Of a DNA stretch of 64,000 nucleotides, positions 1 through 64,000 are shown one piece after another. The DNA is from a virus. Where the stretch lies: positions 1 through 64,000 of IMG/VR virus record IMGVR_UViG_3300033233_000027, one strand, 5' to 3'. The notes beneath the pieces are model-generated. The model made no database searches, was not told the DNA's origin, and was given only the letters and a program-made list of their open reading frames with translations. The position numbers were made by a program, and so were the translations under genes. How positions within the stretch are numbered: the first letter of the stretch is position 1; each line of letters opens with the position of its first letter.

Positions 1-547
1 CGCCTTGTGATCCTTGGAAGCCCTGGTTTCCTTGGTTTCCCTGGTTCCCTTGCGGCCCTTGCTCTCCTTGTGGCCCCTGTTCGCCTTGTGGCCCCTGTTC
101 GCCTTGTGGTCCCTGGAAGCCTTGGTTGCCTTGGTTCCCCTGATTTCCCTGCGGCCCCTGAACGCCTTGTGATCCTTGGAAGCCCTGATTGCCTTGATTT
201 CCTTGCGGACCTTGAACTCCTTGGAAGCCTTGGTTCCCTTGCGGCCCTTGCTCTCCCTGTGGCCCTTGTTCGCCTTGTGGTCCCTGGAAGCCCTGGTTGC
301 CTTGATTCCCTTGTGGACCTTGGACTCCTTGGTTGCCTTGATTACCCTGCGGCCCCTGAACGCCTTGAGGGCCTTGCGGGCCAATTGGCCCACGACTACC
401 TCCACCTCCAACTCGGAACCCACCCCCACCGCCTGTGGGTTGCTGACATTCAATCACGTCCCTGAGTCTGGCGGCATCATCTGGAGCGGATGGAGCTCCA
501 AGGTTGTGGATCTGGGCCCCGCCCATGTTGATGTCTTGATCTGACAT
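1..547 (-). CDS. Collagen-like (Gly-X-Gln) fibre protein, runs off window start
   Basis: Not in ORF track. Hand translation from ATG 547: [28 protein letters not shown]...[36 protein letters not shown]; the [14 protein letters not shown]...DAA segment resembles trimeric fibre/adhesin neck motifs. Confidence 0.9.
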
Positions 548-554
548 CGCAGAC

Positions 555-1091
555 TTATCCGGCGAGGAGAGCCAATAGCAGAATCAACCCACCGAACCCA
601 AGCAATACAAATGTCGAGTCTGTCGGAGTTGCTCCAAGACTACCAGTGCCGCCCATTACACTGTTCGCATTTGATGACTTCTGCGCAGAACCCAGATGCG
701 ATCCCTTACGGCGGTCGGAATCTGAAAGGAGCAATTCAAGTCGGATCACCGTATCCATTCCATCTGGGCTGATCTCAGATTTGCGTCCCTCCGATGTGGA
801 GCGTTGAAGTTCGCTTGCAACTCTGTCGAGCTTCCCAGAATCCAGAATTGATCCGACCTCAATCCCGATCGTCTCGACTCCTACCGCGCCTGCCTCGTCT
901 CTATACTCATCTACGAACTTCACGAGAGACTGAGCTCGAGTGCGCATAGAAGCCAAGCTCTGGCTCATCCTAGAGGCTGCGGGGTTATCAAGAGAGGCGA
1001 ATTGAGGCTGTGGGATGATGGCAGCAGGTAGCCCACTAGGCCGTAACGAAAATTTAAGCTGGCCGGCTGGGCAGATACTCCCCTTATTCAC
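555..1091 (-). CDS. Tail-anchored membrane protein (putative virion protein)
   Basis: C-terminal hydrophobic [18 protein letters not shown]; GGGGGA SD upstream of GTG. Confidence 0.75.
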
Positions 1092-1142
1092 GATCCCCCT
1101 CTGGTTCCACGGGCTGCGCTGAGATCCTCTTCCAGCACCTTC

Positions 1143-1170
1143 AGTCTACAGAATTTCCTCAATTTCGCAA
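1143..1170 (-). promoter_or_regulatory. Putative sigma70 promoter
   Basis: TTGCGA-N16-TAGACT upstream of 555..1091. Confidence 0.4.
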
Positions 1171-1205
1171 GATTGGCGTTCAGTCACCATGCAGCACATT
1201 CGCGG

Positions 1206-1499
1206 CTAGTAGTTATTCGCAGACTTGGAACTCACGAACTGCTCCATGGTCTGGGTTGCCTTATCCTCGTGCTCCTGAGCCTTGGCAAGCATCGCCAATC
1301 CAAGCTGCCTATACTCTGAAGCTACGCCCCTGTGTATCTGGGCGATTCTGATGAAAGTTTCAGCCGCATCCATTACTTTCGTTTCTATGTCTTCCTGCTT
1401 ACCCACCGTAGCCTCCTTTTCTTTTTCACCTGAGAACGCTTCTTGGAGTGCCTGTTTGGCACGCCAGAATAGTCCCTCAGCAGTTCTGTTGAAATCCAT
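1206..1499 (-). CDS. Hypothetical helical protein
   Basis: Probable start MDFNRTAEG (ATG 1499) avoids overlap with upstream gene. Confidence 0.6.
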   Translation of the reverse strand: MDFNRTAEGLFWRAKQALQEAFSGEKEKEATVGKQEDIETKVMDAAETFIRIAQIHRGVASEYRQLGLAMLAKAQEHEDKATQTMEQFVSSKSANNY

Positions 1500-1512
1500 C
1501 CGTTCACACCGA

Positions 1513-2565
1513 TTAGTCAGGGATGTATTCAAACGAGCCCGTCCAATTGATGTCATCCCCAGCCGTCGAAGCTGAGGTGTCGACCTGGACGCTGAATCCA
1601 TCTCCGACAGCCGCAGAAACTCCGATGGTGGCGAGCAGGGAGTCGATGGATTGCAAGCCCGTCGTCGCCGCTGCGAACGTAAGGGTTAGGGGAGTGGCCG
1701 CCCCATCCGCAAGAACGGTGAAGATCGTATCGTTGTCCGTAGTGTTGCTCGTCACGAGGATGACGAGCCTCCGCAGCTTTCCAGCCTGCGCGACTGGAAT
1801 TCTCGCCAAGGGATTCGGAAACGATGGGCTGTTGTGTATATCCGTGCCGGGATTGATTTCGCGTACCTCAGCTGATGCTGTATTTGCCGCATCTGGAGCG
1901 GCGAGCGAGTAGAGCGTACCGCCGCTCTCGCACCCACTAGGACTGAACAGAGAAGACATATCGATGCTTTGCACGTTTCCCGATGTAGCATCGGTCGTGT
2001 CCATGACAAAGCTGATTTGGTCGTTGGCGGCAAAAGCTACATCCGTGGCGAGCGACATGGCGCCATCCGTTCCCGCAGGGTATGTTAGGGTTAGTGCTGT
2101 AGCCACTCCATTCTTGAAAACCGTGACAACAAAATCACCATCCAAGGTGTTTTGGCCAGTCTGGATGAAGGTTCGAAAGTCTTTGGCCGTTCCAACTGGA
2201 AGCGGAATCCGAGTCGATGGAGTTGGGAATGTTTGAAGCGACCCGTTGTCCTGAAGAGTTCCCTCAAATACTCCACCCGAAGTAACCGAAGATTCGAATA
2301 CAGTGAACGGGATGATCCCTCCGCATCCGCCCCCGCCCCCACCACCACCAGTTCCTGCTGGCCCCTGCACCCCTTGAGTACCAGATGAGCCCTGTGGGCC
2401 AGAGGATCCTCGCCCACCACCGCCAAGCCTGAAGCCCCCACCTGAGACTGGCTGCGGCTGGCAAAGGGCTGCGAGTTCGCACATGGCCTGGACTGATTCC
2501 TCGTTTGGATTCAGCAACCTTCCATCGCTAAGTTCGATGAAGCCATCAGGTCGCCTACGGGCCAT
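1513..2565 (-). CDS. Fibre/spike protein: short collagen segment plus two beta-rich head domains
   Basis: GGGFRLGGGGRG then GPQGSSGTQGVQGP; first head domain clearly paralogous to C-terminus of 63282..64000 (DFVVTVF.NGVATALT.TYPAGTDG). Confidence 0.85.
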   Translation of the reverse strand: MARRRPDGFIELSDGRLLNPNEESVQAMCELAALCQPQPVSGGGFRLGGGGRGSSGPQGSSGTQGVQGPAGTGGGGGGGGCGGIIPFTVFESSVTSGGVFEGTLQDNGSLQTFPTPSTRIPLPVGTAKDFRTFIQTGQNTLDGDFVVTVFKNGVATALTLTYPAGTDGAMSLATDVAFAANDQISFVMDTTDATSGNVQSIDMSSLFSPSGCESGGTLYSLAAPDAANTASAEVREINPGTDIHNSPSFPNPLARIPVAQAGKLRRLVILVTSNTTDNDTIFTVLADGAATPLTLTFAAATTGLQSIDSLLATIGVSAAVGDGFSVQVDTSASTAGDDINWTGSFEYIPD

Positions 2566-2632
2566 GAAGCCTTCCTCTCTCTTGTAATAAGTAGGTCAAT
2601 ATTCAGATTGTCACCAACTTCACAATATGCCG

Positions 2633-2968
2633 TTATGAGAAAGCGACCCAATAGTAGTCTTGGCCAGTGGTGTTTACGTCTGCCGATCCAACAACGCCGT
2701 CCACCGTGAAATCGGAGCCGCTGAGTGTAACTCCAGTGCGGAACACTCCACTATTGGCTTCTAATACGGCATCCCCAGCCATATCAATCTGTTTGATGTA
2801 CTCTGGATTGTTGGGGGATGGCTGTATCCGCACATACCTGACCTGACCAGAAAGCCCAGTGACAATTGTACGGAGCGTGTCGTCCCCGCTGTACACTCCC
2901 GTCTTTGTAAATGCCCCACCTCCACCGCCACCGCCACTGGATCCCAAAGGCTGAATCAGATCTCCCAC
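2633..2968 (-). CDS. Small beta-rich fibre-associated protein
   Basis: Gly tract then GVYSGD...TGLSGQVRYVRI...NTTGQDYYWVAF, a pattern seen in phage fibre domains. Confidence 0.7.
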   Translation of the reverse strand: MGDLIQPLGSSGGGGGGGAFTKTGVYSGDDTLRTIVTGLSGQVRYVRIQPSPNNPEYIKQIDMAGDAVLEANSGVFRTGVTLSGSDFTVDGVVGSADVNTTGQDYYWVAFS

Positions 2969-3102
2969 AATTCCACCTCTTACATTTTTCCTACTATCAA
3001 ATACATAACCTACTTGGCTCTCTACTATAGGAAGAAACTCAGACTTCGATGGCGATTACCAATGGAGTCTTGAGATTCACTATTATGCCACGAGTCTACT
3101 TC

Positions 3103-3492
3103 CTACGAGTTCCCCCCAGTGACTCCAAGCATAGAGACAGCCACTAACGCTGCTCCACCTGGGGTTTCGACCAGAACGCGCACCGCAACCGAAGGACCGC
3201 CCTTTATAACCAGGGGAGATCCGAGATCGATTCCTCCAGAATTCCCAGATGCACCAACGATTGAGTTGAACTCGGTTACGAATCCAGAGCCACGATTTAT
3301 CTGTACCTGGAATATGGCTTCTTGCCTAGAAGAGCAGACAATGTCGGTGATCTGCATTTTCTGTGGTCTAGGAATCAAGATGGAAGGCGCTGGGGCTCCC
3401 CCGTTCAATCCTATATTGAGCGTTTCTTCTGCTGCGCCAGCGGTCGTTTGACGGCCAGCAATCGCCACATCTGGAAGATTCTCAACTGACAT
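3103..3492 (-). CDS. Beta-rich (jelly-roll-like) putative structural protein
   Basis: 129 aa with alternating hydrophobic strands; strong SD AGGAGG. Confidence 0.7.
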   Translation of the reverse strand: MSVENLPDVAIAGRQTTAGAAEETLNIGLNGGAPAPSILIPRPQKMQITDIVCSSRQEAIFQVQINRGSGFVTEFNSIVGASGNSGGIDLGSPLVIKGGPSVAVRVLVETPGGAALVAVSMLGVTGGNS

Positions 3493-3636
3493 ACGGTCCT
3501 CCTATGATGAATTGAAACAAGTCTTCATTTAACGGCACAGATTTAATCCTATCGTCTGTTTGGAATAAATCCACCACATTTACTGTATTTTTATAAGTCG
3601 GTTATTCACGATTCCAGCATTTCGTGACTTGGCATT

Positions 3637-4194
3637 CTACCTATGGATCAGTTCGGAACGATAGCGTTCCTCAACTTCCTGACGATCAAATACTATAGGA
3701 TCTGGGTCTAACTCGTGAAGACCGTAATAGGAACCGATGGCTTCATAGGCCCGTGCCCGAACCAACGGATCTGCCGATGTGAAGGCGAGTTCTAATTCTG
3801 CAAGATCAGTATCTACTGCCGCAGTTCGAGCAACAGAATCCAATTCTTCATGGAACCAAGCGTCATAGCGATCAACTGGATGTGGCCAGCTTGAGTCATA
3901 GTTGATCGGTACGAGCCATCCATCTACCAGCTTCAGGCGGTCTAGGAGAAAACGATATACAATGTATCCGTTTTCTGGTTCGTCTGGGTCGTTTATAAGG
4001 AGCGCCTCACCTTCTTCTGGATAAACGCCGGTTGCATCTTGATAGATGAAATACCCTCCGTATTCCAACGGATTCCGATCACCGAGATTAGCGATGAATT
4101 GCCAGTCTGGCTGGCGCGTCCTAGGGATGGGGTGGGAGGTAACATCCCTTTCTGGCCTACCTCCTCTAGGATACCAACTCATCTCTCCAGCCAT
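3637..4194 (-). CDS. Acidic hypothetical protein, MAGEMSWYP N-terminus
   Basis: 185-aa ORF carrying the shared N-terminal tag. Confidence 0.85.
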   Translation of the reverse strand: MAGEMSWYPRGGRPERDVTSHPIPRTRQPDWQFIANLGDRNPLEYGGYFIYQDATGVYPEEGEALLINDPDEPENGYIVYRFLLDRLKLVDGWLVPINYDSSWPHPVDRYDAWFHEELDSVARTAAVDTDLAELELAFTSADPLVRARAYEAIGSYYGLHELDPDPIVFDRQEVEERYRSELIHR

Positions 4195-4227
4195 AGTCGC
4201 CTTTCACGTCTTCTACGACCTAGTCAT

Positions 4228-4410
4228 TCAGTTCATGATCGCGCCTAGCCAGTATACGGGATCATGCTCTTCTGGATCAAAGGTCCAGAGATGCCAGACC
4301 TCCATCCCGAAGTTGGACCACATCCTATCATCGGCTTCTCCGCACTTCTTACAAAACGGATCCTCAATCTGATCTGGATGAACTTCGCATCTGGGCCACT
4401 TGTTCGTCAT
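4228..4410 (-). CDS. Small Zn-finger-like protein
   Basis: MTNKWPRCEVHP...FCKKCG with SD AGGAGG. Confidence 0.6.
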   Translation of the reverse strand: MTNKWPRCEVHPDQIEDPFCKKCGEADDRMWSNFGMEVWHLWTFDPEEHDPVYWLGAIMN

Positions 4411-4637
4411 TAGGCCTCCTTCCACTACCCTCTCTACCGAAGGAAGGAGCCGAGTGCTGGATGGAAAAGCGAGAGCGGGCCCAGGAAGTTGTGTTGTAGG
4501 GGAAGGGCAAAACCACAACTGGCCTAGGCCCGTTCCTCACTTGGCCCGTTCCGCTTGCCCACGGACGGGAATTTTGCTCATCGTTCATCTTGTCGTCAAT
4601 CTGCCCTATTGCGCCATCACGTCACTAATCCTACGAT

Positions 4638-4907
4638 TTACGCCTGCTCCTCAGCCCACTTCAGCAATCCGCGGTACTCCTGGTACGTCGTGGCGAATCT
4701 CGCACCGCCAAGAAGTCCTGGATACTTCCCCTCGAAGCCCCGCCTTCCAGTGTAGCCCTCGTCGATCGCATCCATCACGGAGCCAGTGTCATCAAAGACA
4801 ACGAAGACCCTTCTTGGGTTTCCGTTCGGATCATGCGGTGCGGAGAGGCTGATGTAGAAGACCGCCACCCTTTCCTGTCTCGGTGCCCAGTTCATTTCCC
4901 CAGCCAT
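4638..4907 (-). CDS. Hypothetical protein, MAGEMNWAP N-terminus
   Basis: Start reassigned to ATG 4907 (SD AGGTGA); DPNGNPRRVFVV...IDEGYTG motif. Confidence 0.85.
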   Translation of the reverse strand: MAGEMNWAPRQERVAVFYISLSAPHDPNGNPRRVFVVFDDTGSVMDAIDEGYTGRRGFEGKYPGLLGGARFATTYQEYRGLLKWAEEQA

Positions 4908-4939
4908 CACTTCACCTTTCCTGTGAATCACGCCATCGC

Positions 4940-5176
4940 TCAATAGTTTTCCCAGTAAACGTGCGTGAGGAACGCATCAATATCTTCGTCGTTTTTGATC
5001 GATCCGAATACAGCCTCAGCTTCTTCCTGATCTTCGGTCTCGAAAGTAGCCTCGAATGGCTCACCACCGTACGGATCAGTTCTGTGGATCTTCAAGATCC
5101 ACAGGCCATCGTCTTCTTTCAGGTCGAGCTTCACCAGCCCAACCATTCGGCTCCGTGCCTTCGAAGTCATGCGCAC
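4940..5176 (-). CDS. Acidic hypothetical protein
   Basis: Fills the gap in a co-oriented run. Confidence 0.6.
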   Translation of the reverse strand: MRMTSKARSRMVGLVKLDLKEDDGLWILKIHRTDPYGGEPFEATFETEDQEEAEAVFGSIKNDEDIDAFLTHVYWENY

Positions 5177-5186
5177 ATCCTATAAA

Positions 5187-5477
5187 TCACGATGTCCGAC
5201 AACCGAATGGCTTGAATTCCTGCGCCGCAAATTCGACATTTGCGCAGGGTTCACTACAGAATTCGTGATCCCAGCAGTTTACAAATCCCCTGCGTAAGAT
5301 CGGCTTGTCTGGAAGCGGACGTCTGCATTCGTAGCACACCCCATATGTGGCACCCTTAATACAGGACAACGCTAATGCCCAAACTGCCAGCTGGAACTCC
5401 ATCCACTTTTCTTGTGGAAGAAATGGTGCCCATGTTTTGCAGAACCGTTCTACGTCGTCTTTTGATTTGCGACTCAT
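5187..5477 (-). CDS. Protein with C-terminal CxxC...FCSxxC zinc finger
   Basis: Start MSRKSKDD with SD AGGAG; CYECRRPLPDKP...HEFCSEPCANVE. Confidence 0.7.
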   Translation of the reverse strand: MSRKSKDDVERFCKTWAPFLPQEKWMEFQLAVWALALSCIKGATYGVCYECRRPLPDKPILRRGFVNCWDHEFCSEPCANVEFAAQEFKPFGCRTS

Positions 5478-5496
5478 GCTGTTCAGCTCCTGTAAT

Positions 5497-5670
5497 TCAC
5501 GAAGGAATACGGACGTTTGGATTGAAATACTTCCACCCATACTCCACGTTCGCACAACGCGTACTACAGAAGTCGTGCGTCCATTCGTGAATGACGCTGC
5601 GACGTATTACTGGCTTTTTGGGAAGCGGGCCACGGCATTCATGGCAACTGTTTTTTTTGCGGCTCGGCAT
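5497..5670 (-). CDS. 57-aa zinc-finger protein, paralogue of the adjacent gene's C-terminus
   Basis: Not in ORF track: MPSRKKNSCHECRGPLPKKPVIRRSVIHEWTHDFCSTRCANVEYGWKYFNPNVRIPS; SD GAGGGG. Confidence 0.75.
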   Translation of the reverse strand: MPSRKKNSCHECRGPLPKKPVIRRSVIHEWTHDFCSTRCANVEYGWKYFNPNVRIPS

Positions 5671-5701
5671 ATCCCCTCTTCACATTTCGTTTCTTTCGCG
5701 A

Positions 5702-6109
5702 CTAGAATCTCTCGACCCACCTAGCCTTGCTAAACGGCGGTAGTGCAACTCCAATCTTCTTCAGGATTTCTGTGAGCTGACTGTACTCTTCGTCTGCGAT
5801 GGACTTTAGGTATTCTCGGTCAGAGTCGGACTCAATACCGTACAGCCCTCCGCTCCTAACCGTCTGTTCCACCTAGTTGACCTCAAAATCTGCCTCAGCC
5901 CACAAGCCGATCATGTGCCAGTCGGAGCCATACGAATCCAGTCTTTCGCGATCTTCTTTTCGGTAGCGAGCAGCCTCTTGTCTTGAAACCCCCTCATAGC
6001 GGCCCTCATCTTCAAGGAAGGACAGATCTGGATCATCGTCTGTATCCTCTACGATTCGTAGGCTGTATGCCTTAATCCTTCCTGGGCCCCAACTCAGCTC
6101 TCCAGCCAT
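5702..6109 (-). pseudogene. MAGELSWGP-tagged acidic protein interrupted by a single in-frame TAG (5873-5875)
   Basis: Frame continues after the stop: AEADFEVN*VEQTVRSGGLYGIESDSDREYLKSIADEEYSQLTEILKKIG to TAG at 5702. Confidence 0.65.
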
Positions 6110-6121
6110 CTGTTTGTCTCC

Positions 6122-6457
6122 CTACCTTACGCGCTCAAGTTCGGAGGCGAGAGTATCCAGAGCAGAACTAAGAGTATCCTTTGATCCACTCCCAGACAGT
6201 TTTGCCTGGCCGTGCCCGTTACTTGTTTTGCTGCGGGCCGTTCTGATTCGAAAGAGAATGGCGTCGTGGATTTCTACGAATGCCTGCTGATCTTCTTCAG
6301 TTGGGTCAACCTCACCCGCATTCAGCATTCCACGAAACGCATCTATTAGGGCACTAGCCTGAGCGTATCGCATCCCAGCCATGTAGTAAAAGCCGATGCG
6401 TTCTGAATTCGCTCCAGCCTCCAAGCATTCGCTCGCCTTCACTAACAATGAGTGCAT
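6122..6457 (-). CDS. Hypothetical protein
   Basis: ATG with SD GGAGAG. Confidence 0.65.
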   Translation of the reverse strand: MHSLLVKASECLEAGANSERIGFYYMAGMRYAQASALIDAFRGMLNAGEVDPTEEDQQAFVEIHDAILFRIRTARSKTSNGHGQAKLSGSGSKDTLSSALDTLASELERVR

Positions 6458-6522
6458 CGCTTCTCTCCATTCACATTTCTGTCGTTTCGGACTTCACAAA
6501 ATCGTCCTTTCATGACAAAGAA

Positions 6523-9237
6523 TCAATGATGGATACCACCACCACCACCGCCGCCAACTGCCCTACGGCCACACGATAGCCTAGTCCCATTCGTGAGGCC
6601 ATGCTGGCATAGTTTAGAAGGACCTGGTTGGATAGAAACCAACCGAAGAGGTTCAATCTCAATCGGGACTAGAGGAGGAGTCGGCCCAGGAGGAAGCGAA
6701 GGTGGCTTCACTGGTAGACGCTGTGGAATGCGTTTGATGATCCCGTTTGCCTTATCAATGAGCTTTCGTATCCCGCGGTTGATGATCGCAATAAGGAGAT
6801 CTCTCCATTCACGATATCCAGCCTCGTCACGATATGGAATGGCAAGAACGATCTTCTTGTATTCCTCTGTAGGAGCAAATGGCAGCGCATTATCAGACAA
6901 CTTCTTGTCTTCTGCCTCAATCTTTTTGCTCGGCTTGGAAGGAGCCTCTGCGGGTTCATTCCAATTGGACAGAATGAACTCAATCAGCATACTCGTACCA
7001 GTCTTCTCACCTTCAATCCGTACGTTTGGTTTAGACAACCAATCAAGGAGCGTTTCGTAGGATGGAAGGGTGCTCCCCTTTTTTGGATTCCTAAAGACTT
7101 CCGTAGCTTTGTTCCATAGTGCTACGGTTGTAAGAAGAGCAAGTTCTTCTTTTGTCGGCTTCTCACCACCTGATGGCGTTGGAGCTGGTGCTGGGGGAGG
7201 GGTTGGGCTTGGGGGTGACGGAGGAAAAGCCTCTGCCGCAGCACGAAGGGCAGATCCGCCTTCTCCTCTTCTCTTCCTTTCAACCGCCCACGCCATGTCT
7301 TTGAGCAATTCACGGAATCTCTTCACGTATTCAGTGAAACTAATTTTATTCATAGCGTCGAGCAGAGTCATTAGCAAATCATGGAATGCACCGGTTAGCT
7401 CAGTCCACATACCACCAAAAAACAAACCCTTCTCTAGTAGTTGTTCCCTATATTCATTGTACTGAGAATATAGGGCGTCCCTGACCATTACCTCATACGG
7501 ATAAATCTCATCCATGAAGGATATATCCATACCGTTCTTCGCAAATTCCATCTTCGCGGCAAGCAGGGCTCTATACGGCGTAGGCACTACTGCTAGGATT
7601 TCGGTTGCCTCTTCCCACCAATATGGAAGATGTCCCGTTGGAGGAGTCGGGCTTGGGAGCATAGGTATAGGACTTGTCATTAATTCTTGAGCTCGCCGAA
7701 TGTGTTCTTTTGCCCACCTTATCCGATATTCAACATTTTCTGGGCGTACTCCATTAGCTATTAGCTGTTCTGCTTCAAGAATATACTGCTGCGCTAGACT
7801 CAGCCACTCAGAAGGCGTGTAAGGTTTGACGGGCGTGCCCTGGAACAAAGGGGCCCATGTAGTAGTTTCTTTATTGGTGTACAACATCCTTGGAAAGCGG
7901 GGGGTCCGGTTTACGGTTTTGCCTATTGGGGCCAGAGCAAACGGTTGCACAAGAAAAGCTACGGGCCCCTCAAACGGCATATCTCCGCATCGTTCACCTT
8001 TGGAACGATCACATGGGACAGGCTTGGGAAGGCTTTCAACAATCCCCTTCGCCTTCGCGAGGAGTTCCTCCACGTCCTGATGGCCGCTTGTTGGACTCAC
8101 TGTAGTAAAGATCACTGAGTCGTCGATTCCAACAAATTCACGCACGGGCGCGGGCGGCTTAGGAGCAAACAGCCTAGGCCATGGGCGTTGATTCAGCACA
8201 GTGCCGGTTGGCGCAATTCTTACTGGCCCAAGCTCTGTTTCACTTACTGACGTAACTGTTAGGGAGCCGGGTTGGAAATGTACCGGAGCGGGAGGTTTTG
8301 GTATTCCTTCAGCTGATGGAGGCGGCAGTATTGAAGATGGCTGCCGATACGGCTCGCGGGTTGGTTGTATGGTTGGTTGGATTCTCTGTTGGATTCTTGG
8401 TTTGATTGGGTGCGTTCTTTCTTCAAATTCAGTACGACGGAATCCAAGGAAGTTATATGCGAACGAATCCAGCTGCTCCGCGATACCCATTAGCAGTATC
8501 CACGATGGTTCGTTCTGTTCTTTCAACGCAAGGCTTCTGGTCAAATCGGACGTGATGGCAAATAGATCACTTGCCTTTCTCATGGCTTCCTTGTCAGCCA
8601 TCAACTCTGGATTCTCTGCCAGATGAAGAAGATAAGCTGCGTTAGCTAGGAAGTTTGCCGCCAGTGATTCTATATCCTCTCGATTACTCACCTCCTGTGT
8701 ACGCAACCAGTGATAGAGCTTTGCAGCTTCCACTTCCAGCTTTTCTGAGGCTTTGGTAAACGCGTTTGATTGAGAGGAAACCAGAGGCAAGGAAATAAGC
8801 TCAATTGGAACTGGCGATGGATGCGGAGTCGGGCTTGGGGGCATTTGAATTGGGCGGGGGGCCTTCTGCAAGCTCCGATATGGATTCCCCCTCTCCGTAA
8901 CTTCCTGTAGTATTCCAGGCGGTATATCTTTTAATTCTAATGCATCTAGTACGATTGGCAAATCGTATAAAGCTATAGGTACGGCAATCGGATGTGGGGC
9001 CGTTTGCTTAATCTGTACACGAGGAGGCACTCCTCGACCCTGATAGGCAGACTCAAGCTGCAAAGGGCGACGGTTGAGTATGGCCTTTGCATCCTGGATA
9101 AGTTCTTTTACGGTATTCTGCTGGCCAGCAGTAGGGCAGACAACAACGCATGAACCTATTGCGGGCCCATCAACTCCACTTGAGATGCTTGAAGCAGCAG
9201 TGGCCCCGATACGTTTTCCGGTAAAGTGTTTGGCCAT
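6523..9237 (-). CDS. 904-aa Pro-rich protein with internal repeats
   Basis: Long ORF; PSPTP tracts and recurring helical motif; SD GGGGA. Confidence 0.9.
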   Translation of the reverse strand: MAKHFTGKRIGATAASSISSGVDGPAIGSCVVVCPTAGQQNTVKELIQDAKAILNRRPLQLESAYQGRGVPPRVQIKQTAPHPIAVPIALYDLPIVLDALELKDIPPGILQEVTERGNPYRSLQKAPRPIQMPPSPTPHPSPVPIELISLPLVSSQSNAFTKASEKLEVEAAKLYHWLRTQEVSNREDIESLAANFLANAAYLLHLAENPELMADKEAMRKASDLFAITSDLTRSLALKEQNEPSWILLMGIAEQLDSFAYNFLGFRRTEFEERTHPIKPRIQQRIQPTIQPTREPYRQPSSILPPPSAEGIPKPPAPVHFQPGSLTVTSVSETELGPVRIAPTGTVLNQRPWPRLFAPKPPAPVREFVGIDDSVIFTTVSPTSGHQDVEELLAKAKGIVESLPKPVPCDRSKGERCGDMPFEGPVAFLVQPFALAPIGKTVNRTPRFPRMLYTNKETTTWAPLFQGTPVKPYTPSEWLSLAQQYILEAEQLIANGVRPENVEYRIRWAKEHIRRAQELMTSPIPMLPSPTPPTGHLPYWWEEATEILAVVPTPYRALLAAKMEFAKNGMDISFMDEIYPYEVMVRDALYSQYNEYREQLLEKGLFFGGMWTELTGAFHDLLMTLLDAMNKISFTEYVKRFRELLKDMAWAVERKRRGEGGSALRAAAEAFPPSPPSPTPPPAPAPTPSGGEKPTKEELALLTTVALWNKATEVFRNPKKGSTLPSYETLLDWLSKPNVRIEGEKTGTSMLIEFILSNWNEPAEAPSKPSKKIEAEDKKLSDNALPFAPTEEYKKIVLAIPYRDEAGYREWRDLLIAIINRGIRKLIDKANGIIKRIPQRLPVKPPSLPPGPTPPLVPIEIEPLRLVSIQPGPSKLCQHGLTNGTRLSCGRRAVGGGGGGGIHH

Positions 9238-9284
9238 CTTCTCTTCCCCCTATTTCCTGTAGTCACATTTTGTTCGTAAGACGA

Positions 9285-9605
9285 CTAATCTCCTCTGTCT
9301 GCCTCTTCAACGGTCACATTCTCTTCGTCATGACCGCTCTCAGAAACATACTCCTGCCAAGATTCGTACGCATCTCTCAATACGTCAATGTCGGCCTTTG
9401 GATTCTTGGCGTCCTTGAGCCGTACTGCTGTATCATTCAGGAGTTCGAGCAGTTCATCGCCTTCTTCCCACTCAAGCCCCTCACGTTCATCCTTATGGAG
9501 AGTCTCAATCAGGCGCAATGCCTCCAGTAGGGCATTCTTTTCGCTCTTGAAAACAGCGTGGCTGTCTTCTCGGGCAGGGTTGTTGTACGTCACTATCCAT
9601 GCCAT
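9285..9605 (-). CDS. Acidic hypothetical protein
   Basis: Start MAWIVTY with SD GAGGGAG. Confidence 0.7.
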   Translation of the reverse strand: MAWIVTYNNPAREDSHAVFKSEKNALLEALRLIETLHKDEREGLEWEEGDELLELLNDTAVRLKDAKNPKADIDVLRDAYESWQEYVSESGHDEENVTVEEADRGD

Positions 9606-9849
9606 AGTCTCTCCCTCTCTTACTTGCGCATTTCTATCATATTGCGCAGCGCACTTTAGTTCTTTTACGCCACCAATTTGATCTTGATAGTCCACGTTCT
9701 AACTCTTGACGAGAACGATTTGGTAAATTGCCTCGCATCATACAGTCTTTCAAATAGACCATAAAAATCTGCCTCATCAAGAGTCTTCCCAATCGCTACG
9801 ATATACATCGGATTCTCCTTTATTCCAAAACGATCATAGTATTCATCGT

Positions 9850-10188
9850 TCATGTAGTCCGAATGTCATGTTGATACTGTGCGTATACCTGCTCCTTGAG
9901 TTCGTCTGTCGGCTTGAGAAGGATGCGCAGGTCATTCGCAAGACCCACGAATCCTTCCGGGCTCTCTTCCAGCACCTTCTTCACGATCAGTCTCTTTAGC
10001 GAGGAGATTCTGGCCGCGATCTCCAGCTCGACAATGCCCCTCTTTTCGGCTTCCCGCTTTTCGCTTCTCCGAGGAAGGTGACGACGGCACCAAGGACGGT
10101 TAAGCTCTTCCGCGACAGCTTTGTTTTGGCATTGAGGCGAACCGAAAACACGAAGCCTTCCTGAGCATTTCCCAAGATCAGGATTCAT
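9850..10188 (-). CDS. Protein with Cys/His cluster (C...C...WCRRH)
   Basis: Start MNPDLGKC in ATGA overlap with upstream stop. Confidence 0.6.
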   Translation of the reverse strand: MNPDLGKCSGRLRVFGSPQCQNKAVAEELNRPWCRRHLPRRSEKREAEKRGIVELEIAARISSLKRLIVKKVLEESPEGFVGLANDLRILLKPTDELKEQVYAQYQHDIRTT

Positions 10189-10484
10189 CGCTTCCCTTTC
10201 CTCGCACGAGGCATCCGCACAGGACGAGCCGCCAGCTCCTCCTGCGCCTGTTCGTAGGTGATGCCACTCGCTTCTGAGTAGCGACTGATTAGGCCCATCT
10301 CGTAGTTGTCCAGCCAATCGTAGAATTCAGAATCCGTCAGTTCCCTGTCGGTAAAGTTAGCCATCCCCTTCCAATAGGCTACCGTGCGCGGATCGCCCAT
10401 CTGGGTATTTAAGAACGTCCAATATTGGTCCCACGCTTCCAACGCTTCCAGAATGTCACGCTCTCTCTTCATACTTTTCATCAT
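10185..10484 (-). CDS. Hypothetical protein
   Basis: ATGA overlaps at both ends. Confidence 0.65.
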   Translation of the reverse strand: MMKSMKRERDILEALEAWDQYWTFLNTQMGDPRTVAYWKGMANFTDRELTDSEFYDWLDNYEMGLISRYSEASGITYEQAQEELAARPVRMPRARKGKR

Positions 10485-10891
10485 TTCGCGACTGGTCCAA
10501 CGGCACCGTACGCCTGCGGCAGTGCCTGAGCTTTTGCCTGTGGCAGAGCGGGCGTTCCTCCGTGTAATCCCCACATACCAACGCCGAACATGGAAGCTGC
10601 CGCGAGCTCGGACAGTAGGGCCGGCAACCAACTTTTGAATGCGAGGAGGAGAGCAGCTGAGGCCAGCGTAGAGAATCCGAATACGACCCAGAGACCACGA
10701 TCTGCCTCGGCAGTCGCAGTAGGATCTCCGCGTTCAGCGAGTGATCGGAGGGCCGTCCAGCTTGGACTCATGCTGGCACTCAAAGAGGCGACGGCAATGG
10801 CAGAGAGGATGCCTGGCGCGGATGTGTCCTGTGGCGAGAGGTGAACCAGCCCTAGACTCGTTCTCTTTCCAGACCAAGGCATCTGCTTCAT
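10481..10891 (-). CDS. Membrane protein
   Basis: 2-3 hydrophobic segments; leader ends KRTSLG. Confidence 0.7.
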   Translation of the reverse strand: MKQMPWSGKRTSLGLVHLSPQDTSAPGILSAIAVASLSASMSPSWTALRSLAERGDPTATAEADRGLWVVFGFSTLASAALLLAFKSWLPALLSELAAASMFGVGMWGLHGGTPALPQAKAQALPQAYGAVGPVAK

Positions 10892-11154
10892 GTTTTTACG
10901 TTGTCTACAAGGCTGATGAGATCCATCAAGGCCCCGAGCCCGCTCAGGATCCCTACGCCAGTGCCGATATAGGACACAGCACCTTTCTCCCGCGCCGCAA
11001 TCCAGAATCCAAGGAAGGACATCGATCCGTGCGTGAGGAGCCTGAGAGAATCACCGAGCGGTGCAGGGAAACCGAGCATCGCATCGAAGGCCTGCCCCAT
11101 CTTAGGGCTGGAAGGTTCTAGTGCGGACATGCCGATTGGTTGCTCAATATTCAT
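10888..11154 (-). CDS. Small membrane protein
   Basis: Probable start MNIEQPIG; KMGQ motif; two hydrophobic segments. Confidence 0.6.
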   Translation of the reverse strand: MNIEQPIGMSALEPSSPKMGQAFDAMLGFPAPLGDSLRLLTHGSMSFLGFWIAAREKGAVSYIGTGVGILSGLGALMDLISLVDNVKT

Positions 11155-11827
11155 CGGCCTCTTCCTCCTCTTCTCGCGCTTCTCCACGTTCTTCCGCATC
11201 CACGAGCAGCTGTTCGAAGGCTTTGATCCACTCCTCTCCTTCTAGGTCGGTCGACAGGAGGCCGCCAGAGAAGATGTACTCAATGAGTTGATCTGCCTCC
11301 TCCTCGAGTGCGGCCAGTTCATACTGCTCTGGAGAGTCATAGTCGCGGCTCATCTCTCTCGCGTCGTATACGCCTGGGCCATTATAGTCCCGTTCCACTT
11401 CGGCCCATTGAGGATACGATTCGTGGTGTGACTCAAGGAGTCTATCAAAATCCTTTCGGTTCTGGACATTGACGAACGGATACTCCTCGTAGACGTACGC
11501 CGCTCTGCCATCTGGAATGTCGCTGATCTCCATTACGTCCAAGCCTTGCGGCTCGTTGTATTGGATCTCCTTGATCTGCGTCTTGTCCCTTATCCGTCCG
11601 TCTACGACAAGGGCCACGCCGATGCTGGCGCGTTCGGAGCTTAGGAATTCTGCGTATGGATAGATCCCAGCTCGTGGCCCCATCTTGTCCAGCCAGGAGA
11701 TGATCGTCTTCGTCTTCGGATTCCACTTCATCGATACGCTGCGTTTTCTTTCGCTCCAGTCCTTCGGAGTTATCGGATGGTCGTCTATGAAGATGGCGTT
11801 TCCGATGTGCTTCGCGCCCAAGATCAA
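11144..11827 (-). CDS. Acidic hypothetical protein (internal MKWNP)
   Basis: 227 aa; TTGA overlap with upstream stop, SD GAGGAGG. Confidence 0.75.
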   Translation of the reverse strand: MILGAKHIGNAIFIDDHPITPKDWSERKRSVSMKWNPKTKTIISWLDKMGPRAGIYPYAEFLSSERASIGVALVVDGRIRDKTQIKEIQYNEPQGLDVMEISDIPDGRAAYVYEEYPFVNVQNRKDFDRLLESHHESYPQWAEVERDYNGPGVYDAREMSRDYDSPEQYELAALEEEADQLIEYIFSGGLLSTDLEGEEWIKAFEQLLVDAEERGEAREEEEEADEY

Positions 11828-12315
11828 TCCTCCTCAACGATCTTTCGCAGGGAGGAAAGGACAGAGTAGTAGACCTCTTCCTTCTCACGCATTTGCCCTA
11901 AGCCTATATCGCCTACGATGCCTTGGTCGCTATGGCCAAATTCTCCTGTGGCTTCGTCCACATAGCCCATGCGCTCAAGATTCGAACTGAGCCATGAGGT
12001 CAATCTATGGTTGTAGACATCTGGCTCAATCTGGGGACTATCCAACTCTTCTTCGCTCGAATTGGAGATCGCATCCAAGGATTGGTAGATGAATTCGTAC
12101 TTCCAGTCATCTGGCATCATTTCGCCGTGTGCTGGATGCACGATCAGATCATTCACCCATTCTTGGGCATCCTTCGCGTACCAGTATTCTTCTCCAGAAT
12201 CCCGTTTGCCTAGATGAAAGTAGCGGGCGATCTTATCGGCAAGTTCCTGGACGGTCAGGTTCCTAAATGCCGCCCCTGGGGTCTTTCCAGGACTCCACTT
12301 CATCTCTCCAGCCAT
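11824..12315 (-). CDS. Acidic hypothetical protein, MAGEMKWSP N-terminus
   Basis: ATG 12315 after poly-G SD; first gene behind the promoter at 12356-12383. Confidence 0.85.
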   Translation of the reverse strand: MAGEMKWSPGKTPGAAFRNLTVQELADKIARYFHLGKRDSGEEYWYAKDAQEWVNDLIVHPAHGEMMPDDWKYEFIYQSLDAISNSSEEELDSPQIEPDVYNHRLTSWLSSNLERMGYVDEATGEFGHSDQGIVGDIGLGQMREKEEVYYSVLSSLRKIVEED

Positions 12316-12355
12316 TCCCCCCCCCACGAAATGCGCTTGTGTCGTTCGCGGAATG

Positions 12356-12383
12356 ATGATACCATCTTGGCTGAATAGATCAA
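12356..12383 (-). promoter_or_regulatory. Putative sigma70 promoter (extended -10)
   Basis: TTGATC-N16-TATCAT with TG extension. Confidence 0.5.
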
Positions 12384-12407
12384 GCGACTAACCCTCTCTC
12401 CACGAAT

Positions 12408-12440
12408 GCGCCCCGTCTCGGGCCTCTCTGAGCGGGGCGC
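12408..12440 (-). terminator. GC-rich hairpin after glycosyltransferase
   Basis: GCGCCCCG...CGGGGCGC inverted repeat; no strong U-run. Confidence 0.45.
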
Positions 12441-12448
12441 TTCCCTAA

Positions 12449-13453
12449 CTACGAGCCTAGGCGTGATATCTCATCCCTGATTGTCGCCAAGGCGACTTCA
12501 GGGGCGTTTGAGTAAGCTGCTCGGTCATTGAACGCGTAGTCTGGGGCAGATTTTATCGCACAGGCTGCTGCAAACTCCTTCTCAGCCTCCCTGAGTCTTC
12601 CGGTCTTGGCCAGATGGGCTCCGATGGCGATCAGCGGTTCGCGTCTAGCTGGACAGCATCGATTAGCCGCCTGGAATGCCGCCACGGCCTCGCTTTGCAT
12701 CCCCATATCCCGAAATGCCCAGCCGATCGTTAGATGCGCCTGTGAGGAGTCCATATCAGTGCATTGAGCGGAAGAAAGCCATCGTCGAAGCTCTCGGATG
12801 CAGCCTCGATAATTTCCCATCCCGTAGAATTCCATCCCTAGGTTCCAGTGCGCTGCAATGTGGGATGGGTCGACCTGCACTTCCTCAAGCAGGAGTTCCA
12901 GATTCTGCTTCCTTCTTTCTTCAATCTTTTCAGGGGACTTTGGAACGTGGAATATGAAAGCGTCCTTGATGACATGGACAAGAGCTTTCTTCTCTTCTAG
13001 TGGGATCAACTCCTCATGGATTCGGAATCGCCATTCCCACAGCTTTCTCTTCCAGACTATTCTCCGGTTGTATTCGCGCTCTTCCGTGTTTCGGAAACGC
13101 ACTGTACCGGCGTTGGCCTTCAGTCTGTCTGCTGTCGCTATGCTGGCCCGCAGTGTCCGCTCCGAACCATCCGCGAGTCTCTCATCGCAATCAACACTCA
13201 ACAGCCAGTCGGAGGTGGCGAACTCAGCCGCTGCGTTTCTGGCGTTCGCAAAGTGGAATGGGTCTTCGAACTTTTCTGAGTGCGTATGGAGATTCGGAAA
13301 CCCGAGTTCTTCAGCAATGCGCAATGTGCCATCAGAGGATCCAGTGTCCAGAAGGACGATCTCATCCAGTTCCCGCAGTGACTTCAGGCAGTCTCCTATC
13401 AGCGTCTCTTCGTTCTTTGAGATCAGGACTGCCCCGATGGTCGGTTTCTTCAC
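12449..13453 (-). CDS. GT2 glycosyltransferase with C-terminal TPR repeats
   Basis: ISKNEE..I..CL.SL, DTGSSDGT, FANARN, SVDCDE (DxD), IHE, then TPR-like helices. Confidence 0.92.
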   Translation of the reverse strand: MKKPTIGAVLISKNEETLIGDCLKSLRELDEIVLLDTGSSDGTLRIAEELGFPNLHTHSEKFEDPFHFANARNAAAEFATSDWLLSVDCDERLADGSERTLRASIATADRLKANAGTVRFRNTEEREYNRRIVWKRKLWEWRFRIHEELIPLEEKKALVHVIKDAFIFHVPKSPEKIEERRKQNLELLLEEVQVDPSHIAAHWNLGMEFYGMGNYRGCIRELRRWLSSAQCTDMDSSQAHLTIGWAFRDMGMQSEAVAAFQAANRCCPARREPLIAIGAHLAKTGRLREAEKEFAAACAIKSAPDYAFNDRAAYSNAPEVALATIRDEISRLGS

Positions 13454-13462
13454 GGCTTCGAC

Positions 13463-13831
13463 TCAAACTGTATCTGGGAATATCCGTTCTGCGAGGCCAT
13501 GGAGCAGATAGCAAGCTGCGCTTGCGACAAGTCCGTCCACGACTGAGGCCAGCAGATGGCGGTGAACAAACACTGAGGCGGGAGAGAACGCATACCAAGA
13601 AAGTGCGAGTCCGATCCAGAACCCAATGCAGGGGGGGCACCCAACGAGGTCAAGCCACAGAGATCGAGGCTCCTCTTCTTGAGTACCGTCTTTCGCCTTC
13701 TTGATTCGAACGTAACTGGGCGGAATCTTCCTTGCAAGAGAGCGCAATGGCTGCCCTAATTTTAGAACAGCGATGGCGTTTGCAAGTCCGTAGGATGCGA
13801 GAACGAACCAAAGCGCAGCGATCCAATACAC
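13463..13831 (-). CDS. DUF1360-like membrane protein
   Basis: LVGCPPCIGFWIG motif with flanking TM segments. Confidence 0.65.
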   Translation of the reverse strand: MYWIAALWFVLASYGLANAIAVLKLGQPLRSLARKIPPSYVRIKKAKDGTQEEEPRSLWLDLVGCPPCIGFWIGLALSWYAFSPASVFVHRHLLASVVDGLVASAACYLLHGLAERIFPDTV

Positions 13832-13890
13832 TCAGCACCCCCCTCGGCAATGTGCCGTCGCCGGCAGCATCCATTTCCCTGTCCACACCA

Positions 13891-14247
13891 TCACGCACCT
13901 CCCGTTTTCGGTTCCCGCTTCAACAGATCGAATGTGCCTTTGTCACTCTTCGGAATGATCGCCACTGGAAGCCTGATGCCTTTGGATACTTCCGAGACAG
14001 CTGGCGCAATCTGAGCCATTAGTAGCCATGGCGATGCCCCGCAGATCCTTGAGCCATCCTCTCCGAACAACTCAAACGCCGAAGTTGCGCCATTGGACAT
14101 CGCGACCATTCCAAGGAGGCTGATTGCGGCCGACAGGTCATTATCGAACTGAAGATTGACTTGGACAGACTCCTTTCCGCATTGAAGTACGGCCCTGTAC
14201 TTCTTTAGGTTCGTCGCCGCTGCGATAGGCAATAGTGCTTCAATCAC
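13891..14247 (-). CDS. Hypothetical protein
   Basis: GTGA overlap with upstream gene; SD GGAGG. Confidence 0.6.
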   Translation of the reverse strand: MIEALLPIAAATNLKKYRAVLQCGKESVQVNLQFDNDLSAAISLLGMVAMSNGATSAFELFGEDGSRICGASPWLLMAQIAPAVSEVSKGIRLPVAIIPKSDKGTFDLLKREPKTGGA

Positions 14248-14741
14248 AGTAGGCCTCCATCCCTGAGTAGCCTGCCCAATCCTTTGGCCAACTCACCGCG
14301 GACGACCATTCCGTTCGTACCAGGCATCTTGAGAATGAGGGATGGTTTTTCTCCGTTACCTTCCTCGTAGTAGGAGATATTTACGATGTCTCCAAGAGGT
14401 GTGCTGATGCTGGTCTGTCGGCGGGCCTCAGGCTCTACGCCATCGTCCTGGACGCGTTCAAAAAATTCTACCGGATGGCCAGCACAGAGATATTGGCCAG
14501 TCGCAGGATTCTTCATGTGCCAGCAACATTCCCAGAGAACCAGTGTTTCCACGAGTTCACCCGATATGGCGTCCTTGCCTTCAGATCGTTCGATGACATG
14601 ATATTCGTTCGGCCACCCGACTCGCTTCAAAGTGAATGGGGTGAAGTCTCCCTCTGGCTTTGCGTTCTTCTTGACTCGCACGACATCGCCAGGATTGATT
14701 ACCATCTGCTCCGCATCAGCGGCGTTCGGCTGATTTTCCAC
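14244..14741 (-). CDS. Hypothetical protein
   Basis: 165 aa; SD GGAGGG. Confidence 0.7.
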   Translation of the reverse strand: MENQPNAADAEQMVINPGDVVRVKKNAKPEGDFTPFTLKRVGWPNEYHVIERSEGKDAISGELVETLVLWECCWHMKNPATGQYLCAGHPVEFFERVQDDGVEPEARRQTSISTPLGDIVNISYYEEGNGEKPSLILKMPGTNGMVVRGELAKGLGRLLRDGGLL

Positions 14742-14886
14742 GCTTCCCTCCGTTCACTCTTAGGAGTCGGCACAGCAACTCATCCATCGTCTCTGCAACC
14801 TGAATTCTTTCTGCCAGCCAGGAATGGAGTTCTGGCGACACCATGACGGTTTTCTTTCCCTTGCTCTCGCTCTTGATGTACGGCAT
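14716..14886 (-). CDS. Ribbon-helix-helix-like small DNA-binding protein
   Basis: KTVMVSPELHSWLAERIQVAETMDELLCRLL: strand-helix-helix RHH pattern. Confidence 0.6.
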   Translation of the reverse strand: MPYIKSESKGKKTVMVSPELHSWLAERIQVAETMDELLCRLLRVNGGKRGKSAERR

Positions 14887-14894
14887 ACGGGGAG

Positions 14895-14959
14895 TTTTTA
14901 CGCGCAATACGCACATCAGTCAAGAGGAACTTGCGCGAGGAAAATACAGTTGGTATCGT
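14895..14959. promoter_or_regulatory. Divergent promoter pair at the strand switch
   Basis: Minus: TTGACT-N17-TAAAAA, 8 nt to ATG 14886. Plus: TTGCGC-N17-TATCGT (TG extension), 6 nt to ATG 14966. Confidence 0.5.
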
Positions 14960-14965
14960 CTCGCG

Positions 14966-15217
14966 ATGGAATATACTTCAGGCGAACTGAGACCGTCTCC
15001 AGGTGAAGTGCGCTGGTCGAAGAAAACTTCTGGAGATTGGGGATACGTTGACGGCGCAGCAAAGGTCACGACCAAGATCGGGCCGTTCTCCACGGAACTT
15101 GACTTCTGGATTGAACCGAATGAGATAAAGTTCCTGAGAGAGTTCGCGAATAAGGCTGAGGCGTGGCTGGCTCTTTCGGAAGAGGAGCGAAAGCTACGAG
15201 GAAAGAAGAGAAAGTGA
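14966..15217 (+). CDS. Hypothetical protein (probably leaderless)
   Basis: Start MEYTSGELRP directly behind the -10 element. Confidence 0.6.
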   Translation: MEYTSGELRPSPGEVRWSKKTSGDWGYVDGAAKVTTKIGPFSTELDFWIEPNEIKFLREFANKAEAWLALSEEERKLRGKKRK

Positions 15218-15245
15218 TTTATGAGTTCGCAGAATATTTTTGTGC

Positions 15246-15275
15246 TTGACATCGCGTAGCGAGTTAAGATAAAGT
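15246..15275 (+). promoter_or_regulatory. Putative sigma70 promoter of the replication operon
   Basis: TTGACA-N18-TAAAGT. Confidence 0.55.
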
Positions 15276-15417
15276 TCCGACCGTGCAGCTAAGGAAAATG
15301 AATCCGACCACTAGAGCCCGGCGCCTGCCCATCAGCCCGCACTCCTTGCTGCACACAAGATCGCGAGCGGGATGACAGGCGCCGTCCTCAGGTGGTCGTT
15401 GGTAAGAGGGGTTAACC

Positions 15418-15726
15418 ATGCCGTACAACTGGGGATTCATAAAGGCGTATCCACCACCAGACGACTCTCCACATAGATACCGTTACGACTGGACGGACCC
15501 TAAGGACTCAGATGCCTGGCCGTGCGCCTACTGTGGAGAACTACAAGGCTCTGGTTGGCCAAGTTTCGATATCGGCTCAGAACGGATTTGTCGTAACTGT
15601 CCATTTCGGATGCTTTTCGAACTGCAAAAAGCAAGCCCGCCTGGATGTGGTCTGGTAGTTCCTAGAGAATTCTCAAGTATCCTCCGCTCCATTCACCGAG
15701 GTACGGCTCGTACGAAGAGGGGCTAG
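15418..15726 (+). CDS. Cys-containing hypothetical protein
   Basis: CAYC...CRNC; SD GAGGGG. Confidence 0.55.
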   Translation: MPYNWGFIKAYPPPDDSPHRYRYDWTDPKDSDAWPCAYCGELQGSGWPSFDIGSERICRNCPFRMLFELQKASPPGCGLVVPREFSSILRSIHRGTARTKRG

Positions 15727-15759
15727 TAACGTAAGCGTAAGGCGAGAGAGGGGTCGGTC

Positions 15760-16569
15760 GTGGAGGGATGGATAAAGCTCTGGCGCAAAATAAGAGAGAA
15801 CGAGATCTGGGCGTTCAAGCCATGGTCATTTGGGCAGGCTTGGGCAGAGATGGTTATGTGCGCCAAGTTTTCTGATTGCGCTATCACGTTCCAAGGCAAC
15901 GTGTTCGATATAAAAAGAGGTCAACTGGTAACTACACTTCGCCAGCTTTCTAGGGACTTTGGGTGGGGGGATCACAGGGTAAAGAGGTACATCGAACTAC
16001 TCAAAAAACGACGCATGATCGACGCACATAACGACGCAGGCTGTATAATTGTAACTATATGCAGATACGATACTTACCAAGGCTCAGACTCAGACTCGAC
16101 GCACCAGTATGTTCAAAGTCGACGCACTGACGACGCACTGACGACGCACGACATAAGAAGGGAAGAAGGAGAAGAAGAGAAGAAGGGAGAAGAGGCGCAC
16201 GAAACACGTATAGGCGCCAGTGAGTCAAACCCGCCGAACGGAGCTCATCCTACCTCCCCAGATTTTATCGACTCTCTAAAGAAGGCAATCCCTGGGTCAT
16301 CGCCTGAAGAAGAGGTCGAACGGCAGCTATTCCAGTTGGCTAAGCGGACGTGCGTTTGCCCAGCCAAGGACGATACCATTCGGAGAACGATCCGTGCCCT
16401 ACGGAAACGTGAGGATGTTGGTACTGCTAGACTGCAACAGTATCTGATGTCTAGGGAATCGGTCGGTCGTCATACGAATGACTGGTTAGACCACTTCAAG
16501 CCACAGAAGAATTTAAGCAACGGAGATATCCAGCATGAGCGAGCGCCAAAGATTGACAAGCGTTACTGA
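15760..16569 (+). CDS. Phage replication initiator / replisome organiser
   Basis: MEGWIKLWRKI.E..IW..KP....QAW N-terminus, RGQLVT..RQL wHTH; overlaps helicase gene; internal iterons. Confidence 0.85.
   Translation: MEGWIKLWRKIRENEIWAFKPWSFGQAWAEMVMCAKFSDCAITFQGNVFDIKRGQLVTTLRQLSRDFGWGDHRVKRYIELLKKRRMIDAHNDAGCIIVTICRYDTYQGSDSDSTHQYVQSRRTDDALTTHDIRREEGEEEKKGEEAHETRIGASESNPPNGAHPTSPDFIDSLKKAIPGSSPEEEVERQLFQLAKRTCVCPAKDDTIRRTIRALRKREDVGTARLQQYLMSRESVGRHTNDWLDHFKPQKNLSNGDIQHERAPKIDKRY
16009..16148 (+). repeat. Seven CGACGCA iteron-like repeats (putative origin)
   Basis: Copies at 16009, 16020, 16032, 16097, 16120, 16131, 16142. Confidence 0.75.
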
Positions 16570-17857
16570 TTCTCCTTGGATCGACGCAGAGCTTGGTGTC
16601 ATTGGAAGCCTTCTGGTCTGGCCAGAAAACCTAGCTGAAGTTGCTGTAATCCTACGGCCAGATGATTTCCTGCATCCACAGTGCAAGGCATTATTCGAAG
16701 CGATGTTGGATACGGATCTAGTTGTTAAGAACGGAAATAAAGAAGAAATCTACGCAACCCGAGTGTGGAATAGGCTATTCGAAAAAGGTAGAGGAGATTT
16801 TGTTGCTAAAGCGTTCATCGCACAATTGATGCAAGACTCCGTACACTCCACCACCGCAGTAGATTATTGTCAGGTCATAATCCGATGGGGAAGAGCCAGA
16901 GCTATGCGCGAGGTGTTTCAGAAAGCCTCTTCTGAAATCGAGATGGCGGCAGAACTTTCTGACGAGTCTCTGGCGGCTTGGGAATCAAAGATACACGAAT
17001 ACGCCGCCAACCGACTCTCACGTACCCCACTTGAGGCTAACGCACTCATGAGGAAGTTGGGTGAGATCCTTGACTCCCCTGCTCCGGAGGCTTCCATCAC
17101 TACTGGACTATTGGACTTAGACCGTGACAGTGATCTGTTTGAGCCAGGCGCGTTCACGGTCATTGCTGGGCGTCCGTCCATGGGGAAGTCAACGCTCATG
17201 CGGAATCTGGTTCACCACATTTCTCCGAACTACAGCACATTGGTCTTCAGCCTAGAAGAATCCAAGGAGATGTTTAGTACGAAGCTCGCCTGTTCCCTTG
17301 CGAAGCTTCCGTACAAAAAAGTTTCAAGGCGGGAACTGTCTGAGATCGATAGGCAGCGGGTTCTCCTTGCGATGGGCATGGTCAGTGAATACAAGCTTCG
17401 AACATCGGACGACTGCCTTTCAACCCGAGAGATCATTGGTGCCATCAAGATGCTCCGCGCAAAGAGCCAGCCTCCTCGAGTAGTCTTAATCGATCATTTC
17501 CAGGCAATGCATCACGAGCGCACCAAGGGCGAAAACGATGTTTCAATGTATACCAGGACGGTTCATAAACTGGCTAGGGCTGCGGTCGAAAATAACTGCG
17601 CTATAGTTCTATTCTGCCAGCTGAATCGTAACTGCGAATACCGGACGGAGCCGCGCCCATATCTCAGCGACCTCCGTGATACGGGTGCGCTTGAGCAGGC
17701 TGCGTGGAATGCCTTATTCATCTGGGCTGAGGATAGGAAAGAGCCGCACCGTTACATCTACGTGGCGAAGCAGCGCAACGGTCCTACGTTTGAGGTAAAA
17801 CTATACTTCGATGGAGAGTACGGGTTATTTGGAAATTCTGTTAAGGAGGGGTTATGA
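16535..17857 (+). CDS. dnaB: Replicative DNA helicase DnaB
   Basis: AE.GVIGSLL N-domain, Walker A AGRPSMGKS, FSLEE, IDHFQ, CQLNR, SDLRDTGALEQ, KQRNGP. Confidence 0.96.
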   Translation: MSERQRLTSVTDSPWIDAELGVIGSLLVWPENLAEVAVILRPDDFLHPQCKALFEAMLDTDLVVKNGNKEEIYATRVWNRLFEKGRGDFVAKAFIAQLMQDSVHSTTAVDYCQVIIRWGRARAMREVFQKASSEIEMAAELSDESLAAWESKIHEYAANRLSRTPLEANALMRKLGEILDSPAPEASITTGLLDLDRDSDLFEPGAFTVIAGRPSMGKSTLMRNLVHHISPNYSTLVFSLEESKEMFSTKLACSLAKLPYKKVSRRELSEIDRQRVLLAMGMVSEYKLRTSDDCLSTREIIGAIKMLRAKSQPPRVVLIDHFQAMHHERTKGENDVSMYTRTVHKLARAAVENNCAIVLFCQLNRNCEYRTEPRPYLSDLRDTGALEQAAWNALFIWAEDRKEPHRYIYVAKQRNGPTFEVKLYFDGEYGLFGNSVKEGL

Positions 17858-18069
17858 CCAAGGAACATCACTTGAAAGTCCTGCGCTCCATTCTGAAAGA
17901 AACAACCGACATGGAGAAAAGGCGTTCCTTGAACACCGCTCTGCTCGCGGTGGATATTTACTATCTTGTTCAAGCAGCACGTATGCAGGAAAAACTGGAT
18001 GCTTCACAAAAAAAGGATGGACAATGTCACGCGCAAAAGATGAAAAAGAATTCGGTGGATCTGAATTGA
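17854..18069 (+). CDS. Hypothetical protein
   Basis: ATGA overlap with dnaB; SD AAGGAGG. Confidence 0.6.
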   Translation: MTKEHHLKVLRSILKETTDMEKRRSLNTALLAVDIYYLVQAARMQEKLDASQKKDGQCHAQKMKKNSVDLN

Positions 18070-18557
18070 AAAATGAGTTGGATGCCACACTGGATAGGGC
18101 GACGGCACTTGCGAAGCAACTGGAGGATGCGAAGCGGACTCTTGAGATTGAGAGATCAAGGGCCCATGGGATGATTACGGCGATGAACAAGGAGGTTCAG
18201 AGATGGAAATCCAGAAAGAGCAGCTCAGGTGAGGAGTGGCGTTCCGCTCACGGATCCGTAAAGCTTGAGAACGGAACCCTGCGTGATGCGCTTGCGAATG
18301 CTGAGGCCCAGTTGGCTGCGGCAAAGTCTGAACTGGCGCAAACCAAGGACGCCCTGTCCAAGGCCTCGCACACGGAGAACGCAATGCGGTCGACGCTTGA
18401 TATCCTTGAGAGAAGATCGAAGAGCGCAGAGACAGAAGCTGCGAAGGTTAGGCAACAGGAAGAGGCTAGGAAGGCTAGAGCGACGGAAAAGCTGGAGCGC
18501 AAGGCTGATCCAGTTGGCGATGCGAGGCCGGTTACGAAAGATGTTGCGCGAAATTAG
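18024..18557 (+). CDS. Coiled-coil protein
   Basis: Start MSRAKDEK; A/E/K/L heptads. Confidence 0.7.
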   Translation: MSRAKDEKEFGGSELKNELDATLDRATALAKQLEDAKRTLEIERSRAHGMITAMNKEVQRWKSRKSSSGEEWRSAHGSVKLENGTLRDALANAEAQLAAAKSELAQTKDALSKASHTENAMRSTLDILERRSKSAETEAAKVRQQEEARKARATEKLERKADPVGDARPVTKDVARN

Positions 18558-18832
18558 GATTAAACGCAGTGCTAAAGAAAACGAGACCGAAGCGTGCTGT
18601 GTCCAAGGCAAAGCGGATCGCCCCAGACATAAATGCTTTTGTTGGGAAGCTAAATCTTGAACAGCGCATGGTTCTGATATCTGGCATACTTACCGTATTC
18701 AAGATACTCACTGGGCCCGCACTCATTTCTGAATGGCTGAATGGGGCACCCACGATCAACACGAAAGTCGCTGGGCCGTGGAGAGGGAAGGGATCTTTCG
18801 GAAAAGGTTTTGGGCCTCAAGGGAGAAGGTAG

Positions 18833-19381
18833 ATGGCATCACTGCATGGTGGTTCCGTATGGTGGTATGCGTTCTGGACGGTAGCTGCATTCGTTGGATC
18901 AATTCCGTGGCTTTCCTGTGCGGAATATCTGGTTCACCGTTTCCTGATGCACAGGAAGTTTGTTCCAAAGTTCGCGTGGGAACTCCACAGCCAACACCAC
19001 AAGATTTTCGGATCCGACTATACGTATCACGCACTCGACGATGAGATGGCGCGGCACATCACGTTCGATCCTCGGGACTACATCCTCCTGACCCTAGCGA
19101 ATCTTCCGATATATTGTGCCGTTGAATTCCTGATCCATCGGCCCATTGTGGTCGGGTGCGTTCTGGCCACACTCGCCTATCTGCACAGTTTCCAAGTCTT
19201 GCATCTAGCCTGGCATAGCCCCGCAGATCGTTTCTACGAAGAGCATCGGTGGTTTCTCTGGATGAAGGAGCGCCATCGTCTTCATCACGCAGATACGTCG
19301 AGCCGGTACAACCTGATCGTTCCGATTGTGGACGGTACGCTGATTGCTATCAAGGCACTTCGCAGCAAGAAGTCTGCGTAG
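18833..19381 (+). CDS. Fatty acid hydroxylase / sterol desaturase superfamily protein
   Basis: His boxes EYLVHRFLMH, HSQHH, HLAWH, HRLHH with TM segments. Confidence 0.88.
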   Translation: MASLHGGSVWWYAFWTVAAFVGSIPWLSCAEYLVHRFLMHRKFVPKFAWELHSQHHKIFGSDYTYHALDDEMARHITFDPRDYILLTLANLPIYCAVEFLIHRPIVVGCVLATLAYLHSFQVLHLAWHSPADRFYEEHRWFLWMKERHRLHHADTSSRYNLIVPIVDGTLIAIKALRSKKSA

Positions 19382-20686
19382 AACAGATCGTAGGATATCT
19401 CAGAGGCATGATGAAGACAGCGCGAGAAAATGAATGCCCGAATTGCGTCCCGCATAGGATGCACTATGATGGATGTATGGGGGCCGTGTTTGAAAATGGA
19501 GAGATCACCGTCTGCGCATGTAAGCGACCTGAATGCGTGAAGCAACAGAGGGCGTCGGTTAGAGGGATTAAAATCTCCGTAGGTAAATCAAAACAGCGTA
19601 CTTCAAACCAATCATGAACCACAAATTCAAGCGTCCGAGGACGCAACGTGCAGGCTGTAAAATGTGCAAGGCTTGGAAGTCTAGTCGTCAGGCTGCGCAT
19701 CGGTTACGCGACAAGAGGCAGGACGAACCGAGAGATGAACACCTTTCATACAAATCGTGAATGACCAAGAGGGGAACTTTCCACTCATCTGGTTCTGGAA
19801 TCCTCAGCCATTCCCAGGTAGAACCGTGAACCGGAAAGGACAGAGATGTAGAGTGCTGGCGAGAGGAGCGAAGAACAATGTGCTGGTGGAGTTTGTTGAC
19901 GGTTTTAGAGTATGCGCAAGTAGATATGCCGTAAGAAAAGCGTGAAGCAGATGAAGAAAGATCAGATATGGATTAGAATTCCTCTGAGAGAACGCCGCGA
20001 GCGGATCATGTGGATGAAGGCGTGCCTCAGGGTATGGCGGGGGGCGACCAAGAAGAGAGATCATGGACTTGCCCATTTCGCATCGAACGTAGCCTTTGGT
20101 TGCGGTTTGCTCAAGGTCAGTTGAGGGAGGATAAGCCGCGCATGATAAAGACTGTTTTCTTGTTCGCAAACGGAAACGTAGCCTGCTGCGATGAACATGG
20201 CCAGCAAGTTCCAGAAGAGAACAACTCTGCGTGGTTTCATGTACTCCAGGATAAGCTGGATCGAGGGGTGATTTCTGAGGATACAGAACTGTATATGGCT
20301 GGCTGGGAATCCAGAGATGGGAAGAAGTCCATGACCGTCTTTGATCTTATGGTGCGAGGAAATCTTGAGAAAAAGGAGAATGGATGAATCCGCTCGCGCA
20401 ATCTAGGGGCAACGAAAAGAAGATGGGAGCAGAGGAGTTCATGGGGAAAAGGCTGGCTAGGCTAGTGGTCCACTCTTCCATCGATGATGATGGCTACCCC
20501 ACGTCCAACATCGTTGGTGGAATATGCTGGAACTGCTGGAAGACGGCACGAGAAATTATGGATTGCAAGATGGGAGATGTCTGCAACGAGTCCAATAAGA
20601 AGTGGGCAGCTATGGGGAATACCCAGTAGCCTCTAGGCAAGCATTCCCTTGCGTCAACCCCGTGGTACTGGTGTACGATGCGTTGC

Positions 20687-20745
20687 CACTGCACATTTCT
20701 AATGAATTGTGCAGTGACTGCATAGAAGAACTGAAATGTGCAGTG
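20687..20745. repeat. Two tandem 30-bp palindromic sites
   Basis: CACTGCACA-N12-TGTGCAGTG (20687-20716) and GACTGCATA-N12-TGTGCAGTG (20716-20745) in an apparently non-coding gap. Confidence 0.7.
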
Positions 20746-20947
20746 TACTTGCCTGTGGCCTAGCCTATACCCCGGTGCCACGCATCGGACGCGGAGCTCG
20801 CCAGTTTGAATCTGTCTATGCCAACTCCTTTCTCAGTTTCCAGTCTGGACAGGACCGTCCGTTCTCGGTATAACTTCCGAAAATCTGGTAGATCAGGAGT
20901 CAGCCACCTGCAATAGGAACAGCTTCTCTTTTGAAGAACTGAATTTT

Positions 20948-21202
20948 ATGCCAAGCCGAACATTTGAAATCGTAGTCGAGGCCGTGTACCCAGGGATGTC
21001 TTCCATCATCATTTCTGTGAACGGAAGAAGGCATCTCATGCCATCCGCGCTCTTGCCGGCCACGCAGGAATGGTTCAACGAGATGACTGGCCGACCACTG
21101 GTCTTCTCCATTTCTGCGGAGGAACAGCGTAGCACGACCGAGAGAACCATTGAGGGTGCTGGATCCTCTTCATCCAACGAAGTCACCGTGAGCGCAACAT
21201 GA
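20948..21202 (+). CDS. Hypothetical protein
   Basis: Co-oriented ORF after intergenic gap. Confidence 0.5.
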   Translation: MPSRTFEIVVEAVYPGMSSIIISVNGRRHLMPSALLPATQEWFNEMTGRPLVFSISAEEQRSTTERTIEGAGSSSSNEVTVSAT

Positions 21203-21381
21203 AGACTGCGAAATGCGAGAAAACTGGCGACAGGGAATACTGGTCAAGTATAGCCGTAGGTGCGGCAGAAGTACGATCTCAGGCTTTTGCGAACTCCGTG
21301 AAATTTTCTTTGTGGCTGAACAAGTCGAGGGAGAGACGTAAGCCAACGAAGAAATAGCTTTGGCGAATCGGAGCGGGAGGG

Positions 21382-22083
21382 GTGGTGGATCAGCTCGTAC
21401 TAATCATGGCTCAAGGCAAACAGGAAAGGCTTCCGATCTCCACCTACGGATACAAACAACTCCTCCGCATCGGAAACGAAAGCATCATCGTAAGGCAGAT
21501 TAGGCTTCTACGGGAAGCGGGCGCGTCGGACATTCGCATCGTGGCTGAGGAGACGCGCCCATGGCGTGAAGTGTCCAAATTGCTGTGCGTTCAGTTGTAT
21601 CCGCTGCGCATACCAGGCGACTGCATTCTCAGCGGAGTGAGCGCGTGTCTGGATAGGCTGGCACCATCTGAACGTCGCCCAATTCTTTTCATGCTTGGCG
21701 ATGTCATATTCTCTCGGGCTTTGATGCATTCCGTGTTGAGTGATCGCGGTGAGATCAGGATCTTTGCCAGAAAGGGCCCGAATCCCGCGACGGACAAATT
21801 GGATGGAGAAGCGTTTGCATTGCGTGTATCTGATGCGGCAAAGAAACCAGTGGCCGCATTGTCTCAGTCTCGCTCACACGCCTCTGGTTCCAACGGAAAA
21901 CTATTTGATCTCGCAGCAGCACTGGTCATCTCCAGATTGTTCGGTGGAGAACCGATTCATCCGACGCAGCCAACAGACTGGAGCGATGACGTGGATTGCG
22001 TTGAAGACCTTGCGCGGCTTCCGGTTTTGGAGAAATTAGCAGTAGAAGATGACGCAGCATTCATCAATGCGCGAATCGCTTGA
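21382..22083 (+). CDS. NTP-transferase (MobA/LicC-like sugar or choline phosphate nucleotidyltransferase fold)
   Basis: ILMAQGKQERL...KQLLRIG.ESII.RQI, LGDVIFS, DDVD..EDL. Confidence 0.8.
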   Translation: MVDQLVLIMAQGKQERLPISTYGYKQLLRIGNESIIVRQIRLLREAGASDIRIVAEETRPWREVSKLLCVQLYPLRIPGDCILSGVSACLDRLAPSERRPILFMLGDVIFSRALMHSVLSDRGEIRIFARKGPNPATDKLDGEAFALRVSDAAKKPVAALSQSRSHASGSNGKLFDLAAALVISRLFGGEPIHPTQPTDWSDDVDCVEDLARLPVLEKLAVEDDAAFINARIA

Positions 22084-22235
22084 TTCTCGCCTACTATTGT
22101 GTGTCCGTTTTTATATTGACAATACCTCTCCATGGGCGTAGAAATGACACATCGGAACCACTGGCTCCTCCCCGGGCCGACCGATCTAGTCCGACCTGCG
22201 AGCCAGCCCTTGCGAGAGAGAAACGAGAGGGCTGG

Positions 22236-24338
22236 ATGAGACGGCGAAAGTACGAGCGGTTCTCTGAAGACGACAAGGCAGCGATGCTATCGCTGTCGAA
22301 AGAAGGTCTGCGGTCAAAGGAGATCCAGACTCATCTTCCACATCTGCCAACCCAGCGAATCAGCGGATTCCTTCGAATGCACAAGGCCCCAGGAGCGAAT
22401 CCAAATCCTCGATCGACCGTTCTAGTACGAACGACGGCTGAGGCCGCACCGCAAGTCAGGGCCGCTGCTGCCGCAGCCGCTTCTGGTAATGTGCAGGCTT
22501 CATCCAACCCACTTCCGTTTGCTGCTCAACCTACAACCGCAGCGCACCATCAATCGCAGCCATCTGCGGAATATGACTTCCGGCCGACGCAGACCCCGAT
22601 GGTGACGAGCGGAGGAATTCCGGTATCATCTGGTCAGGGTCAGAGACTGGAAGTCGAACGAATCATTCCGCAAGATGGGCTTCTTGGCGTTCACCCGATG
22701 TCGTTCTTGAAAGATGATATCGGTCGTGTTTATGGTTCTGGAACATACAGAATCACGACGCGCTCAAATAGTGGACAAATAATGACCGCAGAAGTTCCTA
22801 TTGCGGCCACCTATGGTCCTCCGCTTTCACCGAAGCGTTATTCTGGGCGAGAAGGACAGCCTGATCGGTCACAACCGAAGCTATGGAACGATCCACAAGA
22901 TCAGCAGTATCGCTTTGAACGCGCAGAGGCGCTTCGCGCTTCTCATAGTCCAGCTGAAGATCTCAAGAACACCGTCCAAGCTACGAAGGAACTCATGACG
23001 CTTGCGAAGGAAAACGGCCAGGACAGTTCTGGCGGTTACGCTAGAGCCATGGAGACGCTGGCTGCCGCCGCATCGCAGCCGAAGTCTCAGGAATCTGGGG
23101 TGCTTGAGAAATGGTTCATTGCGGACGCAGAACGCCGTTCGATAGAGCGCAAAGAATCTGAGGAACGTCGGGAACGCGAACGTCGTGAGGACATGGAGCG
23201 CCGAGATCGTGATCGGAAGGACGACCAGACGCGTTTCGATCAGATAATGGAACTTGATCGCCAGCGGGCTGTGAGTTCCAACAAAGAAAAAGATGACGCA
23301 CACAAGCGAGAAATGGAAAGGCTGAAGGAAGAGAACTCCGCTCGAGTTGCTTGGGAAGCAGAACAGAGAAAAACGCTCCTAGAACTCGAGGCGAAGAAGA
23401 TCGAACTCGTGACCAAGGCGCAAGAGGCTAGGGAGAAGGAACTTGATCGCCGTATTGAAGAAGTAAAAGCTGAGGCAGAGTCTGGCAGGGATTCGATCCA
23501 GGGAGAGCTAGAAAAAGAGCGCGATCACCAGACGGCAATGTTCGATCTTCGGTCAAAGCAACTCGACATACAGGAAAAGTTCCAGAATGAAAAGCTGGAT
23601 ATGCAGCGCCAGCAGATCACTTCCTCTAGTGCGGATAGCGTCCTCTGGGGGACGGTAAAGGATCTGGTAGACAAGGGCTCTAAGGCATTTGAGAGATACA
23701 CGGAGACTGAACAGCTCAAGATGGTTGTCGAAGAGGCTAAAAAGAACGGCGTTAGTCCTGGAACTGTAGCAGACCTCGGGCGGGCAGCCATGGCTGGGAA
23801 TATGCAGCCTGAGGCAAAACACACTTCCACGGGCCAAGCCTCCAATACAAACGGAAATGGGAATGGAAAGGGGGCGGAAGTGGGCCTACTCGACCGATTC
23901 TTCAAGGATCCGATCTTTGCTGAAGTCGTGGAGGAGTGGGGCCTTGCGGTCTCTGTCAAGGCAAAGCCGAGTACATTCGCCAACACTTTCCTAGTCTGGA
24001 TGAACGATCCAGAAAACACGACATACAAGAAGGCGACATCGACCTTTGCTCTGTTCCTTGAGAACAGAGACTGGCCATCGATGTTTGAAGCCATGCAGAG
24101 AAATCTTTCTGCCAAGATCACGGAGCCATTCAAGTCTCCGTATGCGGCTGAATTCTATGAGGCATTCCGCGTCATCGTCGTGGAGAGTACGCGTTATCTC
24201 TACGCGGAGTTCATGCAACAGCGGGCTGACCAAGAGGCTCGTGTTGCGCAAGAAGCGGCAGCGAACAACGGATCTTCTGAACCTGTAGCGGAAGAGTCGT
24301 CTCAGCCCCTGAAGGAAACGGAGCGCATCAGGGCATGA
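22236..24338 (+). CDS. 700-aa protein: N-terminal HTH, low-complexity linker, long E/R/K coiled coil, C-terminal helical domain
   Basis: Start reassigned to MRRRKYERF (SD GAGGG); FSEDDKAAML...GLRSKEIQ..L......ISGFLR; ATGA-coupled to next gene. Confidence 0.85.
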   Translation: MRRRKYERFSEDDKAAMLSLSKEGLRSKEIQTHLPHLPTQRISGFLRMHKAPGANPNPRSTVLVRTTAEAAPQVRAAAAAAASGNVQASSNPLPFAAQPTTAAHHQSQPSAEYDFRPTQTPMVTSGGIPVSSGQGQRLEVERIIPQDGLLGVHPMSFLKDDIGRVYGSGTYRITTRSNSGQIMTAEVPIAATYGPPLSPKRYSGREGQPDRSQPKLWNDPQDQQYRFERAEALRASHSPAEDLKNTVQATKELMTLAKENGQDSSGGYARAMETLAAAASQPKSQESGVLEKWFIADAERRSIERKESEERRERERREDMERRDRDRKDDQTRFDQIMELDRQRAVSSNKEKDDAHKREMERLKEENSARVAWEAEQRKTLLELEAKKIELVTKAQEAREKELDRRIEEVKAEAESGRDSIQGELEKERDHQTAMFDLRSKQLDIQEKFQNEKLDMQRQQITSSSADSVLWGTVKDLVDKGSKAFERYTETEQLKMVVEEAKKNGVSPGTVADLGRAAMAGNMQPEAKHTSTGQASNTNGNGNGKGAEVGLLDRFFKDPIFAEVVEEWGLAVSVKAKPSTFANTFLVWMNDPENTTYKKATSTFALFLENRDWPSMFEAMQRNLSAKITEPFKSPYAAEFYEAFRVIVVESTRYLYAEFMQQRADQEARVAQEAAANNGSSEPVAEESSQPLKETERIRA

Positions 24339-25036
24339 CCGAACACAAAAGGCTGCGGAGGCTTGGCATCGCGATTGATGCCGCCCCACCAGCCTATGGT
24401 GAAGTATTACGGACTCCTCTGGAGGACGACTTCGGGGGCATCCGGTTTGAAGTCGGTCGTGCTGTCCAATACGTAAAGGAAGGTGGCGCAGATCCGCTTG
24501 TGGTTGACACGGCGAGATATTGCGCGATGCTCGCGAGAGATACGGCAGAACAGCTTGGTTTTCCCGTAACTCCTGAGAACGCAAAGTTGATTGACCTGGA
24601 GGGGGTATTCCTTTGGGTCCAGGCCAACTTCGTTTACGTTGATGATCCAACTGGAGTGGAAGTGATGCAGACAGCACCTCGTATGCTCCGTCAGAAGATG
24701 ACGCCGCATGAAGTGCTGGAATGGATGTGGGCTCCGATTCGAGATGGAATGGCTCTTGCCCGCGGTATTGATCCATCGGAATTAAGCTGTCCTGAAGGAA
24801 AAGTGATCGGAGATTGCGAAGAGGCTGCCTGTCTTCTGTTGGCCATGGCTGCCGCTCTTGATATCGGTCCTCTGAAGTTCCGCTTCGGCGGGAATGATGG
24901 CCAACTCCACCATGTTTGGGCTTCTGCTATGGCTGGTGGAGAGTGGCGCGACATGGATGCTACTCAGCGCCAGTTAGGGTTCGATCAGTTTCTGCCATTC
25001 GACCACTTCGATGAACTGGAGGTCGAACTTCCGTGA
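24335..25036 (+). CDS. Transglutaminase-like (papain-fold) Cys-His-Asp enzyme, putative virion maturation protease
   Basis: YVDDP.GVE, GDCEE (Cys), HHVW (His), WRDMDAT (Asp). Confidence 0.88.
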   Translation: MTEHKRLRRLGIAIDAAPPAYGEVLRTPLEDDFGGIRFEVGRAVQYVKEGGADPLVVDTARYCAMLARDTAEQLGFPVTPENAKLIDLEGVFLWVQANFVYVDDPTGVEVMQTAPRMLRQKMTPHEVLEWMWAPIRDGMALARGIDPSELSCPEGKVIGDCEEAACLLLAMAAALDIGPLKFRFGGNDGQLHHVWASAMAGGEWRDMDATQRQLGFDQFLPFDHFDELEVELP

Positions 25037-25653
25037 TCCTAGGAAAATGGTCTGATGGGCCACGCCTCGGCGCGGTTGAGCTGGTTGAGCTAGGCTCAAT
25101 TCGTCGTCACGCCTCCATGGGTGGCTTCCTAGACTTCTTAGGTGGGTTCGCTGGAGAGGTTGCTGGATTCTTCGGGAGTGCTGTTGGCGCTGGGTTGGGA
25201 TTCCTTAAGGATGCGCTGAATGTCGGGCTGAAGCCGCTGATGGATGGGGTTGCGTCTGCCTTCACTGGGCTGGCAGATATCCTTCGGGAGATCCCGCTCA
25301 TCGGGGAAATCGTTGGTGGCCTCATCCTAGTTATCAACGCGGCCATTCAGACGCTGCTCTCTCTTCCGGGGCTCTTGATTGACGCGCTTCCGAAGATTCT
25401 TAAAGGACTGACCAGTTCGTTCTTTGGGGCGTACGGTAAGGATGAGCAGAGTTCAATCCTAAGCACGGTTCTGCCGAAAGTGGCCGCCAGAGCTCCAGAG
25501 CCGATTCGGAATGTCGTCAAGACCACGCTGGCTGAAACTAGGCCAGCGATTGACGGTTCGGTACAGCCACCCGAATCTGCGGGTGGAATTGATCCGCTTG
25601 TAATCGCCGGGGTCTCTGCCGCGGTTGTTGCCGCAGCTCTGATCGCGGCTTGA
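25033..25653 (+). CDS. Membrane protein with amphipathic helices and C-terminal anchor
   Basis: Leader PRLGAVELVELG; ends LVIAGVSAAVVAAALIAA. Confidence 0.85.
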   Translation: MILGKWSDGPRLGAVELVELGSIRRHASMGGFLDFLGGFAGEVAGFFGSAVGAGLGFLKDALNVGLKPLMDGVASAFTGLADILREIPLIGEIVGGLILVINAAIQTLLSLPGLLIDALPKILKGLTSSFFGAYGKDEQSSILSTVLPKVAARAPEPIRNVVKTTLAETRPAIDGSVQPPESAGGIDPLVIAGVSAAVVAAALIAA

Positions 25654-25688
25654 CCTATCCAAGGCCTATTTTTTTTGGAGAAGACACG

Positions 25689-26393
25689 ATGGCGGAGAAG
25701 AAGGGGGCGGGCACCAAGCCTGCCGGTTCCCGCCGCGGCGGGAACGTCGTGGTGGATCTCGGCGAGACGATTGACGACGTGATCGACGCCGCAGTCGAAG
25801 CTGGCTACAAACCAAAGCAGGGTTTGGGAGCGGCTGGTAACACGAAGCCAGGTGGGTATCGCCCTGGTTTCCTCGGTTCGAATTTCCGACCTGGTATCGG
25901 ATTCCGTCCGAGCGGTATTCATCCATCCAAGCTGGGTATGGCCCTCAATATCCAGAGGACCGTGGACACGATGAAGGTTTTGGGTGGGTCCATTGCGGGC
26001 ATGGCGTTCAACCGTGTTCTGTATCGAGCCATCCCGAAGGTGTCCACGTCCGTCACGTCGGAGCTGCTGGTCAATGGAGCGGCTGCCGTTCTTGGAGTCG
26101 CGCCCTACTTCCTTTTCAAGAAGGAAGGTCATGGAAGCGATTTCCTCGTCGGATTCGCGATCCCAGGCGTCGTGACATTCGCTGGATCGCTCTTCGACAA
26201 GCTCCTTGGCGCGGTCGCCTCCAGCGTCCTTCCGAAGCCGATGCTGTCTGGCCCGGATGCGTCCCGGCCAGCGACGGACGCGCATCGTGCTTTGGCGGAA
26301 GCCAACCGTACGCTTGACGCGCTCAAGGGCCGGATGGGCCTACAGCGTCAGACGGTTGTGTCTCTGCCACGGGTTCAGGGGGTGGCTTCTTAA
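25689..26393 (+). CDS. Membrane protein with multiple LG/MG motifs, upstream of candidate capsid gene
   Basis: ATG 25689 with SD GGAG; three central hydrophobic segments. Confidence 0.85.
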   Translation: MAEKKGAGTKPAGSRRGGNVVVDLGETIDDVIDAAVEAGYKPKQGLGAAGNTKPGGYRPGFLGSNFRPGIGFRPSGIHPSKLGMALNIQRTVDTMKVLGGSIAGMAFNRVLYRAIPKVSTSVTSELLVNGAAAVLGVAPYFLFKKEGHGSDFLVGFAIPGVVTFAGSLFDKLLGAVASSVLPKPMLSGPDASRPATDAHRALAEANRTLDALKGRMGLQRQTVVSLPRVQGVAS

Positions 26394-26394
26394 T

Positions 26395-26504
26395 AAACAT
26401 CCGCAGAGGGGGAAGGCGCCAACCCGTCCCCCGGGGAGGGGGCGCAGGGCGCCCCAAGGGTCGGACGCGGGTGGCGCCTACCCCGTGCGCGGTGAAGTGT
26501 GTTT
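26395..26504 (+). other. ~110-nt GC-rich intergenic stem-loop
   Basis: Nested pairings AAACAT/GTGTTT, AGGCGCC/GGCGCCT, ACCCG/CGGGT, GGCGC/GCGCC. Confidence 0.65.
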
Positions 26505-26553
26505 GTGAACGAACTGTAACTGTGAATAACTGAAACGAACGAAAGGGAAGACA

Positions 26554-27312
26554 ATGGGCGAAACGATGCGCGATTACATTCCGCAACGTCCTCAACGTAT
26601 CGGCATTTACGACAACAGCACCGGAAAGGTGACTGAGGCCGTCTATTCCGAGTGCGCTGACCAGACGCAGAGTGTTACTATCGCTTCTGGTACTGGCACG
26701 TACGATGTTACTCTCGAATTTCCCCAGACGCAAAACTCGGACTGCGATGCGACTCTTGGTCATGGAGTGGAGATCTCGTATCTCTCCGGTGGTGGTGCGA
26801 CCGGCATGACGATTGGAGATCTCGCCAAAGTCCTTACTTCGGGCACGATTGAAATCACTCGTGCTGGCCAGAAGTGCGTCGATCAGCGCGAGATGGCTCA
26901 GGCGAATTTCCTTGTTCAGTTCCAGGCTGAAGCTGCGTTGGCTGCTGGCCGCGTGGCTGCTGGATGGAATAATGAGCAGATTTATCGTGCTGGCCAGTGC
27001 ACGCCTATCATGCTCTATACGAATAGGGATGTGATTCTGGTCAGGCTCCGTGGAGCTCAGCCAGATGAAACCCAGGTTGTTGTCGTGAAGCTCATCTTTA
27101 CCCGCTACACGACGCAGCCAACGACTCCTTCCTGCGCACTCCTGCCGCTCGCTATCTTCCAGGGCTCTGCTTTCCCTGTGAAGTTCTACGAGAGTCTCCC
27201 AACCAGGGAAGCGCAGCCTTGGGATGTCGCTGATCTTTCTGGGGCTAACCAGGTGGCTACGCTTACGCATGGGGTTCAGCAGGGTCTTAGCGCGGAGCGT
27301 GGAATCGCGTAA
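26554..27312 (+). CDS. Candidate major capsid protein (beta-rich, jelly-roll-like)
   Basis: 252 aa, no TM, beta-strand pattern, A-rich leader with SD, flanked by large hairpins; the capsid call is inference. Confidence 0.6.
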   Translation: MGETMRDYIPQRPQRIGIYDNSTGKVTEAVYSECADQTQSVTIASGTGTYDVTLEFPQTQNSDCDATLGHGVEISYLSGGGATGMTIGDLAKVLTSGTIEITRAGQKCVDQREMAQANFLVQFQAEAALAAGRVAAGWNNEQIYRAGQCTPIMLYTNRDVILVRLRGAQPDETQVVVVKLIFTRYTTQPTTPSCALLPLAIFQGSAFPVKFYESLPTREAQPWDVADLSGANQVATLTHGVQQGLSAERGIA

Positions 27313-27327
27313 CGTCTTCAGGGCGAC

Positions 27328-27391
27328 CAGAAGGAACGTATTACCCGGCGTGCGCCGATTGTCGGCGTACGCCGGTTTCCATCACCTTCTG
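27328..27391 (+). terminator. Hairpin downstream of candidate capsid gene
   Basis: CCGGCGTGCGCCGA-TTG-TCGGCGTACGCCGG then TTT; outer CAGAAGG/CCTTCTG. Confidence 0.65.
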
Positions 27392-27404
27392 ACGGTGTTG
27401 CTAG

Positions 27405-28013
27405 ATGACCGAACAACTAAATACAGATATTCCGTTCCTGCGACTAAAGGGGCAGCATGAAGTGCAAGGAGATTGCTTCATACGCCCATCGGACTTCTTT
27501 TTTGCAGAGAGATTCCAAAAGAAGGTAGAGGCACTAAAGAAATCGTCTCCACTCCTTGCTGAGGCGATCTGTTTTGCCCAGGCCTTGGGCCTGATGGAGC
27601 CTGCGGAAGCTCGTAGACCAGGGGCTGGCAATGCAGTAACCAGAACAAGGGTTGGAGTTACGGTTCCTCGAGCGACAGTAAATCCAGCTCAGCCTAATAT
27701 AATCATACCTGGGGTATTTGAAGCGTTCTCTACCTGTCCACCAATGGGCACGTTAGGAATCGCCGGTAAGATTGATGTTATTCCGGCGAATACGACTGCG
27801 ATCAGCTTCGGGCGTGTCTTCTATCAGCATATGATCGTTGGCGTAGGTAAAGATCTCTGTGTGGATTGGAATTTCCCAGACTGCCCAGGTTTTGTCACGA
27901 CGGCAGAAAACTTCTTCATATCCCCTACGGGGATCAGGGTTTTCCTTCAGAATAGGTCTAGGACAGGAGAGGCGCTGTTCTCCGTTGAGGCAGAAATATG
28001 GCCAGTGCTGTGA
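27405..28013 (+). CDS. Beta-rich putative capsid/penton protein
   Basis: 202 aa with beta-rich C-terminal two-thirds. Confidence 0.65.
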   Translation: MTEQLNTDIPFLRLKGQHEVQGDCFIRPSDFFFAERFQKKVEALKKSSPLLAEAICFAQALGLMEPAEARRPGAGNAVTRTRVGVTVPRATVNPAQPNIIIPGVFEAFSTCPPMGTLGIAGKIDVIPANTTAISFGRVFYQHMIVGVGKDLCVDWNFPDCPGFVTTAENFFISPTGIRVFLQNRSRTGEALFSVEAEIWPVL

Positions 28014-28050
28014 TCTTGTTCCGTCGCGCCGATATGAATAAGGTGAGAAA

Positions 28051-28446
28051 ATGGGGGTCGTAAGCGGAGGACCGATACCGTACATGATTCCCACCAGCCA
28101 GGACACGCTGAAGGTGGTTGAGTCGGATGTACCGCTCGCATTTGGCGGCGTGTTTAGTTCTGAGATAACCATCTTCCGTGGGTATTCGGTCTTATGTGCA
28201 TTGGTCATCACCGATCAGTCAACTTTGTTAGAAGTTACTGAACGGTGCGACTCAGACGCAGCAGATTTGAAAGATGGGGTAGTAACTGAGTCTGCATTGA
28301 CCGCAGTGGATCCAGTCACGGGGAAGAATTTCCTCTGCAAGCGATTTGAGCCATGCGGCAAATTCGGGAGTATCACGATCACAAACAAAGGCCTCATCGC
28401 TCAAACTTTCCTGCGACTGTGCGTCTACTTACTCCCTATCCGATAG
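28051..28446 (+). CDS. Small beta-rich (single jelly-roll-like) protein
   Basis: 131 aa with alternating strands. Confidence 0.65.
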   Translation: MGVVSGGPIPYMIPTSQDTLKVVESDVPLAFGGVFSSEITIFRGYSVLCALVITDQSTLLEVTERCDSDAADLKDGVVTESALTAVDPVTGKNFLCKRFEPCGKFGSITITNKGLIAQTFLRLCVYLLPIR

Positions 28447-28459
28447 TGCGGAGTCGATC

Positions 28460-28741
28460 ATGGCGTCCTTGGCGGCAAGAATCGCGACTCTGGTAACGGA
28501 GCAGCAGAACGTCAAGCACGCCATCGAGAAAGAGGTTGAGGAGCGCCGTCGCGATCACGATGAACTCACGAAAGTAATAGGATCCGTGAGCAATCTGAAG
28601 GAAAAGATCGATACGTTGGATGGAGAGAAGAAGGAGAGGGACAAGGAGTCCCGCTCAAGAAACTGGCAGGCATGGTTCGCGATAGCTACGGCCCTTCTCG
28701 GGATTGTATTGACGCTCCTGAAAATCAAAGGGGCAGTCTGA
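28460..28741 (+). CDS. Coiled-coil plus C-terminal TM protein (holin/XhlA-like architecture)
   Basis: Start MASLAARI; ends WFAIATALLGIVLTLLKIK. Confidence 0.65.
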   Translation: MASLAARIATLVTEQQNVKHAIEKEVEERRRDHDELTKVIGSVSNLKEKIDTLDGEKKERDKESRSRNWQAWFAIATALLGIVLTLLKIKGAV

Positions 28742-28748
28742 GGTAGTC

Positions 28749-29240
28749 ATGAGTAAGAACATTCTCGTGGTTGAAGACGACGCGAAGCAGGCGCGGGAAA
28801 TGACTACCCTTCTCAGAAAATGCGGGTACAAGGCTTCCTATGTCTTGTCGTCTGAAGAGGCGATCTGTGTCTGCGGAGCAGAGAAATTCGACTGCCTCGT
28901 AGTGGATTACTGCATGCCGCAGATTGATGGCGTGAAGTTTGTTCGTACCCTACGCCAGTCTGGGGCGCATACTCCAGTAGTCATACTTACAGCCTCAGAT
29001 AAGGTAAAGGTGGAGGCGGCAGTTGACGACCTTGAGGTGTGGAACGTACTGGAAAAGCCTACGGGCATGAAAGAGCTCGGAGAGAGCATCGAAGAGGCGT
29101 GCGAGTGGTTTGAGATGCCTCCAGAGGTCGTAAACGAGCTTGAGAAGCAACTAGAAGAAGAAACGAAGCACATAGGCGAAATGCGTCGTGATCTGGACGA
29201 TGAAACGAAAATCCTTCCTCCTTTTGGGAGAGTTCTATGA
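28749..29240 (+). CDS. CheY-like response regulator receiver protein
   Basis: ILVVEDD, VVDYCMPQIDG (phospho-Asp), ILTA, LEKP. Confidence 0.92.
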   Translation: MSKNILVVEDDAKQAREMTTLLRKCGYKASYVLSSEEAICVCGAEKFDCLVVDYCMPQIDGVKFVRTLRQSGAHTPVVILTASDKVKVEAAVDDLEVWNVLEKPTGMKELGESIEEACEWFEMPPEVVNELEKQLEEETKHIGEMRRDLDDETKILPPFGRVL

Positions 29241-29548
29241 TCGGACAGTGGGATCTCGTGTCGTATCCTGGCCTGATCGCTGCGGTGGTCGCATTGATCG
29301 GAGTCACGAAGAAGCTGTGGAAGCCATGGGTCAAGGGGAAGGAACCGATGCTTGCGGTTGCTCTCTCTTATGTTCTCGGCATATCCTCCAAGCTGACGAT
29401 CCCCAAGGCGTTCCAAGGAATCTACTGGGTTCCATTCCTAGTTACGCTCGTGTTCGTGGCGATGGCGGCGATGTCAGCGCATGACCGCATCGTGAATCAA
29501 GTTCTGGCTGGCAAGCCAGCGCCAGATTCGTCAAAACGAACCCCCTGA
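29237..29548 (+). CDS. Holin-like 3-TM protein
   Basis: 103 aa, three hydrophobic segments, polar tail. Confidence 0.6.
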   Translation: MIGQWDLVSYPGLIAAVVALIGVTKKLWKPWVKGKEPMLAVALSYVLGISSKLTIPKAFQGIYWVPFLVTLVFVAMAAMSAHDRIVNQVLAGKPAPDSSKRTP

Positions 29549-29578
29549 TCGTGTACTTTTTTTGAAATGCGGAATAGG

Positions 29579-29830
29579 ATGTCGCAGATGAGAAGAATTG
29601 TGACTGCGCTGGCGATCTGTGCAGTGCTTTCCTTCGCGGGCTGCTCCACGGTGGATCGTAACGCCGTGAACCAGATTGAAGTCACCCACGCCCAGATCCT
29701 ACCGAAGTACCTTGAGTACGTATCCAAAGATGCCACGCTCTCTGATCCTCAAAAAGAGGATCGCAAGAAGCTGGTAGAAAGCCTCCAGCGAATCGTGGCA
29801 GCACTCAAGAAGTCAGCGGGAGGGGAGTAA
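29579..29830 (+). CDS. Lipoprotein
   Basis: Signal RRIVTALAICAVLSFAG-C lipobox. Confidence 0.8.
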   Translation: MSQMRRIVTALAICAVLSFAGCSTVDRNAVNQIEVTHAQILPKYLEYVSKDATLSDPQKEDRKKLVESLQRIVAALKKSAGGE

Positions 29831-29831
29831 C

Positions 29832-30164
29832 GTGGATTGGGTAGCGATCAAGGATGCCGTAGTCGCCACCGCAAAATCCAGACTCGGTAAGTTTCTGGAT
29901 CAGAACAAAGATGCGGCCGACTTCCTTCGCGAACGTGCGGAGAGATTCGCGAAGCTGACCGTGGCGTGGGGGGGTGCCTCGACTGAGGAAGAGCGATCTT
30001 CCTTCGCAAATGATATGTCGATCGTGAGGATATCCATCGACAATGAGATCGCCTCCGTAGCGGTTGCGGCTGCGGCAGAGACGCGAGCTTTGTTCAAGAG
30101 CATCCTTTCTACGGCTCTGGAGACTCTGGCGCGTTCTCTTCCTGGGCTTCTAGGGGCCCTGTGA
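29832..30164 (+). CDS. Helical hypothetical protein
   Basis: SD GGGGAG; tightly packed. Confidence 0.7.
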   Translation: MDWVAIKDAVVATAKSRLGKFLDQNKDAADFLRERAERFAKLTVAWGGASTEEERSSFANDMSIVRISIDNEIASVAVAAAAETRALFKSILSTALETLARSLPGLLGAL

Positions 30165-30742
30165 TTGGTGGGGGGAAAATGGGAGTCCTGACTATCGTGG
30201 ACGGAGAAGGTATCTCGAAGAGGGCTCTCCGGTTCATGATCTCCATGTTCGGTGTCGGGATCATCCTAGGCCTGATTGCCTCCTTCTGTTATTCGGCCTA
30301 TCTGATGTCTGTCGGCGGATGGGACAAATCGACGAGCCTATTCCATGCAGTCGTGCTTCTTTTCGGACTAGGCGTGACTGTGCCGGCGCTTTCCACAAGC
30401 CTGCGGATGCTTTATCATGGCCTGGTCCTGAGCGAGAGGGGATTGCAGAACGCTGAGAAGCTGTCGAACGCCGTTGACCGCGCTGAGGAGAAGGCGGGGC
30501 CAATGGTCGACAGGTTCGAGCGGATGGTGGGCAGATTCGAGCGGTTACTGGACATCGCAGAATCTGAACGAGCTAAGGCGATGTTGGCTAGGGTGGAGAA
30601 GGCACTGGAGTCTGGGCTTCTTGAGAATCTGGCTGATGAGTTTGAGCCCCGTGGAACACCTCCATCAATCCGTGCTGCGCTGCCAACTCTTGTAGCACGC
30701 GGGAACGGTGGAGTGAAGAGTCTTCCTCGCAAGGAAGAGTGA
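30161..30742 (+). CDS. Two-TM protein with coiled-coil tail
   Basis: Hydrophobic segments then heptads; GTGA overlaps. Confidence 0.7.
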   Translation: MIGGGKMGVLTIVDGEGISKRALRFMISMFGVGIILGLIASFCYSAYLMSVGGWDKSTSLFHAVVLLFGLGVTVPALSTSLRMLYHGLVLSERGLQNAEKLSNAVDRAEEKAGPMVDRFERMVGRFERLLDIAESERAKAMLARVEKALESGLLENLADEFEPRGTPPSIRAALPTLVARGNGGVKSLPRKEE

Positions 30743-31536
30743 AGATGCAGAAACACAGATTGCTGTTTCCTGCGGGTAGGCTTCTTGGTCCAATTCCAGT
30801 GTCCCGACCACATAGCGTTCTAGTCAAGTATCAGATGGGACAGGTGGATTACGGAGATGAATCTCCACCTCCAGATCAGCCCGCAGAACCTACTCCACCA
30901 GTAGAGACGCCCCCTGACTACAGCTGGGATGTTCCACCTGGCCAAGAGATATCTCCATACTATCCACCAGAAGGGGCACCTCCCGACTACAGTTGGGATG
31001 TTCCACCTGGCCAAGAGGTATCGCCATACTATCCACCAGAAGAGCCCCCTAAAGATTACTGGAGTGATCCATGGGCTGAGGAGCCGCCTACATCTCCATA
31101 CGAGCCGATAGGTGTAGAGCCAGTTACAAGCGAACAAAAAAAAGCAGATGAGCAAATAAAAGCTGAGAAGACTACTGGAAAAAAGACGGCGTTGGTTATC
31201 AAGGATCTCCTTGCTGGGGTTCCGGCTGGGTCGTCTGCCTGGGCTTCCTATGCAACCCAGTTAGACAAATGTATGACGATGCTCAATTCCAGCGATGCCA
31301 TCAAAGTGATTGGTGGAGGGGCGTGTCTCTACTCGCTCTATCAAAGCGTCCATGACTATGTGAACAAGAGGGATGACGACGAAGCTGCGGCTAGGAAAGC
31401 TAAAGAAGACATTGAACGCGCTGCGGCAGCGGCCAGAGCTGCCGGCAATGCGGCAGCTGATCGGGCGAATCCTAGCGAATGGATGTGGATCTTGGCGGGA
31501 GGGGCCGTGGCTGCTGCTATAGTGGCCATCGCGTAA
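30739..31536 (+). CDS. Tail-anchored protein with Pro/Tyr/Asp repeats
   Basis: Basic leader ending KYQMG-Q; ends WMWILAGGAVAAAIVAIA; paralogue of next gene. Confidence 0.85.
   Translation: MKMQKHRLLFPAGRLLGPIPVSRPHSVLVKYQMGQVDYGDESPPPDQPAEPTPPVETPPDYSWDVPPGQEISPYYPPEGAPPDYSWDVPPGQEVSPYYPPEEPPKDYWSDPWAEEPPTSPYEPIGVEPVTSEQKKADEQIKAEKTTGKKTALVIKDLLAGVPAGSSAWASYATQLDKCMTMLNSSDAIKVIGGGACLYSLYQSVHDYVNKRDDDEAAARKAKEDIERAAAAARAAGNAAADRANPSEWMWILAGGAVAAAIVAIA
30910..31042 (+). repeat. 69-bp tandem repeat (PPDYSWDVPPGQE(I/V)SPYYPPE x2)
   Basis: GACTACAG at 30916 and 30985; near-identical units. Confidence 0.9.
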
Positions 31537-31542
31537 GGAGGA

Positions 31543-32043
31543 ATGAAGATGCAGAGATCAAGAATGCTGTCTCAAGCGGGTAGGTTTCTTGGATCCATTC
31601 CTATTGCCAGCAAACGCATCCTTCCAATCCACTATCGGCTTGGACAATTGGATTACGGAACGGATGAACAGTCCGCTGGTGCTCAAACTGCTTCTGCGGT
31701 CAGGCAACTCCTCAGTGCGCTACCGCAGGGTTCGGCGGCCTGGATTTCGTATACGAATCAATTAGACAACTGCCTGTCGATGCTAAACTCAAACACACTG
31801 ACTGGGGTGGTCGCTGGAGGTACGTGCCTTTACTCGCTATATCAGAGCGTACGTGACTACCTTGACAGGAAGAACGAAGAAGAAGCTGCCGCACAGAGAG
31901 CTAAAGATGCAGAACGTATTGCCGCAGAAGCAAAAGCTAAAGCAGACGCCGCAGCCGCAGCAGCTCGGGCGAGTGCCAGTAGCGACTGGCCTTGGATCTT
32001 GGCTGGAGGAGCTGTGGTTGCCGCAGTAGTTGCCTTTACGTAA
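31543..32043 (+). CDS. Tail-anchored protein, paralogue of 30739..31536
   Basis: Shared GS.AW.SY..QLD.C..MLNS....GG.CLYSLYQSV.DY; leader ends HYRLG-Q. Confidence 0.88.
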   Translation: MKMQRSRMLSQAGRFLGSIPIASKRILPIHYRLGQLDYGTDEQSAGAQTASAVRQLLSALPQGSAAWISYTNQLDNCLSMLNSNTLTGVVAGGTCLYSLYQSVRDYLDRKNEEEAAAQRAKDAERIAAEAKAKADAAAAAARASASSDWPWILAGGAVVAAVVAFT

Positions 32044-32088
32044 CTTTCAGGTGGAATATTATTCCACCATTTCTTACTGGAGGATGCC

Positions 32089-32229
32089 ATGGCGAAGGTT
32101 GTAGCGACTGGTTCGAAGCTGGGGAAGTTTGTCAAGGCTGGTCACAAGTGCGCCAAAGGCTGGAAGAAGAAAGTCGTACGCGTCAAGGGACATGGCAAGC
32201 GTACGATGTGCGTACGCAGGAAGAAGTAG
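32089..32229 (+). CDS. 46-aa highly basic protein
   Basis: Not in ORF track: MAKVVATGSKLGKFVKAGHKCAKGWKKKVVRVKGHGKRTMCVRRKK; SD GGAGG; hairpins on both sides. Confidence 0.8.
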   Translation: MAKVVATGSKLGKFVKAGHKCAKGWKKKVVRVKGHGKRTMCVRRKK

Positions 32230-32288
32230 AGTAAGGAACAGAGGGGGAACGGGGCGTATCCATGCGCCCCGCCCCGTTCTAATTTCAT

Positions 32289-34046
32289 ATGCCTTACCAG
32301 ACTCCCTATTCACAGCCACCGCCTCAGCAGCCTGGATCTGTTGGGGTTCCGCTTCCTGGGCTAGTTCCGATTGGAACACTAGCAAATGTCCCTACCTATT
32401 TTGTCGGAGTCTCTAAGGCGATGGCCAATGTGGACGCGCTTGTGGCAACACCAGATGGGCAATACAGACGCCCTATTGCTGGAGAACTTGCTGCGGCAGT
32501 CTTCTTATCTAAACCAGGCCAGTCGATGGAGCCAGATGGGTCTGATCTGATTCCCCAGGCCGTTGCGGCAGTTGCTGGAATGAAGCCTCCAGCAACTGCT
32601 GAATCTGCCTCTTGGGCACCTCCATCCTCTCCTAGTTGGTCGTGCGGCTCAGCTTTGTATCCGATCATAGGAGCAGGAGCATCGTTCTCTGTAGCGGATG
32701 GAACTCCAGCGACATGCCCAGATGGATCCGTTGCGGATCGATGTGTGGTTGCTTTCATATCAGGGGATGGTCTTGAGGTATTTCCTAAGGGCTTTTCTTT
32801 CACGCTCATGGCCCCGGTGCAGTGGAATATACAGCAATTCGACTTCATGGCCGCCCAATCCGTTGCCGTACTGTTCCCATCCAATGTCAGTCAGATCGTA
32901 AAAGATGTGCTCTCTACCCGAGGTATGAAGGAGGCGTTCAGAACGAGAGCCCCATCTCCGCTTGGAACAACACCGCCATTTGCTCAATCAATCTACGCAA
33001 TATCAGTTCCTCCAACTCCAGCATTCCACCGCGGGGACAACATAGATGAGATCCCTGTATTGGATATGGAGGAGGTAGAATCGAGATGGAATCAACTTCA
33101 CTCAGTTCTGGATGAAGTTCCGTGGTTCAAGATCGGTTCCTACGACTTGATTTTCGACTGTTCAGGGAATGTGCCTATCGGGACGCTCCGTGATGGGCGG
33201 AAGGTCGTATGGGATGAGCCGAGACTCTACGCTCCAAGCCTGAGCGATTACTTCCCGAAGTCAAAGGCAGAAATACACGCTTCGCTCGCTACGGCGATCG
33301 GTGCTTCCCTTGAAAGCATCTTCGGGTGCGTAGCTTCTAGCCTGAAAGTGAAAGCGGAGCGTGCGGAAAAACAGGGGAAAATGATCGGTACGATTGAAGT
33401 AATCGTCGGTGGTACACTAATGATCTTCGGGGCGATCCCACCAAACTTCACCATGCTCGGGCATGGGGCTGGTCTAGTATTTCCTCAATACGCAAACTGG
33501 ATTGGGATCGTCTCAAAAGCAATGGATACTGCCATCGGATTCGCTTTAGCTGGATTGGGAACAGCTGTCACGTCACTGGTCGAGCAGGTGAATTCTGGAA
33601 TGGTGAAGGATCTGATGGGTCAATTGTCTAAATTGATAGACTCCGGTGTTGGAGATAGCGCAAAGAAACTAATGGAAGCGGCGCTAAGCATCCAATCCAT
33701 TGAGGGAATTTCTGCTCCGTTTCTTTTGTGGACCATCATGGCCCCAAAGCTCGGTCCTGTCCTTGCCATGGGTTCTTCCCTGCTCGGCATAGACGTGGAT
33801 CTGAAGAAGGACGTGATCGATCCGCTCATTGCCAAGGCAGAGGCAAGCGGGATGAGCGTTCCAGACTATCTCAGATCGATGGCGGCTGAGAACGCAGCTG
33901 GTGCGGAGCGGGCCAAGCAAGTTGCCAAGGGTGAAGCCTCTCTGGAAGAATCGGATCTTGGAACTGGGGAAGGACTCGGAACATTCGGAACCGCAGCTCT
34001 TGTCGGTGGAGGATTGGCTGCGGTCTATTTCTCTGGATTGCTGTGA
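32289..34046 (+). CDS. 585-aa membrane-associated virion protein
   Basis: Long ORF, internal hydrophobic helices, C-terminal anchor ALVGGGLAAVYFSGLL. Confidence 0.88.
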   Translation: MPYQTPYSQPPPQQPGSVGVPLPGLVPIGTLANVPTYFVGVSKAMANVDALVATPDGQYRRPIAGELAAAVFLSKPGQSMEPDGSDLIPQAVAAVAGMKPPATAESASWAPPSSPSWSCGSALYPIIGAGASFSVADGTPATCPDGSVADRCVVAFISGDGLEVFPKGFSFTLMAPVQWNIQQFDFMAAQSVAVLFPSNVSQIVKDVLSTRGMKEAFRTRAPSPLGTTPPFAQSIYAISVPPTPAFHRGDNIDEIPVLDMEEVESRWNQLHSVLDEVPWFKIGSYDLIFDCSGNVPIGTLRDGRKVVWDEPRLYAPSLSDYFPKSKAEIHASLATAIGASLESIFGCVASSLKVKAERAEKQGKMIGTIEVIVGGTLMIFGAIPPNFTMLGHGAGLVFPQYANWIGIVSKAMDTAIGFALAGLGTAVTSLVEQVNSGMVKDLMGQLSKLIDSGVGDSAKKLMEAALSIQSIEGISAPFLLWTIMAPKLGPVLAMGSSLLGIDVDLKKDVIDPLIAKAEASGMSVPDYLRSMAAENAAGAERAKQVAKGEASLEESDLGTGEGLGTFGTAALVGGGLAAVYFSGLL

Positions 34047-34059
34047 ACGGAACTTCCAT

Positions 34060-34617
34060 ATGAAACTCGGGGCTGCGGTCGATCCATCCTTCATTGCTGG
34101 ACTGGACGATCTAGCTGACGCCGCTCTCTATGAGGGTGCGCAGGCCTCAATGGTGTACGCAAAGCAAGTGGAGGCTTATCTCTCCAATCAATCTTCTACG
34201 GTAGCTGTCCCAGGAGTAACGCCGCCACTCTATTACCTAGAGGCTCGGCCTCATCTGAACGAAGTTCGGATGATCCTGGTGGAATGGATGTCACGTTTAG
34301 CGGAAACGGCGAAGTCCTACGGATCGCAACGTCGTGCTTTCGAGGCCATCACCCTGGCTTCGTCGCTACCTAGCATTCCGCAGCCAAAAGATACCATCGG
34401 ACAACTAGCGTCCGTCATCACTCCTGAGCATGCGGCGATCAGTGCCCAGTTAGTCGCATCAGAGACAGGGGCGCTCCGTGATGCGGTGGCGGGGCTTCAG
34501 GCGCGACTCGCATCTGCACAAGGAGCTATTGCAGCTCCGATTGAAGAACCGATTAGCACGGCGACAATTGGCCTGGCCGCAGGACTTGTCGCCATAGTCC
34601 TTTGGGCGATATCATAA
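34060..34617 (+). CDS. Tail-anchored helical protein
   Basis: Start MKLGAAV; ends IGLAAGLVAIVLWAIS. Confidence 0.8.
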   Translation: MKLGAAVDPSFIAGLDDLADAALYEGAQASMVYAKQVEAYLSNQSSTVAVPGVTPPLYYLEARPHLNEVRMILVEWMSRLAETAKSYGSQRRAFEAITLASSLPSIPQPKDTIGQLASVITPEHAAISAQLVASETGALRDAVAGLQARLASAQGAIAAPIEEPISTATIGLAAGLVAIVLWAIS

Positions 34618-34631
34618 GCGAGGAGGAAAAT

Positions 34632-35003
34632 ATGGCAGCAGGAGCCAGTTCGATTTCATGGGGAAAGAAGATACCACTTGGGGCGGCAAACCAGAAGAAG
34701 GCTGGAGAGCCTTTACGGGTCGTCCCGCCCGCGCCTAGTGTTGCACTGATCCCTATGGTTTCACTTGGAACAACAACGCATCCGCTGACTCTTGGCAAAG
34801 CGGAGACTCCGATTCAGGCAGCGCAGATATCGGCTCCTCCCGTTGAGATGGGGGCGGCTCACGGGGAAGCTGTTGTCCTAGAATCTGTCTGGACTGTGTC
34901 CATCGTTGCTGTTGATCCAAGCGGCAAAAAGTACGTTGCTGAATTCGATGCAGTCTTTCCAGAGGGCTCCTGCTTGACTGCATTGACTACCAAGAAACAG
35001 TAG
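34632..35003 (+). CDS. Protein with four LG/MG motifs and C-terminal beta domain
   Basis: SD AGGAGG; IPLG, VSLG, LTLG, VEMG. Confidence 0.8.
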   Translation: MAAGASSISWGKKIPLGAANQKKAGEPLRVVPPAPSVALIPMVSLGTTTHPLTLGKAETPIQAAQISAPPVEMGAAHGEAVVLESVWTVSIVAVDPSGKKYVAEFDAVFPEGSCLTALTTKKQ

Positions 35004-35014
35004 AGATTACCGAC

Positions 35015-35317
35015 GTGAATGCGATACTTGGAGCTGATGCCGTGATAGGATTCGCCCAATCCTGGCCTGGATGGGCTGAAAAGGCCGGCATCTACTCCTT
35101 GGCGCATGAGTTGCAATCGGAAATCGATAGGGGCGCGTGGGGGAGGGATGGAGAAAGATCGGCGCGGATAGGGAGGATCCTCGGGCTCGCAGAAGCGAGG
35201 CTTGAGGCGGCAGTTGCGAAAGAAAGTTCGGCTGGTACAGAGCCCTCAATGGAGGGCATGGCAACCATGATGTCAATGCTCAGCAGCGCAGTCTGGATCT
35301 GCGTTCTCGTGCTCTGA
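35015..35317 (+). CDS. Small tail-anchored protein
   Basis: MNAILG leader; hydrophobic C-terminus. Confidence 0.65.
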   Translation: MNAILGADAVIGFAQSWPGWAEKAGIYSLAHELQSEIDRGAWGRDGERSARIGRILGLAEARLEAAVAKESSAGTEPSMEGMATMMSMLSSAVWICVLVL

Positions 35318-35337
35318 TTCGTCTCTGGGGAGGATAC

Positions 35338-35442
35338 ATGAGTAATATGCCTGACGGAGGGATCCCGCTCAAAGAGGGAGCCACGCTCGGCTCCTGTTCT
35401 ACGAAGCGCAAAGATGGGATGAAAGTCTCATCGATGGGCTGA
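35338..35442 (+). CDS. 34-aa peptide ending SSMG
   Basis: Not in ORF track: MSNMPDGGIPLKEGATLGSCSTKRKDGMKVSSMG; SD GGGGAGG; fills the gap. Confidence 0.6.
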   Translation: MSNMPDGGIPLKEGATLGSCSTKRKDGMKVSSMG

Positions 35443-35445
35443 GGG

Positions 35446-36159
35446 ATGGCTATGGCAAGTATCCCCTCCGGTGGAGGTGGACTAAGGCTTGAGTCGTATG
35501 CGGCTCCAAAACAGAGCGTCCAGATTCAGCAGAGGTCGATGGCTAAAAACTCTTCTGAGGACTCGTGCCCAGAATGCGGAATCGGTAATGGTTGCGGGTG
35601 CTTGGCCAAGGTAACTATGGGCAAGGCGAAGTGTGACGGAAAATGGGGGGAGGGCGGGGCAGTACCGGAGATCAGTAGAAAAGTGCCGATTATAGTTCGA
35701 GCCAAGCCGATGCCTGGAACCGAACGGAGCGGAATCAACTACCCTCCGATGGGTCAGCCATCGAAGAAAGGTATCGCGCTAGGACAGAATGCTTACGGCT
35801 TCAGTCATGCGGCCACAACGGAAGAAGTTACATCGCTCCTGCGGTCCCTAGAAAAGGCACTCGCAGATGTGGCCGCTGCGGCTGACGGACAGAACGCCCC
35901 AGCTTGTGTCCGCGACATCATGGCGGGATCGTATCTGCTGGCTAAGAAGACCGCAGAAAAGATGCGCAACTTCATCATGGCAAATGTGCCAAAAGTAGAG
36001 TGGCTATTGACTGATGGTGAGGCGGCAGTTGCTGGTGAAGTCCTGAAATGTGCAGCAACCTTGCAGTCATCCAGCACTAAGATGGAATCGGATGACACTG
36101 GGATGGCTGCTGCCATCGCTCTTGGGCTTGGGGCCCTCGTTCTTTTCTTCGTCGTGTGA
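35446..36159 (+). CDS. Tail-anchored protein with Cys cluster
   Basis: CPECG..NGCGC; TMG, PMG-Q, ALG-Q; ends AAAIALGLGALVLFFVV. Confidence 0.85.
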   Translation: MAMASIPSGGGGLRLESYAAPKQSVQIQQRSMAKNSSEDSCPECGIGNGCGCLAKVTMGKAKCDGKWGEGGAVPEISRKVPIIVRAKPMPGTERSGINYPPMGQPSKKGIALGQNAYGFSHAATTEEVTSLLRSLEKALADVAAAADGQNAPACVRDIMAGSYLLAKKTAEKMRNFIMANVPKVEWLLTDGEAAVAGEVLKCAATLQSSSTKMESDDTGMAAAIALGLGALVLFFVV

Positions 36160-36473
36160 TGGGAGAAAGTTCCATGGGTCAACAACTGCGTCTCATGAAT
36201 AATAGGATACTTGGACAGGAAGCCCTACGGATCGGTCCTATTCAGATCAAGACGCCAAGCCCAGCCATCTCCGAACTTCAGAAAGCAGCTGTTCAGGAGT
36301 CTACGGACAAAGTAGAGATGGTGACTAGGGTAACATCAGCATTGACGAACCATTTTGAGGAATTGTCTGCGTTCTTGCTCGGAACGGACACGACCGCTGA
36401 GGTGGTGAAACAGGCGACTCAGAGCCTGACCTCTGCCGTTGACAAGAGAGACGCTGTGATCGGATCTGTCTGA
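36159..36473 (+). CDS. Helical protein with SMG-Q and ILG-Q motifs
   Basis: TGATG coupling. Confidence 0.7.
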   Translation: MGESSMGQQLRLMNNRILGQEALRIGPIQIKTPSPAISELQKAAVQESTDKVEMVTRVTSALTNHFEELSAFLLGTDTTAEVVKQATQSLTSAVDKRDAVIGSV

Positions 36474-36508
36474 TGAAAAAAAGCCTACCGCCCTGACAGC
36501 TTGGAGCG

Positions 36509-36775
36509 ATGAAACGTCCAACGGGTTCCGTTGGAGTATCCAAGACTTTCAAGGTGTCCAAGAAGATCAGAGGAGCAGAGGTGTCCGCTCCTGGCTTGGG
36601 AAGGGCCCTAGTTGCGGTAGTGAAGGTATCGAAATATAGATATGTGGTGGCGGCTCCGAAGGAGCTCGGAGGAGCGAAGTCCGTTCCTGCTGACTCTTTC
36701 ACGGATGCGCTGCACTGGACCGTGTCGCAAATGAACACAAAGGCGAAGAGAGAGGCGAAGGGGAAAAAACGATGA
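36509..36775 (+). CDS. Small basic protein
   Basis: Lys-rich; SD GGAG. Confidence 0.7.
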   Translation: MKRPTGSVGVSKTFKVSKKIRGAEVSAPGLGRALVAVVKVSKYRYVVAAPKELGGAKSVPADSFTDALHWTVSQMNTKAKREAKGKKR

Positions 36776-37245
36776 ATCAACCAATGCCAATCATGCTCCG
36801 TCCGTCCGGTATACGACTTCCAGTCATGCTTCCATCTACGGTAAGGTCCTCAGCTAACCCGATTATCAGGTCCGCAGCGCGGCCACCAGCTCTGGCTGGT
36901 GTCAAGCTCGGACAGGCATGGAAAGAAGCAGGCCTCCTTGACTTTCCTATATTTGCCATTGCCCGAGATGGCGGTGCCACCATGTTGGGTCTCTTGGTGG
37001 CCATGCAGCATCGGGGTATCAATACAGTCATGGGCGTAATCGGCCTTGTGACTGGAGCTCTCGGTGGGATTGGATTGGCGAATGACTTGTGGAAAGTAGC
37101 ATTTGATAAGCCGCTCATCGGAATGGAATCAAAAGATTTTGGAGCCCTCTTCATCACCGCGGGCGTTGTAGGAGCCCTCGGCTATCTCATGTTCGGAAAC
37201 CCAGGATCGACAGCCTCAAGGGCCCTCAAGAAGGTGACTGCGTGA
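36772..37245 (+). CDS. Three-TM membrane protein with Pro/Arg leader
   Basis: Leader ends GVKLG-Q. Confidence 0.8.
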   Translation: MNQPMPIMLRPSGIRLPVMLPSTVRSSANPIIRSAARPPALAGVKLGQAWKEAGLLDFPIFAIARDGGATMLGLLVAMQHRGINTVMGVIGLVTGALGGIGLANDLWKVAFDKPLIGMESKDFGALFITAGVVGALGYLMFGNPGSTASRALKKVTA

Positions 37246-37994
37246 TCCAAAGAACCACCCTGCCGATCCGTCTGGCCAGACCGAAGATGGCGATGCCGGC
37301 TTTGCTTGGGTTCGTTCCCCCGAAATCACATCCACAGTTAGGTGCCGGACTCATCTCTGACCTACTTGGGGTGGATGTCCCAAAAATAGGAGTAGCGGCG
37401 ATCTTGGCTGCTGGAGGCGTAGGAGCCTTGTTCGCTACTAAGATACTTCCTGAACCATTCAATACAGTAGCCGCTATCGGTGGCGTTGGCTTACTGGGTA
37501 TTTCAATATACGAGTTGATCGATTCCTTTGGTGGTCCATCGGAAGCATCAAAAATACAAAGCGGTGAGACCGTGGATCTCACCACGCATCCGAGGGTAAC
37601 TCCGCAGGAGGTTCAGGATAAAAAGGTAGACGCTCGCTTCATTGAGCCACTTGAGAATGCGAATGTCTTGAAAAATCCGTTCAGATCTGGCGCATACGTA
37701 CCAACGAAGCTGATCGTAACAAATGATACAGGCAGATTGGTCACGGTTCGCCTTCTGTTCCAGGTAGTTGAGGGTGATGGATCTGTAAACTCCTATCACG
37801 AAGACAGGATGGCCGATCAAGGAACAAACACAAGAACATTTGATGCCCCGATAACTTCATACAGTGCTTTCTCGTGGCCACCCTGGCAACCAACAAGTGC
37901 GTGTGTCCAGGTTCGTGCAACGACGATAGAAAATGGGGTGGAGATTAAATATCCAGGTGGATGGGACGATCAGCGGTGCTTCAATGTCATATAG
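37242..37994 (+). CDS. Two-TM protein with C-terminal beta-sandwich
   Basis: Leader PIRLARP...PQLG-A. Confidence 0.8.
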   Translation: MIQRTTLPIRLARPKMAMPALLGFVPPKSHPQLGAGLISDLLGVDVPKIGVAAILAAGGVGALFATKILPEPFNTVAAIGGVGLLGISIYELIDSFGGPSEASKIQSGETVDLTTHPRVTPQEVQDKKVDARFIEPLENANVLKNPFRSGAYVPTKLIVTNDTGRLVTVRLLFQVVEGDGSVNSYHEDRMADQGTNTRTFDAPITSYSAFSWPPWQPTSACVQVRATTIENGVEIKYPGGWDDQRCFNVI

Positions 37995-38027
37995 ACCTAG
38001 AGCAGAGCCAATGTTTAGGGTAAACAG

Positions 38028-38300
38028 GTGAAGTTGAAGTTCGTGGATGTCCCTGAAGGCGGCTGCTTCGCATCAGGCAGCGGACGGCCATCAAAGAAGT
38101 TGGTCGACGGTCGCTGTGCCTCCATCACCAAGAAGGGGAAGCAGCGCATCGTGCGATGCCCGAAGCAGGAGAGGGACGTGCAGACAACGACGTGCCCGCT
38201 CTCTCTCCTTGGGGCTGGCCTGTCTGGTCCAAAGCGCGGCCTCGTGGAAATCGGACGCGCATTGCCGCATGAGCCTGAAAAGCGAAAAGGACGGCGATGA
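38028..38300 (+). CDS. Small basic Cys-containing protein
   Basis: K/R-rich, 4 Cys; GLVEIG motif. Confidence 0.65.
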   Translation: MKLKFVDVPEGGCFASGSGRPSKKLVDGRCASITKKGKQRIVRCPKQERDVQTTTCPLSLLGAGLSGPKRGLVEIGRALPHEPEKRKGRR

Positions 38301-39220
38301 GCGATTTCCTGAGAGATCCAGAAGGCCTGATCGATGCCTTGCGGGACTACTCGCCAGATGGCGTTCATGTCCTATCCCCGCTAGGTGGAGGAACGATCCG
38401 CCATCAGATCTATGGTAGGGAATTGGATATCAGCAAAACGCTTCCTGTCGCTTCGTTCCGAGTGGATCTGGACGATCCAATTCCGTTTGAAGAACACGCC
38501 GCAAAACTGAGGCTCTCTCCAGAAAAGATGACCGAGAAAGAACTACGAAAACTCTGGCGGGGCCATGAGCCTCCATTTCCAAGCGAAGTTCTGGAGCGCG
38601 GACTGAGCATGATGGACATCGAAGAGATGTCTTTCAGGAACATGGAATGTCTGGATGACGAAAGACGGATCGTCTGCTATGTCTTCGGCTGGAGAGACCT
38701 TGTCGTGGATCCTCTATTCCCTGGGGCCATGGTGGAATACGAAGAGGGCCGCAGTGGTGTTGCCTCCAAAGGAATATTGCCTGGAAGAGTCGCTGGAGGT
38801 GACAAGTCAATCGTCTTCCTGGAACTGTTCGAGCCGATGACTGCATCGGAAGCTAACCAACTCAATACCGCGCCATCAGCTATTCAATCTGGATTCTACA
38901 GTAAAAAAACTGTAGCGATCGGCGGAAATACATGGGATGCATGGACGGTTTCAGATCCAGATTCCCTCCCAAAGGGAGATAGAGTTGAGATCGGTGGAGG
39001 AGAATACGAGGTCAGGCTGGACGAGCCTCTTGATCTATCCAAGATTGCTGAATTCTGCTCCAAGCACTACCCAGATGAGCCTGCCTGTGTCTGGCAGTCG
39101 CTCCTCTTCTTCGTACTTCCGCTCAACGCCAACAAAGGGGGAAGATTCCATCCGCTTCGTGCTGGTCAGGAAGGTACGTACATGGATGCGCTGGAATGGG
39201 AGATCGGGCACGGATTATGA
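38297..39220 (+). CDS. 307-aa acidic protein of unknown function
   Basis: Long ORF in ATGA overlap. Confidence 0.8.
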   Translation: MSDFLRDPEGLIDALRDYSPDGVHVLSPLGGGTIRHQIYGRELDISKTLPVASFRVDLDDPIPFEEHAAKLRLSPEKMTEKELRKLWRGHEPPFPSEVLERGLSMMDIEEMSFRNMECLDDERRIVCYVFGWRDLVVDPLFPGAMVEYEEGRSGVASKGILPGRVAGGDKSIVFLELFEPMTASEANQLNTAPSAIQSGFYSKKTVAIGGNTWDAWTVSDPDSLPKGDRVEIGGGEYEVRLDEPLDLSKIAEFCSKHYPDEPACVWQSLLFFVLPLNANKGGRFHPLRAGQEGTYMDALEWEIGHGL

Positions 39221-39278
39221 GAGAGGAATTCTTTGAGCGAGCGGGGGTGCGTGGTATCATCCCCGCTGGGAGAGACGC

Positions 39279-39650
39279 ATGAAGGTATCGGCTAGGCTTG
39301 GCACAGGTGGATGCCCCTCTGGGAAGATTCGCAGGAAGGCCTACACGACGCGTAAGGGCGTTCATGTCAAGTCATCATGCGTTCCTGACAAGGGAACGAA
39401 AGGAAAGGGTCCAAAAACTCTTCCAACACCGAGGCCTGGCTCGCTCGAGGGCTGGAAGAAGGATCTCCCATCAACGGAGCGCCACGCCATCCTGCACGAT
39501 ATCACCAAGCGCGAAGGGTGCGGCGTAGCCATAAAAAAGCTGACGCTTCTCCAGAACATCACGGCTGATGCGGCAACGAAGCGCACAGCCAAGACAGACA
39601 AGAAGTGGCTGAGAGGCCAGGGATTCTGCGAGCTTGCGAGGGGAAAATGA
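39279..39650 (+). CDS. Basic protein resembling a giant-virus (DUF5771-like) family
   Basis: CPSGKIRRKAYTTRKG..VKSSC..DKG..GKGPK...G.L......RH..L......G.....KKL.......KTDKKWL; family recalled from memory. Confidence 0.65.
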   Translation: MKVSARLGTGGCPSGKIRRKAYTTRKGVHVKSSCVPDKGTKGKGPKTLPTPRPGSLEGWKKDLPSTERHAILHDITKREGCGVAIKKLTLLQNITADAATKRTAKTDKKWLRGQGFCELARGK

Positions 39651-39904
39651 AAACGAAGCTCGGGGCCATAGAACTGGTGGAACTCGGTCGCGCCTCAAAG
39701 CGCGTCTGCGCTAGGGCAGTCAAGAGCGGTAAGCGGTGGGTCGTGCGCACCTCAGATGCGGGTTCCGGTGCCGGCAGGAACTGGATTGAGGCTCCGTGCC
39801 TTCGCAGCAAGAAGAAGTCGAAGGCGCGTACGTTCCTGACTCGCTCCATCGCAGAAGCCCATGCGCGAAAGTGCGGAATCATGCTGTGCCGAAAAGGAAA
39901 ATGA
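39647..39904 (+). CDS. Small basic protein
   Basis: Start MKTKLGAIELVELG in ATGA overlap. Confidence 0.75.
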   Translation: MKTKLGAIELVELGRASKRVCARAVKSGKRWVVRTSDAGSGAGRNWIEAPCLRSKKKSKARTFLTRSIAEAHARKCGIMLCRKGK

Positions 39905-39946
39905 GTCGGTAATATACTTTTGACTAGGACGAAAGGGGGGATAGGA

Positions 39947-40726
39947 ATGCAAGCGAGACCACTGGGGTATTATGGGCGTATCAAGCCTTCACCAATCAGG
40001 ATCCCGCAAGGTGCCCGCTCAGCGGCACTTGGAGCTGCGATCATTCTGGATCAGCAACTTGCCGCAAGCGTAATCCAGCGATGGAATGGGGCGAATCAGG
40101 GAAAGAACGAAGCCCTAGCTGTACTCACTAACTTCCCGTACGATACAGCTCCAGTAGGTTCATATTCGCAACTGGATGGGGCCGTTACCAACTTTGAGAC
40201 GCTCAACGGATCGGCTGGAATCGTAAGCCTTGTAGGAAAAGCTACCCTAGTTCTTCAAAACAACGCACCCTCCTTCACGTCACAGGAAGAACTACAGGCT
40301 CTTAATGCGCTGGAGAACATGGGGCATCTGCTACAGAAAGCAGCTCAGGCGCTGATGAGTATTCCTCCTCCGACCCCAGCCCAACCGCCACAAGGCATTC
40401 TCCTGTCGGCCGCAGAGGCTAATGGATACAACGCTGCCGTGCAGTCGCTTCTCGAGGCTATCGGACTGCTTGGAACCCCAGCCATCTTGGTGCCGCATAA
40501 GGCTGCATTGCAGGCGCTTTCTGGCAACTTGCAGACATCCCCAGTCTATGTGCCACCCAACTTTGCCTCCACAATCCAGGCGGCTTCTGATGCGGTTACG
40601 ACTGAGAGGAATAGACAGGCTGCGTTGGCCCAAACAGGACAGACTCCAGTTGCTGGAGATCAGACCGCGCTCTACGTTGGCGGTGGCGTTGCGCTTACTG
40701 CCTTGCTCCTTATTGCGTTTGCCTAA
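39947..40726 (+). CDS. Tail-anchored helical protein
   Basis: Leader RPLG...AALG-A; ends LYVGGGVALTALLLIAFA. Confidence 0.85.
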   Translation: MQARPLGYYGRIKPSPIRIPQGARSAALGAAIILDQQLAASVIQRWNGANQGKNEALAVLTNFPYDTAPVGSYSQLDGAVTNFETLNGSAGIVSLVGKATLVLQNNAPSFTSQEELQALNALENMGHLLQKAAQALMSIPPPTPAQPPQGILLSAAEANGYNAAVQSLLEAIGLLGTPAILVPHKAALQALSGNLQTSPVYVPPNFASTIQAASDAVTTERNRQAALAQTGQTPVAGDQTALYVGGGVALTALLLIAFA

Positions 40727-40771
40727 ACCTATGATGCGGGCTATGCCCGCAATATGAATTGGAGAATAGCG

Positions 40772-41428
40772 ATGAATCAGCCGATCAGACTCGCACGACA
40801 ATTTTCTCCCATCGGAAAGTCGATCCGCCTTGCTGGTGCCCGTCTTGGGAATCCAGATACATTCCTGTCGGATTCTCAGGCATCTGCGGTCAGGCAGGGC
40901 GCACAGACGCTTCTGCAAGCGATCGGGGCGTTGGGAAATCCAGCTAGTCTTTCTTCCTGGAAAAACTGGCTTGAGACCTTCTCGTACAGGCTTCAGCAGC
41001 CACCAGTTTATGTGGCAGATGACTACACCTCCACTCTCCAGGGGGCGTCCGATGCAATTGCGGCAGAGAACGCTAAGCAGGGTGGCCAGGTCCCGACGAT
41101 GTTCCTCTACGCCGAAGAGGCGGCTCCATGGTCTGAGGCAGCTAAAGCGATTCTAGCTGAGATGGGAAATATCGGTAATCCAGCATCCTTGGCCCAGCAT
41201 AGGAGTAATCTGGAATCCCTAGTCTCGCAGTTCTCAGATGTCAAGCAGGATACCACGGGTCGAAATTATGTCGTGGTTCGATCTGATTATGGCCAGAGGA
41301 TTGAAAACGCCAGAGCTGCTACGCAGCAGGCAAAGGCTTCTCCAACCGCCTCAACTGGTCCATCTACGGTCGAAGTGGCTGGTGTAATTGGAGTGATCGG
41401 CCTCGGCCTCTGGCTCGCGTTGGGTTAA
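40772..41428 (+). CDS. Tail-anchored protein with two copies of a helical domain
   Basis: Leader PIRLAR...ARLG-N; GNPASL twice; ends VAGVIGVIGLGLWLALG. Confidence 0.85.
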   Translation: MNQPIRLARQFSPIGKSIRLAGARLGNPDTFLSDSQASAVRQGAQTLLQAIGALGNPASLSSWKNWLETFSYRLQQPPVYVADDYTSTLQGASDAIAAENAKQGGQVPTMFLYAEEAAPWSEAAKAILAEMGNIGNPASLAQHRSNLESLVSQFSDVKQDTTGRNYVVVRSDYGQRIENARAATQQAKASPTASTGPSTVEVAGVIGVIGLGLWLALG

Positions 41429-41480
41429 AAACTGCGGCACACCAATGGTAGGCAGCGTCTGAATAGCGAGGAGAGTAAAG

Positions 41481-41918
41481 TTGCCTGATACGGCCCCGCA
41501 TCCAGCAAGATATCTGGATGCTACTAAGGAGGAGGCCCAGGCCTTCACTACTGCCGCCAAGCATGTGCTGGACTATGTGGCGCAGCATCTGGACAGTTCC
41601 CACGTCGCCTGCGACCCAGGAATTGCCGTATGGGCCAATAGGCTCTCTGCCGCTGTGGCACGCCTAGACCAGGATAAATCTGGCTTCTACAAGATCCCGT
41701 CAGAGGCTATTGAGGCCATTGCCAGAATATCAGAATGCGCCACAGCCATCTCCAGACACGTCGATCTGGTACGTCTGATTGCCTTCGTGGGCAGTTCTGC
41801 CGGCACATTCGGGCTTTTGGCCCTGAAACTGCCCATTCTGGCCTGGGTTGGCTACGGGGCCGCAGTGGCAGCCACGGTAATCGGCCCTTCCGTACGCATA
41901 CCGCTCCTAGAGGATTGA
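41481..41918 (+). CDS. Membrane protein
   Basis: SD GAGGAG; C-terminal TM pair. Confidence 0.7.
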   Translation: MPDTAPHPARYLDATKEEAQAFTTAAKHVLDYVAQHLDSSHVACDPGIAVWANRLSAAVARLDQDKSGFYKIPSEAIEAIARISECATAISRHVDLVRLIAFVGSSAGTFGLLALKLPILAWVGYGAAVAATVIGPSVRIPLLED

Positions 41919-41921
41919 GCC

Positions 41922-42386
41922 GTGATGTCGAAGAAGCGGATCCTCTACATCGTGCTCCCTGATCCGACCTTGGCGGGAGAAAGACACCTCTGGGGCTGGA
42001 CCATCCTGACTGGGAGAGGTGGCCCAGATGTCCATGTGGTCGACGGAAATGAGATGGCTAAGATCGTTGGGGGAGGGGTTGTGGTTCCAGCGGTCGGCTG
42101 GAAGAGAAAGGCTCGAGTGTCTTTCCAGGAAGAACTGACCATACCAGTCGGACCTGAACGTGCCTGGAATGAACTGGCCAAAACACTCAACCCTCAACCC
42201 AGCGAAGGTTCCGTCTCGGCAAAATACTCTGGTCCTTGGACTGGTGGTCGCTGGAGGATCGCTGGTCCATTCTGTTGTCCAGCAGATGCGTCTGGATTTG
42301 CGGCCGACGATGCGGGCCATACAGGGGCCAGCATCGCCGTGGAGCTCTGGACGATGACTTCAGGGAAGTGGAAGAGAACGGGTTGA
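41922..42386 (+). CDS. Hypothetical protein, last gene of plus-strand block
   Basis: 154 aa followed by hairpin. Confidence 0.65.
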   Translation: MMSKKRILYIVLPDPTLAGERHLWGWTILTGRGGPDVHVVDGNEMAKIVGGGVVVPAVGWKRKARVSFQEELTIPVGPERAWNELAKTLNPQPSEGSVSAKYSGPWTGGRWRIAGPFCCPADASGFAADDAGHTGASIAVELWTMTSGKWKRTG

Positions 42387-42413
42387 GCCGCAGCTGGAAT
42401 TGCCAGCTGCGGC
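42387..42413. terminator. Hairpin at the convergence point
   Basis: GCCGCAGCTGG-AATTG-CCAGCTGCGGC perfect 11-bp stem between convergent genes. Confidence 0.65.
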
Positions 42414-42433
42414 CACAATCTGAAGCGCAGCGG

Positions 42434-42712
42434 CTAGATCACGACCCCAGCCACGATTTCAGGAAAGACCACAAGATGATCTCCATCGGCCACCCCAGCC
42501 TGCGGCAAAGTCTGCGTTTCAAGCAGACGTCGCCCCTTTTCCTTGTGGTCTAGGCTGTAGACCATCGGGGAGCCATCTGGAGAAACGGCTGGGAGCAACA
42601 TCTTCGTGATGATGTTCGGGAGGATCTTGGACACGGGGACGGAATCCGAGATCCTCGCTTTGACGCTCTTAGCACCCGTCTGATCCAGAAAAATAACCAT
42701 TCGGTCTGCCAT
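42434..42712 (-). CDS. Ubiquitin-like beta-grasp protein (EsaB/YukD-type)
   Basis: MADRMVIFLDQTG...VPVSKILPNIITKM.LP..SPDG..M.Y.L.HK..GRRL...QTL..AGV.DGD.L.V.PEIVAG-VVI; SD AAGGAGG. Confidence 0.85.
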   Translation of the reverse strand: MADRMVIFLDQTGAKSVKARISDSVPVSKILPNIITKMLLPAVSPDGSPMVYSLDHKEKGRRLLETQTLPQAGVADGDHLVVFPEIVAGVVI

Positions 42713-42760
42713 GGCATCCTCCTTCTGTTGCACAGAATGCGTACTGTGCGTACAACCGAA

Positions 42761-43216
42761 CTAAACCCTTCCTAATTGCTGCAAGAAATCGAACGCCTCT
42801 TTTGTAAAACATTCCCAGAACAGCTTGGCTGCGGCTGGAACCTCATTCGGATCGTGAACTTCGACACGGGCCGTAGGAAGGTGAATCGCCACCTTGGCTA
42901 CGTCCCATGTTTTACCTCCGACGCAGAACCACCCATCTATAGTTACTCGAGCCAGTTCAACTCCGCGGAGTGCGTAAATTAGTTTTGCGCCATCTCCCCG
43001 ATATCTGAACCAGCCTTCGGGAATCATGTCCCCGTACTGGATTTCCGTAACCGACATCTGCCCGTCCCTTCTAATCAGCGTGCGGTATTTATCTATCGCC
43101 TCAGCAGTGGCGGCAGCAGCCCCGATCTTCTCTTCACGGTGCCCGCCATCGCCATGGATAACGGCTAGTACGCATCCTAGGAGTTCCCGGTACTCGTTCA
43201 TCGATTCACGTCTCAT
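42761..43216 (-). CDS. Hypothetical protein
   Basis: Co-oriented ORF; LAVIHGDGGH motif seen in phage hypotheticals. Confidence 0.6.
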   Translation of the reverse strand: MRRESMNEYRELLGCVLAVIHGDGGHREEKIGAAAATAEAIDKYRTLIRRDGQMSVTEIQYGDMIPEGWFRYRGDGAKLIYALRGVELARVTIDGWFCVGGKTWDVAKVAIHLPTARVEVHDPNEVPAAAKLFWECFTKEAFDFLQQLGRV

Positions 43217-43493
43217 ATTTCATAGCCACGCTTGGCTTGTTCAATCCGCTCCCTTGGCACCAAGGACACTTTCCATCAACGGCTCGGAATACGGTTTCAT
43301 CCTTCGTACTCTCCCAGGAGAAATTGCAGTCTGGTCCGTGGCAGTGACGTATCAGCTTAACCGAATCCCCTTCCAGAACTGATCCGAAGTTCGGGGATCC
43401 GCAGGTCGGACACTTGAACGCGTGATGCTTGCCAGTTCCAAAGCAGGCAGGACATTCTTTCGGAACTTTCGGTTTGCTCTTTGCGTCTGTCAC
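43206..43493 (-). CDS. DnaJ-type zinc-finger-like protein
   Basis: CPACFGTG, CPTCG, CPWCQGSG. Confidence 0.65.
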   Translation of the reverse strand: MTDAKSKPKVPKECPACFGTGKHHAFKCPTCGSPNFGSVLEGDSVKLIRHCHGPDCNFSWESTKDETVFRAVDGKCPWCQGSGLNKPSVAMKYET

Positions 43494-43712
43494 GAATAAC
43501 CCTTTCCTGAATCACCCCCACTTTGTACCAAAATACCCAACTACGGTGGCCTCGTTTCGCACACTTACCCATGGGTACGTGGGCAATCTATGGCTTTGTT
43601 TTACATCGAACATCGACCGGCCGTACCTGTGTCCAGAATCCGTATATGGCCATCAGGAAAAAGGCTGAAGAAAGTATCGTGATGAATACCCAGTAGGCAG
43701 ACATGGCTCACC

Positions 43713-44069
43713 TTACGTTTTCGGACGTGTCTTTATCTTCTCGCGCATTCTATCTGCGTCTTCTTGCACATCAGCGTTGAAGCTGGACCAATCAGATAGG
43801 TGCCCAAAAATAATATGGCAATCGTGCGAATTCTCATCACAGAGAGAGATGAGGTTCGTTTGATCGAGTTCCAGCGCAGGATTCAAATGAAACGGCTTCT
43901 TATGGTGGACCTGGACATCCTTCGTAACGCCGCAGACAGCACACATCGGGTTCTTCTCGAGATGCTTCTTGCGAACTGTCGGCCATTGTGGACTTCTTTT
44001 CAAGCCAGCAGCCTTGATCGGTTTGTCCTGTGGGCGACCTAGGATGGCATTCCGAATTGCGTTTAGCAT
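43713..44069 (-). CDS. HNH endonuclease
   Basis: RS.QW..VRK.HL...P.CAVCG....VQVHH...NLISLC...CHIIFGH. Confidence 0.88.
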   Translation of the reverse strand: MLNAIRNAILGRPQDKPIKAAGLKRSPQWPTVRKKHLEKNPMCAVCGVTKDVQVHHKKPFHLNPALELDQTNLISLCDENSHDCHIIFGHLSDWSSFNADVQEDADRMREKIKTRPKT

Positions 44070-44265
44070 TGCGTCTCTTTCTTATTGGAGGAACTCGCTC
44101 TCAGTTCATCAACCAAGATCTCAAGTTCAATGAACTCGTCCTCATACTGAGGCAGGATCGGAGTCTCAAGGCCCCCCATCTTTCCTAGCAACGCTTCTGC
44201 TGCCTTGAGAAGCCGGTTCAGGTTATCATTGCCCATCTGGCTTCACCATTTATCTCTTTTACGCA

Positions 44266-44337
44266 CTGCCCCGTCACGATTCGAACGTGAACCTTCCGCA
44301 TCCAAAGTGCGGCGAGCTACCGTTACTCCACGGGGCA
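44266..44337 (-). tRNA. tRNA-Gln(UUG)
   Basis: TGCCCCG/CGGGGCA acceptor, CCGCA-CT TTG GA-TGCGG anticodon arm, GTTCGAAT T-loop; no encoded CCA. Confidence 0.9.
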
Positions 44338-44342
44338 TAGAG

Positions 44343-44496
44343 GACGGCAGGGGATCATCCCTGTCCCCCTGCCGTCTCTGGAAAGATCGGGGACACACCA
44401 ACCCTAGGTATGTCCGGTTGAAAGAGCGATCCGCAGTGCGCACAAGTGGCGCTGCGGTAGCCGAACCGTGGAGCTCGCGCCCCACGAGGACGGCTA
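44343..44496. ncRNA. Candidate structured RNA (cluster of hairpins) adjacent to tRNA-Gln
   Basis: GACGGCAGGGG/CCCCTGCCGTC, CAACC/GGTTG, CCGCAGTGC/GCGCTGCGG, TAGCCG/CGGCTA. Confidence 0.4.
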
Positions 44497-44698
44497 AGAT
44501 TTCGTATATCTACTTTTTCACGACTGGCCTGCATCTACGATGCCGGCGAGCGAACCCATTCAGGAGATCGTTGAACTGGTGTACTAGGAGAGGAAGACCG
44601 ACTGGCTCCTGGGATCCACACCGCTCGCATAGCATCGACGGAGGTTGCTGGTCGTATTTCAGGACGGCCCACCAAATGCTGTTCATCGTTCTATCGTT

Positions 44699-45361
44699 TC
44701 ACGCCATCAGCGGTAGTTCGTACTCGTCATAATTCTCGAAGGGATGATGTTCCCCGAATTTTGGATGGAGAATGTCGCAATCCACGAACCGTCGTTGGCA
44801 GCCAATCGAAGCCCAGACGTAGTGCAGGCTTCCTCCAGTTCCTCCAAGCCTCATCTTGAGCGGGCTTAGGCCAATGGCCGCAGCAAGCGTCAGTACGAGA
44901 ATTGTCGCATCGTCTGAGTCGCCGGACATCTTCGGACTCGGACACTGGAGCGGTCCAAGATCATTCAATTTGCTTTGAGCAAATGCCGCTTGGATCGGAT
45001 TCCAGAAGATATCCAGCACTTCCTTTGGCGTACGAAGTCGGCGCAGATTGTTTGCAGCAGTACGAATACATTCCGAGCCGATAGGATCCTGTACGTACAC
45101 AAATCTGTCATGGCACCACGCGTACAGTCCCTGAAGCTGAACGAGATCGCGATTGTCTTCTGAGAGTACCACACCATTTTTACTAGCTGCCTCTGCTGAG
45201 AATGTGGCAATGAGATGCGCTGTATCTATTACCAGCGGATCGGTGTGGCCTTCACAGATGAAGTCTGCCATCCGACCAAGAGTGAATTGGACCGCATCAA
45301 ACTCTGGCAATCTCCTAATTCTTGATTCACCTAGCCCTGGGATGTTGTCCTTACTCTTCAT
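44699..45361 (-). CDS. Catalytically altered paralogue of the transglutaminase-like enzyme
   Basis: Collinear with 24335..25036 (DPLV.DTA, FVYV.DP.G.E, PLK.R.GG..G.LH.VWAS) but GDSDD and LHYVW; start MKSKD with SD AGGAG. Confidence 0.88.
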   Translation of the reverse strand: MKSKDNIPGLGESRIRRLPEFDAVQFTLGRMADFICEGHTDPLVIDTAHLIATFSAEAASKNGVVLSEDNRDLVQLQGLYAWCHDRFVYVQDPIGSECIRTAANNLRRLRTPKEVLDIFWNPIQAAFAQSKLNDLGPLQCPSPKMSGDSDDATILVLTLAAAIGLSPLKMRLGGTGGSLHYVWASIGCQRRFVDCDILHPKFGEHHPFENYDEYELPLMA

Positions 45362-45648
45362 GCCTTGGCTCCTTCTAGGATTCCAGAATCCTATCGTTCT
45401 ACGACCCCTGCTCCACAACACGTTGGGCAAGTCTTCTGCTTCGTACCACGAATCTCTCTGGCGAATACCACCGGGCTTCCCCAGTCAGCTTTTGTGAGGA
45501 TGGCAACGGCCTCTTGAAATGTCTTTGCGGCAAGAACGGCTCGCATATCCTTAAAGCAGGAAGGCCAGTCATCGCATGGACTCGGTTCAATGTTCAGATA
45601 CATCCGCTGTAGCTGTTTATCGGTATAGGTCTTCATGATTCCTCAATA

Positions 45649-45930
45649 TCACGCAGGCTCGTACGTCATCTCGAAAATGTCAGGCTTGCACGGGTACTTC
45701 TCGCCCTTGACCCCGGTGATGATCCAGTCGCCAACCCTGACCTCCATCACACCTTCCAAGGTGTCGATGAAGAATCCGTAGATTGGGCCGTACTTCCGGT
45801 TCAGGTCAATCTGGTACGCATCGCCCCCGCCCCACTTCTTCTCTCCACGGCGCATCCCATCGGGCAGTGGCCCATCTGGATTCGTGAACTGCACGGCCTC
45901 AATCACTACTGGTTTCTTGCGGAATCTCAT
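45649..45930 (-). CDS. Conserved phage protein (PGDYG-like)
   Basis: MRFRKKPVVIEAVQF...TLEG.M....GDWIITGVKGE.YPCKPDIF..TYE. Confidence 0.88.
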   Translation of the reverse strand: MRFRKKPVVIEAVQFTNPDGPLPDGMRRGEKKWGGGDAYQIDLNRKYGPIYGFFIDTLEGVMEVRVGDWIITGVKGEKYPCKPDIFEMTYEPA

Positions 45931-46403
45931 TTCGCCTCCCCTCCAGTTACGCGCCCTTTATTGGAAAGCATTCCGCGATCTCACGAACAAGTTTGAATCC
46001 AGCGCAGAGTCCATACCAAATGACGCCAGCGATGTAACCGAAAAGTAAACCAACTACGTAGAATGGCAACCAGATAAATGCAGTGGCGCATCCAGCCGCC
46101 CGACCACTCCTACGTAGTTCTTCTTTCGCATCCATGCTTCACCCTCCAGTATCACGACTTCGGCGCACTCTTTCGCGCCTGCTGAAATTCCGAACACGAG
46201 CCGCACTGGCAGCGTCGTCCATGGTTCAGGTACTTTCTGACTATCTTTCCGCACTCATAGCAGTGAATGCGTCGGAGTCCAACGAAGACCCTTCCAACCG
46301 AGGCCGCGCAGCACAAACAGTAGCCCGACCTCGCCTTTGCTACATTTGTGTGCCTTATGCTGTGCGAGCCCATGCGCGTTCCTCCGGGATTGTGTAGGGA
46401 GAA

Positions 46404-46811
46404 TTACATTCCTTGGTCTATCTGTTGGCGCAGGATTTCTACCAGCCGATGGATAATCTCTGAGAATTCTTCTGTGTAAGACGGGTCCCACCGCGCATCT
46501 TCCAATTCTATATGCTTAACCTTCCTTGCGGTCTTCCACCTCTTCAGAAGCTGCCTTGCCGTCGAGGCTCCATCGGCGTCCAGATAACATTCATCGATTC
46601 TGACGACGGTGTGCATGTATCCGTTTTCGCTTACAAGAAAGACTGGCGTGACTTCACCCAGCCATGCCTTGAGAGATTTAGCCAGGATTTGACAACCACC
46701 AGTCGTCCAATCCTTGGCACCAAAATCATAAAGGATTTGATATGCCTCATCTGACTTTATCACCTCTCGTATCCTCCGACCAAGTTCTTTAAGAACAGGC
46801 GAGCAAGCCAT
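46404..46811 (-). CDS. Small papain-fold-like Cys-His-Asp protein
   Basis: GGCQILAKSL...HTVV.....YLDADG. Confidence 0.65.
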   Translation of the reverse strand: MACSPVLKELGRRIREVIKSDEAYQILYDFGAKDWTTGGCQILAKSLKAWLGEVTPVFLVSENGYMHTVVRIDECYLDADGASTARQLLKRWKTARKVKHIELEDARWDPSYTEEFSEIIHRLVEILRQQIDQGM

Positions 46812-46829
46812 ATAATCCTTCCTCCGGAA

Positions 46830-47225
46830 TTACGAATTAGGTTCGATCTCCATCGCCTTCGCGACCCGCGCCAGACACGACCCGCAAGTCTTGCAATCTT
46901 CCGGATTCGGACGATCGGTGTACCACCTACTCGGCCCTCGGTATTTCGCCGGCGCGTCTTCCCCTTCCCAAGTAACGCACGGCATCCCTGCGGCCTCGTC
47001 GACAACATCCCGCCTCGCTTCAGCAAGCTTTGCGGCCGGATGAATCTCAAGCGCCATCACGCGTTCAGCTTGGCGCACGGCGTTTCCCCATGAATCGTCT
47101 CGCACATCCGATCCCTCTATCAATACAGCTACCGTAGCCTGGAGTGCCTGCATGAGAGCGTTGCACCGAAGAGCGATTAGCTCCAAGTCTTGGCTGAGAA
47201 TGGCGATGCGTTCTTCTGGAGTCAT
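46830..47225 (-). CDS. Hypothetical protein with C-terminal Cys cluster
   Basis: CKTCGSC; shares KLAEARR with 52639..53256. Confidence 0.6.
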   Translation of the reverse strand: MTPEERIAILSQDLELIALRCNALMQALQATVAVLIEGSDVRDDSWGNAVRQAERVMALEIHPAAKLAEARRDVVDEAAGMPCVTWEGEDAPAKYRGPSRWYTDRPNPEDCKTCGSCLARVAKAMEIEPNS

Positions 47226-47252
47226 GCTTCACTAGATTCGCGCTTATGGGTC

Positions 47253-47678
47253 CTATTCGACCCTAAGAAACACAGGCACCGTCTTATAGCCAAGATTGCT
47301 TGCCGCAAAAGCTCTATGATGTCCCTCCATCCACACGTTGTCTTCATCTAGGGTATCCATCAGCATTGGCCTCAGGGTTCCTCCAGCTTCCAGCCCCATC
47401 ATTACGTTGCGCACGCGACTATCAGATATCATGACGCATGAATCCCAAGCGACCTGAACCGCTTCCTCAGTTGGGAATTTGCGCTCAAATTTCCATGCTG
47501 TTTTCACAGCAGATCCGCCAAGGTGGCCCACGATCTCATGCTGATGTTCTGTGGGTAGCTCCGAAAATTTGTAGTATTTCTTCACTGGGTTTCTCCAGTC
47601 ATCATTCAGTCGAATTACGCCCTCGGTACGAACAATGGCCCGGCGAGCAGGCGATACATCCGTCGTACACTTCCGCAC
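47253..47678 (-). CDS. ParB/sulfiredoxin-like domain protein
   Basis: LRPML......MEGHHRAFAA..LG...VPV; start uncertain. Confidence 0.7.
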   Translation of the reverse strand: MRKCTTDVSPARRAIVRTEGVIRLNDDWRNPVKKYYKFSELPTEHQHEIVGHLGGSAVKTAWKFERKFPTEEAVQVAWDSCVMISDSRVRNVMMGLEAGGTLRPMLMDTLDEDNVWMEGHHRAFAASNLGYKTVPVFLRVE

Positions 47679-47869
47679 ACATCGCAGATCCTTCCCTCAA
47701 ACTCATTGCCGTGAGCCTGGTCAAGGAAATACTCCGGGGCTCTATAGGACGACTTGTCCTTGCTCTCCGCAAGTCGATCACGGGCGTTCGCATAGACGAT
47801 GCCGCAGTCAGCGCAGGCGCATGGGATGTCGGTGTAGCCCATCAGTCATCTCCTCACTTTCGCTCTGAA

Positions 47870-48136
47870 TCACGCCCTCGGAGGCCAATTCCAATGACCA
47901 CGCTCCGGTTTCTCGCTCCACGAAACGGATGGCATATCGAACTGGCCGGTTGCGTAGAAAATGTGCAACGAGACTCGGTACTTGTTTTCCTCGATGTCGG
48001 GCATCGCCATGCCGGGGCCGAACTGATTGTGAAGTTGAACGGCGGTGATGATCGCCGCCTGTGTTTCAGGCGGATATTTACCGTCCTTGTCCCCGAGGTT
48101 CGTGTAGTGGACGATGCGCCCAATGGTCGGAATCAT
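47870..48136 (-). CDS. Conserved phage hypothetical protein
   Basis: MIPTIGRIVHY...AAIITAV...GHWNWPPR. Confidence 0.8.
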   Translation of the reverse strand: MIPTIGRIVHYTNLGDKDGKYPPETQAAIITAVQLHNQFGPGMAMPDIEENKYRVSLHIFYATGQFDMPSVSWSEKPERGHWNWPPRA

Positions 48137-49188
48137 TTCGTCTCCTTTCGTGATTCGCTGGACTTGCGCTTCGCATTCCCCCATCTGAGAATCGGGTGCG
48201 CGCCAGCGCCGTATCCGCACGCAGCATGAGTCCCCCCATGCCCCTCCTTACGGGTGCATCCGTACGTCTGCCGCGATGCACCGCACTGACCATCAGTACA
48301 GCACAGTTTGCAATTCTTCATGGATGTCATGATCCGCCCTTTCCGCTGTAAAAACGCATCGTATTCGTCATGTAGCACGACGAGGTTGCAGGATCGGCAA
48401 GCTCCGCGCCAGGAGATCCGCAACGCACTCGGTGCAGAACGTACGCCGCTGCCCCTCTCCACCGCCGCTTGGCGTGAAATGCAGGGCATGGCAATCGCCG
48501 TGCTTCTCGCATTCATATTTCTTTGGAGGAGACATGTAGAAATACTCGCCCGTCTCACCCATCTCCATTACTACTCCCTCTCTCTAGTAGCACTCGTATC
48601 GTACGGTGTCGTTGGAAGGGGGGCCTGCCTACCCGATGGCTGGTCAGCGTGCGCTCGCACAACACGCGACTCCTCGCCCGTCTTAGGCCCCCAGATGATC
48701 CCCTGCCCACAACAGGATCGACAAGGTTCTGGCGCGGTTGACGAACTCGATCCCGTCCAGAGATAGAAACTGTTCGGCACGGTCCCGCGCCCGAGACATA
48801 CCGGACATTGGAATGGCTGCATGTTTCCTCCTGTCACTTTTGGTTCGAATTACGCTTTCGAAGCGGCCACCTGCAAACACCCTGCGGGGGACGTCGAGTC
48901 CTTCCACAGACAAGGCACGGGCCTCTACCTGCCATCGTGTTCGCCAGTCCAGCAGACCACCGATGAATCTTCATGGACGGCCCGAATTCCGCTGCGTGCT
49001 CTTGCTTATCTTCATTGGGCTACACGCAGAATATTTCCACCATCGCATGATCCTGCACGTCGTATACGCCGCGCCAGTCGGCTCATGTTCTCTGCGAGGA
49101 TGGCACGGTCTAGCTAGGCTATGCGGATCATGCACTATCAATCCGCAGCACGAGGTTTCGGCAACGTAGACTACCGCTTTCGGCTTCT

Positions 49189-49647
49189 TCATATTCGCCC
49201 CGAACCCTGCTTCGTGATTTGTTTTCGAACCCAATGGAGCACCTCTTCGTACCGCTCCTCCGGGGTCGCGCACGAATCTACGCGCTCATCGTTCGTATAG
49301 GCGATCTCTGCCGCCAACGAACCGACAATCTTTAATTCGTGCTCAGCAAAAGACACGGATGTAGAGGCAGTTGCTCCACGACATTCAAGTTCATCGATGG
49401 CGTCCGAACGAGAAACGCCCTTGGCGATTTTGCGATGCACAGCGAGCGCACCCAATGCGCAGACATCCCCCTCAAAGGCAAGGAACGAAGTTGTCAGCCG
49501 TTTCACCGGCATTGCCAGCAGAGCGGCTTCCAGCTCTCGAAGGACCGCTTGGCCCTTCTTCCCATTCACGGCATTCTTAGTCGCCTGCGCGTACAGCTCT
49601 CCCTGATTCGGGAAGTCTTCCTCGTCTGAATCGTCGAATCTACTCAT
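49189..49647 (-). CDS. Conserved phage hypothetical, paralogue of 54711..55163
   Basis: A.NGK.GQ..L.EL..ALLA.P.KRL......EG.VCALGALA. Confidence 0.85.
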   Translation of the reverse strand: MSRFDDSDEEDFPNQGELYAQATKNAVNGKKGQAVLRELEAALLAMPVKRLTTSFLAFEGDVCALGALAVHRKIAKGVSRSDAIDELECRGATASTSVSFAEHELKIVGSLAAEIAYTNDERVDSCATPEERYEEVLHWVRKQITKQGSGRI

Positions 49648-49689
49648 CGGTCCTCCTCACTGCGCAAAAGGGTAGGTCTCTGGGTCACA

Positions 49690-49753
49690 AAACCCGCCGC
49701 CCCGTCCGCGTCCTACTCTCAGCATCCGCTAAAAGCGCGGCGGGGCGACGGCG
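49690..49753 (-). terminator. GC-rich hairpin with T-run after HNH gene
   Basis: CGCCCCG..CCGCG / CGCGG..CGGGGCG followed by TTTT on minus. Confidence 0.5.
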
Positions 49754-49758
49754 TAAAT

Positions 49759-50298
49759 CTATCGAAGAGCGGGGTCCAGTAAAACACGAAACGTAAGCCC
49801 CTTCTTCGCTCTGTAGATAGTCGCGATAGACACCCCGTACCGCTTCGCGAGAGCCGCGTCAGACTCCGAACTCCTGCGGATCTTCTTGACGTCATCCACC
49901 TTCAGCTTCGCCGTGAAATACCCGTGCCATCGAATCGAATCGTGCAGATTGTCCCTTTGCCGCTGCACTTGCAGGTGATCCGGGTTCACGCAGAGCGGCA
50001 CATCGCAGCGATGCGCCAAGACCATGCTCTTTCCTTTCGGCAACTCTCGGCCAGCGATGATCCAACTGACCTGAGAGGCGTAGAGCGGTTTGTGACCAGG
50101 CCAAGAAGCCTGAGCGCGTTTCGTTACCGGATTCACGAACCCGACCCACATCCAACAGCCGTCAGGACGCTTCTTGACGTACTTGAAAAAGTTGTAGATC
50201 CACCTATCCTTGGTCCCCTGTTTCGGGATGGCACACAGCGAGCATTTGCCGTTCGCCCACTCGTGTTTTTGGCGCCTGACTTCTCCACACTGAACCAT
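49759..50298 (-). CDS. HNH homing-type endonuclease with C-terminal HTH
   Basis: GCWMW.G, HRCDVPLCVNPDHL...DN, AKL...DVKKIR....ALAKRYGVS. Confidence 0.9.
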   Translation of the reverse strand: MVQCGEVRRQKHEWANGKCSLCAIPKQGTKDRWIYNFFKYVKKRPDGCWMWVGFVNPVTKRAQASWPGHKPLYASQVSWIIAGRELPKGKSMVLAHRCDVPLCVNPDHLQVQRQRDNLHDSIRWHGYFTAKLKVDDVKKIRRSSESDAALAKRYGVSIATIYRAKKGLTFRVLLDPALR

Positions 50299-50854
50299 GA
50301 ACAGATCCCTTCATCCACGCTGGACAAATCTAATCAATTACGACCGTCACATCGGACACGTCAGTCGCCCCATCTGGAAGCCCGAGCTTCTTCGCTTCCC
50401 GTGCGGCACGTTCCACTTCGCGCCGGGTGTAATACACCTTGGCGTACTGCTCTTGGGTCCAATCCTGCTGACCATCCCAGTACGCAGGACTGGGCGCGAT
50501 CCATCCCCCGTTGATCGCCACCACGACATAGGCATCACGCATTACTGCACCTTTTATTCCAAAAGTGCTGATGCGGCGGGATCTTTCAATCCCATCCCTC
50601 CGAAGAGGGAAGTTATCAGCACCGCATCAGCAGGTTTTGAATCAATCACGCCTTCCTTTGACGCTTTTCATCTATGAGGTAAGTGGCTCGAAGAACGATC
50701 CCGAGCGCGTATCCCCACTTCCTGAAGTGTGGGAACTTCTTCTCCATCTTTGCGATGAACGGTTCCCCGGCATCCCAACCGCCCCGCTTTATGAGTTGGC
50801 CGTACTTCGTCAGCGCGTCTTGCATCTTCTTTTCCATGTCGCCCTCTTCATCTT

Positions 50855-51283
50855 TCACGACTTGTGAAACATCCTGCACCGATCCGCTTCTGCGATTAGC
50901 CTTGGAATCTCCTTCTCCAGCACGGACAAGTAGGTCCACGTCCAAGCAAGCGACTCCCGGCTCTGGAAGTTCTTGGCACGCTTCTTCCAGTGAGGAGCCC
51001 CGCCCGCCTCAATCCACACCAACCCGAACGGGTCGCTAACCTCATCTGGCTGGATCAGCCCATCCGGACAGGCGATTGCCAAGGAGGAACAGAACCGAGA
51101 ATAGAGTTGCCACTTCTTGTCCTTCAGAAAATCGCCTCGATCAACCTTGATCTCGAAACCCCTGACCCACCTTTGCGTGATGTCGATCAGAACGGCATCA
51201 ACCCGTAACTCGCCATAGGTGAACTCTGGGATGAAGAGGCCACCAAAGCCTCGAATCACGCGCTTGATGTCTTCCGCAGTCAT
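50855..51283 (-). CDS. MmcB-like PD-(D/E)xK nuclease-fold protein
   Basis: RVDAV....GFEIKVDRGDFLKD.KWQ.Y..FC. Confidence 0.8.
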   Translation of the reverse strand: MTAEDIKRVIRGFGGLFIPEFTYGELRVDAVLIDITQRWVRGFEIKVDRGDFLKDKKWQLYSRFCSSLAIACPDGLIQPDEVSDPFGLVWIEAGGAPHWKKRAKNFQSRESLAWTWTYLSVLEKEIPRLIAEADRCRMFHKS

Positions 51284-52638
51284 CGTCTTACTCCTGCATG
51301 GCCCACGTTTTCACGATTTCCCGCTGCGGATATCCTTCACGATTCCCCGTACGACACCATTGACTACGGTATGCCCATGAATCGCGTAGGACTCCGCGAT
51401 CTTCGCGTCCAGCTCGCGCTGCTCGGCCCGCGCCAGTTCGGCGCAGACATCGCAGAAATGGCCTAGGTGGGATATCTCGAGGCTCTTCGGTGCGTTCATG
51501 TTTTCCTCAGAGAGTGCATGTCTCAGGATCGCTACTGACCTTCCAGCAGTCATCCGTCTTCCCACACTTCGGGCACGGCTTCTCCGTTACCGAGCATCTC
51601 CGGTCCATGTCTAGCTGGGCGCGGGATCGAAACTCGTTTCCGCACCAGCAAAAGCAGGTAGATTCGCCGATCTTCTCCCAAGGCTTCATACCCACCCATC
51701 ACCTTCCGTTCAGTCTGCGACCCCAAGGGCCTTCTTCGCAATTCCATCGATCCGTGCGACATCCACCTTCTTTATTAGCCAGTATTTGCTGGAGAGCCGG
51801 ATCTTCTTCAATGCAGAACGAAGCATCCGCACTTCGTTGACGAGACCTGGAACAAAATCAGCGATCCTGTCGGGTGGCATATATCGGTTGAATGCCGCCA
51901 GCATGGATTCAAGAGTCTTCTCGTCAATCATCTCTACACGACCTGCGTATTCACGTACTTTTCGAGGGTTGCCGAAGCCTTACGCTTTACCATCTCTATC
52001 TGAGCTGCGAACCCTATACTGTGGCCTGGATCAGCAACGACGACATCGGAAGCCTCGACGAGAGTGGCTAATGTTGCATTGAGGCCAGCCCAGAGGTTCC
52101 TCTTCGCCTCTTCCAATTCGAGATACGAACCAGAACTCCCGACCATAGGCTTGATCGGCCCACGAAGCCTACGGACCTCTTCGATCAACTCCAGAATTAG
52201 AACTCGATTCCCAACATGACCGTATTGCGCCTTGACCTTCTTCTCAATCTCAACCAATCGTTTGTCGTCGATCATCTCTTCACCTTCTGCTCAATTAGCG
52301 CATCACAACGGACAGAAATAGCCCAGCCAAACAGTCCTTACAGAGCGTACAGCCACGAAGCCATCCACTAATCACCTTTGAACCGCAACGGCATCGGCGT
52401 ATCTTCTTGAGCTTTTTCATCAGTCACCTTCTATTCATTACACGTCTTCTTGCACTTCGTACGATCGCGGCTCTATCTGCACTCGGATATCTTCAAACGC
52501 ATCGACCCAAGGGCCACCCCTGGTGACTTGGTACTCTTTTACGAACGAGTCGCCTTCATTCTTCACGACTACTAGAGTACGATCTGGAAGAACAAGTAAC
52601 CTACGAGCAAGTTCGTGTGATGTCATCGAAGCATCCAA

Positions 52639-53256
52639 TTACGACTCTAACTTCCGCAACTCTGCCAGCGCGTTGTATACAGCATCCACCGCCCCGTCTC
52701 CTGCCCACCACCGAATACCAGCAGCGCAGACCGCTCGCCGTGCCTCCGCGAGCTTGGTTGCGCGGGGAATATCTATGGCTATGGCTCGTTTCAGGCCATC
52801 ATGCTCAGCGTCTGGACAGCTTCGCCAATCGCAAACGGTTACTGGAGCCTTGCTGATTTCTCTCCGCAGTTCGGAGATTATCTCGCCTAGGGCTTCTCGC
52901 TCATCGATGCAACGCATAAGGCTGTCGCAGTTAGTATCACGCATTTGTCCAGCTTCTTCAGCTCGCCGCTTCCATTCGTCTCGTTCCTTCCTCGCCTCAT
53001 CCACGGCATCCCCAGCCTTCTTCGCCTGCTCCTGCATCTCCTGTGCGTGGGCCTTCCACTCGTCTCGTTCCCTCGCCACGCGATCATAGTCCTGCACGGC
53101 CTTTGCCCACTGCTCCGAGGAGAGTTTGGCGAAGGACTGACCTTGAGTGCTAAGGATCTTCATATCAGCGCGTGGTTCTTCCTTCATCGTTCTTTCCTTC
53201 TCCGCTTGCGGCACAGTGGACATCTTGGCTTTAGCCTTACGTATACCCCGATCCAT
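52639..53256 (-). CDS. Coiled-coil hypothetical protein
   Basis: AR.ERDEWK repeated twice. Confidence 0.65.
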   Translation of the reverse strand: MDRGIRKAKAKMSTVPQAEKERTMKEEPRADMKILSTQGQSFAKLSSEQWAKAVQDYDRVARERDEWKAHAQEMQEQAKKAGDAVDEARKERDEWKRRAEEAGQMRDTNCDSLMRCIDEREALGEIISELRREISKAPVTVCDWRSCPDAEHDGLKRAIAIDIPRATKLAEARRAVCAAGIRWWAGDGAVDAVYNALAELRKLES

Positions 53257-53292
53257 TCGTGTTTCACGCAGGAGGTTCTCATCGAATCCTCT

Positions 53293-53532
53293 CTACGGGT
53301 GTCTCGCGTGAACCATCGCATTCGCCATCTCAAAGGCATCATGCGCCAGCTTTTCATATCGCACATCTTTGGCTGCTGGATTTGCCAAAATCCCAACCAA
53401 CGACAGCCCTGCGTAAAAGTCACGAATCGTCAGCCCCTTGTCGGAGAGCATTTCACGCCACCCAGCCTCAGCTTTGTCTCTGATGGCATCCAGATCCGCC
53501 CCTACGGCCCGGCGCGATTCTTCAACATCCAT
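53293..53532 (-). CDS. Conserved phage hypothetical (GLTIRDFYAG motif)
   Basis: GLT.RD..A...L.G.LA........A..A...A.AM pattern. Confidence 0.75.
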   Translation of the reverse strand: MDVEESRRAVGADLDAIRDKAEAGWREMLSDKGLTIRDFYAGLSLVGILANPAAKDVRYEKLAHDAFEMANAMVHARHP

Positions 53533-53557
53533 CTCTTCACCCTTTGGCTAAAATGCG

Positions 53558-53842
53558 TTATCGCTTAATGGAAGTCAGCGTAGGATGCTTCTTCAGGAAC
53601 TTTTTTGCCCAAGGCGGGGTGCCTTCATAGTACAGAAGATCTGGGCAGATGTCGGCACCGTTCGGCCAAGCCAAACACCCCCCTTCCCCAACACGCACTT
53701 TTGAGAATCTCCTGTGATCCTTGAGCGGTTCGAAGATTATTCCACTTAGATACGGTTCGAGGTTCATCTCTTTCGTGCTGCCATCCCTGAACGTGATCGC
53801 TACATCGAATCCAGACTTGACAACAACTTTAGTAATTCTCAT
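53558..53842 (-). CDS. DUF2442 family protein
   Basis: I.F.DG......L...L.G.IFEPLKD...F..V.V...G.L.WPNGADICPD.LY. Confidence 0.88.
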   Translation of the reverse strand: MRITKVVVKSGFDVAITFRDGSTKEMNLEPYLSGIIFEPLKDHRRFSKVRVGEGGCLAWPNGADICPDLLYYEGTPPWAKKFLKKHPTLTSIKR

Positions 53843-53852
53843 CTTGTTACTC

Positions 53853-54116
53853 CTACTTTCTCAGCGGATCTATTCCACCTGGATTCTGTCCGCTCATCAC
53901 TAGATTCCACGCTCGAATGAGTTCAGCGCGATGAAGTTCTGCCCAAGCAAGGACAAGCCGCTCGTCCCTTATTTTCAATTCACCAGCCAGAAGCTCTAGC
54001 GTTTCGAGCGAGTATTTTGCCTCATACTCTCCGTGCTCTGCATGAAAATGAGGAGGAAGATGGTCGTTCCAGTTCATCCTGATAATGATTCCGAAGAAGC
54101 GGCTTAGGGTCGGCAT
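53853..54116 (-). CDS. DUF4160 family protein (TA-like pair with DUF2442)
   Basis: MPTLSRFFGIIIRMNWNDHLPPHFHAEHGEYEA...WAELHRAEL...W. Confidence 0.9.
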   Translation of the reverse strand: MPTLSRFFGIIIRMNWNDHLPPHFHAEHGEYEAKYSLETLELLAGELKIRDERLVLAWAELHRAELIRAWNLVMSGQNPGGIDPLRK

Positions 54117-54128
54117 AGGGCCTCGCAC

Positions 54129-54248
54129 AAAAAAGGAGCCCCCTGGCTTACCCACGGTTTTGACATGGCAGGGGGCCCCGCCGAAGATTTCGTAGAACGT
54201 ACCGGGAGTAAGCATCCGAAGACTACCCTAGAACTGAGCTAAGGTCAA
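54129..54248 (-). promoter_or_regulatory. Promoter plus terminator-containing leader of the DUF4160/DUF2442 pair
   Basis: TTGACC-N17-TAGTCT (54248-54220); stem GGGGCCCCCTG/CAGGGGGCTCC followed by T6. Confidence 0.65.
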
Positions 54249-54710
54249 GTACGATCACCACTCTTGTCTATATTTCGCCCGCTGTTTTGCCGCCCTTCTA
54301 TACGCCTGGTCATCCGTGTGTGGCATATTCTCTGCTGGCGCAGGGCCTCTGAGGATCAGGGTGGCTAGGCAACTGCGGCAAAGTGGTCGCAATGCTGCGG
54401 CGCACGAACTGTCCTTGCCGTACTCGCATCCCATCTCAGAGATCTTCTCAAGTGCCAGCTTGTAGTTTGGGTTTCCCATTCAGTCCTTTTTCGCCGGCAT
54501 TGGCCTGAGTTTCATTCGGATTGCAACGCAGGAACAGCATCGCTCCGTCACAGCTTCCGTAGGCCTCTTGTCAGTATCGAGTTCATCCCGCCCGATCTCC
54601 ACCCAGCTTGAGTGCGGACATTGTGTCGCCTTGGATACATCCGAATCGCTTCCAAGATATACTGGGGTAGTTATCTCCCACTCCCCTTCCTGATAGCTTC
54701 TCATCGCATT

Positions 54711-55163
54711 TCAATCCTTCTGTGAAGCCCCTTTGAGCGCGTTCTCTACCCAACCAAGCATTGCCATGTACCGCTCTTCTGGATTTCGGTATCCGAATCT
54801 GTATTCTCCATCGTTCAGGTACATGATTTCCCAGACGATGTTGAAGGAGGCCCCGAGTCTGTCGGCAACGTAGCCATCCTCCTGTTCATTGAATTCGCGG
54901 GCCACTTCGTCTAAGGCTTCATCTAGCGTCTTACCTTCTTTGAGTCTTCGCTGGAGGGCTAGGGCACCCAGAGCGCATACCTCTCCCTCTTCAGAGAAGG
55001 ATCCTCCGATCAGGCGCTTCTGAGGGAGGGCAAGAAGCGCATCGCGAAGTTCACATAGGAATGATTGTCCACGCTTACCGTTGATCGCTCGTTCGGTGTT
55101 CGCCCGATAGAGCTCAAGCTGGTTTGGGAACTGATCCATGCATCCAGGCTCACCTCGGCTCAT
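54711..55163 (-). CDS. Conserved phage hypothetical, paralogue of 49189..49647
   Basis: FPNQ.ELY...AINGKRGQ...PEERY...L.WV. Confidence 0.85.
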   Translation of the reverse strand: MSRGEPGCMDQFPNQLELYRANTERAINGKRGQSFLCELRDALLALPQKRLIGGSFSEEGEVCALGALALQRRLKEGKTLDEALDEVAREFNEQEDGYVADRLGASFNIVWEIMYLNDGEYRFGYRNPEERYMAMLGWVENALKGASQKD

Positions 55164-55252
55164 TTCTAATCCTTTCGCTGTTTTCTGATGCGCTAGTTTT
55201 GTCGTTTACCCATGGGTACGGAGCAAATCTAAGGGCTTGTTTTCAGGCCTTT

Positions 55253-55654
55253 TCAGCAATCAACGCCATCGGCGTACTTTTCAACAGCTTTTGCAAGAGT
55301 CAGGTTTCCTTTGCCGTACCAGTAGACGAGTTCGTCTGGCCTCCACCGTTGGAGTGCATCTTTCTTGTGTACTGGCCGAATCTCGACATGAGTTTCCAGT
55401 TCGTTAGGCTCTGCACGCCTAGCCAGCCTACTGGCCTCAGCCTCGCTATCGGCCGCAACGTACATAGTCCGAACCACGCGCACCCAATACAGTTTCATTT
55501 CATCGGCTCCACGGTATTCCTCTCCAAGAGTGTTGAGGATCTCGATTGCTTTCAAGACGCATCGTGGACTGATTGGCTTACCATCGTACGAGTCCCAGCC
55601 ATACTGATACGACGCGAAGCTCTTCAGCTTTTCAATTGCCTCTGCGCGTTCCAT
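55253..55654 (-). CDS. Hypothetical protein
   Basis: GWDSYDGKPIS motif common in phage hypotheticals. Confidence 0.65.
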   Translation of the reverse strand: MERAEAIEKLKSFASYQYGWDSYDGKPISPRCVLKAIEILNTLGEEYRGADEMKLYWVRVVRTMYVAADSEAEASRLARRAEPNELETHVEIRPVHKKDALQRWRPDELVYWYGKGNLTLAKAVEKYADGVDC

Positions 55655-56602
55655 CCATTCACCCTTAGCTACAGTCTCACGAATACTTCACTTTTGCTTG
55701 AGCTCGGATCAGGGCATCCATCTCCACGACAACATCCACGCAGCGGTGTAGATGCCTGAGTAGATCATTCCTACATGAGAGAAACGGGCCTTTCTCTTTG
55801 TACTCCGATAGGATTCCCTCAAGTGGTTTCCCACCGAAAACGCTTCCACCGTAGAGATGCGCATGCACATTAGCGATGGATTCTCGTACCATCTTCGCTA
55901 TTTTCGCCCTATCGCTTATTTTCCTCTTCATGTCACTTCCCTAAACGCGAATTGTGTCAAACCCTTGCTCCCTAGCGAATTTTGCGCAATCGGCACAGGT
56001 GTAATCCATGTAGTGCCAGATCGTTTTGTGCTCTCCGACTCCAGGGCCCGCAGTCGTGCATGGGGTCTCGCAACGATATCGAACGCGATGCGTAGCTCGA
56101 ATCCGTTTGTATTTTGGTTCAGAAGAACATTGATCGCAGGTACGCATGTTTCCTCCCATTCACGACTACAGGTTGTCTTGCACTACTGCGCCAAAGTCGG
56201 CCATGTGGACAAAAGACTTCTCAACGGCTTCCCGATTCGGGAACGTACTCGGGAAGCAATCGAAGATATGTGAGGCCCACCGCTGAACAAACTCGGTACG
56301 TCCGATTTTTACGATGCGGCGCGGTGTCACTAGGTTGATGCGTCCGCACCACGGGCATTTCGGATGCTGTTTCCGGCCCCTGTGTCCGCGCTTCTCAAAA
56401 TGCGCTACGCCGCTCATCGCTTTCCCCCGATCTGCCTGAACGTGTACCCGTAAAGCACGGCATCTCTGAGTGCGCGTTTGATCTGATTCTGCGGAATCGC
56501 TCTTCCGAATTTCTGCGGGTCGGCTCGCTTTATCAGGTCGGCCAGCGCCGCCTTCGCGAAGGCTTCAGCGTGAATCGTGACTTTGTTCACAGTCTCTCCC
56601 AG

Positions 56603-57070
56603 TTACGTAGTCACTTTCGGCATTCTCATGCACGGTTTGCAACGCGAATAGCTCGTCGAAGGAGCGGTATATCGATTCTCCAGTGTCTGCCTGTGCCCGC
56701 GCTTGCAATACGGCCTCTTCAGCGAGCGACCGATGTTCTCTTTGTGAGTCACCACCTCCAAGTGCGCCGGGTTCACGCAAGAATGCACGCGGCATAGATG
56801 GTCAATCTCTTTATCATGCGGGATGTTCTTTCCAGTCGAGAGAGCCCATGAGATTCGATGCGCTCTCCGCTCTCCATTCGTACCGAATTGACCGTAGCCA
56901 TTTCTGTAAATCGTCCCGGCCCACAACCAACAAGTGTCGGTCTTGTTGACCTTGCGCCAGAAATTGTATAGGTATCTCGCCTTTGTTCCGAGCTTAGGAA
57001 TCTGGCAGACAACGCAACGGCCATGCCTCCACTGGTGATATCTATTTACCTGATGCTTTTGCGCAGCCAC
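56603..57070 (-). CDS. HNH homing-type endonuclease
   Basis: TCWLWAG....NGYGQF....RAHRISW...IDHLCRVHSCVNPAHLEVVT..EN, CKRGH. Confidence 0.92.
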   Translation of the reverse strand: MAAQKHQVNRYHQWRHGRCVVCQIPKLGTKARYLYNFWRKVNKTDTCWLWAGTIYRNGYGQFGTNGERRAHRISWALSTGKNIPHDKEIDHLCRVHSCVNPAHLEVVTHKENIGRSLKRPYCKRGHRQTLENRYTAPSTSYSRCKPCMRMPKVTT

Positions 57071-57089
57071 CTATCCTCCATTCACGTAG

Positions 57090-57160
57090 TAGGCCGTAGA
57101 GGAGTCGAACCTCTATCAAGCCCTTATAAAGAGCCCGCTCTACCGTTGAGCTAACAGCCT
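57090..57160 (-). tRNA. tRNA-Ile(UAU)
   Basis: AGGCTGT/ACGGCCT acceptor, GCTC/GAGC D-stem, loop TT TAT AA, GGTTCGACTCC T-arm; no encoded CCA. Confidence 0.85.
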
Positions 57161-57654
57161 GCTCGCTTCCAGTCCATCCCGACACTGAATCTGGCTGGAG
57201 ATCCACCGCGCCTTGCTATGGAGTTCTCCTTTTTTGCTGCCCGCTCTGCGGCAGTAAGGCACTCGTGGCGGGTGAATACCTTCCCCACCCTACCGGGCTG
57301 TTGAATCACCCAGACAATCCACACTTTCTTCATAGTCTGCTCCTTCTATGACCTTCGGCCTTTGCGGTGCTCAGTGCGATCAAATCCTTCTGCGATCTCA
57401 GCCGCTACGATTAACGCCTTCGATAATGTCCGCATATAAACGGGCGACTGGCCTCCTGTCGCGCAACAGTTTATTTCTGCCACTAATGGCCTGTCGATTA
57501 GGTCGACGTAAGTACGGCGCTGGACTCGTACTGTCGGAAGGGCTCCGTCGCTTGGAAGAAACACCTCAACGTATCCACTGCCATCTTTTTCCAGACGCCA
57601 TTCTGTCTTGAACCCACAGATATTTTTTCGCACTAGGGACATCTCTTCACCTTC

Positions 57655-57966
57655 CTAGTCTTTGATGTATGGGTTGTAGACGCACTGACACTTCGGCCAT
57701 TCCTCTGTGGTCCAAACCTTCGCGTTGTAGCTAACGCGAGCGATGACCTTGCCTTCTCCGTCACGTACAACGCCATCAGATAGCTGCGAACCGCCTAATC
57801 CAGAACGGTCACGGATCACCTCGTACTTCTTGGATGCGTCGACCATGTTCTCGACTGGGAATCGACGCCCATTCACTTCCATCAGGTACTGGGATGCGCC
57901 ACTCACCTTCATTGCAGCAGCCATGTCGCTTCCCTCCGTTCCGTTCCTTCCGTTCATTCTCTTCAC
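57655..57966 (-). CDS. Conserved phage early-type hypothetical protein
   Basis: G.G.S....G.V....G..IARVSYN.KVW motif; first gene behind a strong promoter. Confidence 0.75.
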   Translation of the reverse strand: MKRMNGRNGTEGSDMAAAMKVSGASQYLMEVNGRRFPVENMVDASKKYEVIRDRSGLGGSQLSDGVVRDGEGKVIARVSYNAKVWTTEEWPKCQCVYNPYIKD

Positions 57967-57972
57967 ACTAAT

Positions 57973-58020
57973 AGTATACGATTAACAGGCCGCAGTGTCA
58001 ACCGAAATCGTATACGATTT
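57973..58020 (-). promoter_or_regulatory. Near-consensus sigma70 promoter with upstream 16-bp palindrome
   Basis: TTGACA-N17-TATACT (58001-57973); AAATCGTATACGATTT at 58005-58020. Confidence 0.85.
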
Positions 58021-58035
58021 GTCAGATTGTTTCCG

Positions 58036-58212
58036 CTACTGGCCAGAATGTCCAGCGCGTCCCATCAGACTAACGATCTGTCTGCACCCAGTAGAGCAAT
58101 AGACGCGTGGGCGCCGCTCGTGCCAATGCCGCTGGAATGTGGCACCGCATCCTGGGCGAGCGCACTGTCCCACGCGAGCGTTGTCGTCTTTCTCCGAATC
58201 TCGCTTCTTCAT
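58036..58212 (-). CDS. 58-aa CGNR-like zinc-finger protein
   Basis: Not in ORF track: MKKRDSEKDDNARVGQCARPGCGATFQRHWHERRPRVYCSTGCRQIVS...; ATG 8 nt after TATACT. Confidence 0.7.
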   Translation of the reverse strand: MKKRDSEKDDNARVGQCARPGCGATFQRHWHERRPRVYCSTGCRQIVSLMGRAGHSGQ

Positions 58213-58510
58213 CTCTTAATAGTATACGTTTCTATCGGTCACTTGCACCAAAAAAATCGATGAGCATCATCGCTTCCTGTGGATCCGCTCAAATCGCTCA
58301 AGATCACGCCCCGAGGCCGTGCGGGCCGTGGATCGGCATGGGCCTATTTCACAGTAGGCGCAGCGTTTTGGAGCCCCATAGGAGCAGCAATCGCATCTCT
58401 TGTAGCCGCAGGGGCCCCGGCCGCAGAGGTGCTTCAGTCGACCGTGACCGCACTTCCTACAAGAATCCGTAGTCTTGGCCACTGACTTCACCTTTCAACC
58501 ATTCTGCGAA

Positions 58511-58822
58511 TCATCCCTTCGGTGCCTTGCCTTTTTTGTTCTTACGCACGAAACGGATTCCCCAGGCCGTCAACTGGTACTTTTTCGCTGGCCGACCTCC
58601 AGTGCTCTTTAGTTCGCCGGCCAGCTTGAGATATCCCCATCTCCGAAACGTAGAGATCCACCCAGCCGCAATAGCAGTCGCGCCGCTCTTTTCCGTCCGT
58701 TCAATCCCAAGAGTATCCGTGAGATCCCTAGCAGTGAACGGAACAGGCTCGTTCTGTACGCCATTGGCACCGACTCTGAGCCAATTGGTCCGAATCAGGC
58801 CTAGGATCTCGTACCAGTCCAT
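58511..58822 (-). CDS. Winged-HTH transcription regulator
   Basis: FTARDLTDTLGI...WISTFRRWGYL.......GGRPAKKYQLT wing motif. Confidence 0.75.
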   Translation of the reverse strand: MDWYEILGLIRTNWLRVGANGVQNEPVPFTARDLTDTLGIERTEKSGATAIAAGWISTFRRWGYLKLAGELKSTGGRPAKKYQLTAWGIRFVRKNKKGKAPKG

Positions 58823-58830
58823 ATAACCCC

Positions 58831-58879
58831 ATTATAGCCGCAAAACAGCCTACTATCAAGTATTATACTTAAAAGTATA
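58831..58879 (-). promoter_or_regulatory. Sigma70 promoter with upstream inverted repeat
   Basis: TTGATA-N17-TATAAT (58859-58831), 8 nt to ATG; TATACTT-NN-AAGTATA at 58864-58879. Confidence 0.8.
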
Positions 58880-58989
58880 CTCCTGCACAGAATTGGAATT
58901 CTGTGCCGAGATCCTCCCCATGGGCGTCCTTTGGGCTCCGGGGGTGGGGTTTGGGGCCAATGGGGCCTTCCTAGGTAGCCAGACCATGG

Positions 58990-60432
58990 CTAGGACTTCC
59001 TCAGCTGTTCTGCTTGCGTCGGGATCGCGCTTACCGATTCGATTCTCTGACCAATCCAACCCATCACTGGAACGGCCATTGAGTTTCCAAGTGCCTTGTA
59101 TCGCGGTCCATCGGAGGCTGGTTTCTTTCGATAAGGAACATCCGTGTAGTTATCAGGGAATCCCTGGAGTCGTTCGCACTCACGCGGCGTCAGACGGCGT
59201 ACGCTCATTCCAGCTCGCACTCTCGTACCTACTGGGTCATGGCCTGGTCCGTTTGCTCTAAGAGTTCCAGCCGTGCCATATTCTCGGCATCCACTCTGCC
59301 CTTCCTGCATCGCAACTGCTGGTGCATGGGCTCCCGCCGCGAGCGGATGGCATGGACCGCCAACCTTTGGATCTGATCGATTCGCCTTGCTCGTCACTTG
59401 CGTTGTATCAAAAGCCAGAACTCCATTTCCATTATCCTTAGCCCCTAAAGGTTGCGCTAAGTCATGCGAGTCAAGCGAGTGGACGATTATAGGTGTTCCT
59501 CTTCCTGTGCCATCCTCGCTTCCATCGTATCCATCCCCTTTGAGTGCGTGGGTTACATCAGGCACATCTCCAGTCAAAATAGCTCCTGGCCCTTCAGAGG
59601 TTAGCGCATCCGTCACCTGGGCATACGGTTTGATTCCTACTTGGTTGCTGGATTGGCTGTTTCTTATTTGTCTAGGATGGATATAACCAGGTTCTGGAGT
59701 CACCAGTAGCGGCGCCCCGTCCCCGTCCCCGTCCGATGATGGGCCCTTGAAGTCTCTCGACTTGATAGCAGGACTTACTTCTGGGATGTAGGTTGCGCTA
59801 TCTTCTCTGTGACTGTCATTGCTGCGGCCTCTAAGGCTGTGCGCAATGCCATCGGGAGTTCCTTTCCTCGCTTCGCGGCTCGGCGGAGGATTCCCTTGCA
59901 GGCTGTCGCGCTCAAAAAGAACCGCTGCGGCACATCGCCAATCTCCAAGATGTCCGACAACGAACACGCGGCGCCTTCGCTGGGGAACTCCGAAGAATTG
60001 AGCGTCCAGTATTCGGTAGGCCCACCCATACCCGAGTTGCCCCAACCCTCCGACAAAGGAACCAAAGTCCCGTCCTCCCTCGCTTGACAGTACGCCAGGC
60101 ACGTTCTCCCAGACCACCCAGTTGGGGCGTAGGCGGTCAACAATTGCAAGAAAGACGAGGGCCAGGTTGCCACGCGGATCAGCCAGCCCTTTTCTAAGTC
60201 CTGCGACTGAGAAACTTTGACAGGGGGTTCCTCCCACGAGAAGGTCAATTGACTCATGTGGCCACTCCTTGAACTTCGTCATGTCCCCATAGTTCGGCAC
60301 ATTCGGATAGTGACGCTTCAGGACTGCGTTCGGGAAGGCATCAATCTCAGAGAAAAACACTGGAGTCCAGCCTAACGGATGCCAAGCGGAACTCGCCGCC
60401 TCAATGCCAGAGCATACGCTTCCGTATCTCAT
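58990..60432 (-). CDS. dcm: DNA (cytosine-5) methyltransferase
   Basis: Start MRYGSVCSGIEA (motif I), GGTPCQSFS (IV), WENVPG (VI), PQRRRRVF (VIII), RRLTPRECERLQGFP (IX), KALGNS (X). Confidence 0.95.
   Translation of the reverse strand: MRYGSVCSGIEAASSAWHPLGWTPVFFSEIDAFPNAVLKRHYPNVPNYGDMTKFKEWPHESIDLLVGGTPCQSFSVAGLRKGLADPRGNLALVFLAIVDRLRPNWVVWENVPGVLSSEGGRDFGSFVGGLGQLGYGWAYRILDAQFFGVPQRRRRVFVVGHLGDWRCAAAVLFERDSLQGNPPPSREARKGTPDGIAHSLRGRSNDSHREDSATYIPEVSPAIKSRDFKGPSSDGDGDGAPLLVTPEPGYIHPRQIRNSQSSNQVGIKPYAQVTDALTSEGPGAILTGDVPDVTHALKGDGYDGSEDGTGRGTPIIVHSLDSHDLAQPLGAKDNGNGVLAFDTTQVTSKANRSDPKVGGPCHPLAAGAHAPAVAMQEGQSGCREYGTAGTLRANGPGHDPVGTRVRAGMSVRRLTPRECERLQGFPDNYTDVPYRKKPASDGPRYKALGNSMAVPVMGWIGQRIESVSAIPTQAEQLRKS
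59775..60257 (-). CDS. Nested alternative-frame ORF inside the MTase (putative second MTase polypeptide)
   Basis: 160 aa, upstream AAGGAG; SLSDILE..VPQRFFLS..AC.GILRRA.KRGK. Confidence 0.6.
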   Translation of the reverse strand: MSQLTFSWEEPPVKVSQSQDLEKGWLIRVATWPSSFLQLLTAYAPTGWSGRTCLAYCQAREDGTLVPLSEGWGNSGMGGPTEYWTLNSSEFPSEGAACSLSDILEIGDVPQRFFLSATACKGILRRAAKRGKELPMALRTALEAAAMTVTEKIAQPTSQK

Positions 60433-60436
60433 CTGA

Positions 60437-61225
60437 CTAATCCGGCATTTCGCCAAGTACCTGGTCGACTCTTCCCTTGTTTGTATGCGTATACACCTTC
60501 GCCATCTCAAGACTAGACCAGCCAAGCCTCGCACGAACGTAATTCCAGTCTGCCCCATGAGCAATCAGTTGGCTCGCGTGGGTATGCCTCAGAATGTGAA
60601 CGAGAGAAGCCCGATCAGGCTTTACTTTGTCCAGGATGGCCTCGAGCTTAGATTGGATCGTCCGCGGAGCCGCCTTGAATATCATCTCTTGCGGATTGAG
60701 CCTAAGACAAATATGGATGAGTTCTATCATCGCAGCAGACTTGTTCCGAAGGTCTACCCGACGCTTTGGCCTCCCTGCCCTCTTGAGCGTAGGGATCCTC
60801 ACGATGGAAAGAGTACCCTTCGTGATGCTAACATCCTCGCGTCTCAGTAGAAGTGCCTCCCGCAGCCGGCATCCCGTAGCCGCGATGAACCGAATCGTCG
60901 AGCCGATTATTTTGCTGAGGGAGTGCGTCTCACGAAGAACGATCTTGAACTCCTGATCCGTCAGCACTTTTCTAGGATCAATGCTTCCATCTAGGAACTG
61001 TGCCGAAGCACCCTGCTTCCATTGGGACTTGCAGCACTTTTCTGAGCACGGAATCTTGTGCCCGTTATTAGACTCTGGCACACATCGATGCGAATGCGGG
61101 GTGCAAACCCTAGCTCTGTCGCCCACATTGAATCTGGCCATGTATTCGGAGCCACAGACATGGCATGTCGACACTTGGTTGTAGTCTGGATCTGTCCCTG
61201 CTGGGAGTCGAGACTTACGGCTCAT
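60437..61225 (-). CDS. Tyrosine recombinase/integrase with Cys-rich N-terminus
   Basis: ATGCRLREAL (R), K, HILRHTHA (HxxR), LGW, VYTH (Y). Confidence 0.92.
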   Translation of the reverse strand: MSRKSRLPAGTDPDYNQVSTCHVCGSEYMARFNVGDRARVCTPHSHRCVPESNNGHKIPCSEKCCKSQWKQGASAQFLDGSIDPRKVLTDQEFKIVLRETHSLSKIIGSTIRFIAATGCRLREALLLRREDVSITKGTLSIVRIPTLKRAGRPKRRVDLRNKSAAMIELIHICLRLNPQEMIFKAAPRTIQSKLEAILDKVKPDRASLVHILRHTHASQLIAHGADWNYVRARLGWSSLEMAKVYTHTNKGRVDQVLGEMPD

Positions 61226-61874
61226 TGCTTCCTACCCGGCTCCCACATTATCGAACGGCTTGCGGCTATGATCCTGATGGCGAGCCACTCTGGATCCGTA
61301 TGACCATCTTCGGCCGCAATCGTCTCGACCATGTTCTCTGCCTCGTCTTGCTCGATCGCGTACTGGCGAGTCTGCGAGTAGATCCGAAGGATCTTGTCGA
61401 ACGCCTCTCTCGAAACGACGCCATGAAGATTGATCGCCCTTCCCCGTTCCCCATTGGGATCCTTGATCTCGCCCTGCCATTGTCGGGTGATGCGGTAGTG
61501 AGCCAGCACCGTTGGACGCTGGCAGGACGAGGCCAAGAATCCCGTGGTCTGGCTGGCTCACTGCGGGGGAGTGTATCTGGATGTGCCTGAGCCGTCAAGT
61601 GGGCTGCACAGAATGGCCCAAACGTGAACTTCAGAAGGCTCGCCCTCTAGCCACTCTTTTTAGCCCATTCCATCGGAAATGGCCGCACTCTCCAGCTCGA
61701 GCGGAGCGGGCATCATCCCACCGTCTAGCGAGCTCTAGGTCGGCTGGACGCTCCCAGGAACGCCAGCAGGGAATGCAGTACCACACATTCGACTCCTGCG
61801 GCCTCCTGAGGCCTTCCCAGCCACAGCAAGGGCACAACACCTCTCCTCCGTGTCGCTAATCTCACCTTTCATGA

Positions 61875-62288
61875 CTACGGCTCATTGCTCATCAGGTAAC
61901 TATTGTAGGAATCGTTGATGTCTTCAGTCCCGCCACATTGTTCCCGCAGTAGAAAGTACGTATCAGTCCACTCCTTTGATGCGCTTGCGGTCAGCCTCAA
62001 TGGACCAGCAGCGTTGATGTCGCAATGGTGAATCGCACAGATAGGCCTTAGATGCGCTGGGGCGGTGCATCGGTTATCTGGACCCATGAGAGGAAACTCT
62101 GGATGCCCCGTGGTTGGAAGAGTTACGCCACGCTTCTTTGCGAACGCCAATGCCATCTTGCAGTATTGGCGCTCGCAGCATCTGTACGTACTTGGGTGCT
62201 TACACAGTTGGTCGCAGGCCGACCGTGTATGTTCCGCAATCCTCTCGTAGGCTTCGGCCTTTCCTCCAAATTCCTCTGAGTTTTTCAT
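61875..62288 (-). CDS. YkgJ-like Cys-cluster protein
   Basis: C...C......CC....C...RC.....LRPICAIHHC. Confidence 0.65.
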   Translation of the reverse strand: MKNSEEFGGKAEAYERIAEHTRSACDQLCKHPSTYRCCERQYCKMALAFAKKRGVTLPTTGHPEFPLMGPDNRCTAPAHLRPICAIHHCDINAAGPLRLTASASKEWTDTYFLLREQCGGTEDINDSYNSYLMSNEP

Positions 62289-62304
62289 CGCATCGCATCA
62301 CAAA

Positions 62305-63177
62305 CTAGATGAAGTCGTGGGTAAGGACAGCCGTAAGGTTGGAATCAACCAGGGACGAACTTTCAAGGAACATACTCACCAGATCAGTGTCAACAACTGG
62401 AACGATATCAGCAAACGAAAATACCCCCGTGGTTGCGGCTGGAATTGCCAGGCTAGCTTGAGTAACGCCATTAACCCTAACACGAATTGTCCCAGAGACT
62501 GTCGCCGTGTTTATTGCTACGAAGGCACGGAAGTTTTTCAGGTTTCCAGCCCGATTGGTAGGCCATTGGAACTTGGATTCAACCAGATCTCCGCTGGCGC
62601 CGGTTACTCCAGTGACCGTAGTTAAGTAGCTGTTTGTCGTGGTCACAGGGAATGGAGGCTTCGTGCCGATATTGACCGTGGTGGCCCCGCTATAGATGAC
62701 AGGACCGTCGCCACCGCCTGTAGTTCCAGGTCCCTGTACGCCCTGAATTCCCTGCGCTCCTTGGGATCCCTGTGTGCCTTGGGCACCTTGGCTTCCTTGG
62801 GCTCCTTGTGGACCAAGATCACCCTGGGCACCTTGCGGGCCAAGATCCCCCTGAGCGCCCTGAGATCCTTCTGGCCCTTGCGTTCCCTGTGGCCCAAGAT
62901 CGCCTTGTGCGCCTTGCGGACCAAGATCTCCCTGATTGCCTTGTGATCCTTCGGGTCCTTGTATCCCCTGCGGTCCAAAATCGCCTTGTGCGCCTTGCGG
63001 ACCAAGATCTCCCTGATTGCCTTGTGATCCTTCGGGTCCTTGTACTCCTTGTGGACCTCCAGACGGGCCTTGGTTGCCTTGATTGCCTGAAATACCTGGA
63101 GTACCTTGCGCACCGCGGCCACCACCGCCGATCCTGAAGCCGCCACCGCCTACAGGAATTGGAAAACCAGGGCCCAT
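62305..63177 (-). CDS. Collagen-like fibre protein with beta head domain
   Basis: [13 protein letters not shown], long Gly-X-Y run (mostly GxQ), C-terminal beta domain; SD GGAGG. Confidence 0.92.
62711..63035. repeat. 325-bp direct repeat, second copy 63676..64000
   Basis: Manual alignment shows about nine substitutions and no indels. Confidence 0.92.
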
Positions 63178-63281
63178 AAATCCTCCCCGCCTCTCTTAAT
63201 AACCAGGCTAAAATTCTAAATTATTTCTGCCGAACTCCAACTAGGTCACCTCTCTCGCCTTTCGTTATCTACCTAAAGTGC

Positions 63282-64000
63282 TCAACTCGGAATGAACCTA
63301 GAAGACATCTGAATACTTGTCACGCTCCCCGCCCCAGCAGCCGTCGCATCCATGACAAAGCTGAATTTGTCGTTAGCCGAGACAGCAATATCCGTGGTGA
63401 TAGACAGGTCGCCGTCTGTCCCTGCGGGATACGTCACGGTCAAGGCCGTCGCCACGCCGTTCAAGAAGACAGTAACGACAAAATCGCCGCTTAACGTGTT
63501 GTCGCCAGCTACGATAGAGACAAGGAGATCCTTGAGCGTGCCCATTGGGAGAGGGATTCGGTAACGTGAATATGGAAAGGTTTGGAGACCAAAACCGCCA
63601 TCAAAAAGTGTCCCCTCTACTACTGAACCTGAACTGATAGTTGATACTACGGCAAGAAGCGGAATGATCCCGCCGCCACCGCCTGTAGTGCCAGGTCCCT
63701 GTACGCCCTGAATTCCCTGCGCTCCTTGGGATCCCTGTGCGCCTTGGGCACCTTGGCTCCCTTGGGCTCCTTGCGGACCAAGATCACCCTGAGCACCTTG
63801 CGGGCCAAGATCCCCCTGAGCGCCCTGAGATCCTTCTGGCCCTTGCGTTCCCTGTGGCCCAAGATCGCCTTGTGCGCCTTGCGGACCAAGATCTCCCTGA
63901 TTGCCTTGTGACCCTTCCGGTCCTTGTATCCCCTGCGGTCCAAGATCGCCTTGTGCGCCTTGTGGACCAAGATCTCCCTGATTGCCTTGTGATCCTTCGG
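63282..64000 (-). CDS. Collagen-like fibre protein, 5' end outside window
   Basis: Frame open upstream of 63545: ...[22 protein letters not shown]...TFPYSRYRIPLPMGTLKD; head paralogous to 1513..2565. Confidence 0.9.
   Translation of the reverse strand, partial: EGSQGNQGDLGPQGAQGDLGPQGIQGPEGSQGNQGDLGPQGAQGDLGPQGTQGPEGSQGAQGDLGPQGAQGDLGPQGAQGSQGAQGAQGSQGAQGIQGVQGPGTTGGGGGIIPLLAVVSTISSGSVVEGTLFDGGFGLQTFPYSRYRIPLPMGTLKDLLVSIVAGDNTLSGDFVVTVFLNGVATALTVTYPAGTDGDLSITTDIAVSANDKFSFVMDATAAGAGSVTSIQMSSRFIPS

Follow-up and report, generated by a model that had tools for sequence, protein, structure and literature searches.

A seven-residue N-terminal tag on nine otherwise unrelated proteins of an uncultured virus: a candidate docking or address peptide

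RegA operators in T4 and PeSL cassettes in T4-like phages are short sequences that recur, within one phage, at the 5′ ends of many early genes. Their conservation is at the level of RNA or DNA and covers the SD–AUG region or an intergenic promoter and stem–loop, and PeSLs are thought to promote the shuffling of gene cassettes. The internal proteins of T4 are diverse and defense-countering, with only a capsid-targeting sequence (CTS) in common (PMC3012670). Through the CTS they are directed to the scaffolding core, and IPI*, for one, is an anti-restriction protein (PMC3012670). In PVC, the payloads have common N-terminal loading signals (PMC11495950).

The virus analyzed here is uncultured and is known from one sediment metagenome only (a record of 77,684 bp, G000); the window is the whole stretch of DNA analyzed, positions 1 to 64,000 of that record. 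The replication module is of the bacterial DnaB/DnaD type. The structural module is unrecognizable, with genes that match nothing known. Scanning about 60 ORFs (part of the ORFs) with Pfam or PHROGs brought up no prohead protease, scaffold, or HK97 capsid, nor any contractile-sheath, tube, or baseplate gene or Pvc15-type AAA+ ATPase. Searches of IMG/VR with cargo 1 (see below) and a 752-aa protein as queries gave no close relatives of the virus. Among sequencing runs, it occurs as DNA in the probable source sample only, with no RNA runs listed as containing it, and no variants were seen across the contigs of that sample.

Scanned at the protein level with the pattern M-A-x-E-[ML]-x-W at the protein start, the full record gives nine minus-strand ORFs that begin M-A-[G/R/E]-E-[M/L]-x-W. 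The common part is the seven residues Met-Ala-Gly-Glu-Met-x-Trp, of which M1, A2, E4, and W7 are invariant in the nine copies. Only three non-synonymous changes occur, at positions 3 and 5. The tag mostly continues with x-Pro-Arg/Gly (Pro at position 9 in six of nine copies) and then a Pro/Arg-rich disordered linker of 10–20 residues. Four of the ORFs are in the window (starts 4194, 4907, 6109, and 12315), where an earlier note had recorded the motif MAGE(M/L)xWxP; the other five are just past it, in a head-to-tail tandem array at 68143–69861 (starts 68220, 68745, 69155, 69491, and 69861). The ORF starting at 68220 encodes a body-less stub of 25 aa that retains the tag. At the DNA level, the pattern ATGGCTGGNGARNTGNNNTGGNNNCC has four matches in the window, still four with two mismatches permitted, against 0.00 expected (100 shuffles). 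The MKWNP at 11731, previously taken for a partial copy, is not one (5 bits against the tag profile, with members at 24.5–31.9 bits); it lacks an SD-like sequence, and the ORF that contains it can start at TTG 11827. No tag-like peptide was found on structural-module or scaffold-like proteins, or at protein C-termini.

All four tagged genes of the window are on the minus strand. Gene 1 (3637..4194; 185 aa, MAGEMSWYPRGG...) has the tag in codons 1–7 (4174–4194), followed by a disordered linker up to residue ∼27–30 and then the body of cargo 1. Gene 2 (4638..4907; 89 aa, MAGEMNWAPRQE...) is the sole copy using GGG GAA for Gly-Glu; it has no family match in Pfam, PHROG, or NCBIfam, and a block upstream of it is common to the genes starting at 69155 and 69491. 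Gene 3 (5873..6109; 78 aa, MAGELSWGPGRI...) has Leu (CTG) at position 5, with a stop codon four codons upstream of ATG1 and GGGAG 8 nt upstream. In gene 4 (11824..12315; 163 aa, MAGEMKWSPGKT...), residues ∼1–19 form the tag and linker, before the body of cargo 4.

The first ATG (ATG1) is the earliest possible start in seven of the nine tagged genes, and in all nine a purine-rich, SD-like run is present 3–9 nt upstream of it; the possibility, raised with the initial proposal, that the true starts lie downstream from the motif is not borne out. In gene 1, the only other start codon between the tag and the body is codon 5. A start at Met5 was rejected: in the gene starting at 6109 that codon is CTG, which rules out the second Met as a start common to all copies, and GGAG would lie only 2 nt upstream.

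Compared in pairs, the bodies behind the tag show no similarity (best blastp E 0.44). All are acidic (pI 4.35–5.8), in agreement with the earlier description of unrelated, small, and mostly acidic cargoes. Against Pfam, PHROGs, and NCBIfam, the only match is that of the 69861 body, which corresponds to phrog_1273 from residue 14 onward. The bodies have no match among PDB sequences and none by Foldseek at E ≤ 0.001, and the ESM Atlas gave nothing usable. Relatives exist for several bodies, and those of cargo 1, cargo 4, and the phrog_1273 body are nearly always untagged. For cargo 1, ∼70 homologs were seen; 20 of 25 database homologs begin at the body (MxTKQPxW) and five bear a W-x-P-R extension, while the JGI loci examined (36 of 40 found), four IMG/VR loci, and one MAG contig are untagged. 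Cargo 4 has 1,729 representatives at E ≤ 0.001. Among the best 150 of these, 147 are without a W-type extension and most begin at the body; the 16 IMG/VR loci examined (43 found) are all untagged. No tag is present among the N-termini examined of cargo 1 and cargo 4 homologs in IMG/VR, JGI metagenomes, and GTDB genomes, and the searched part of 401 Acidobacteriota genomes holds no match to cargo 4. Cargo 1 and cargo 4 (>1,700 representatives) stand for large uncharacterized families, with probable accessory functions in viruses and plasmids.

In the AF2 models, the tag and linker are a low-confidence coil that does not pack against the body. For gene 1, the pLDDT is 90 overall but 61–65 for residues 1–20, with coil up to residue 30; for gene 4, it is 94.5 overall and 70 for residues 1–10 (coil). 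The predicted folds differ, cargo 1 being β-rich with additional helices and cargo 4 mostly helical. These models show the tag and linker as an unstructured appendage and, from the family distributions, the tag is a separable add-on to complete, otherwise free-standing accessory domains of unrelated families. Compared with T7 Ocr (VIA-wide), cargo 4 gives Z 5.4 and an rmsd of 3.7 over 92 residues, below the level that is meaningful for the tool; an Ocr-like predicted fold is a weak hint, to be taken as a lead only.

In a few homologs of other uncultured origin, the N-terminal extension is a different one but keeps the W-x-P-R core (KQDWSPR, DPRKWTPR, REWHPRK, HQWRPD). Real extensions, in which the usual start Met is missing, occur with a W-x-P-R/D/E core in P0007, P0009, P0013, P0181, P0014, and P0019 (cargo 1), in P0075 and P0140 (cargo 4), and in P0028 (68745 body); in P0040 (cargo 4, MEWKRGK), the Trp is kept and the Pro is missing. 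Logan contigs that encode such extension-bearing homologs of cargo 1 measure 68 kb (P0014), 50 kb (P0181), and 10 kb (P0009).

We favor, with a probability of roughly 0.55, a modular, protein-level docking or address tag at the N-terminus of nine otherwise unrelated proteins. The peptide would have been added to accessory domains from unrelated families and would act as a short linear docking motif drawing different cargoes to one common reader, with an anchor formed by the invariant Trp together with the hydrophobic and acidic residues next to it. The tag is uniform in this genome and other versions are found elsewhere (KQDW[ST]PR, DPR[KQ]W[ST]PR), which makes a virus-encoded reader more likely than a host-encoded one. 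A complex prediction between the GT2-TPR protein (12449–13453) and residues 1–40 of gene 1 (score 0.04, mark 0.34) carries no weight either way.

The reader could instead belong to the host, or be part of a proteolytic or regulatory pathway, and be unrelated to the particle (for example, an early-protein degron or docking on a host hub), an alternative that we consider unlikely. The tagged genes are among early or accessory-type genes, far from the morphogenesis operon. In no case does the tag lie outside the first 10 residues, and removal of the Met is predicted from Ala2; both fit recognition of a free N-terminus. The recurrence of the W-x-P-R core on homologs elsewhere is expected for a conserved reader. 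On the other hand, the residues before the Trp are uniform in the genome and variable between lineages, a better fit to a co-evolving reader encoded by the virus, and by inspection the tag is unlike a bacterial N-degron, the N-motif of ClpX, or the β-clamp motif QL[SD]LF.

Alternatively, the conserved unit could be the nucleic acid, with the peptide as a by-product. It might serve as a translation-initiation cassette made up of the RBS and the first 21 nt, as the target of a RegA-like translational repressor or small RNA, or as a recombination handle for exchanging gene bodies. The initiating ribosome covers an mRNA region that takes in the conserved 21 nt, and an SD-like GGAG or GGTGA is present within codons 3–4 in most copies. 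The exact MAGEMxW has no match other than itself in a profile search of 5.8 billion proteins, although the search gave just 15 candidates with common words and is weak evidence of absence; the tag DNA pattern across IMG/VR gives 20 loci, every one of them a chance or internal match in an unrelated gene. It had been proposed that the DNA upstream of the copies differs, and the mean identity there is indeed low, but short blocks such as ‘attcacaNaagaacNgaaaggtga’ and ‘cattcgtga’ are common to subsets. Such blocks mean that a 5′ module (UTR plus tag) has spread by duplication or recombination and, with the tag-only stub, show turnover right after the tag; this spread might hold the copies alike without a function of the peptide.

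The pattern of variation makes such a nucleic acid unit doubtful, quite apart from the homologs elsewhere, which retain W-x-P-R amid different residues and so point to a constraint on the peptide. Mean pairwise DNA identity (ungapped) rises from 0.29 upstream to 0.82 in the 21-nt tag and falls back to 0.31 over the following 39 nt; the conserved stretch begins exactly at the ATG and ends after codons 7–9, whereas the sequence and spacing of the SD and spacer vary between copies. Conservation free of codon periodicity over the leader and SD, as would be expected for a 5′ cassette of RNA or DNA, is not seen. Deviations from the majority base occur at 8 of 27 synonymous third positions and 3 of 135 others (Fisher p = 2.6e-5, a test that counts nine related copies as independent, with two positions supplying most of the synonymous signal). 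The synonymous codon variation noticed at the outset extends to the full set, with four Ala codons (GCT five times, GCC, GCG twice, and GCA), three Gly codons (GGA, GGG, and GGT), and two Glu codons (GAG eight times and GAA), contrary to a conservation at the DNA level without synonymous freedom. The tag is translated, sits at the true start, and is probably maintained by selection on the protein. A third reading, of old tandem paralogs with bodies diverged past recognition and the N-terminus as a slowly decaying remnant without function, could draw on the array (five of nine copies, with upstream sequence common to neighbors), but it is very improbable and largely refuted by the family assignments: cargo 1, cargo 4, and the phrog_1273 body belong to separate widespread families with untagged members and separate homolog sets. 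In addition, cargo 1 and cargo 4 have unlike AF2 folds, and a neutral remnant would not hold 82% identity beside flanks at background identity.

For the docking tag, the leading use, tentatively and by analogy with T4 capsid targeting, would be that accessory proteins, made beforehand, are loaded into the particle and co-delivered; the position of the tagged genes, which are accessory and in the leftward arm outside the morphogenesis operon, counts against it, as does the finding of no tag-like peptide on structural-module proteins or at protein C-termini. A more specific version is possible but rather unlikely: in an uncultured virus lineage without recognizable capsid or packaging genes, a W-centered tag in a genome-specific version would be read by a virus-encoded receptor, which would carry accessory proteins from a changing repertoire into the particle, for arrival together with the genome; these might include anti-restriction proteins, for example an Ocr-like DNA mimic. 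Other roles were set aside by inspection. The tag reads A-G-E and not the [LM]-G-[AQ] of “LG-leader” protease cleavage; the last anchor position of the β-clamp motif is without a hydrophobic residue; a glycosylation sequon would need a conserved hydroxyl or thiol residue, which is missing, as is the hydrophobic core of a Tat or Sec signal.

If the tag serves as an address, it picks out the accessory proteins that the virus sends to one place; its seven residues could then help to find the reader and also to load foreign proteins, a use to which the T4 CTS has been put. A case from a bacterial virus, with a new motif, would thereby join the few known cargo-addressing peptides of viruses. As a mere 5′ expression or recombination cassette, it would be of modest interest.

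Among the described systems, RegA operators and PeSLs differ from the tag in the level of conservation, which is here codon-phased from the ATG with the upstream region at background identity. The T4 CTS (IPI/II/III, Alt) has no sequence likeness to the tag, which is without an L/I-x-E cleavage site (A-G-E instead, although Glu4 is invariant). The internal proteins of T4 are mostly basic, whereas the tagged proteins are acidic, and neither a prohead protease or scaffold of the T4 type nor an HK97 capsid was recognized among the ORFs scanned here. The loading signals of eCIS (PVC, Afp) are longer (tens of residues), with a weak consensus, and require a dedicated AAA+ ATPase (Pvc15), and neither an ATPase of that type nor eCIS genes were seen in those ORFs. 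The likeness to eCIS is in the disordered N-terminal leaders that, on unrelated cargoes, direct loading of a phage-derived particle (PMC11495950; bioRxiv 10.1101/2023.11.13.566157). With the T4 CTS, the tag of this virus, itself known from sequence only, has in common a peptide of ∼10 residues at the N-terminus that is the sole common part of a rapidly changing set of small, unrelated proteins, and without which homologous bodies exist.

Nine open reading frames of the viral record, all on the minus strand, begin with the peptide M-A-[G/R/E]-E-[M/L]-x-W (the tag), as found by scanning the entire record at the protein level; beyond these nine, the motif occurs nowhere in the record in any frame. 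The four N-termini claimed in the earlier note, at the minus-strand starts 4194, 4907, 6109 and 12315, are all present (4 occurrences of the tag DNA pattern vs. 0 expected). The five further genes form a head-to-tail array just past the window: the minus-strand ORFs 69861 (MAEEMSWDPTRY, 114 aa), 69491 (MAGEMAWQSRKY, 100 aa), 69155 (MAGEMNWGQGRY, 122 aa) and 68745 (MAREMSWDPRRR, 160 aa), and a minus-strand stub of 25 aa, MAGEMSWSHF, at 68143–68220 (L025:4143–4220, L025 being the stretch beyond the window). All nine share M1, A2, E4 and W7, whereas Pro9 is found in six. The stub has a perfect tag and a good Shine–Dalgarno (SD) sequence (TAGGAG, 8 nt upstream) with no body behind them, and is either what is left of a cargo gene after deletion or exchange, or a micro-protein; since it keeps the tag alone, it suggests loss or exchange of the body directly after the tag. 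The MKWNP at 11731, previously taken as a partial tag, falls away: its score with the tag profile is 5 bits (24.5–31.9 for the members) and is without SD-like sequence. The ORF that holds it (11144–11827, minus strand) has a possible TTG start at 11827, overlapping the stop of the tagged gene 12315 (TTGA), and with that start MKWNP is internal, at residue 33.

A true start downstream of the tag is countered by the sequence around ATG1. In seven of the nine genes, a stop codon lies 1–4 codons upstream, so that ATG1 is the first possible start, and in all nine a purine-rich SD-like run ends 3–9 nt before it. Ahead of the conserved body of gene 4194 (3637–4194, cargo 1), the sole alternative start codon is codon 5. 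Met5 was rejected as a start: gene 6109 has CTG at this position, and GGAG lies only 2 nt ahead of it. The public call for gene 69155 begins at Met5 (118 aa), which is a choice of the gene caller and not evidence of biology.

Among the 25 database homologues of cargo 1, 20 start straight at the body (M-x-T-K-Q-P-x-W). The other five carry an N-terminal extension and have no Met at the usual start: MAGQRDPRQWSPR in P0009, MRQDPRKWTPR in P0007, MKKQDWSPR in P0013, MSGRKKQDWTPR in P0014 and MRNRQKQDWSPR in P0019. In P0181, a 90%-identity neighbor of P0013, KQDWSPRRRIPEGRGEQPDW is kept exactly and the first residues differ. The tag itself is absent in all N-termini of cargo-1 genes examined (36 of 40 JGI loci, 4 IMG/VR loci and 1 MAG contig). 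On the body tree, the tagged rows cluster, with 3 changes (as low in 3 of 500 shuffles), and the cargo 1 of this virus groups with P0007 and P0009; a single origin is neither shown nor excluded by this tree.

For the body of gene 12315 (11824–12315, cargo 4), a family with no Pfam, PHROG or NCBIfam model, there are 1,729 representatives. In the best 150, the W-type extension is absent from 147 and most start at the body (M-x-T-I-Q-E-L-A); the three that carry one are P0075 (MVSRHQWRPDEPGRR), P0140 (MPANWREWHPRKD) and P0040 (MEWKRGK). In IMG/VR, the tag is absent in the 16 cargo-4 loci examined of 43 found. One homologue sits on a conjugative plasmid (NC_019895) of the planctomycete Singulisphaera acidiphila. 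The closest homologues, P0029 and P0030, have a different extension of ∼20 residues with two cysteines 11–12 residues apart (MSNKCRENELPIKGKCKDK; LPKGNCKDGQLRIGGRCRNK), which may be another type of add-on to the cargo-4 body. The single homologue of the 68745 body has the N-terminus MTIWKKRWWPEG, and the 69861 body matches phrog_1273 from residue 14 onward. The earlier note had asked whether homologues of the cargo domains lack the tag; this is borne out for cargos 1 and 4 and the phrog_1273 body, and, because the homologous bodies are mostly without it, the tag is an add-on. Other lineages have versions of their own built on the same core, in which one or two polar residues precede Trp, x, Pro and a charged residue; a Pro/Arg-rich linker comes next.

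In AlphaFold2 models, the bodies are confident (pLDDT 94.5 for cargo 4 and 90.1 for cargo 1). Confidence is low over the tag and linker, which are modelled as coil: residues 1–10 of cargo 4 have pLDDT 70, and residues 1–20 of cargo 1 have 61–65, with coil to residue 30. No solved structure matches either cargo by sequence or Foldseek. With an exhaustive structural aligner, the top hit of cargo 4 is T7 Ocr (Z 5.4, rmsd 3.7, 92 residues), below the aligner's meaningful level; this weak likeness of a model is a lead only, and would fit an acidic helical protein occurring also on a plasmid. The tag would be a modular short linear motif at the N-terminus, acting at the protein level and carried by a flexible linker. 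Docking and address peptides are usually built this way, and docking or addressing is the most likely function of the tag. Since the tag is uniform within the genome and divergent between lineages, its reader would co-evolve with it and is probably virus-encoded. A docking motif directed at the host, or a degron, fits this pattern less well and is a less likely alternative.

A 5′ cassette acting at the nucleic-acid level is a somewhat less likely alternative again. Short upstream blocks are shared within subsets of the genes (4907/69155/69491 and 4194/68220/68745/12315), and therefore leader and tag have spread as a 5′ module by duplication or recombination. The mean pairwise DNA identity is 0.29 over the 45 nt upstream, 0.82 over the 21-nt tag and 0.31 over the next 39 nt; conservation therefore sets in with the ATG rather than in the leader. 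Of 27 synonymous third positions (Ala2, Gly3, Glu4), 8 deviate from the majority base vs. 3 of 135 elsewhere (p = 2.6e-5, the nine copies not being independent), and Ala is encoded by all four of its codons and Gly by three, in line with the synonymous freedom noted before. That the nine genes, for all their common N-terminus, are plain paralogues of one diverged family is largely refuted by the bodies, which are, as first described, small, acidic (pI 4.35–5.8) and unrelated (best body-versus-body E 0.44).

The virus record is 77,684 bp long, of which the window covers bases 1–64000; its DNA is present in one sediment metagenome only, and no close relatives were found in IMG/VR. The virus encodes replication genes (a DnaD-like loader and a DnaB helicase), an integrase, a C5 methylase, an HNH nuclease, collagen-like proteins and many glycosyltransferases. 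Among the scanned ORFs of a ∼20-kb plus-strand block, Pfam and PHROGs recognize no capsid, portal, terminase or tail family. None of the larger ORFs of this block (21382–42386), presumed to be for morphogenesis, has such a match; it yields a recognized MobA-like NTP-transferase domain (21382–22083, plus strand) and weak sub-threshold hits to a transglutaminase core (24335–25036, plus strand) and NfeD (38297–39220, plus strand). The 120-bp "direct terminal repeat" (1–120/77565–77684) falls within a gene of collagen-like Gly-X-Y repeats; it and the 100%-complete label could reflect an assembly overlap in the repeat rather than true genome ends.

A glycosyltransferase gene lies immediately upstream of each tag cluster. 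For the first, it encodes a GT2 enzyme that has a TPR domain (12449–13453, minus strand); for the other, a 1,386-aa protein (L025:6220–10380, minus strand) in which Pfam detects several GT2-type families (four GT2 stretches) as well as a methyltransferase domain. As TPR domains bind peptides, the GT2-TPR protein was chosen for co-folding with residues 1–40 of gene 4194; the result counts neither for nor against binding. The same virus encodes collagen-like proteins (62305–63177), and the glycosyltransferases beside the tag clusters may simply glycosylate fibers. In the middle of the first cluster, a Pro-rich protein of 904 aa (6523–9237, minus strand) without family match contains three times, near both ends, a motif of approximately P-[VI]-P-I-[AE]-L-x-x-L-P-[LI]-V. 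The overlapping or adjacent minus-strand ORFs 5187–5555 and 5497–5670 have paralogous zinc-ribbon-like ends (C-x-E-C-R-x-P-L-P-x-K-P-[IV]-[IL]-R-R ... F-C-S-x-x-C-A-N-V-E-[FY]). Directly downstream of the tandem array, a gene at L025:3385–4074 (minus strand) has a short match to the AbiEii nucleotidyltransferase toxin family (E 9e-7, residues 69–100 only).

Among the uses of a docking or address peptide, loading into the virion ranks first by analogy, at a tentative probability of roughly 0.25–0.3. The figure is kept low because the tagged genes lie in the accessory arm and no tag-like peptide was found on proteins of the structural module. The rank comes from two precedents for N-terminal loading: the better one is the capsid-targeting sequence of T4, the only feature common to its diverse, fast-changing, defense-countering internal proteins (PMC3012670), and the second is the payload signals of PVCs (PMC11495950). 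The likeness to T4 is that of one short N-terminal peptide on otherwise unrelated proteins of one virus.

What the first reader, a model, noticed from the sequence alone, without database searches (positions are those of the whole stretch)
24335..41918. Candidate Gly-motif leader and protease maturation system for a large set of virion proteins
Seen: the operon opened by a transglutaminase-like Cys-His-Asp enzyme encodes many otherwise unrelated proteins whose basic, Pro/Arg-rich N-terminal leaders end in (L/M/I)G, mostly followed by Q or A. Examples: PRLG-A (25033), KQGLG-A and SKLG-M (25689), YQMG-Q (30739), YRLG-Q (31543), SKLG-K (32089), MKLG-A (34060), IPLG-A (34632), AILG-A (35015), PMG-Q and ALG-Q (35446), SMG-Q and ILG-Q (36159), VKLG-Q (36772), PQLG-A (37242), ARLG-T (39279), TKLG-A (39647), AALG-A (39947), ARLG-N (40772), plus KMG-Q (10888) and KRIG-A (6523) outside it. 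The enzyme itself starts RRLG-I. The folded-looking domain usually begins right after the motif, and leaders share PIRLAR (37242, 40772) or (L/F)RPSG (555, 25689, 36772). About ten proteins end in a hydrophobic helix running to the last residue. Established: adenovirus AVP, poxvirus I7 and ASFV S273R mature virion precursors by cleaving after Gly motifs. Inference: a bacterial virus uses a transglutaminase-fold protease and a (L/M/I)G-(Q/A) leader to recruit and process tail-anchored membrane and core proteins. Alternative: the enzyme cross-links Gln-rich fibres to Lys-rich proteins.
Basis: partly seen in the sequence, partly recalled or inferred. Interest (0 to 1): 0.9.

Follow-up and report, generated by a model that had tools for sequence, protein, structure and literature searches.

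The report
Shared Leu-Gly tag beside viral transglutaminase-fold enzyme
In an uncharacterised 78-kb virus and its soil relatives, many unrelated membrane and basic proteins start with a short basic tag ending in Leu-Gly and sit beside a transglutaminase-fold cysteine enzyme; this looks like a tag-and-enzyme maturation system, but cleavage has not been shown.

Summary
In 30 operon proteins, LG is the most over-represented dipeptide in residues 2-62 (37 seen, 16 expected, z 5.9). It is at background later in the same proteins (30 vs 29.9) and in the other 90 genes. The result survives uncurated starts and removal of paralogues, and 15 codon pairs encode the sites.

The enzyme (24335-25036) has a transglutaminase/papain-like fold (Z 10.7) with conserved Cys161-His193-Asp208.

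Relatives keep the same gene order. The enzyme family itself carries an N-terminal LG tag (23 of 34, 9.5 expected). Its downstream neighbour always starts with an invariant LGA.EL.ELG.

In a 236-kb relative, 379 genes with no BLAST match to the operon proteins show [LMI]GQ in residues 2-42 22 times against 6.2 expected. There the tag sits just ahead of Pfam thioredoxin domains.

So the tag is real and lineage-wide. That the enzyme cuts after Leu-Gly is the best reading (about 0.4) but is unproven. Rivals are an uncleaved assembly signal and glutamine-directed cross-linking.

The Q/A preference after Gly is weak in this genome but strong for Q in the relative. The virion role is inferred; no capsid or packaging hallmark gene was found.

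The scan noted this stretch before on the same genome only.

The parts
22236..24338 (+). About 700-aa protein with an N-terminal HTH-like segment and a long charged coiled coil; conserved upstream partner of the enzyme
   Evidence: Syntenic homologues lie directly upstream of the enzyme in 27 locus ORFs (E down to 1.7e-45; gene order). No Pfam or PHROG family.
24335..25036 (+). Transglutaminase-fold Cys-His-Asp enzyme with its own N-terminal tag (RRLG, residues 8-11); residues 1-31 are predicted disordered
   Evidence: Pfam Transglut_core scores only E 0.019. Alignment A1 shows conserved GDC(D/E)E, LHHVW and D208. AF2 model pLDDT 82. Z 10.7 to 3isr, TG3, FXIII, PNGase and LapG. Remote profile hits pass the PF01841 cut-off.
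25033..25653 (+). Tagged membrane protein whose start overlaps the enzyme's stop by 4 bp. The leader carries RLG-A (11-14), ELG (19-21) and SMG-G (28-31). The conserved LDFL..G.F domain follows, then a C-terminal anchor.
   Evidence: Alignment A4 of 15 orthologues: the invariant columns are L12 G13 A14 E16 L17 E19 L20 G21. A hydrophobic-Gly pair is kept just before the mature domain.
25689..26393 (+). Conserved protein with DLG-E, GLG-A and KLG-M sites and (G)YRPG-type repeats
   Evidence: 20 homologues in the loci; GNV.VDLGE is conserved.
26554..27312 (+). Beta-rich conserved protein; weak candidate for a capsid protein
   Evidence: About 20% identical to the conserved 240-aa PEYAALINP family (A2). 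The model has only pLDDT 45. Its best matches are jelly-roll capsid proteins at Z 7.2 or below. This is a hint only.
27405..28446 (+). Two further conserved module proteins (202 aa and 131 aa). The 131-aa domain is fused to long fibre-like proteins in relatives.
30745..32043 (+). Two paralogous tail-anchored proteins. They share the leader MQ.R.L..AGR.LG.IP......Y..GQ.DYG.
   Evidence: Pairwise alignment: the leader and the C-terminal domain are conserved, and 30745 has a 100-aa Pro-rich insert between them. C-terminal anchors.
32089..32229 (+). 46-aa, very basic (+17) protein with SKLG-K near its start
   Evidence: (GGAGGA lies upstream; a GC-rich hairpin follows the stop).
32289..37994 (+). 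Run of tagged, mostly tail-anchored or membrane proteins, starting at 32289, 34060, 34632, 35015, 35452, 36174, 36509, 36772 and 37242
   Evidence: Sites listed. Anchors. No Pfam families. 36772 has no homologue in 5.8 billion proteins.
39279..39904 (+). Two small basic proteins. 39647 starts MKTKLGAIELVELG, the same tag as the otherwise unrelated 25033.
   Evidence: the tag occurs exactly twice in the genome.
39947..41428 (+). Two tail-anchored proteins with leaders of the type PIR(I/L)..GAR..LG
44699..45361 (-). Full-length paralogue of the enzyme that has lost the catalytic Cys (GDSDD) and His (LHYVW); a pseudo-enzyme
   Evidence: Cys-less paralogues are tandem in L019, L022, L023 and L026, and fused in P0019.

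Best explanation
A short N-terminal tag (a few basic residues, then Leu/Met/Ile-Gly, often followed by Gln or Ala) marks many otherwise unrelated proteins of one morphogenesis-like operon. These are tail-anchored membrane proteins, small basic proteins, the enzyme itself and its inactive paralogue.

The transglutaminase-fold Cys-His-Asp enzyme encoded at the head of this gene run recognises the tag and acts as an endopeptidase. It would cut after Gly, with Leu in the hydrophobic P2 pocket typical of papain-like enzymes. This would remove leaders of 4 to about 50 residues during or after assembly. Before removal the leaders would guide or restrain the proteins. The enzyme probably works together with the Cys-less paralogue.

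Shown: the tag, its position, its conservation, the enzyme's fold and triad, and their co-occurrence. Inferred: binding of the tag by the enzyme, the bond that is cut, the timing, and the virion location.
For: Position-specific enrichment:
- LG 37 vs 16.1 in residues 2-62 and 30 vs 29.9 afterwards. No enrichment in the other 90 genes.
- Selection is at protein level: 15 codon pairs.

Enzyme:
- Transglutaminase/papain-like fold, Z 10.7, including known or putative proteases (3isr, 3kd4, LapG, CPR-C4).
- D160, H192 and D208 are invariant; C161 and H193 are kept in every member except the Cys-less window paralogue, across relatives down to 38% identity.
- Inteins are inserted exactly at the catalytic Cys in six family members, which marks that site as essential.

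Co-occurrence:
- All 30 metagenomic loci that reach the next gene keep the tagged neighbour with invariant LGA.EL.ELG. A hydrophobic-Gly pair also sits at the leader/mature-domain boundary, while the residue after Gly varies (Q, A, I, T, L, G, K, P).
- The enzyme family's own N-terminus carries the tag in 23 of 34 members against 9.5 expected.
- The same tag is grafted onto unrelated proteins 25033 and 39647.

Independent genome:
- In the 236-kb relative G001, [LMI]GQ occurs 22 times vs 6.2 expected in residues 2-42 of 379 genes with no BLAST match to the operon proteins. It is at background later in those proteins.
- There the tag lies in a 22-26-residue extension ahead of complete Pfam Thioredoxin and DUF2188 domains.

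Specificity pattern:
- Specificity lies on the non-prime side (P2 Leu, P3 Lys/Arg), as expected for papain-like proteases (established knowledge).
- In the fused active-inactive protein P0019 the tag (RGLG-RA) lies at the domain junction, like a polyprotein site.
Against: - There are no proteomic or biochemical data; cleavage is not shown.
- The fold does not separate proteases from transamidases, amidases or non-enzymes.
- Gln right after Leu-Gly is strongly enriched in G001, which also fits a Gln-directed transglutaminase.
- The most conserved part of the 25033 family is the leader itself. This fits a functional signal at least as well as a discarded propeptide.
- Some leaders would lose only 3-6 residues.
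- Among 26 relatives' ORFs without homology to the window, LG as a whole was not enriched (13 vs 12.4); only [LMI]GQ was (4 vs 1.0).
Confidence: 0.4

Rival explanations
1. The tag is an assembly or targeting signal that is not cut by this enzyme. It would dock proteins, including the enzyme, onto a scaffold, membrane patch or shell protein. The enzyme has another substrate.
For: - The leader segment LGA.EL.ELG is the most conserved part of its protein family.
- The enzyme and pseudo-enzyme carry the tag too.
- The tag is modular, appearing on unrelated proteins.
- In phage 80alpha the shared N-terminal sequence is needed for assembly, whereas its cleavage is dispensable (PMC5744158).
Against: - It does not explain why a conserved Cys enzyme, with a start/stop overlap to the first tagged gene, always sits beside the tagged genes.
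- It does not explain why a hydrophobic-Gly pair is kept exactly at the leader/domain boundary.
Confidence: 0.25
2. The enzyme is a true transglutaminase or Gln amidase. The Gln that follows Leu-Gly in a flexible N-terminal tag is the acyl donor, and it is cross-linked to lysines of the Lys-rich basic proteins or the shell. This would staple membrane, core and coat together.
For: - [LMI]GQ is enriched near N-termini: 6 vs 1.2 in the window, 8 vs 1.6 in related loci and 22 vs 6.2 in G001.
- Fold matches to TG2, TG3 and FXIII are as good as those to proteases.
- Lys-rich small proteins are encoded in the operon.
- N-terminal flexible Gln donor sites are typical of transglutaminase substrates (established knowledge).
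Against: - Gln is not conserved at orthologous sites. The 25033-family junction has Q, A, I, T, L, G, K or P.
- The enzyme family's own tag rarely has Gln.
- In the window, most N-terminal LG sites are not followed by Q.
- The constant feature is Leu-Gly with a basic P3.
Confidence: 0.2
3. The motif is a chance or compositional effect, since LG is a common dipeptide, or an artefact of how gene starts were chosen.
For: - LG is common.
- Paralogues inflate counts.
Against: - 0 of 2000-3000 composition-matched shuffles reach the observed counts. L and G are not individually enriched in the leaders.
- The result holds with uncurated starts and without paralogues.
- It was replicated in a distant genome on genes with no detectable homology.
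Confidence: 0.03
4. The tags are signals for a host system: Sec or lipoprotein signal peptides, prepilin-type class III signals cut after Gly, or double-glycine leaders cut by a C39 transporter.
For: Short basic leaders ending in Gly resemble prepilin leaders. ELIELG faintly resembles the ELxxIxGG of double-glycine leaders (my own recollection of those motifs).
Against: - No hydrophobic helix follows the sites: mean hydropathy of +1..+18 is 1.23 or less at all 21 sites, and Glu at +5 occurs once.
- No hydrophobic core precedes the sites.
- The only Walker A protein in the genome is DnaB, so there is no ABC exporter.
- The virus encodes its own adjacent Cys enzyme.
Confidence: 0.05

Closest known systems
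Adenovirus protease AVP and its precursor set (pIIIa, pVI, pVII, pVIII, p-mu, pTP, L1 52/55k)
   Same: One viral cysteine enzyme and a short hydrophobic-x-Gly motif, (M/I/L)XGG-X or (M/I/L)XGX-G, on many unrelated capsid and basic core precursors (PMC4246237). Here too the marked proteins include small, very basic proteins and membrane-active proteins.
   Different: AVP is an adenain (clan CE) with His-Glu-Cys order, in a eukaryotic virus. Here the enzyme has a transglutaminase fold with Cys-His-Asp order, the motif is basic-Leu-Gly, the context looks bacterial (Shine-Dalgarno sites), and cleavage is unproven.
Staphylococcus phage 80alpha capsid and scaffold proteins cut by host protease Prp
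   Same: A conserved N-terminal sequence is shared by non-homologous structural proteins. A dedicated cysteine protease removes 13-14 residues. The sequence matters for assembly (PMC5744158).
   Different: That protease is a host enzyme with another fold, the cut is Phe-Ala, and only two or three proteins carry the tag. Here the enzyme is virus-encoded and about twenty proteins carry the tag.
T4 gp21 with capsid-targeting sequences, and phiKZ gp175 (prohead proteases of tailed phages)
   Same: N-terminal leaders target internal proteins to the assembling particle and are then removed at a short motif (established knowledge).
   Different: Those are serine proteases of the herpesvirus assemblin type that cut after Glu, in viruses with HK97 capsids and terminases. 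None of those hallmark genes was found here.
Bacterial transglutaminase-like cysteine proteases (LapG) and putative proteases 3isr and 3kd4
   Same: Same fold and triad (Z 9.3-10.7). LapG is a site-specific endopeptidase that cuts at small residues (established knowledge).
   Different: No sequence-level membership. The Pfam hit is below threshold and a PDB profile search is empty. The context here is viral and structural, and there is a helical N-terminal domain.
Protein-cross-linking transglutaminases (FXIII, TG2, spore-coat Tgl)
   Same: Same catalytic core. Reactive glutamines in flexible N-terminal segments (established knowledge).
   Different: Gln is not conserved at orthologous tag sites.

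Membership tests
Transglutaminase-like superfamily (Pfam PF01841 core, papain-like clan) | Alpha/beta core with the catalytic Cys at a helix start and His and Asp on following strands | tested here: met
   AF2 model pLDDT 82. The top 50 VIA rows are all of this superfamily, Z 8.6-10.7, covering residues 31-233.
Transglutaminase-like superfamily (Pfam PF01841 core, papain-like clan) | Conserved Cys, His and Asp in the motifs G.C..A, H.W and D.T | tested here: met
   GDC(D/E)E, LHHVW and (D/S)D.T are conserved in 17 active homologues. They are lost only in the paralogue.
Transglutaminase-like superfamily (Pfam PF01841 core, papain-like clan) | Score above Pfam's gathering cut-off | tested here: not met
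   15.7 bits against a cut-off of 23. The link is transitive: the family profile reaches proteins at E 1e-8 to 1e-11, of which 9 of the 10 scanned pass PF01841.
Viral maturation protease (functional class) | Endopeptidase activity on virion precursors at a defined motif | not testable with these tools
   No proteomics or assay is available. The only evidence is the motif's position, its conservation and its co-occurrence with the enzyme.
Adenain / Ulp1-like clan CE proteases (AVP, poxvirus I7, ASFV S273R) | Catalytic order His, Glu/Asp, Cys and the adenain fold | tested here: not met
   The order here is Cys161, His193, Asp208. The adenain order is from established knowledge.
Prohead serine proteases of tailed phages (HK97/T4 type) | Assemblin-like Ser-His enzyme next to portal and an HK97-fold capsid gene | tested here: not met
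   The enzyme has a Cys triad and a transglutaminase fold. No Phage_capsid or Terminase_6N match in G000 or G001, although the controls did match.
Class III (prepilin-type) signal peptides | Short basic leader, Gly at -1, then a hydrophobic helix of about 20 residues with Glu at +5 | tested here: not met
   Leaders are basic and end in Gly, but the next 18 residues have mean hydropathy of 1.23 or less at all 21 sites, and Glu at +5 occurs once.
Double-glycine leaders with C39 peptidase exporters | GG, GA or GS at -2/-1 and a C39-ABC transporter | tested here: not met
   The residue at -2 is Leu, Met or Ile. The only Walker A protein in the genome is DnaB.
Transglutaminase Gln-donor tags | A conserved reactive Gln in a flexible segment | tested here: inconclusive
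   Gln after Leu-Gly is enriched but is not conserved at orthologous sites.
Jelly-roll-capsid, membrane-containing tailless viruses (PRD1/P23-77-like) | Jelly-roll major capsid protein and an FtsK/A32-type packaging ATPase | tested here: inconclusive
   The model of 26554 has pLDDT 45, and its jelly-roll capsid matches reach only Z 7.2. No Pox_A32 match and no second P-loop protein.

The most novel reading that the evidence does not exclude
The transglutaminase-fold enzyme, paired with its Cys-less paralogue, is a tag-directed transpeptidase rather than a simple protease. It would form a thioester at the tag (at Gly, or at the Gln next to it) and resolve it onto lysines. Tail-anchored membrane proteins and basic core proteins would then be covalently stapled into the particle. 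This would be an enzyme-made chainmail and assembly code in a virus lineage that lacks every known capsid and packaging hallmark.
Probability: 0.12. Interest if true: 0.9.

Novelty: new variant of a known kind. Interest (0 to 1): 0.74.

Why it matters
Leader-directed proteolytic maturation is known for tailed phages (serine proteases, cuts after Glu) and for eukaryotic large DNA viruses (adenain-type proteases, cuts at Gly). I found no report of a transglutaminase-fold enzyme in this role, and three literature searches gave nothing.

Here a simple sequence rule (a basic N-terminus ending in Leu-Gly within about 40 residues) picks out a set of about twenty otherwise unannotatable proteins. It does so in a virus lineage of 66 to over 236 kb from soils and sediments, where almost every gene is an orphan and no capsid, portal or packaging gene can be recognised.

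If the enzyme reads the tag, the tag becomes a handle for defining the particle's proteome from sequence alone. It would also be a second, independent origin of Gly-motif virion maturation, in a virus whose context looks bacterial. The system is small and easy to test in E. coli.

Tried and rejected
The 86-kb and 66-kb contigs of the closest relatives (P0003, P0006) could therefore not be read.
- Viral contigs and genome contigs gave no relative of the enzyme or of 26554 by protein patterns. GenBank phages gave no tblastn match.
- The genome search could not draw relatives for a virus record or reach the metagenome loci.
- The co-fold of the enzyme (residues 28-233) with the 25033 leader (residues 1-48) gave no verdict: score 0.00, controls not run. 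It counts neither for nor against binding.
- The ESM Atlas lookup for 27405 was uninformative; its model has pLDDT 0.33.
- PDB profile searches with A1, A2 and A3 gave nothing below E 1.
- Pfam and PHROGs gave no families for the operon proteins except a response-regulator receiver.
- 36772 has no homologue in 5.8 billion proteins.
- Literature searches for a transglutaminase-like maturation protease in membrane-containing or tailless viruses, or one with inteins, found nothing relevant.
- Rejected readings: a DNA-level motif, prepilin or Sec signals, a C39/ABC leader system, and an artefact of start choice.
- I first took the two-stretch hits of 500-650 aa for fused enzyme pairs. Six of them are intein insertions. 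P0019 is a true fused pair, and P0036, P0064 and P0074 also read as an inactive domain followed by an active one.

Full report
**Setting.** The window is the first 64 kb of a single 77,684-bp virus record. Its first ~120 bases recur at the far end. IMG/VR classes it as having direct terminal repeats and as 100% complete. A self-trained codon model gives about 120 genes. A plus-strand block runs from 15.4 to 42.4 kb, flanked by minus-strand blocks. Almost nothing has a family. Of the 30 proteins in the stretch that I scanned against Pfam, and the 10 also scanned against PHROGs, only a response-regulator receiver domain (28749-29240) is clear.

**The observation.** I set gene starts from Shine-Dalgarno sites and tested 30 proteins between 24335 and 41918.

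- [LMI]G[QA] lies in the first 60 residues of 14 proteins, against 4.3 expected from shuffles of those same residues. None of 2000 shuffles reaches 14. The other 90 genes show 9 against 9.5.
- A scan of all dipeptides, with no motif assumed, ranks LG first in residues 2-62 (37 vs 16.1, z 5.9). After residue 62 LG is exactly at expectation (30 vs 29.9).
- With uncurated longest-ORF starts the count is 35 vs 15.0. With one member of each paralogue pair removed it is 31 vs 14.2.
- The excess is largest in residues 2-21 and fades by about residue 80.
- Fifteen codon pairs encode the sites. Leu and Gly are not individually enriched in the leaders.
- Ten operon proteins end in a hydrophobic helix at the very C-terminus.

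Three details need correcting. Arg and Lys are enriched and Glu is depleted in the first 40 residues, but Pro is not enriched. The position before Leu is often Lys or Arg (p 0.003), whereas Q/A after Gly is not significantly commoner than at downstream LG sites in this genome. The conserved module begins one gene upstream, at 22236.

**The enzyme.** Pfam gives only a sub-threshold Transglut_core hit. Seventeen homologues align with conserved GDC(D/E)E, LHHVW and Asp208. The AF2 model (pLDDT 82; residues 1-31 disordered) matches only members of the transglutaminase superfamily. The top scores are Z 10.7 to the putative protease 3isr and to TG3, followed by FXIII, TG2, PNGase, LapG, the Pei isopeptidases and CPR-C4. 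A profile search finds 462 representatives. Nine of ten distant representatives scanned pass the PF01841 cut-off. Fold and triad are therefore established. The chemistry (protease, transamidase or amidase) is not.

Six family members carry an intein inserted exactly at the catalytic Cys, which is a sign that this site is essential. Paralogues that have lost the Cys recur. One is unlinked in this genome (44699-45361), they are tandem in L019, L022, L023 and L026, and the pair is fused in P0019.

**Relatives.** One metagenome scan gave 32 soil and sediment loci. They keep the order: about 750-aa HTH/coiled-coil protein, enzyme, 25033 homologue, 25689 homologue, a 240-aa beta-rich protein, 27405 homologue, 28051 homologue.

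- The gene after the enzyme always begins, after 2-17 variable residues, with (R/Q)LGA(I/E)ELIELG. These are the invariant columns of the whole family.
- Next comes a variable stretch with RRPFL, then a hydrophobic-Gly pair immediately before the conserved LDFL..GSFL domain. The residue after that Gly varies.
- In the window the same tag heads an unrelated small basic protein (39647).
- The enzyme family's own N-terminus has [LMI]G within residues 2-28 in 23 of 34 non-redundant members, against 9.5 expected.
- The pseudo-enzymes start MRGLG or MSSLG.

**An independent genome.** A DNA pattern for the tag found IMG/VR record G001. It is 236,090 bp, estimated 90% complete, and its enzyme is about 35% identical to the window's. 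I fetched it whole.

- Among 379 of its genes with no BLAST match to the window's operon proteins, [LMI]GQ occurs 22 times in residues 2-42 against 6.2 expected (0 of 2000 shuffles). It occurs 7 vs 8.6 in residues 43-103 and 13 vs 11.4 beyond.
- Two of the tagged proteins are tail-anchored thioredoxins. Their Pfam domains start at residues 23 and 27, at profile positions 2 and 4, so the tag lies in a 22-26-residue extension ahead of a complete, known fold. A DUF2188 protein shows the same layout.
- Among the few non-homologous ORFs of the shorter loci the replication is weak. LG is 13 vs 12.4 and [LMI]GQ is 4 vs 1.0, and three of five tail-anchored proteins carry it.

**Reading.** The tag is a real, lineage-wide N-terminal signal that travels with a transglutaminase-fold enzyme. 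I favour proteolytic removal after Gly, at about 0.4, for four reasons:

- The constant features lie on the non-prime side (basic residue, Leu, Gly), while the residue after Gly drifts at orthologous sites.
- A hydrophobic-Gly pair marks leader/domain boundaries.
- The tag sits at the junction of a fused enzyme pair.
- Papain-like enzymes typically read a hydrophobic P2.

This would work like adenovirus AVP, which cuts (M/I/L)XGG-X or (M/I/L)XGX-G in capsid and basic core precursors (PMC4246237). It also resembles the shared N-terminal sequence that Prp cuts on phage 80alpha proteins (PMC5744158). The enzyme is not a member of either family.

Two rivals remain. The first is an uncleaved docking signal (0.25); it is supported by the leader being the best-conserved part of its family and by the 80alpha precedent that the sequence matters more than its cleavage. 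The second is Gln-directed cross-linking (0.2); it is supported by the strong Gln excess after Leu-Gly, above all in G001. Chance, a DNA motif, host prepilin or Sec signals and C39 leaders are rejected.

**Limits.** No cleavage data exist. Whether these are virion proteins is inferred from conserved order, membrane anchors, fibre fusions and a weak jelly-roll hint from a model with pLDDT 45. The co-fold gave no verdict.

Noticed in passing
proteins P0025, P0029, P0032, P0034, P0056, P0072: Relatives of the enzyme carry an intein of about 350-400 residues inserted exactly at the catalytic Cys. In five the sequence runs GDC-intein, and the four complete ones end HN/KN-C(D/E)E. In P0072 the insert follows GDCDEAC and ends HN-S. 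Some contain a homing-endonuclease-like middle part.
   Followed up: partly
window 44699-45361 (-); loci L019, L022, L023, L026; P0019: Cys-less (and His-less) paralogues of the enzyme recur. One is unlinked here, they are tandem in four relatives, and the pair is fused in P0019. This suggests an enzyme/pseudo-enzyme pair.
   Followed up: partly
window 3637-4194, 4638-4943, 5873-6109, 11824-12327 (all -); genome 68263-69861 (-): At least eight small acidic proteins with unrelated bodies start with nearly the same nine residues, MAGEMSW.P. This is a second, different N-terminal tag in the same genome.
   Followed up: no
L035:17609-18700 (G001): Two tandem tail-anchored thioredoxins (CxxC) with the Leu-Gly tag in the 236-kb relative. 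They may be a particle-associated redox pair.
   Followed up: partly
whole genome G000; G001: No terminase, HK97-type capsid or A32-type ATPase family was found. The only Walker A motif in an ORF of 100 aa or more that looks genuine is in DnaB (16535-17857). How the DNA is packaged is open. Several very basic small proteins (32089, 36509, 39279, 39647) might condense it.
   Followed up: partly
window 1513-2565, 62305-63177, 63282-64142 (-); genome ends: Three collagen-like GXY proteins share a Gly-rich N-terminal segment. The terminal repeat of the record lies inside a GXY repeat, so the ends could be an assembly artefact of that repeat.
   Followed up: no
genome 70220-74380 (-), beyond the window: A 1386-aa protein that, by eye, looks like several glycosyltransferase-like and methyltransferase-like modules. 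L002 has a homologous start (MPTAGIKVLIIGRLFRLPREYE).
   Followed up: no
window 28749-29240 (+): A response-regulator receiver domain (Pfam E 1e-21) is encoded in the middle of the structural-looking operon.
   Followed up: no
window 44266-44337 (-), 57089-57160 (-): tRNA-Gln(UUG) and tRNA-Ile(UAU) genes. The tRNA-Gln lies about 360 bp from the pseudo-enzyme gene.
   Followed up: no
window 29588-29830 (+): A small protein with a lipoprotein-type signal (ALAICAVLSFAGC-S). It is the only classical signal peptide I noticed in the operon.
   Followed up: no
window 42434-42733 (-): A roughly 92-99-aa protein ending PEIVAG-VVI. A Gly-directed cysteine enzyme in the same genome could process it. Not examined.
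   Followed up: no

Follow-up and report, generated by a model that had tools for sequence, protein, structure and literature searches.

Eukaryotic viruses are well known to capture the ubiquitin of their hosts, and the ubiquitin genes of baculoviruses and of large eukaryotic DNA viruses are the textbook cases. Ubiquitin and SUMO genes of nucleo-cytoplasmic large DNA viruses are also mentioned in PMC3417536. In prokaryotes, 'eukaryote-like' ubiquitin systems with E2, RING and JAB components have been predicted by comparative genomics (PMC3417536; PMC10557695), a prediction that these two sources cite to Burroughs, Iyer and Aravind (2011). The Bub system (BubA; formerly 6E/DUF6527) has an E1 and an E2 without catalytic cysteines, uses oxyester chemistry and includes a DUF6527 serine protease (PMC11601596). 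Our literature search found no experimental study of the planctomycete pathway described below, and no report of such a ubiquitin-like protein (Ubl) gene in a virus of bacteria or other prokaryotes.

Here we describe a solitary Ubl gene in a virus from sediment. Modelling of the product, read together with its conservation, suggests that the viral Ubl most likely enters the conjugation cascade of the host.

The viral gene and its surroundings

The stretch of DNA analysed, hereafter the window, comprises bases 1–64,000 of a 77,684-bp IMG/VR record that originates from a sediment metagenome, carries 120-bp direct terminal repeats and is rated 100% complete. The same virus was found in a second sediment study at approximately 2x depth, where no contig extends over the Ubl gene. 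Gene orientation and GC skew divide the genome into three blocks, which occupy the minus strand to ~14.8 kb, the plus strand from 14.8 to 42.4 kb and the minus strand for the remainder. The third, accessory block runs from ~77,028 down to 42,434 and closes with the Ubl gene (Table 1). The converging plus and minus blocks are separated by a hairpin that has no T-run after it and is likely to act as a two-way transcription stop.

Table 1. Features of the Ubl gene and its flanks, in window coordinates
Feature	Position	Strand	Basis
Ubl gene (P0001), 92 aa, stop included	42434..42712	-	ORF, translation, Pfam YukD, beta-grasp model
Ribosome-binding site AAGGAGGA, four bases 5' of the ATG	42717..42724	-	Read from sequence
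PEIVAG codons, residues 84-89; Gly89 is the presumed conjugating glycine	42446..42463	-	Conservation, co-fold
VVI tail codons, residues 90-92; presumed pro-peptide needing removal before activation	42437..42445	-	Model disorder; tails in cellular genes
GC-rich perfect hairpin, 27 bases, GCCGCAGCTGG-AATTG-CCAGCTGCGGC	42387..42413		Fold -29 kcal/mol, z = -3.2 vs shuffles

The Ubl open reading frame runs on the minus strand from an ATG at 42712 to a TAG at 42436–42434 and encodes 92 residues with the C-terminus PEIVAG-VVI. A GTG start at 42733, which would give 99 residues, was rejected because it lacks a ribosome-binding site and the N-termini of homologues favour the ATG. The product belongs to the Pfam YukD family (PF08817), which it matches over residues 12–81 (52.1 bits, the gathering cut-off being 27; E 1.2e-13). 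An AlphaFold2 model built from 23 sequences (pLDDT 88.7) has the beta-beta-alpha-beta-beta order of a beta-grasp, with disorder confined to the last three residues (pLDDT < 50). Searches of the PDB by sequence gave non-significant matches alone (E 0.23), and there was no match in PHROGs or PADLOC. The nearest solved folds returned by Foldseek were those of Caldiarchaeum ubiquitin (PDB codes: 6fj7 and 6fno; E ~3e-6, TM 0.70), and further matches were to SUMO, ubiquitin, BilA (8tyx) and the Ubl domains of EccD (6umm and 7np7). An initial annotation of the same DNA had described a 92-residue beta-grasp protein with a strong Shine-Dalgarno sequence and the end PEIVAG-VVI, and the open reading frame, the site AAGGAGGA, the PF08817 match and the model all agree with that description.

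The statement that no E1, E2 or JAB gene is recognisable in the window holds equally for the whole 77,684-bp record. Queries with the host RING, E2, E1, JAB and M48 proteins against the entire viral genome (tblastn) recovered none of these, whereas the Ubl itself was found. Pfam scans of the 135 viral open reading frames detected no ThiF, UQ_con, Prok-E2, JAB or Prok-RING domain. A six-frame scan of the virus with ThiF, Prok-JAB and UQ_con was also negative, with controls that responded for ThiF and Prok-JAB and hardly for UQ_con. Cognate E1 or E2 genes elsewhere in the viral genome, which would have spoken against a lone captured tag, were not found by these scans, and the viral Ubl would depend on host enzymes.

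Several other viral genes were considered for a part in such a pathway. A candidate deubiquitinase, picked up by a coronavirus papain-like peptidase profile at 18.7 bits (below the cut-off), is a response-regulator receiver protein (28749–29240). The 95-residue zinc protein two genes upstream of the Ubl (43206–43493) was rejected as a mini-RING; its CxxCxGxG repeats match only zinc fingers of the DnaJ and FdhE types, and for this reason we make no claim for it as an E3. Directly upstream of the Ubl is a 151-residue orphan with one partial homologue and no match in Atlas or Pfam. The virus does encode an enzyme that may answer to the papain-fold enzymes of the initial annotation, a 233-residue transglutaminase-fold protein with a Cys-His-Asp set (24335–25036). 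Its model (pLDDT 84) matches 3isr, PNGase, LapG and TG2, which are transglutaminase-fold cysteine proteases and relatives, with E values from 5.5e-4 and low TM scores of 0.3–0.4, and Cys161, His192 and Asp208 are conserved in its family. A paralogue (44699–45430; 37% identical) has Ser in place of the Cys and Tyr in place of the His. The suggestion that such an enzyme clips the Ubl tail gained no support from these observations.

Cellular relatives and the planctomycete operon

The viral Ubl has 393 relatives among 5.8 billion proteins, the best of which are 70–81% identical. The named ones among the best are annotated as 'EsaB/YukD family protein' and come from Planctomycetota, for example Lignipirellula and Paludisphaera. 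In species-representative genomes there were 301 loci with a relative, and the 80 listed are nearly all from Planctomycetota. The Ubl had been put forward as a clue to the host, and the phylum to which it points is this one.

The genomic setting of the cellular genes is that of a conjugation pathway. In Singulisphaera acidiphila DSM 18658, a Prok-RING_1 gene lies upstream of the Ubl, with genes for a UQ_con E2, a ThiF E1, a JAB protein and an M48 peptidase downstream. Across the 80 listed genome loci, tblastn placed an E2 beside the Ubl in 77, an E1 in 72, a JAB in 71, a RING in 51 and an M48 peptidase in 42, and most of the metagenome loci long enough to judge have the same enzyme neighbours. 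The cellular relatives thus reside in E1-E2-peptidase operons, as the initial annotation had it, whereas none of these genes was found anywhere in the virus. Three gene orders were seen: Isosphaeraceae have RING-Ubl-E2-E1-JAB-M48, with M48 as a conserved neighbour; Pirellulaceae have Ubl-E2-E1-JAB...RING; and one clade of unclassified Planctomycetota has the compact arrangement E1-Ubl-E2-JAB. The host E1 has 383–436 residues and a single ThiF domain. The host E2 contains the motif YHPNI...GAVCLG and the host JAB carries the JAMM motif HTHPGYGVFLSNYD; on sequence, both enzymes look active. The operon fits among the 'eukaryote-like' ubiquitin systems predicted for prokaryotes.

Despite the Pfam family, the viral Ubl is not a YukD of the type VII secretion class. 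The relatives adjoin RING, E2, E1 and JAB genes and not EssB, EccC or WXG100; the WXG100 match of S. acidiphila, at 7.89 Mb, is far from its Ubl gene at 2.17 Mb, and the two are likewise megabases apart in other such genomes. Pfam scans of the virus found no type VII secretion genes. A ThiS/MoaD sulfur carrier, which would pair with an E1-like protein but no E2 and lie among thiamine or molybdopterin genes, was rejected as well: the Ubl is accompanied in its operon by a UQ_con E2, a JAB and a RING, and no cofactor-biosynthesis genes are among the neighbours. Nearest relatives in either class would have told against the initial annotation, and the RING, E2, E1 and JAB neighbours place them in neither.

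The same observations bear on the idea that the viral protein is a non-conjugating beta-grasp adaptor or assembly factor, comparable to YukD/EsaB, the EccD Ubl domain or the Ubl-type tail assembly proteins of siphophages. The family assignment and the EccD domains among the structural matches (6umm and 7np7) would suit such a role; conjugation is not known for B. subtilis YukD, and the viral gene adjoins the large plus-strand block where the latter ends. However, it is encoded on the strand opposite that block, as the final gene of the accessory one, and its relatives are operonic with E1, E2 and JAB and distant from WXG100 matches. The C-terminal motif is moreover the best conserved part of the family, with Gly89 and Ala88 invariant, which makes little sense without C-terminal chemistry. 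We regard an adaptor role as very unlikely.

The host system also differs from the Bil and Bub systems that had been proposed as its type. In PADLOC neither the viral nor the host Ubl matched BilA, and the E2 and JAB did not match BilB or BilC. The host E1 reached only 25.5 bits against BilD over one ThiF domain and the E2 matched only a generic E2 model (E 0.0026), and the similarity of the E1 and JAB is of a generic kind. Bub was rejected, since the host E2 carries HPN...Cys and no DUF6527 protein is present among the scanned operon proteins. The presence of a RING protein is a further departure from a target of Bil or Bub type.

The distribution of the operon points in the same direction. 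In the family to which S. acidiphila (Singulisphaera) belongs, 106 of 121 species genomes contain the Ubl, against only 29 of the 301 sampled from the phylum at large. The Ubl tree agrees with taxonomy, the regions on either side of the E1-first operon keep their synteny from genome to genome, and the cellular Ubls are 70–100% identical across families, with an 85-residue core that is free of indels in all 273 sequences. Because of this wide presence in the family, conserved synteny, agreement with taxonomy and high identity, the host system looks lineage-core rather than a defence island, although an immune role is possible. The defence role that the initial annotation assigned to the host pathway gained no support, and sits poorly with the frequency in the family and the conserved synteny.

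Capture, conservation and the C-terminal tail

In a maximum-likelihood tree, the viral Ubl is placed inside the clade that holds all 13 E1-first operons (support 98/88), and its nested position among Planctomycetota bears out the proposal that it is a captured cellular protein. Its sister is the metagenomic protein P0002, encoded on a 509-bp contig (support 99/93). The end branch of the viral protein (0.26) is among the longest, the median being 0.031. At 54.8% GC and 65.6% GC3, the gene is close to the viral genes (53.4 +/- 3.0% and 55.8 +/- 6.9%, respectively), whereas the mean GC3 of cellular Ubl genes is 86%. The best nucleotide identity is 72%, and of the 85 codons compared with the closest cellular gene, 32 carry synonymous changes and 20 non-synonymous ones. 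The viral protein nevertheless retains each of the 26 residues on which 229 distinct cellular sequences all agree, as well as 50 of the 54 columns that are at least 95% conserved, with no indel. The exceptions are S51V, G59K, I81V and Y83F, at positions that are 97–98% conserved in cells, and S51V, I81V and Y83F are also present in P0002. The combination of virus-like composition and diverged codons with a full set of invariant residues indicates an old capture kept under purifying selection rather than a recent passenger.

A second virus appears to share the gene. P0007 is an 89-residue Ubl with the same short N-terminus and KARISDSV stretch, ending exactly at AG, and the viral transglutaminase-like protein has a 70% identical counterpart in P0128. 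Logan lists each of the two with three contigs, the longest of 86,330 bp, and a second, related virus of ~86 kb therefore probably carries a Ubl, the two proteins being linked by identical contig statistics only. In the AU test, the grouping of the present Ubl with P0002 and P0007 in one clade was not rejected (p 0.665), and the constrained tree was better than that of the quick free search. This is consistent with a single capture for the three proteins, with long branches involved. G427, a less closely related virus that also has terminal repeats (33% identity in the marker protein), gave no Ubl match, from which we take the gene to be accessory and dispensable for such viruses. No other viral copies were found in INPHARED phages (tblastn), nor in IMG/VR beyond the present record.

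Viruses do pick up host genes, and the lack of a Ubl in G427 would be in keeping with a chance acquisition that has no function in the virus. That account has to contend with a composition near that of the virus itself, synonymous sites near saturation, an intact frame in which all 26 invariant residues survive, and a strong ribosome-binding site. It is also opposed by the probable retention of the gene in a second virus, where identity in the marker protein is no more than 70%, and a functionless passenger seems to us extremely improbable.

The conserved C-terminus of the family reads PE[IV][VT]AG, and Pro84, Glu85, Ala88 and Gly89 are invariant in the 229 distinct cellular sequences. A conserved glycine that is exposed, or could be by trimming, is accordingly present in all of them, and any tail after it varies in length and sequence. 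Among cellular genes read directly from genome loci, 21 of 76 end at AG and the other 55 have tails of 1–108 residues; tails of two residues (29 genes) or three residues (9 genes) predominate, and none of the tail sequence is conserved. Examples are AG-RS in Singulisphaera acidiphila and AG-AAL in Lignipirellula cremea. In two metagenome loci the Ubl is fused in frame to a conserved C-terminal domain. The best 120 of the 393 database relatives include 50 that end exactly at AG, while most of the others have short tails. The statement that close cellular homologues end at PEIxAG was therefore right as to the conserved motif and as to these 50 proteins, but most of the remainder extend beyond it.

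As tails are the norm in this family, routine trimming after the glycine is implied. The precursors of eukaryotic ubiquitin, Caldiarchaeum ubiquitin and Bub are trimmed likewise (PMC11601596, PMC10557695). The idea of VVI as a viral device, a cap that would bar conjugation unless clipped, does not hold up against the 55 tailed cellular genes, or against the probable orthologue of the related virus, which ends at AG. The viral VVI is no special block.

Proposed use of the tag and comparison with known systems

To examine the encounter with a host E1, residues 1–89 of the viral Ubl were co-folded with the E1 of a locus from the E1-first clade (L014), using alignments for both chains. In this locus the E1 spans 99–1250, the E2 1634–2308 and the JAB 2313–2882. 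The complex scored 0.72 in three runs against 0.00 for the best of three controls, the host being placed by the Ubl clade only; of 80 solved complexes, 58 attain that mark, as do 2 of 110 mismatched pairs. Contact agreement among the runs was at least 93% and the pLDDT of the partner at least 88. In the co-fold, Ubl residues 85–89 contact E1 residues 39–41 (the GxGxxG nucleotide loop) and 127–131 (CLDNR), which together form the adenylation pocket. The pass shows compatibility by likeness and not binding, because E1-Ubl complexes have been solved and the true partner is closely akin to the viral Ubl; the model may draw on memory of those complexes, and any near relative of the partner would also pass. 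Failure to pair with the host E1 would have weighed against the initial annotation, and in this controlled model the pairing passes. Three of the four substituted residues (51, 81 and 83) belong to the modelled E1 interface, and their changes may just as well weaken the contact as maintain it.

The reading that we favour, and hold to be somewhat better supported than the rest taken together, is that a working tag is trimmed, charged and conjugated by host enzymes, and that a surplus of this altered tag redirects or blunts the host pathway. The Ubl would have been captured long ago from a planctomycete lineage with a chromosomal E1-Ubl-E2-JAB operon, and the virus would supply the tag alone, as a short precursor (PEIVAG-VVI) like that of most cellular members. 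The tail would be cut after Gly89, most probably by the host JAB/JAMM peptidase. Gly89 could then be adenylated by the host ThiF-type E1, and the tag handed to the host UBC-like E2 (HPN..Cys) and conjugated. Excess tag carrying S51V, G59K, I81V and Y83F would redirect or blunt host conjugation during infection, to the presumed benefit of the virus, much as baculovirus viral ubiquitin acts in insect cells. The infected cell is presumed to carry the E1, E2 and JAB, with the clade of the Ubl as the guide to the host. A tag that must satisfy several partners is favoured because the whole molecule is conserved, including K15, K37 and K57 and the full C-terminal motif.

The viral protein might instead be a dead-end decoy, which would tie up the host E1, E2 or JAB, or cap chains, without productive conjugation and so switch off a harmful pathway. 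In favour of this, the virus has a tag without enzymes, and the four changes fall at positions that are 97–98% conserved, three of them in the modelled E1 interface. Baculovirus viral ubiquitin, moreover, is described as a poor supporter of degradative chains. Such a decoy would make most sense if the host pathway were antiviral, by analogy with the tagging of tail fibres by Bil, and bacterial Ubl conjugation can indeed be antiviral (Hor et al., bioRxiv 10.1101/2023.09.04.556158; Chambers et al., PMC10557695). However, a blocker of E1 or JAB needs one interface, whereas conservation here spans the whole molecule, the three lysines and PEIVAG included, and the substitutions are conservative except for G59K. 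The host pathway is also unlike a defence island, with 106 of 121 family genomes, conserved synteny and no Bil match. We consider a decoy unlikely, although it is the main rival.

A broader possibility is that planctomycete viruses carry a ubiquitin of their own, a lineage of large and atypical viruses from sediment having long kept a host-derived Ubl to take over or poison the core E1-E2-RING-JAB pathway of its host. We put this forward tentatively, as a possibility about which doubt prevails. If true, it would be the first virus-encoded conjugatable Ubl tag outside eukaryotic viruses, the eukaryotic tactic of ubiquitin capture would extend to a virus of bacteria, and conflict over tagging would take in, besides the Bil, Bub and CBASS systems on the host side, a virus that brings the tag itself. 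It would also provide a natural probe for the function of the bacterial pathway. The finding highlights a strikingly conserved (RING)-Ubl-E2-E1-JAB pathway that has so far been predicted by bioinformatics, and the occurrence of the viral Ubl suggests that this pathway matters in infection. The four known substitutions of the viral Ubl, together with its natural pro-peptide, make it a ready tool for the study of that pathway.

The closest known counterparts of the viral protein are the Ubls of the planctomycete operons, with which it shares 70–81% identity, an indel-free core of 85 residues, a PE[IV]VAG end and short C-terminal tails; it differs in being encoded alone, on the longest branch, with four substitutions at near-fixed positions. 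Caldiarchaeum subterraneum ubiquitin (6fno and 6fj7) is the top structural match (E 2.7e-6, TM 0.70), has a precursor that is trimmed by a JAMM peptidase and is likewise encoded alongside an E1, an E2 and a small RING. It is, however, archaeal and cellular, with non-significant sequence similarity (E 0.23) and only ~26% identity to the viral Ubl in a structure-based alignment. BilA is likewise a beta-grasp protein with an Ala-Gly or Gly C-terminus and an operon that includes E1, E2 and a JAB peptidase, and its structure (8tyx) is among the matches; the present system differs from Bil in its RING protein, its single-ThiF E1 and its lineage-core rather than island-like distribution. YukD/EsaB proteins share PF08817 and the beta-grasp fold, and are set apart by the E1/E2/JAB context and the invariant terminal glycine motif found here. 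The baculovirus v-ubi and the ubiquitin and SUMO of nucleo-cytoplasmic large DNA viruses would offer the same logic by analogy, that of a diverged copy of a host tag which makes use of host enzymes, whereas here the host is bacterial and the tag belongs to the YukD family.

Gene content of the terminal-repeat virus

The 135 ORFs of the whole virus record were scanned against Pfam, and the 66 of them that lie in the first 42 kb were scanned against PHROGs as well. Over these sets, neither scan revealed any capsid, portal, terminase or tail protein in the terminal-repeat virus. Matches were returned for DnaB and a DnaD-like helicase loader, and the remaining hits include glycosyltransferases, collagen repeats, a C5 DNA methylase and HNH nucleases, together with an AbiEii-like protein and a fatty-acid hydroxylase. 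Two tRNA genes are located in the accessory block, the third, minus-strand gene block of the virus. A weak match to a coronavirus papain-like peptidase profile is spurious, the protein concerned being a response-regulator receiver domain. Feature coordinates are summarized in the table.

Coordinates of features in the virus and of Ubl fusions in metagenome loci
Feature	Location	Strand	Remarks
Transglutaminase-fold Cys-His-Asp protein	window 24335-25036	+	model pLDDT 84; Foldseek matches 3isr, PNGase, LapG, TG2
Response-regulator receiver domain protein	window 28749-29240	+	78 bits; within large plus-strand block
tRNA-Gln(TTG)	window 44266-44337	-	accessory block
Paralogue of transglutaminase-fold protein	window 44699-45430	-	37% identity
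tRNA-Ile(TAT)	window 57089-57160	-	accessory block
Ubl fused to C-terminal domain	L092:9557-10693		metagenome contig; in-frame fusion point after PEIVAG
Ubl fused to C-terminal domain	L113:6388-7035		metagenome contig; in-frame fusion point after PEIVAG

The transglutaminase-fold protein and its relatives

In the paralogue of the transglutaminase-fold protein, the catalytic cysteine is replaced by serine and one histidine by tyrosine. The database relatives of the transglutaminase-fold protein number 16, all without names, and one of these is encoded on a contig of 86,330 bp that probably also carries a gene for a ubiquitin-like protein (Ubl). Among other IMG/VR records, a homologue of the transglutaminase-fold protein (33% identity) was found solely in L164 (IMGVR_UViG_3300017605_000956; 78,478 bp, with terminal repeats), which on account of that homologue is a distant relative of the present virus. 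No match to the viral Ubl was found in L164.

Ubl-like genes and fusions outside the virus

A second Ubl-like gene, only ~40% identical and at a separate locus, occurs in ~25 of the 121 species genomes from the family of Singulisphaera (G308-G395). Domain combinations are seen in ESM Atlas clusters, one with YukD and UQ_con in a single chain (a Ubl-E2 fusion of ~350 aa, with Chloroflexota as its commonest source) and another, from Bacillota, with YukD and a zinc ribbon.

In two metagenome loci, L092 and L113, the Ubl is fused to a conserved C-terminal domain that has no Pfam match and ends in ...ELVTDAAGLSM..KR..AR.IGLKANID. The enzymes E1, E2 and JAB were looked for in the rest of both loci (~6.5-10 kb per side) and none was detected. 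The fusion locus is cellular, and is syntenic with L084 and L085, in which the Ubl is unfused. The fusion looks like a ubiquitin-fusion precursor.

Follow-up and report, generated by a model that had tools for sequence, protein, structure and literature searches.

The record analyzed here is a complete virus of 77,684 bp (~78 kb) with direct terminal repeats, and the window, i.e. the whole stretch of DNA that was analyzed, comprises its first 64 kb (64,000 nucleotides). Two genes whose products are predicted to have a transglutaminase fold were located in the window, and these were the only two such copies in the whole 77,684-bp record. The gene of an inactive copy, P0001, was encoded on the minus strand and that of an active-looking copy, P0002, on the plus strand (Table 1). 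Other recognizable genes were scarce in the record, being limited to a DnaD-like loader, a DnaB helicase, an HNH endonuclease, a YunG-like gene and a weak ParB-like gene, while two tRNAs and collagen-like genes at the ends were the further annotated features. The large plus-strand gene block contained no match to capsid, portal, scaffold or terminase families. Relatives of P0001 or P0002 were not found in the IMG/VR and GTDB species genomes searched, and the family appeared to be virus-specific, known only from uncultured virus-like contigs. In BFVD, three unnamed viral proteins (I1ZBG7, A0A345MR87 and A0A345N0L5) matched the P0002 model with Foldseek E-values of 1e-5 to 1e-7, and their source viruses might point to a virus group related to this record.

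Table 1. Positions of the two paralogous genes, their motif codons and surrounding features in the window, and of second copies in metagenome loci
Feature	Position	Strand	Remark
P0001 gene, inactive paralogue, subfamily B	44699..45361	(-)	220 aa; predicted transglutaminase fold; Ser149/Tyr181/Asp196 at triad positions
Shine-Dalgarno AGAAGGAG	45369..45376	(-)	7 nt 5' of the P0001 ATG
Stop of the gene upstream of P0001	45391-45393	(-)	29 nt before the P0001 ATG
Ser149 codon TCA, catalytic Cys position	44915..44917	(-)	N-terminus of helix 149-162 in the model
Tyr181 codon TAC, catalytic His position	44819..44821	(-)	strand 178-188 in the model
Asp196 codon, retained third triad residue	44774..44776	(-)	invariant across subfamily B
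tRNA-Gln(UUG)	44266-44337	(-)	about 360 nt downstream of the P0001 gene
HNH endonuclease	43713-44069	(-)	downstream of the P0001 gene
tRNA-Ile(UAU)	57089-57160	(-)	farther from the P0001 gene than tRNA-Gln
Large gene block	15.7-42.4 kb	(+)	
Conserved module with P0002	22080-26393		752-aa protein, P0002, two small proteins
P0002 gene, active-looking paralogue	24335..25036	(+)	233 aa; C161, H193, D208
KRLRRLG-IA extension of P0002	24335-24380		N-terminal
Gly/Ala-rich 206-aa protein	25033-25653		
RLGA.EL.ELG segment of the 206-aa protein	around 25033-25110		N-terminal
247-aa protein	25650-26393		
Subfamily C copies	L020-L030, e.g. L028:10705-11343, L025:4899-5498, L021:10699-11316		directly downstream of the active gene

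The P0001 reading frame was intact, running from an ATG at 45361 to a stop at 44699-44701, and had its own Shine-Dalgarno sequence, as the original prediction had stated. This sequence, AGAAGGAG, is separated from the ATG by 7 nt. The short distance to the stop of the upstream gene places the P0001 gene within a minus-strand polycistron. The gene was located 20 kb from the P0002 gene in a run of small genes. Upstream lay genes for an 81-aa Cys-rich protein and a phrog_419-like protein, and downstream a 58-aa ORF, the tRNA-Gln and the HNH endonuclease. The minus-strand block as a whole held small accessory and replication-type genes. A promoter and terminator scan around the P0001 gene gave no signals above those of shuffled sequences. 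Copies of AACGATAG flanking the gene on both sides were considered as a candidate feature and rejected, since they occurred at chance level (11 of 100 shuffles). No sequence variants were present in the contigs of one probable source run and of one identical run of low depth.

The P0002 gene followed the gene of a 752-aa protein and preceded two small conserved genes, which encode a Gly/Ala-rich protein and a 247-aa protein. This order of 752-aa protein, enzyme and two small proteins was syntenic in 16-25 metagenome loci from soil, sediment and peat (L003-L029), and some of the contigs carrying it were 156-242 kb long. None of the module proteins matched a structural family of Pfam or PHROG, and an ESM Atlas search with the 752-aa protein was uninformative (scores under 0.8, TM under 0.25). 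The N-terminal segment RLGA.EL.ELG of the Gly/Ala-rich protein was conserved in 17 metagenome loci. The clade of P0002 displayed a conserved N-terminal motif, [RK]-[LM]-G-[IV]-[AS], which reads KRLRRLG-IA in P0002 itself; P0001 starts without the first 12 residues of P0002 and thus without this extension. With regard to a prohead-type protease system, the module of P0002 was syntenic across loci, and none of the neighbors of P0002 matched a capsid, portal, scaffold or terminase family. Capsid, portal and terminase genes being unrecognizable, nothing anchors a reading of P0002 as a maturation enzyme. Both that label and the idea that P0001 traps leader peptides, which came with the original prediction, are hypotheses.

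In several active homologues of P0002 an intein was inserted exactly at the catalytic Cys, the host protein reading up to IGD, the intein running from its first C to HN, and the C-extein resuming with CDE. The carriers were L032:2-1627 and L034:26-556 and the proteins P0024, P0028, P0031, P0033, P0055 and P0071. Among these, the Pfam family Intein_splicing was above its cut-off in P0024, P0031 and P0033, and LAGLIDADG_3 in P0031 and P0071. No intein was seen in the dead copies.

P0001 had been described as a full-length collinear paralogue of P0002, and BLASTP confirmed the relationship with 83 identities in 216 positions (38%, E 4e-52). The alignment was collinear, with residues 19-232 of P0002 facing residues 8-218 of P0001 and only 7 gap positions. 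Two motifs differed between the copies. GDCEE of P0002 (C161) was replaced by GDSDD in P0001 (S149), and LHHVW (H193) by LHYVW (Y181), every detail of which agreed with the predicted changes. The third residue of the triad was retained, D208 of P0002 corresponding to D196 of P0001. Transglutaminase-like enzymes require a Cys-His-Asp triad. P0002 contained all three residues, whereas P0001 had Ser and Tyr in place of the first two. P0001 joins clear homology to the active-looking copy (E 4e-52) with replacement of the catalytic Cys and His, which are 100% conserved in 40 active members, as is expected of a pseudoenzyme.

Assignment of the pair to the transglutaminase superfamily was indirect. 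In Pfam, P0002 reached only 15.7 bits with Transglut_core (PF01841; cut-off 23, E 0.019) and so stayed below the gathering score, while P0001 gave no hit with this family; neither protein was covered by PHROG. A family profile was then built from the 16 homologues of P0002 together with P0001 and P0002, and was searched against 1.84 billion representatives. This retrieved 462 proteins at E ≤ 1e-3, of which 74 had E ≤ 1e-10. Among 51 distant matches tested, 49 were bona fide PF01841 members, so that the tie of P0001 and P0002 to the superfamily is a transitive one only. In these 51 relatives the D-C pair and the His were invariant and the triad Asp nearly so, and they occupied the same profile columns as in the family, where P0002 carries the signature D-C ... 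H-x-W ... D. The distant PF01841 relatives read x-H-V-[WY] at the His motif, their His being aligned with the second His of LHHVW and the first being variable. Since only the second His is invariant, the residue that is now Tyr181 in P0001 corresponds to the catalytic His. A PDB sequence search with the family profile returned designed helical repeats and chance hits only.

AlphaFold2 gave confident models for both proteins (pLDDT 92.4 for P0001 and 95.2 for P0002). In the models, residue 149 (161 in P0002) opens a helix, residue 181 (193) is placed in a strand and residue 196 (208) just after the next strand. A VIA fold search matched the models to PDB 3KD4 with Z 12.9 and 12.6 and an rmsd of 3.0-3.1 over 137-139 residues. 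Both also matched PNGase, TG3, factor XIII, LapG and PeiP at Z 9-11, and PeiW, TglA and a CPR cysteine protease were further transglutaminase-fold matches. Inactive members of the fold were found among the matches as well, namely protein 4.2 (7UZS, Z 9.5) and XPC/Rad4 (8EBV, Z 9.4). Foldseek alone gave weak E-values (3e-3), with top matches that were all of the transglutaminase fold. Both models displayed the transglutaminase/papain-like core, and P0001 and P0002 are accordingly predicted to share the transglutaminase (papain-like) fold. In the predicted complex of P0002 with P0001, the control in which the partner was kept scored too high, and the prediction speaks neither for nor against binding.

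In family and subfamily profile searches, no fewer than 19 intact proteins were recovered that cluster with P0001 and have 27-47% identity to it; these are referred to as subfamily B. The members were full length save for a few fragments from short contigs. A search of 5.8 billion protein clusters yielded no relative that exceeded 47% identity. The position of the nucleophile was occupied by Ser in 14 of the 19 proteins, by Ala in four and by Cys in one, and that of the His by Tyr in 16, Thr in two and His in one. Cys and His never occurred together in a B protein, whereas in the joint alignment they did so in all 40 active-type sequences. Asp196 was conserved in 100% of the subfamily and His180 in 79%, P0039 being one member without His180. 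Most residues conserved throughout the family were retained in B (R30, W82, D92-P93, T101, R104, P122, G173-G174, W183 and D196), while two residues that are invariant in active proteins were relaxed, namely Asp148, which precedes the Cys position, to 53% and Glu97 to 68%. Subfamily B also had invariant or nearly invariant residues of its own (L76, A81, R107, G164, G184 and F202). Three "switch" positions were conserved in B and in the active proteins alike but with different residues: the C had become S, the H had become Y and, two residues past the Asp, a T had become L. All three were located at the former active site.

Such a conservation pattern points to a changed function under selection and not to neutral decay. 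Selection on B is deduced from the intact frames and the conserved residues, that is, from the proteins and not from dN/dS. The neutral decay among homologues that would have spoken against retention was accordingly not seen, and retention of P0001 as a pseudo-enzyme is supported by the intact B proteins, by their clade-specific residues and by the position of B as sister to the active clade. An active "TQ-type" gene and a B gene were seen together in the genome of one virus only. None of the B proteins looked up was located on the 86-kb and 66-kb contigs of P0004 and P0007, the closest active relatives on long contigs, and these look-ups are compatible with a B copy there. Conservation of the P0001/P0002 pair in relatives is something that we infer from the tree only. 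One B protein, P0170, had Cys at the nucleophile position (GSCGV) and Tyr at the His position, and was encoded on a very long contig (426,845 bp), which is part either of a very large virus or of a cellular genome that contains a provirus.

A total of 32 metagenome loci with relatives of the enzyme were examined, originating from soil, rhizosphere, sediment and peat. Ten of these had, directly downstream of the active gene, a further copy without the Cys, and these copies constitute subfamily C. Their motifs included GTHED, GDPVD, GSPDD and GDDVD, and the His was retained in some and replaced by Arg in others. No second copy was present in loci L003-L019 within the fetched flanks of up to 10 kb on each side. 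At all ten loci the candidate start of C overlapped the stop codon with which the active gene ends (ATGA or GTGA) and was preceded by a GAGG or GGAGG Shine-Dalgarno sequence, an arrangement indicating translational coupling of C to the active gene. In addition, an active domain and a C domain are naturally fused in P0019, and in P0035 and P0063 a degenerate N-terminal copy was found ahead of the active domain. The dead copy of lineage C is thus, as far as gene arrangement tells, made together with the enzyme. The dN/dS values of the C copies (0.08-0.41) equaled those of the active genes next to them (0.08-0.37), both being taken from the same pairs of loci. Two checks put forward with the original prediction are answered by these loci. 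Relatives do keep active and inactive genes as pairs, in the ten loci of sister lineage C, whose dead copies appear to have an independent origin. Purifying selection by dN/dS is likewise indicated, the measurement and its outcome (0.08-0.41) applying to the C copies only.

In a 77-row maximum-likelihood tree, subfamily B was monophyletic (SH-aLRT 98) and branched as sister to the active clade of P0002, which is marked by D-x-D-x-T-Q. The joint clade had a support of 98, and a second tree gave the same topology. The sister position suggests that the duplication is older than the diversification of the P0002 lineage. Branches in B were longer than those in the active clade. Subfamily C was also monophyletic (100) and was placed, along with the active genes that it accompanies, inside a 99-supported clade. 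A constraint joining B and C in a single clade cost 81 log-likelihood units and was rejected (AU p 4e-6), the groups of this AU test having been named after the tree had been seen. Dead copies thus appear, from these phylogenies, to have been acquired and retained by the family at least twice and independently.

Taken together, P0001 is probably a conserved pseudoenzyme retained by selection which works by binding and whose role is most likely tied to P0002 or its ligands; we hold this reading with moderate confidence. The virus's own gene for a Cys-His-Asp enzyme would have been duplicated long ago, giving rise to a full-length copy with the transglutaminase fold. This copy would then have lost its nucleophile (Cys to Ser) and its general base (His to Tyr) and have been kept under selection for a non-catalytic role. 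P0001 may act by binding, having kept most of the conserved core residues (W82, D92-P93, T101, R104, G173-G174, W183 and D196), and may bind either P0002, as a non-catalytic partner or regulator, or the peptide ligands of P0002. Its location in the minus-strand accessory block 20 kb away suggests that P0001 and the enzyme may be produced at different times. A role tied to P0002 was ranked first because dead copies recur in the family, because those of lineage C are coupled or fused to the enzyme, and because the core is kept in B. In contrast to the C copies, the P0001 gene lies apart from the P0002 gene and in the opposite orientation, which weakens the reading of B as a stoichiometric partner. 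Dispersed genes in opposite orientation imply separate timing, and a regulator or escort fits this better than an obligate stoichiometric subunit. A bolder form of this idea, which we put forward as rather unlikely speculation, is that the lineage uses an enzyme that needs a dead partner, an arrangement evolved at least twice, with P0001 acting as a temporal regulator of the virion-module enzyme or its substrates until assembly. The copy would then be coupled or fused in one lineage and dispersed and separately timed here.

The core residues kept in B and the separate regulation of the gene (opposite strand, 20 kb) would also suit a protein that retains the substrate groove, binds the N-terminal segments on which the enzyme would act, and shields or escorts them without contacting the enzyme itself. 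Such a stand-alone trap or chaperone would also fit with the conserved RLGA.EL.ELG at the N-terminus of the gene product after the enzyme (17 loci) and with the absence from P0001 of the 12-residue N-terminal extension (KRLRRLG-IA) of the active clade. However, the fold of P0002 spans proteases, cross-linkers, amidases and wall hydrolases, and cleavage by the module enzyme is putative, so that we regard this stand-alone ligand binder as possible though unlikely. The surroundings of the gene bring a host target to mind, as its neighbors are small, fast-evolving genes of accessory type (HNH endonuclease, tRNA-Gln, YunG-like and ParB-like) and the branches of B exceed those of the active clade in length. 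A decoy, an anti-defense protein or a superinfection exclusion factor, functionally unconnected with P0002, would be conceivable on these grounds. Yet no homology to defense or anti-defense proteins was found. Free divergence would also be at odds with the core residues retained in B and with its place as sister of the active clade, and the gene arrangement in the parallel lineage C shows a clear tie to the enzyme gene. A host-directed factor is therefore considered improbable.

Changed chemistry is conceivable since Ser and Tyr are themselves conserved in B. With Ser the commonest residue at the nucleophile position (14/19), Tyr181 in 16/19, His180 at 79% and Asp196 at 100%, P0001 might still be an enzyme, using for example a Ser nucleophile with His180 or Tyr181 and Asp196. 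Against such an activity, Ala occupies the nucleophile position in four B members and Cys in one, Thr replaces the Tyr in two, and P0039 is without His180. Catalytic residues would not be expected to vary in this way, which makes a residual or altered activity unlikely. His180 is moreover next to residue 181 in a beta-strand of the model, so that its side chain would be expected to face the other way, and the conservation of Asp148 and Glu97, both invariant in active members, drops to 53% and 68% in B. An enzyme of altered chemistry is thus quite improbable. The loss of two triad residues and the lack of any relative above 47% identity in 5.8 billion protein clusters could also mark a decaying duplicate on its way out. 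The intact frame, the Shine-Dalgarno sequence, the confident AF2 model and a conserved clade of 19 members with 27-47% identity and invariant residues of its own led us to reject this pseudogene reading as extremely improbable. A conserved pseudoenzyme whose binding role is linked to P0002 or its ligands is the reading that we prefer.

The solved examples of PF01841 share their fold with P0001 and P0002 and include 3KD4 (putative protease BDI_1141), PNGase (1X3W), LapG (4FGO) and PeiP/PeiW (8Z4F/8JX4). Unlike PF01841 proteins, P0001 and P0002 have a helical N-terminal region of roughly 130 residues ahead of the core, and P0001 further differs from PF01841 enzymes in lacking the catalytic Cys and His. 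Pairing an enzyme with a pseudoenzyme is a recognized way to regulate proteases and transferases. In rhomboid-family biology, iRhom is an inactive protease relative that is kept for a regulatory or binding role (PMC6451368). Its fold and biology are unrelated to those of P0001, and the likeness is conceptual only. Neither a signal peptide nor an anchor is present in the P0001/P0002 pair, whose two genes are dispersed, 20 kb apart on opposite strands; adjacent genes are confined to the sister viral lineage C.

No description of a transglutaminase-fold enzyme/pseudoenzyme pair in a bacterial or archaeal virus was found in the literature. The family represents an unannotated branch of the superfamily that is specific to viruses and in which dead paralogues arose repeatedly, the arrangement in this record being a dispersed one. 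Among a set of soil and sediment virus contigs that otherwise lack annotation, the enzyme module is the only conserved one. Together with its dead partners, the enzyme offers the best available entry to particle building in viruses without recognizable capsid, portal or terminase genes, and the family is a clean natural system for asking why enzymes recruit inactive twins.

The closest parallels by fold are found in eukaryotes, where erythrocyte protein 4.2 and Rad4/XPC are non-catalytic binding proteins of the transglutaminase fold. Like P0001, they have this fold and have lost the catalytic residues. They are, however, large and multidomain and have no sequence relation to P0001 beyond the fold, whereas P0001 is viral, consists of one domain and is encoded in the same genome as its active parent.
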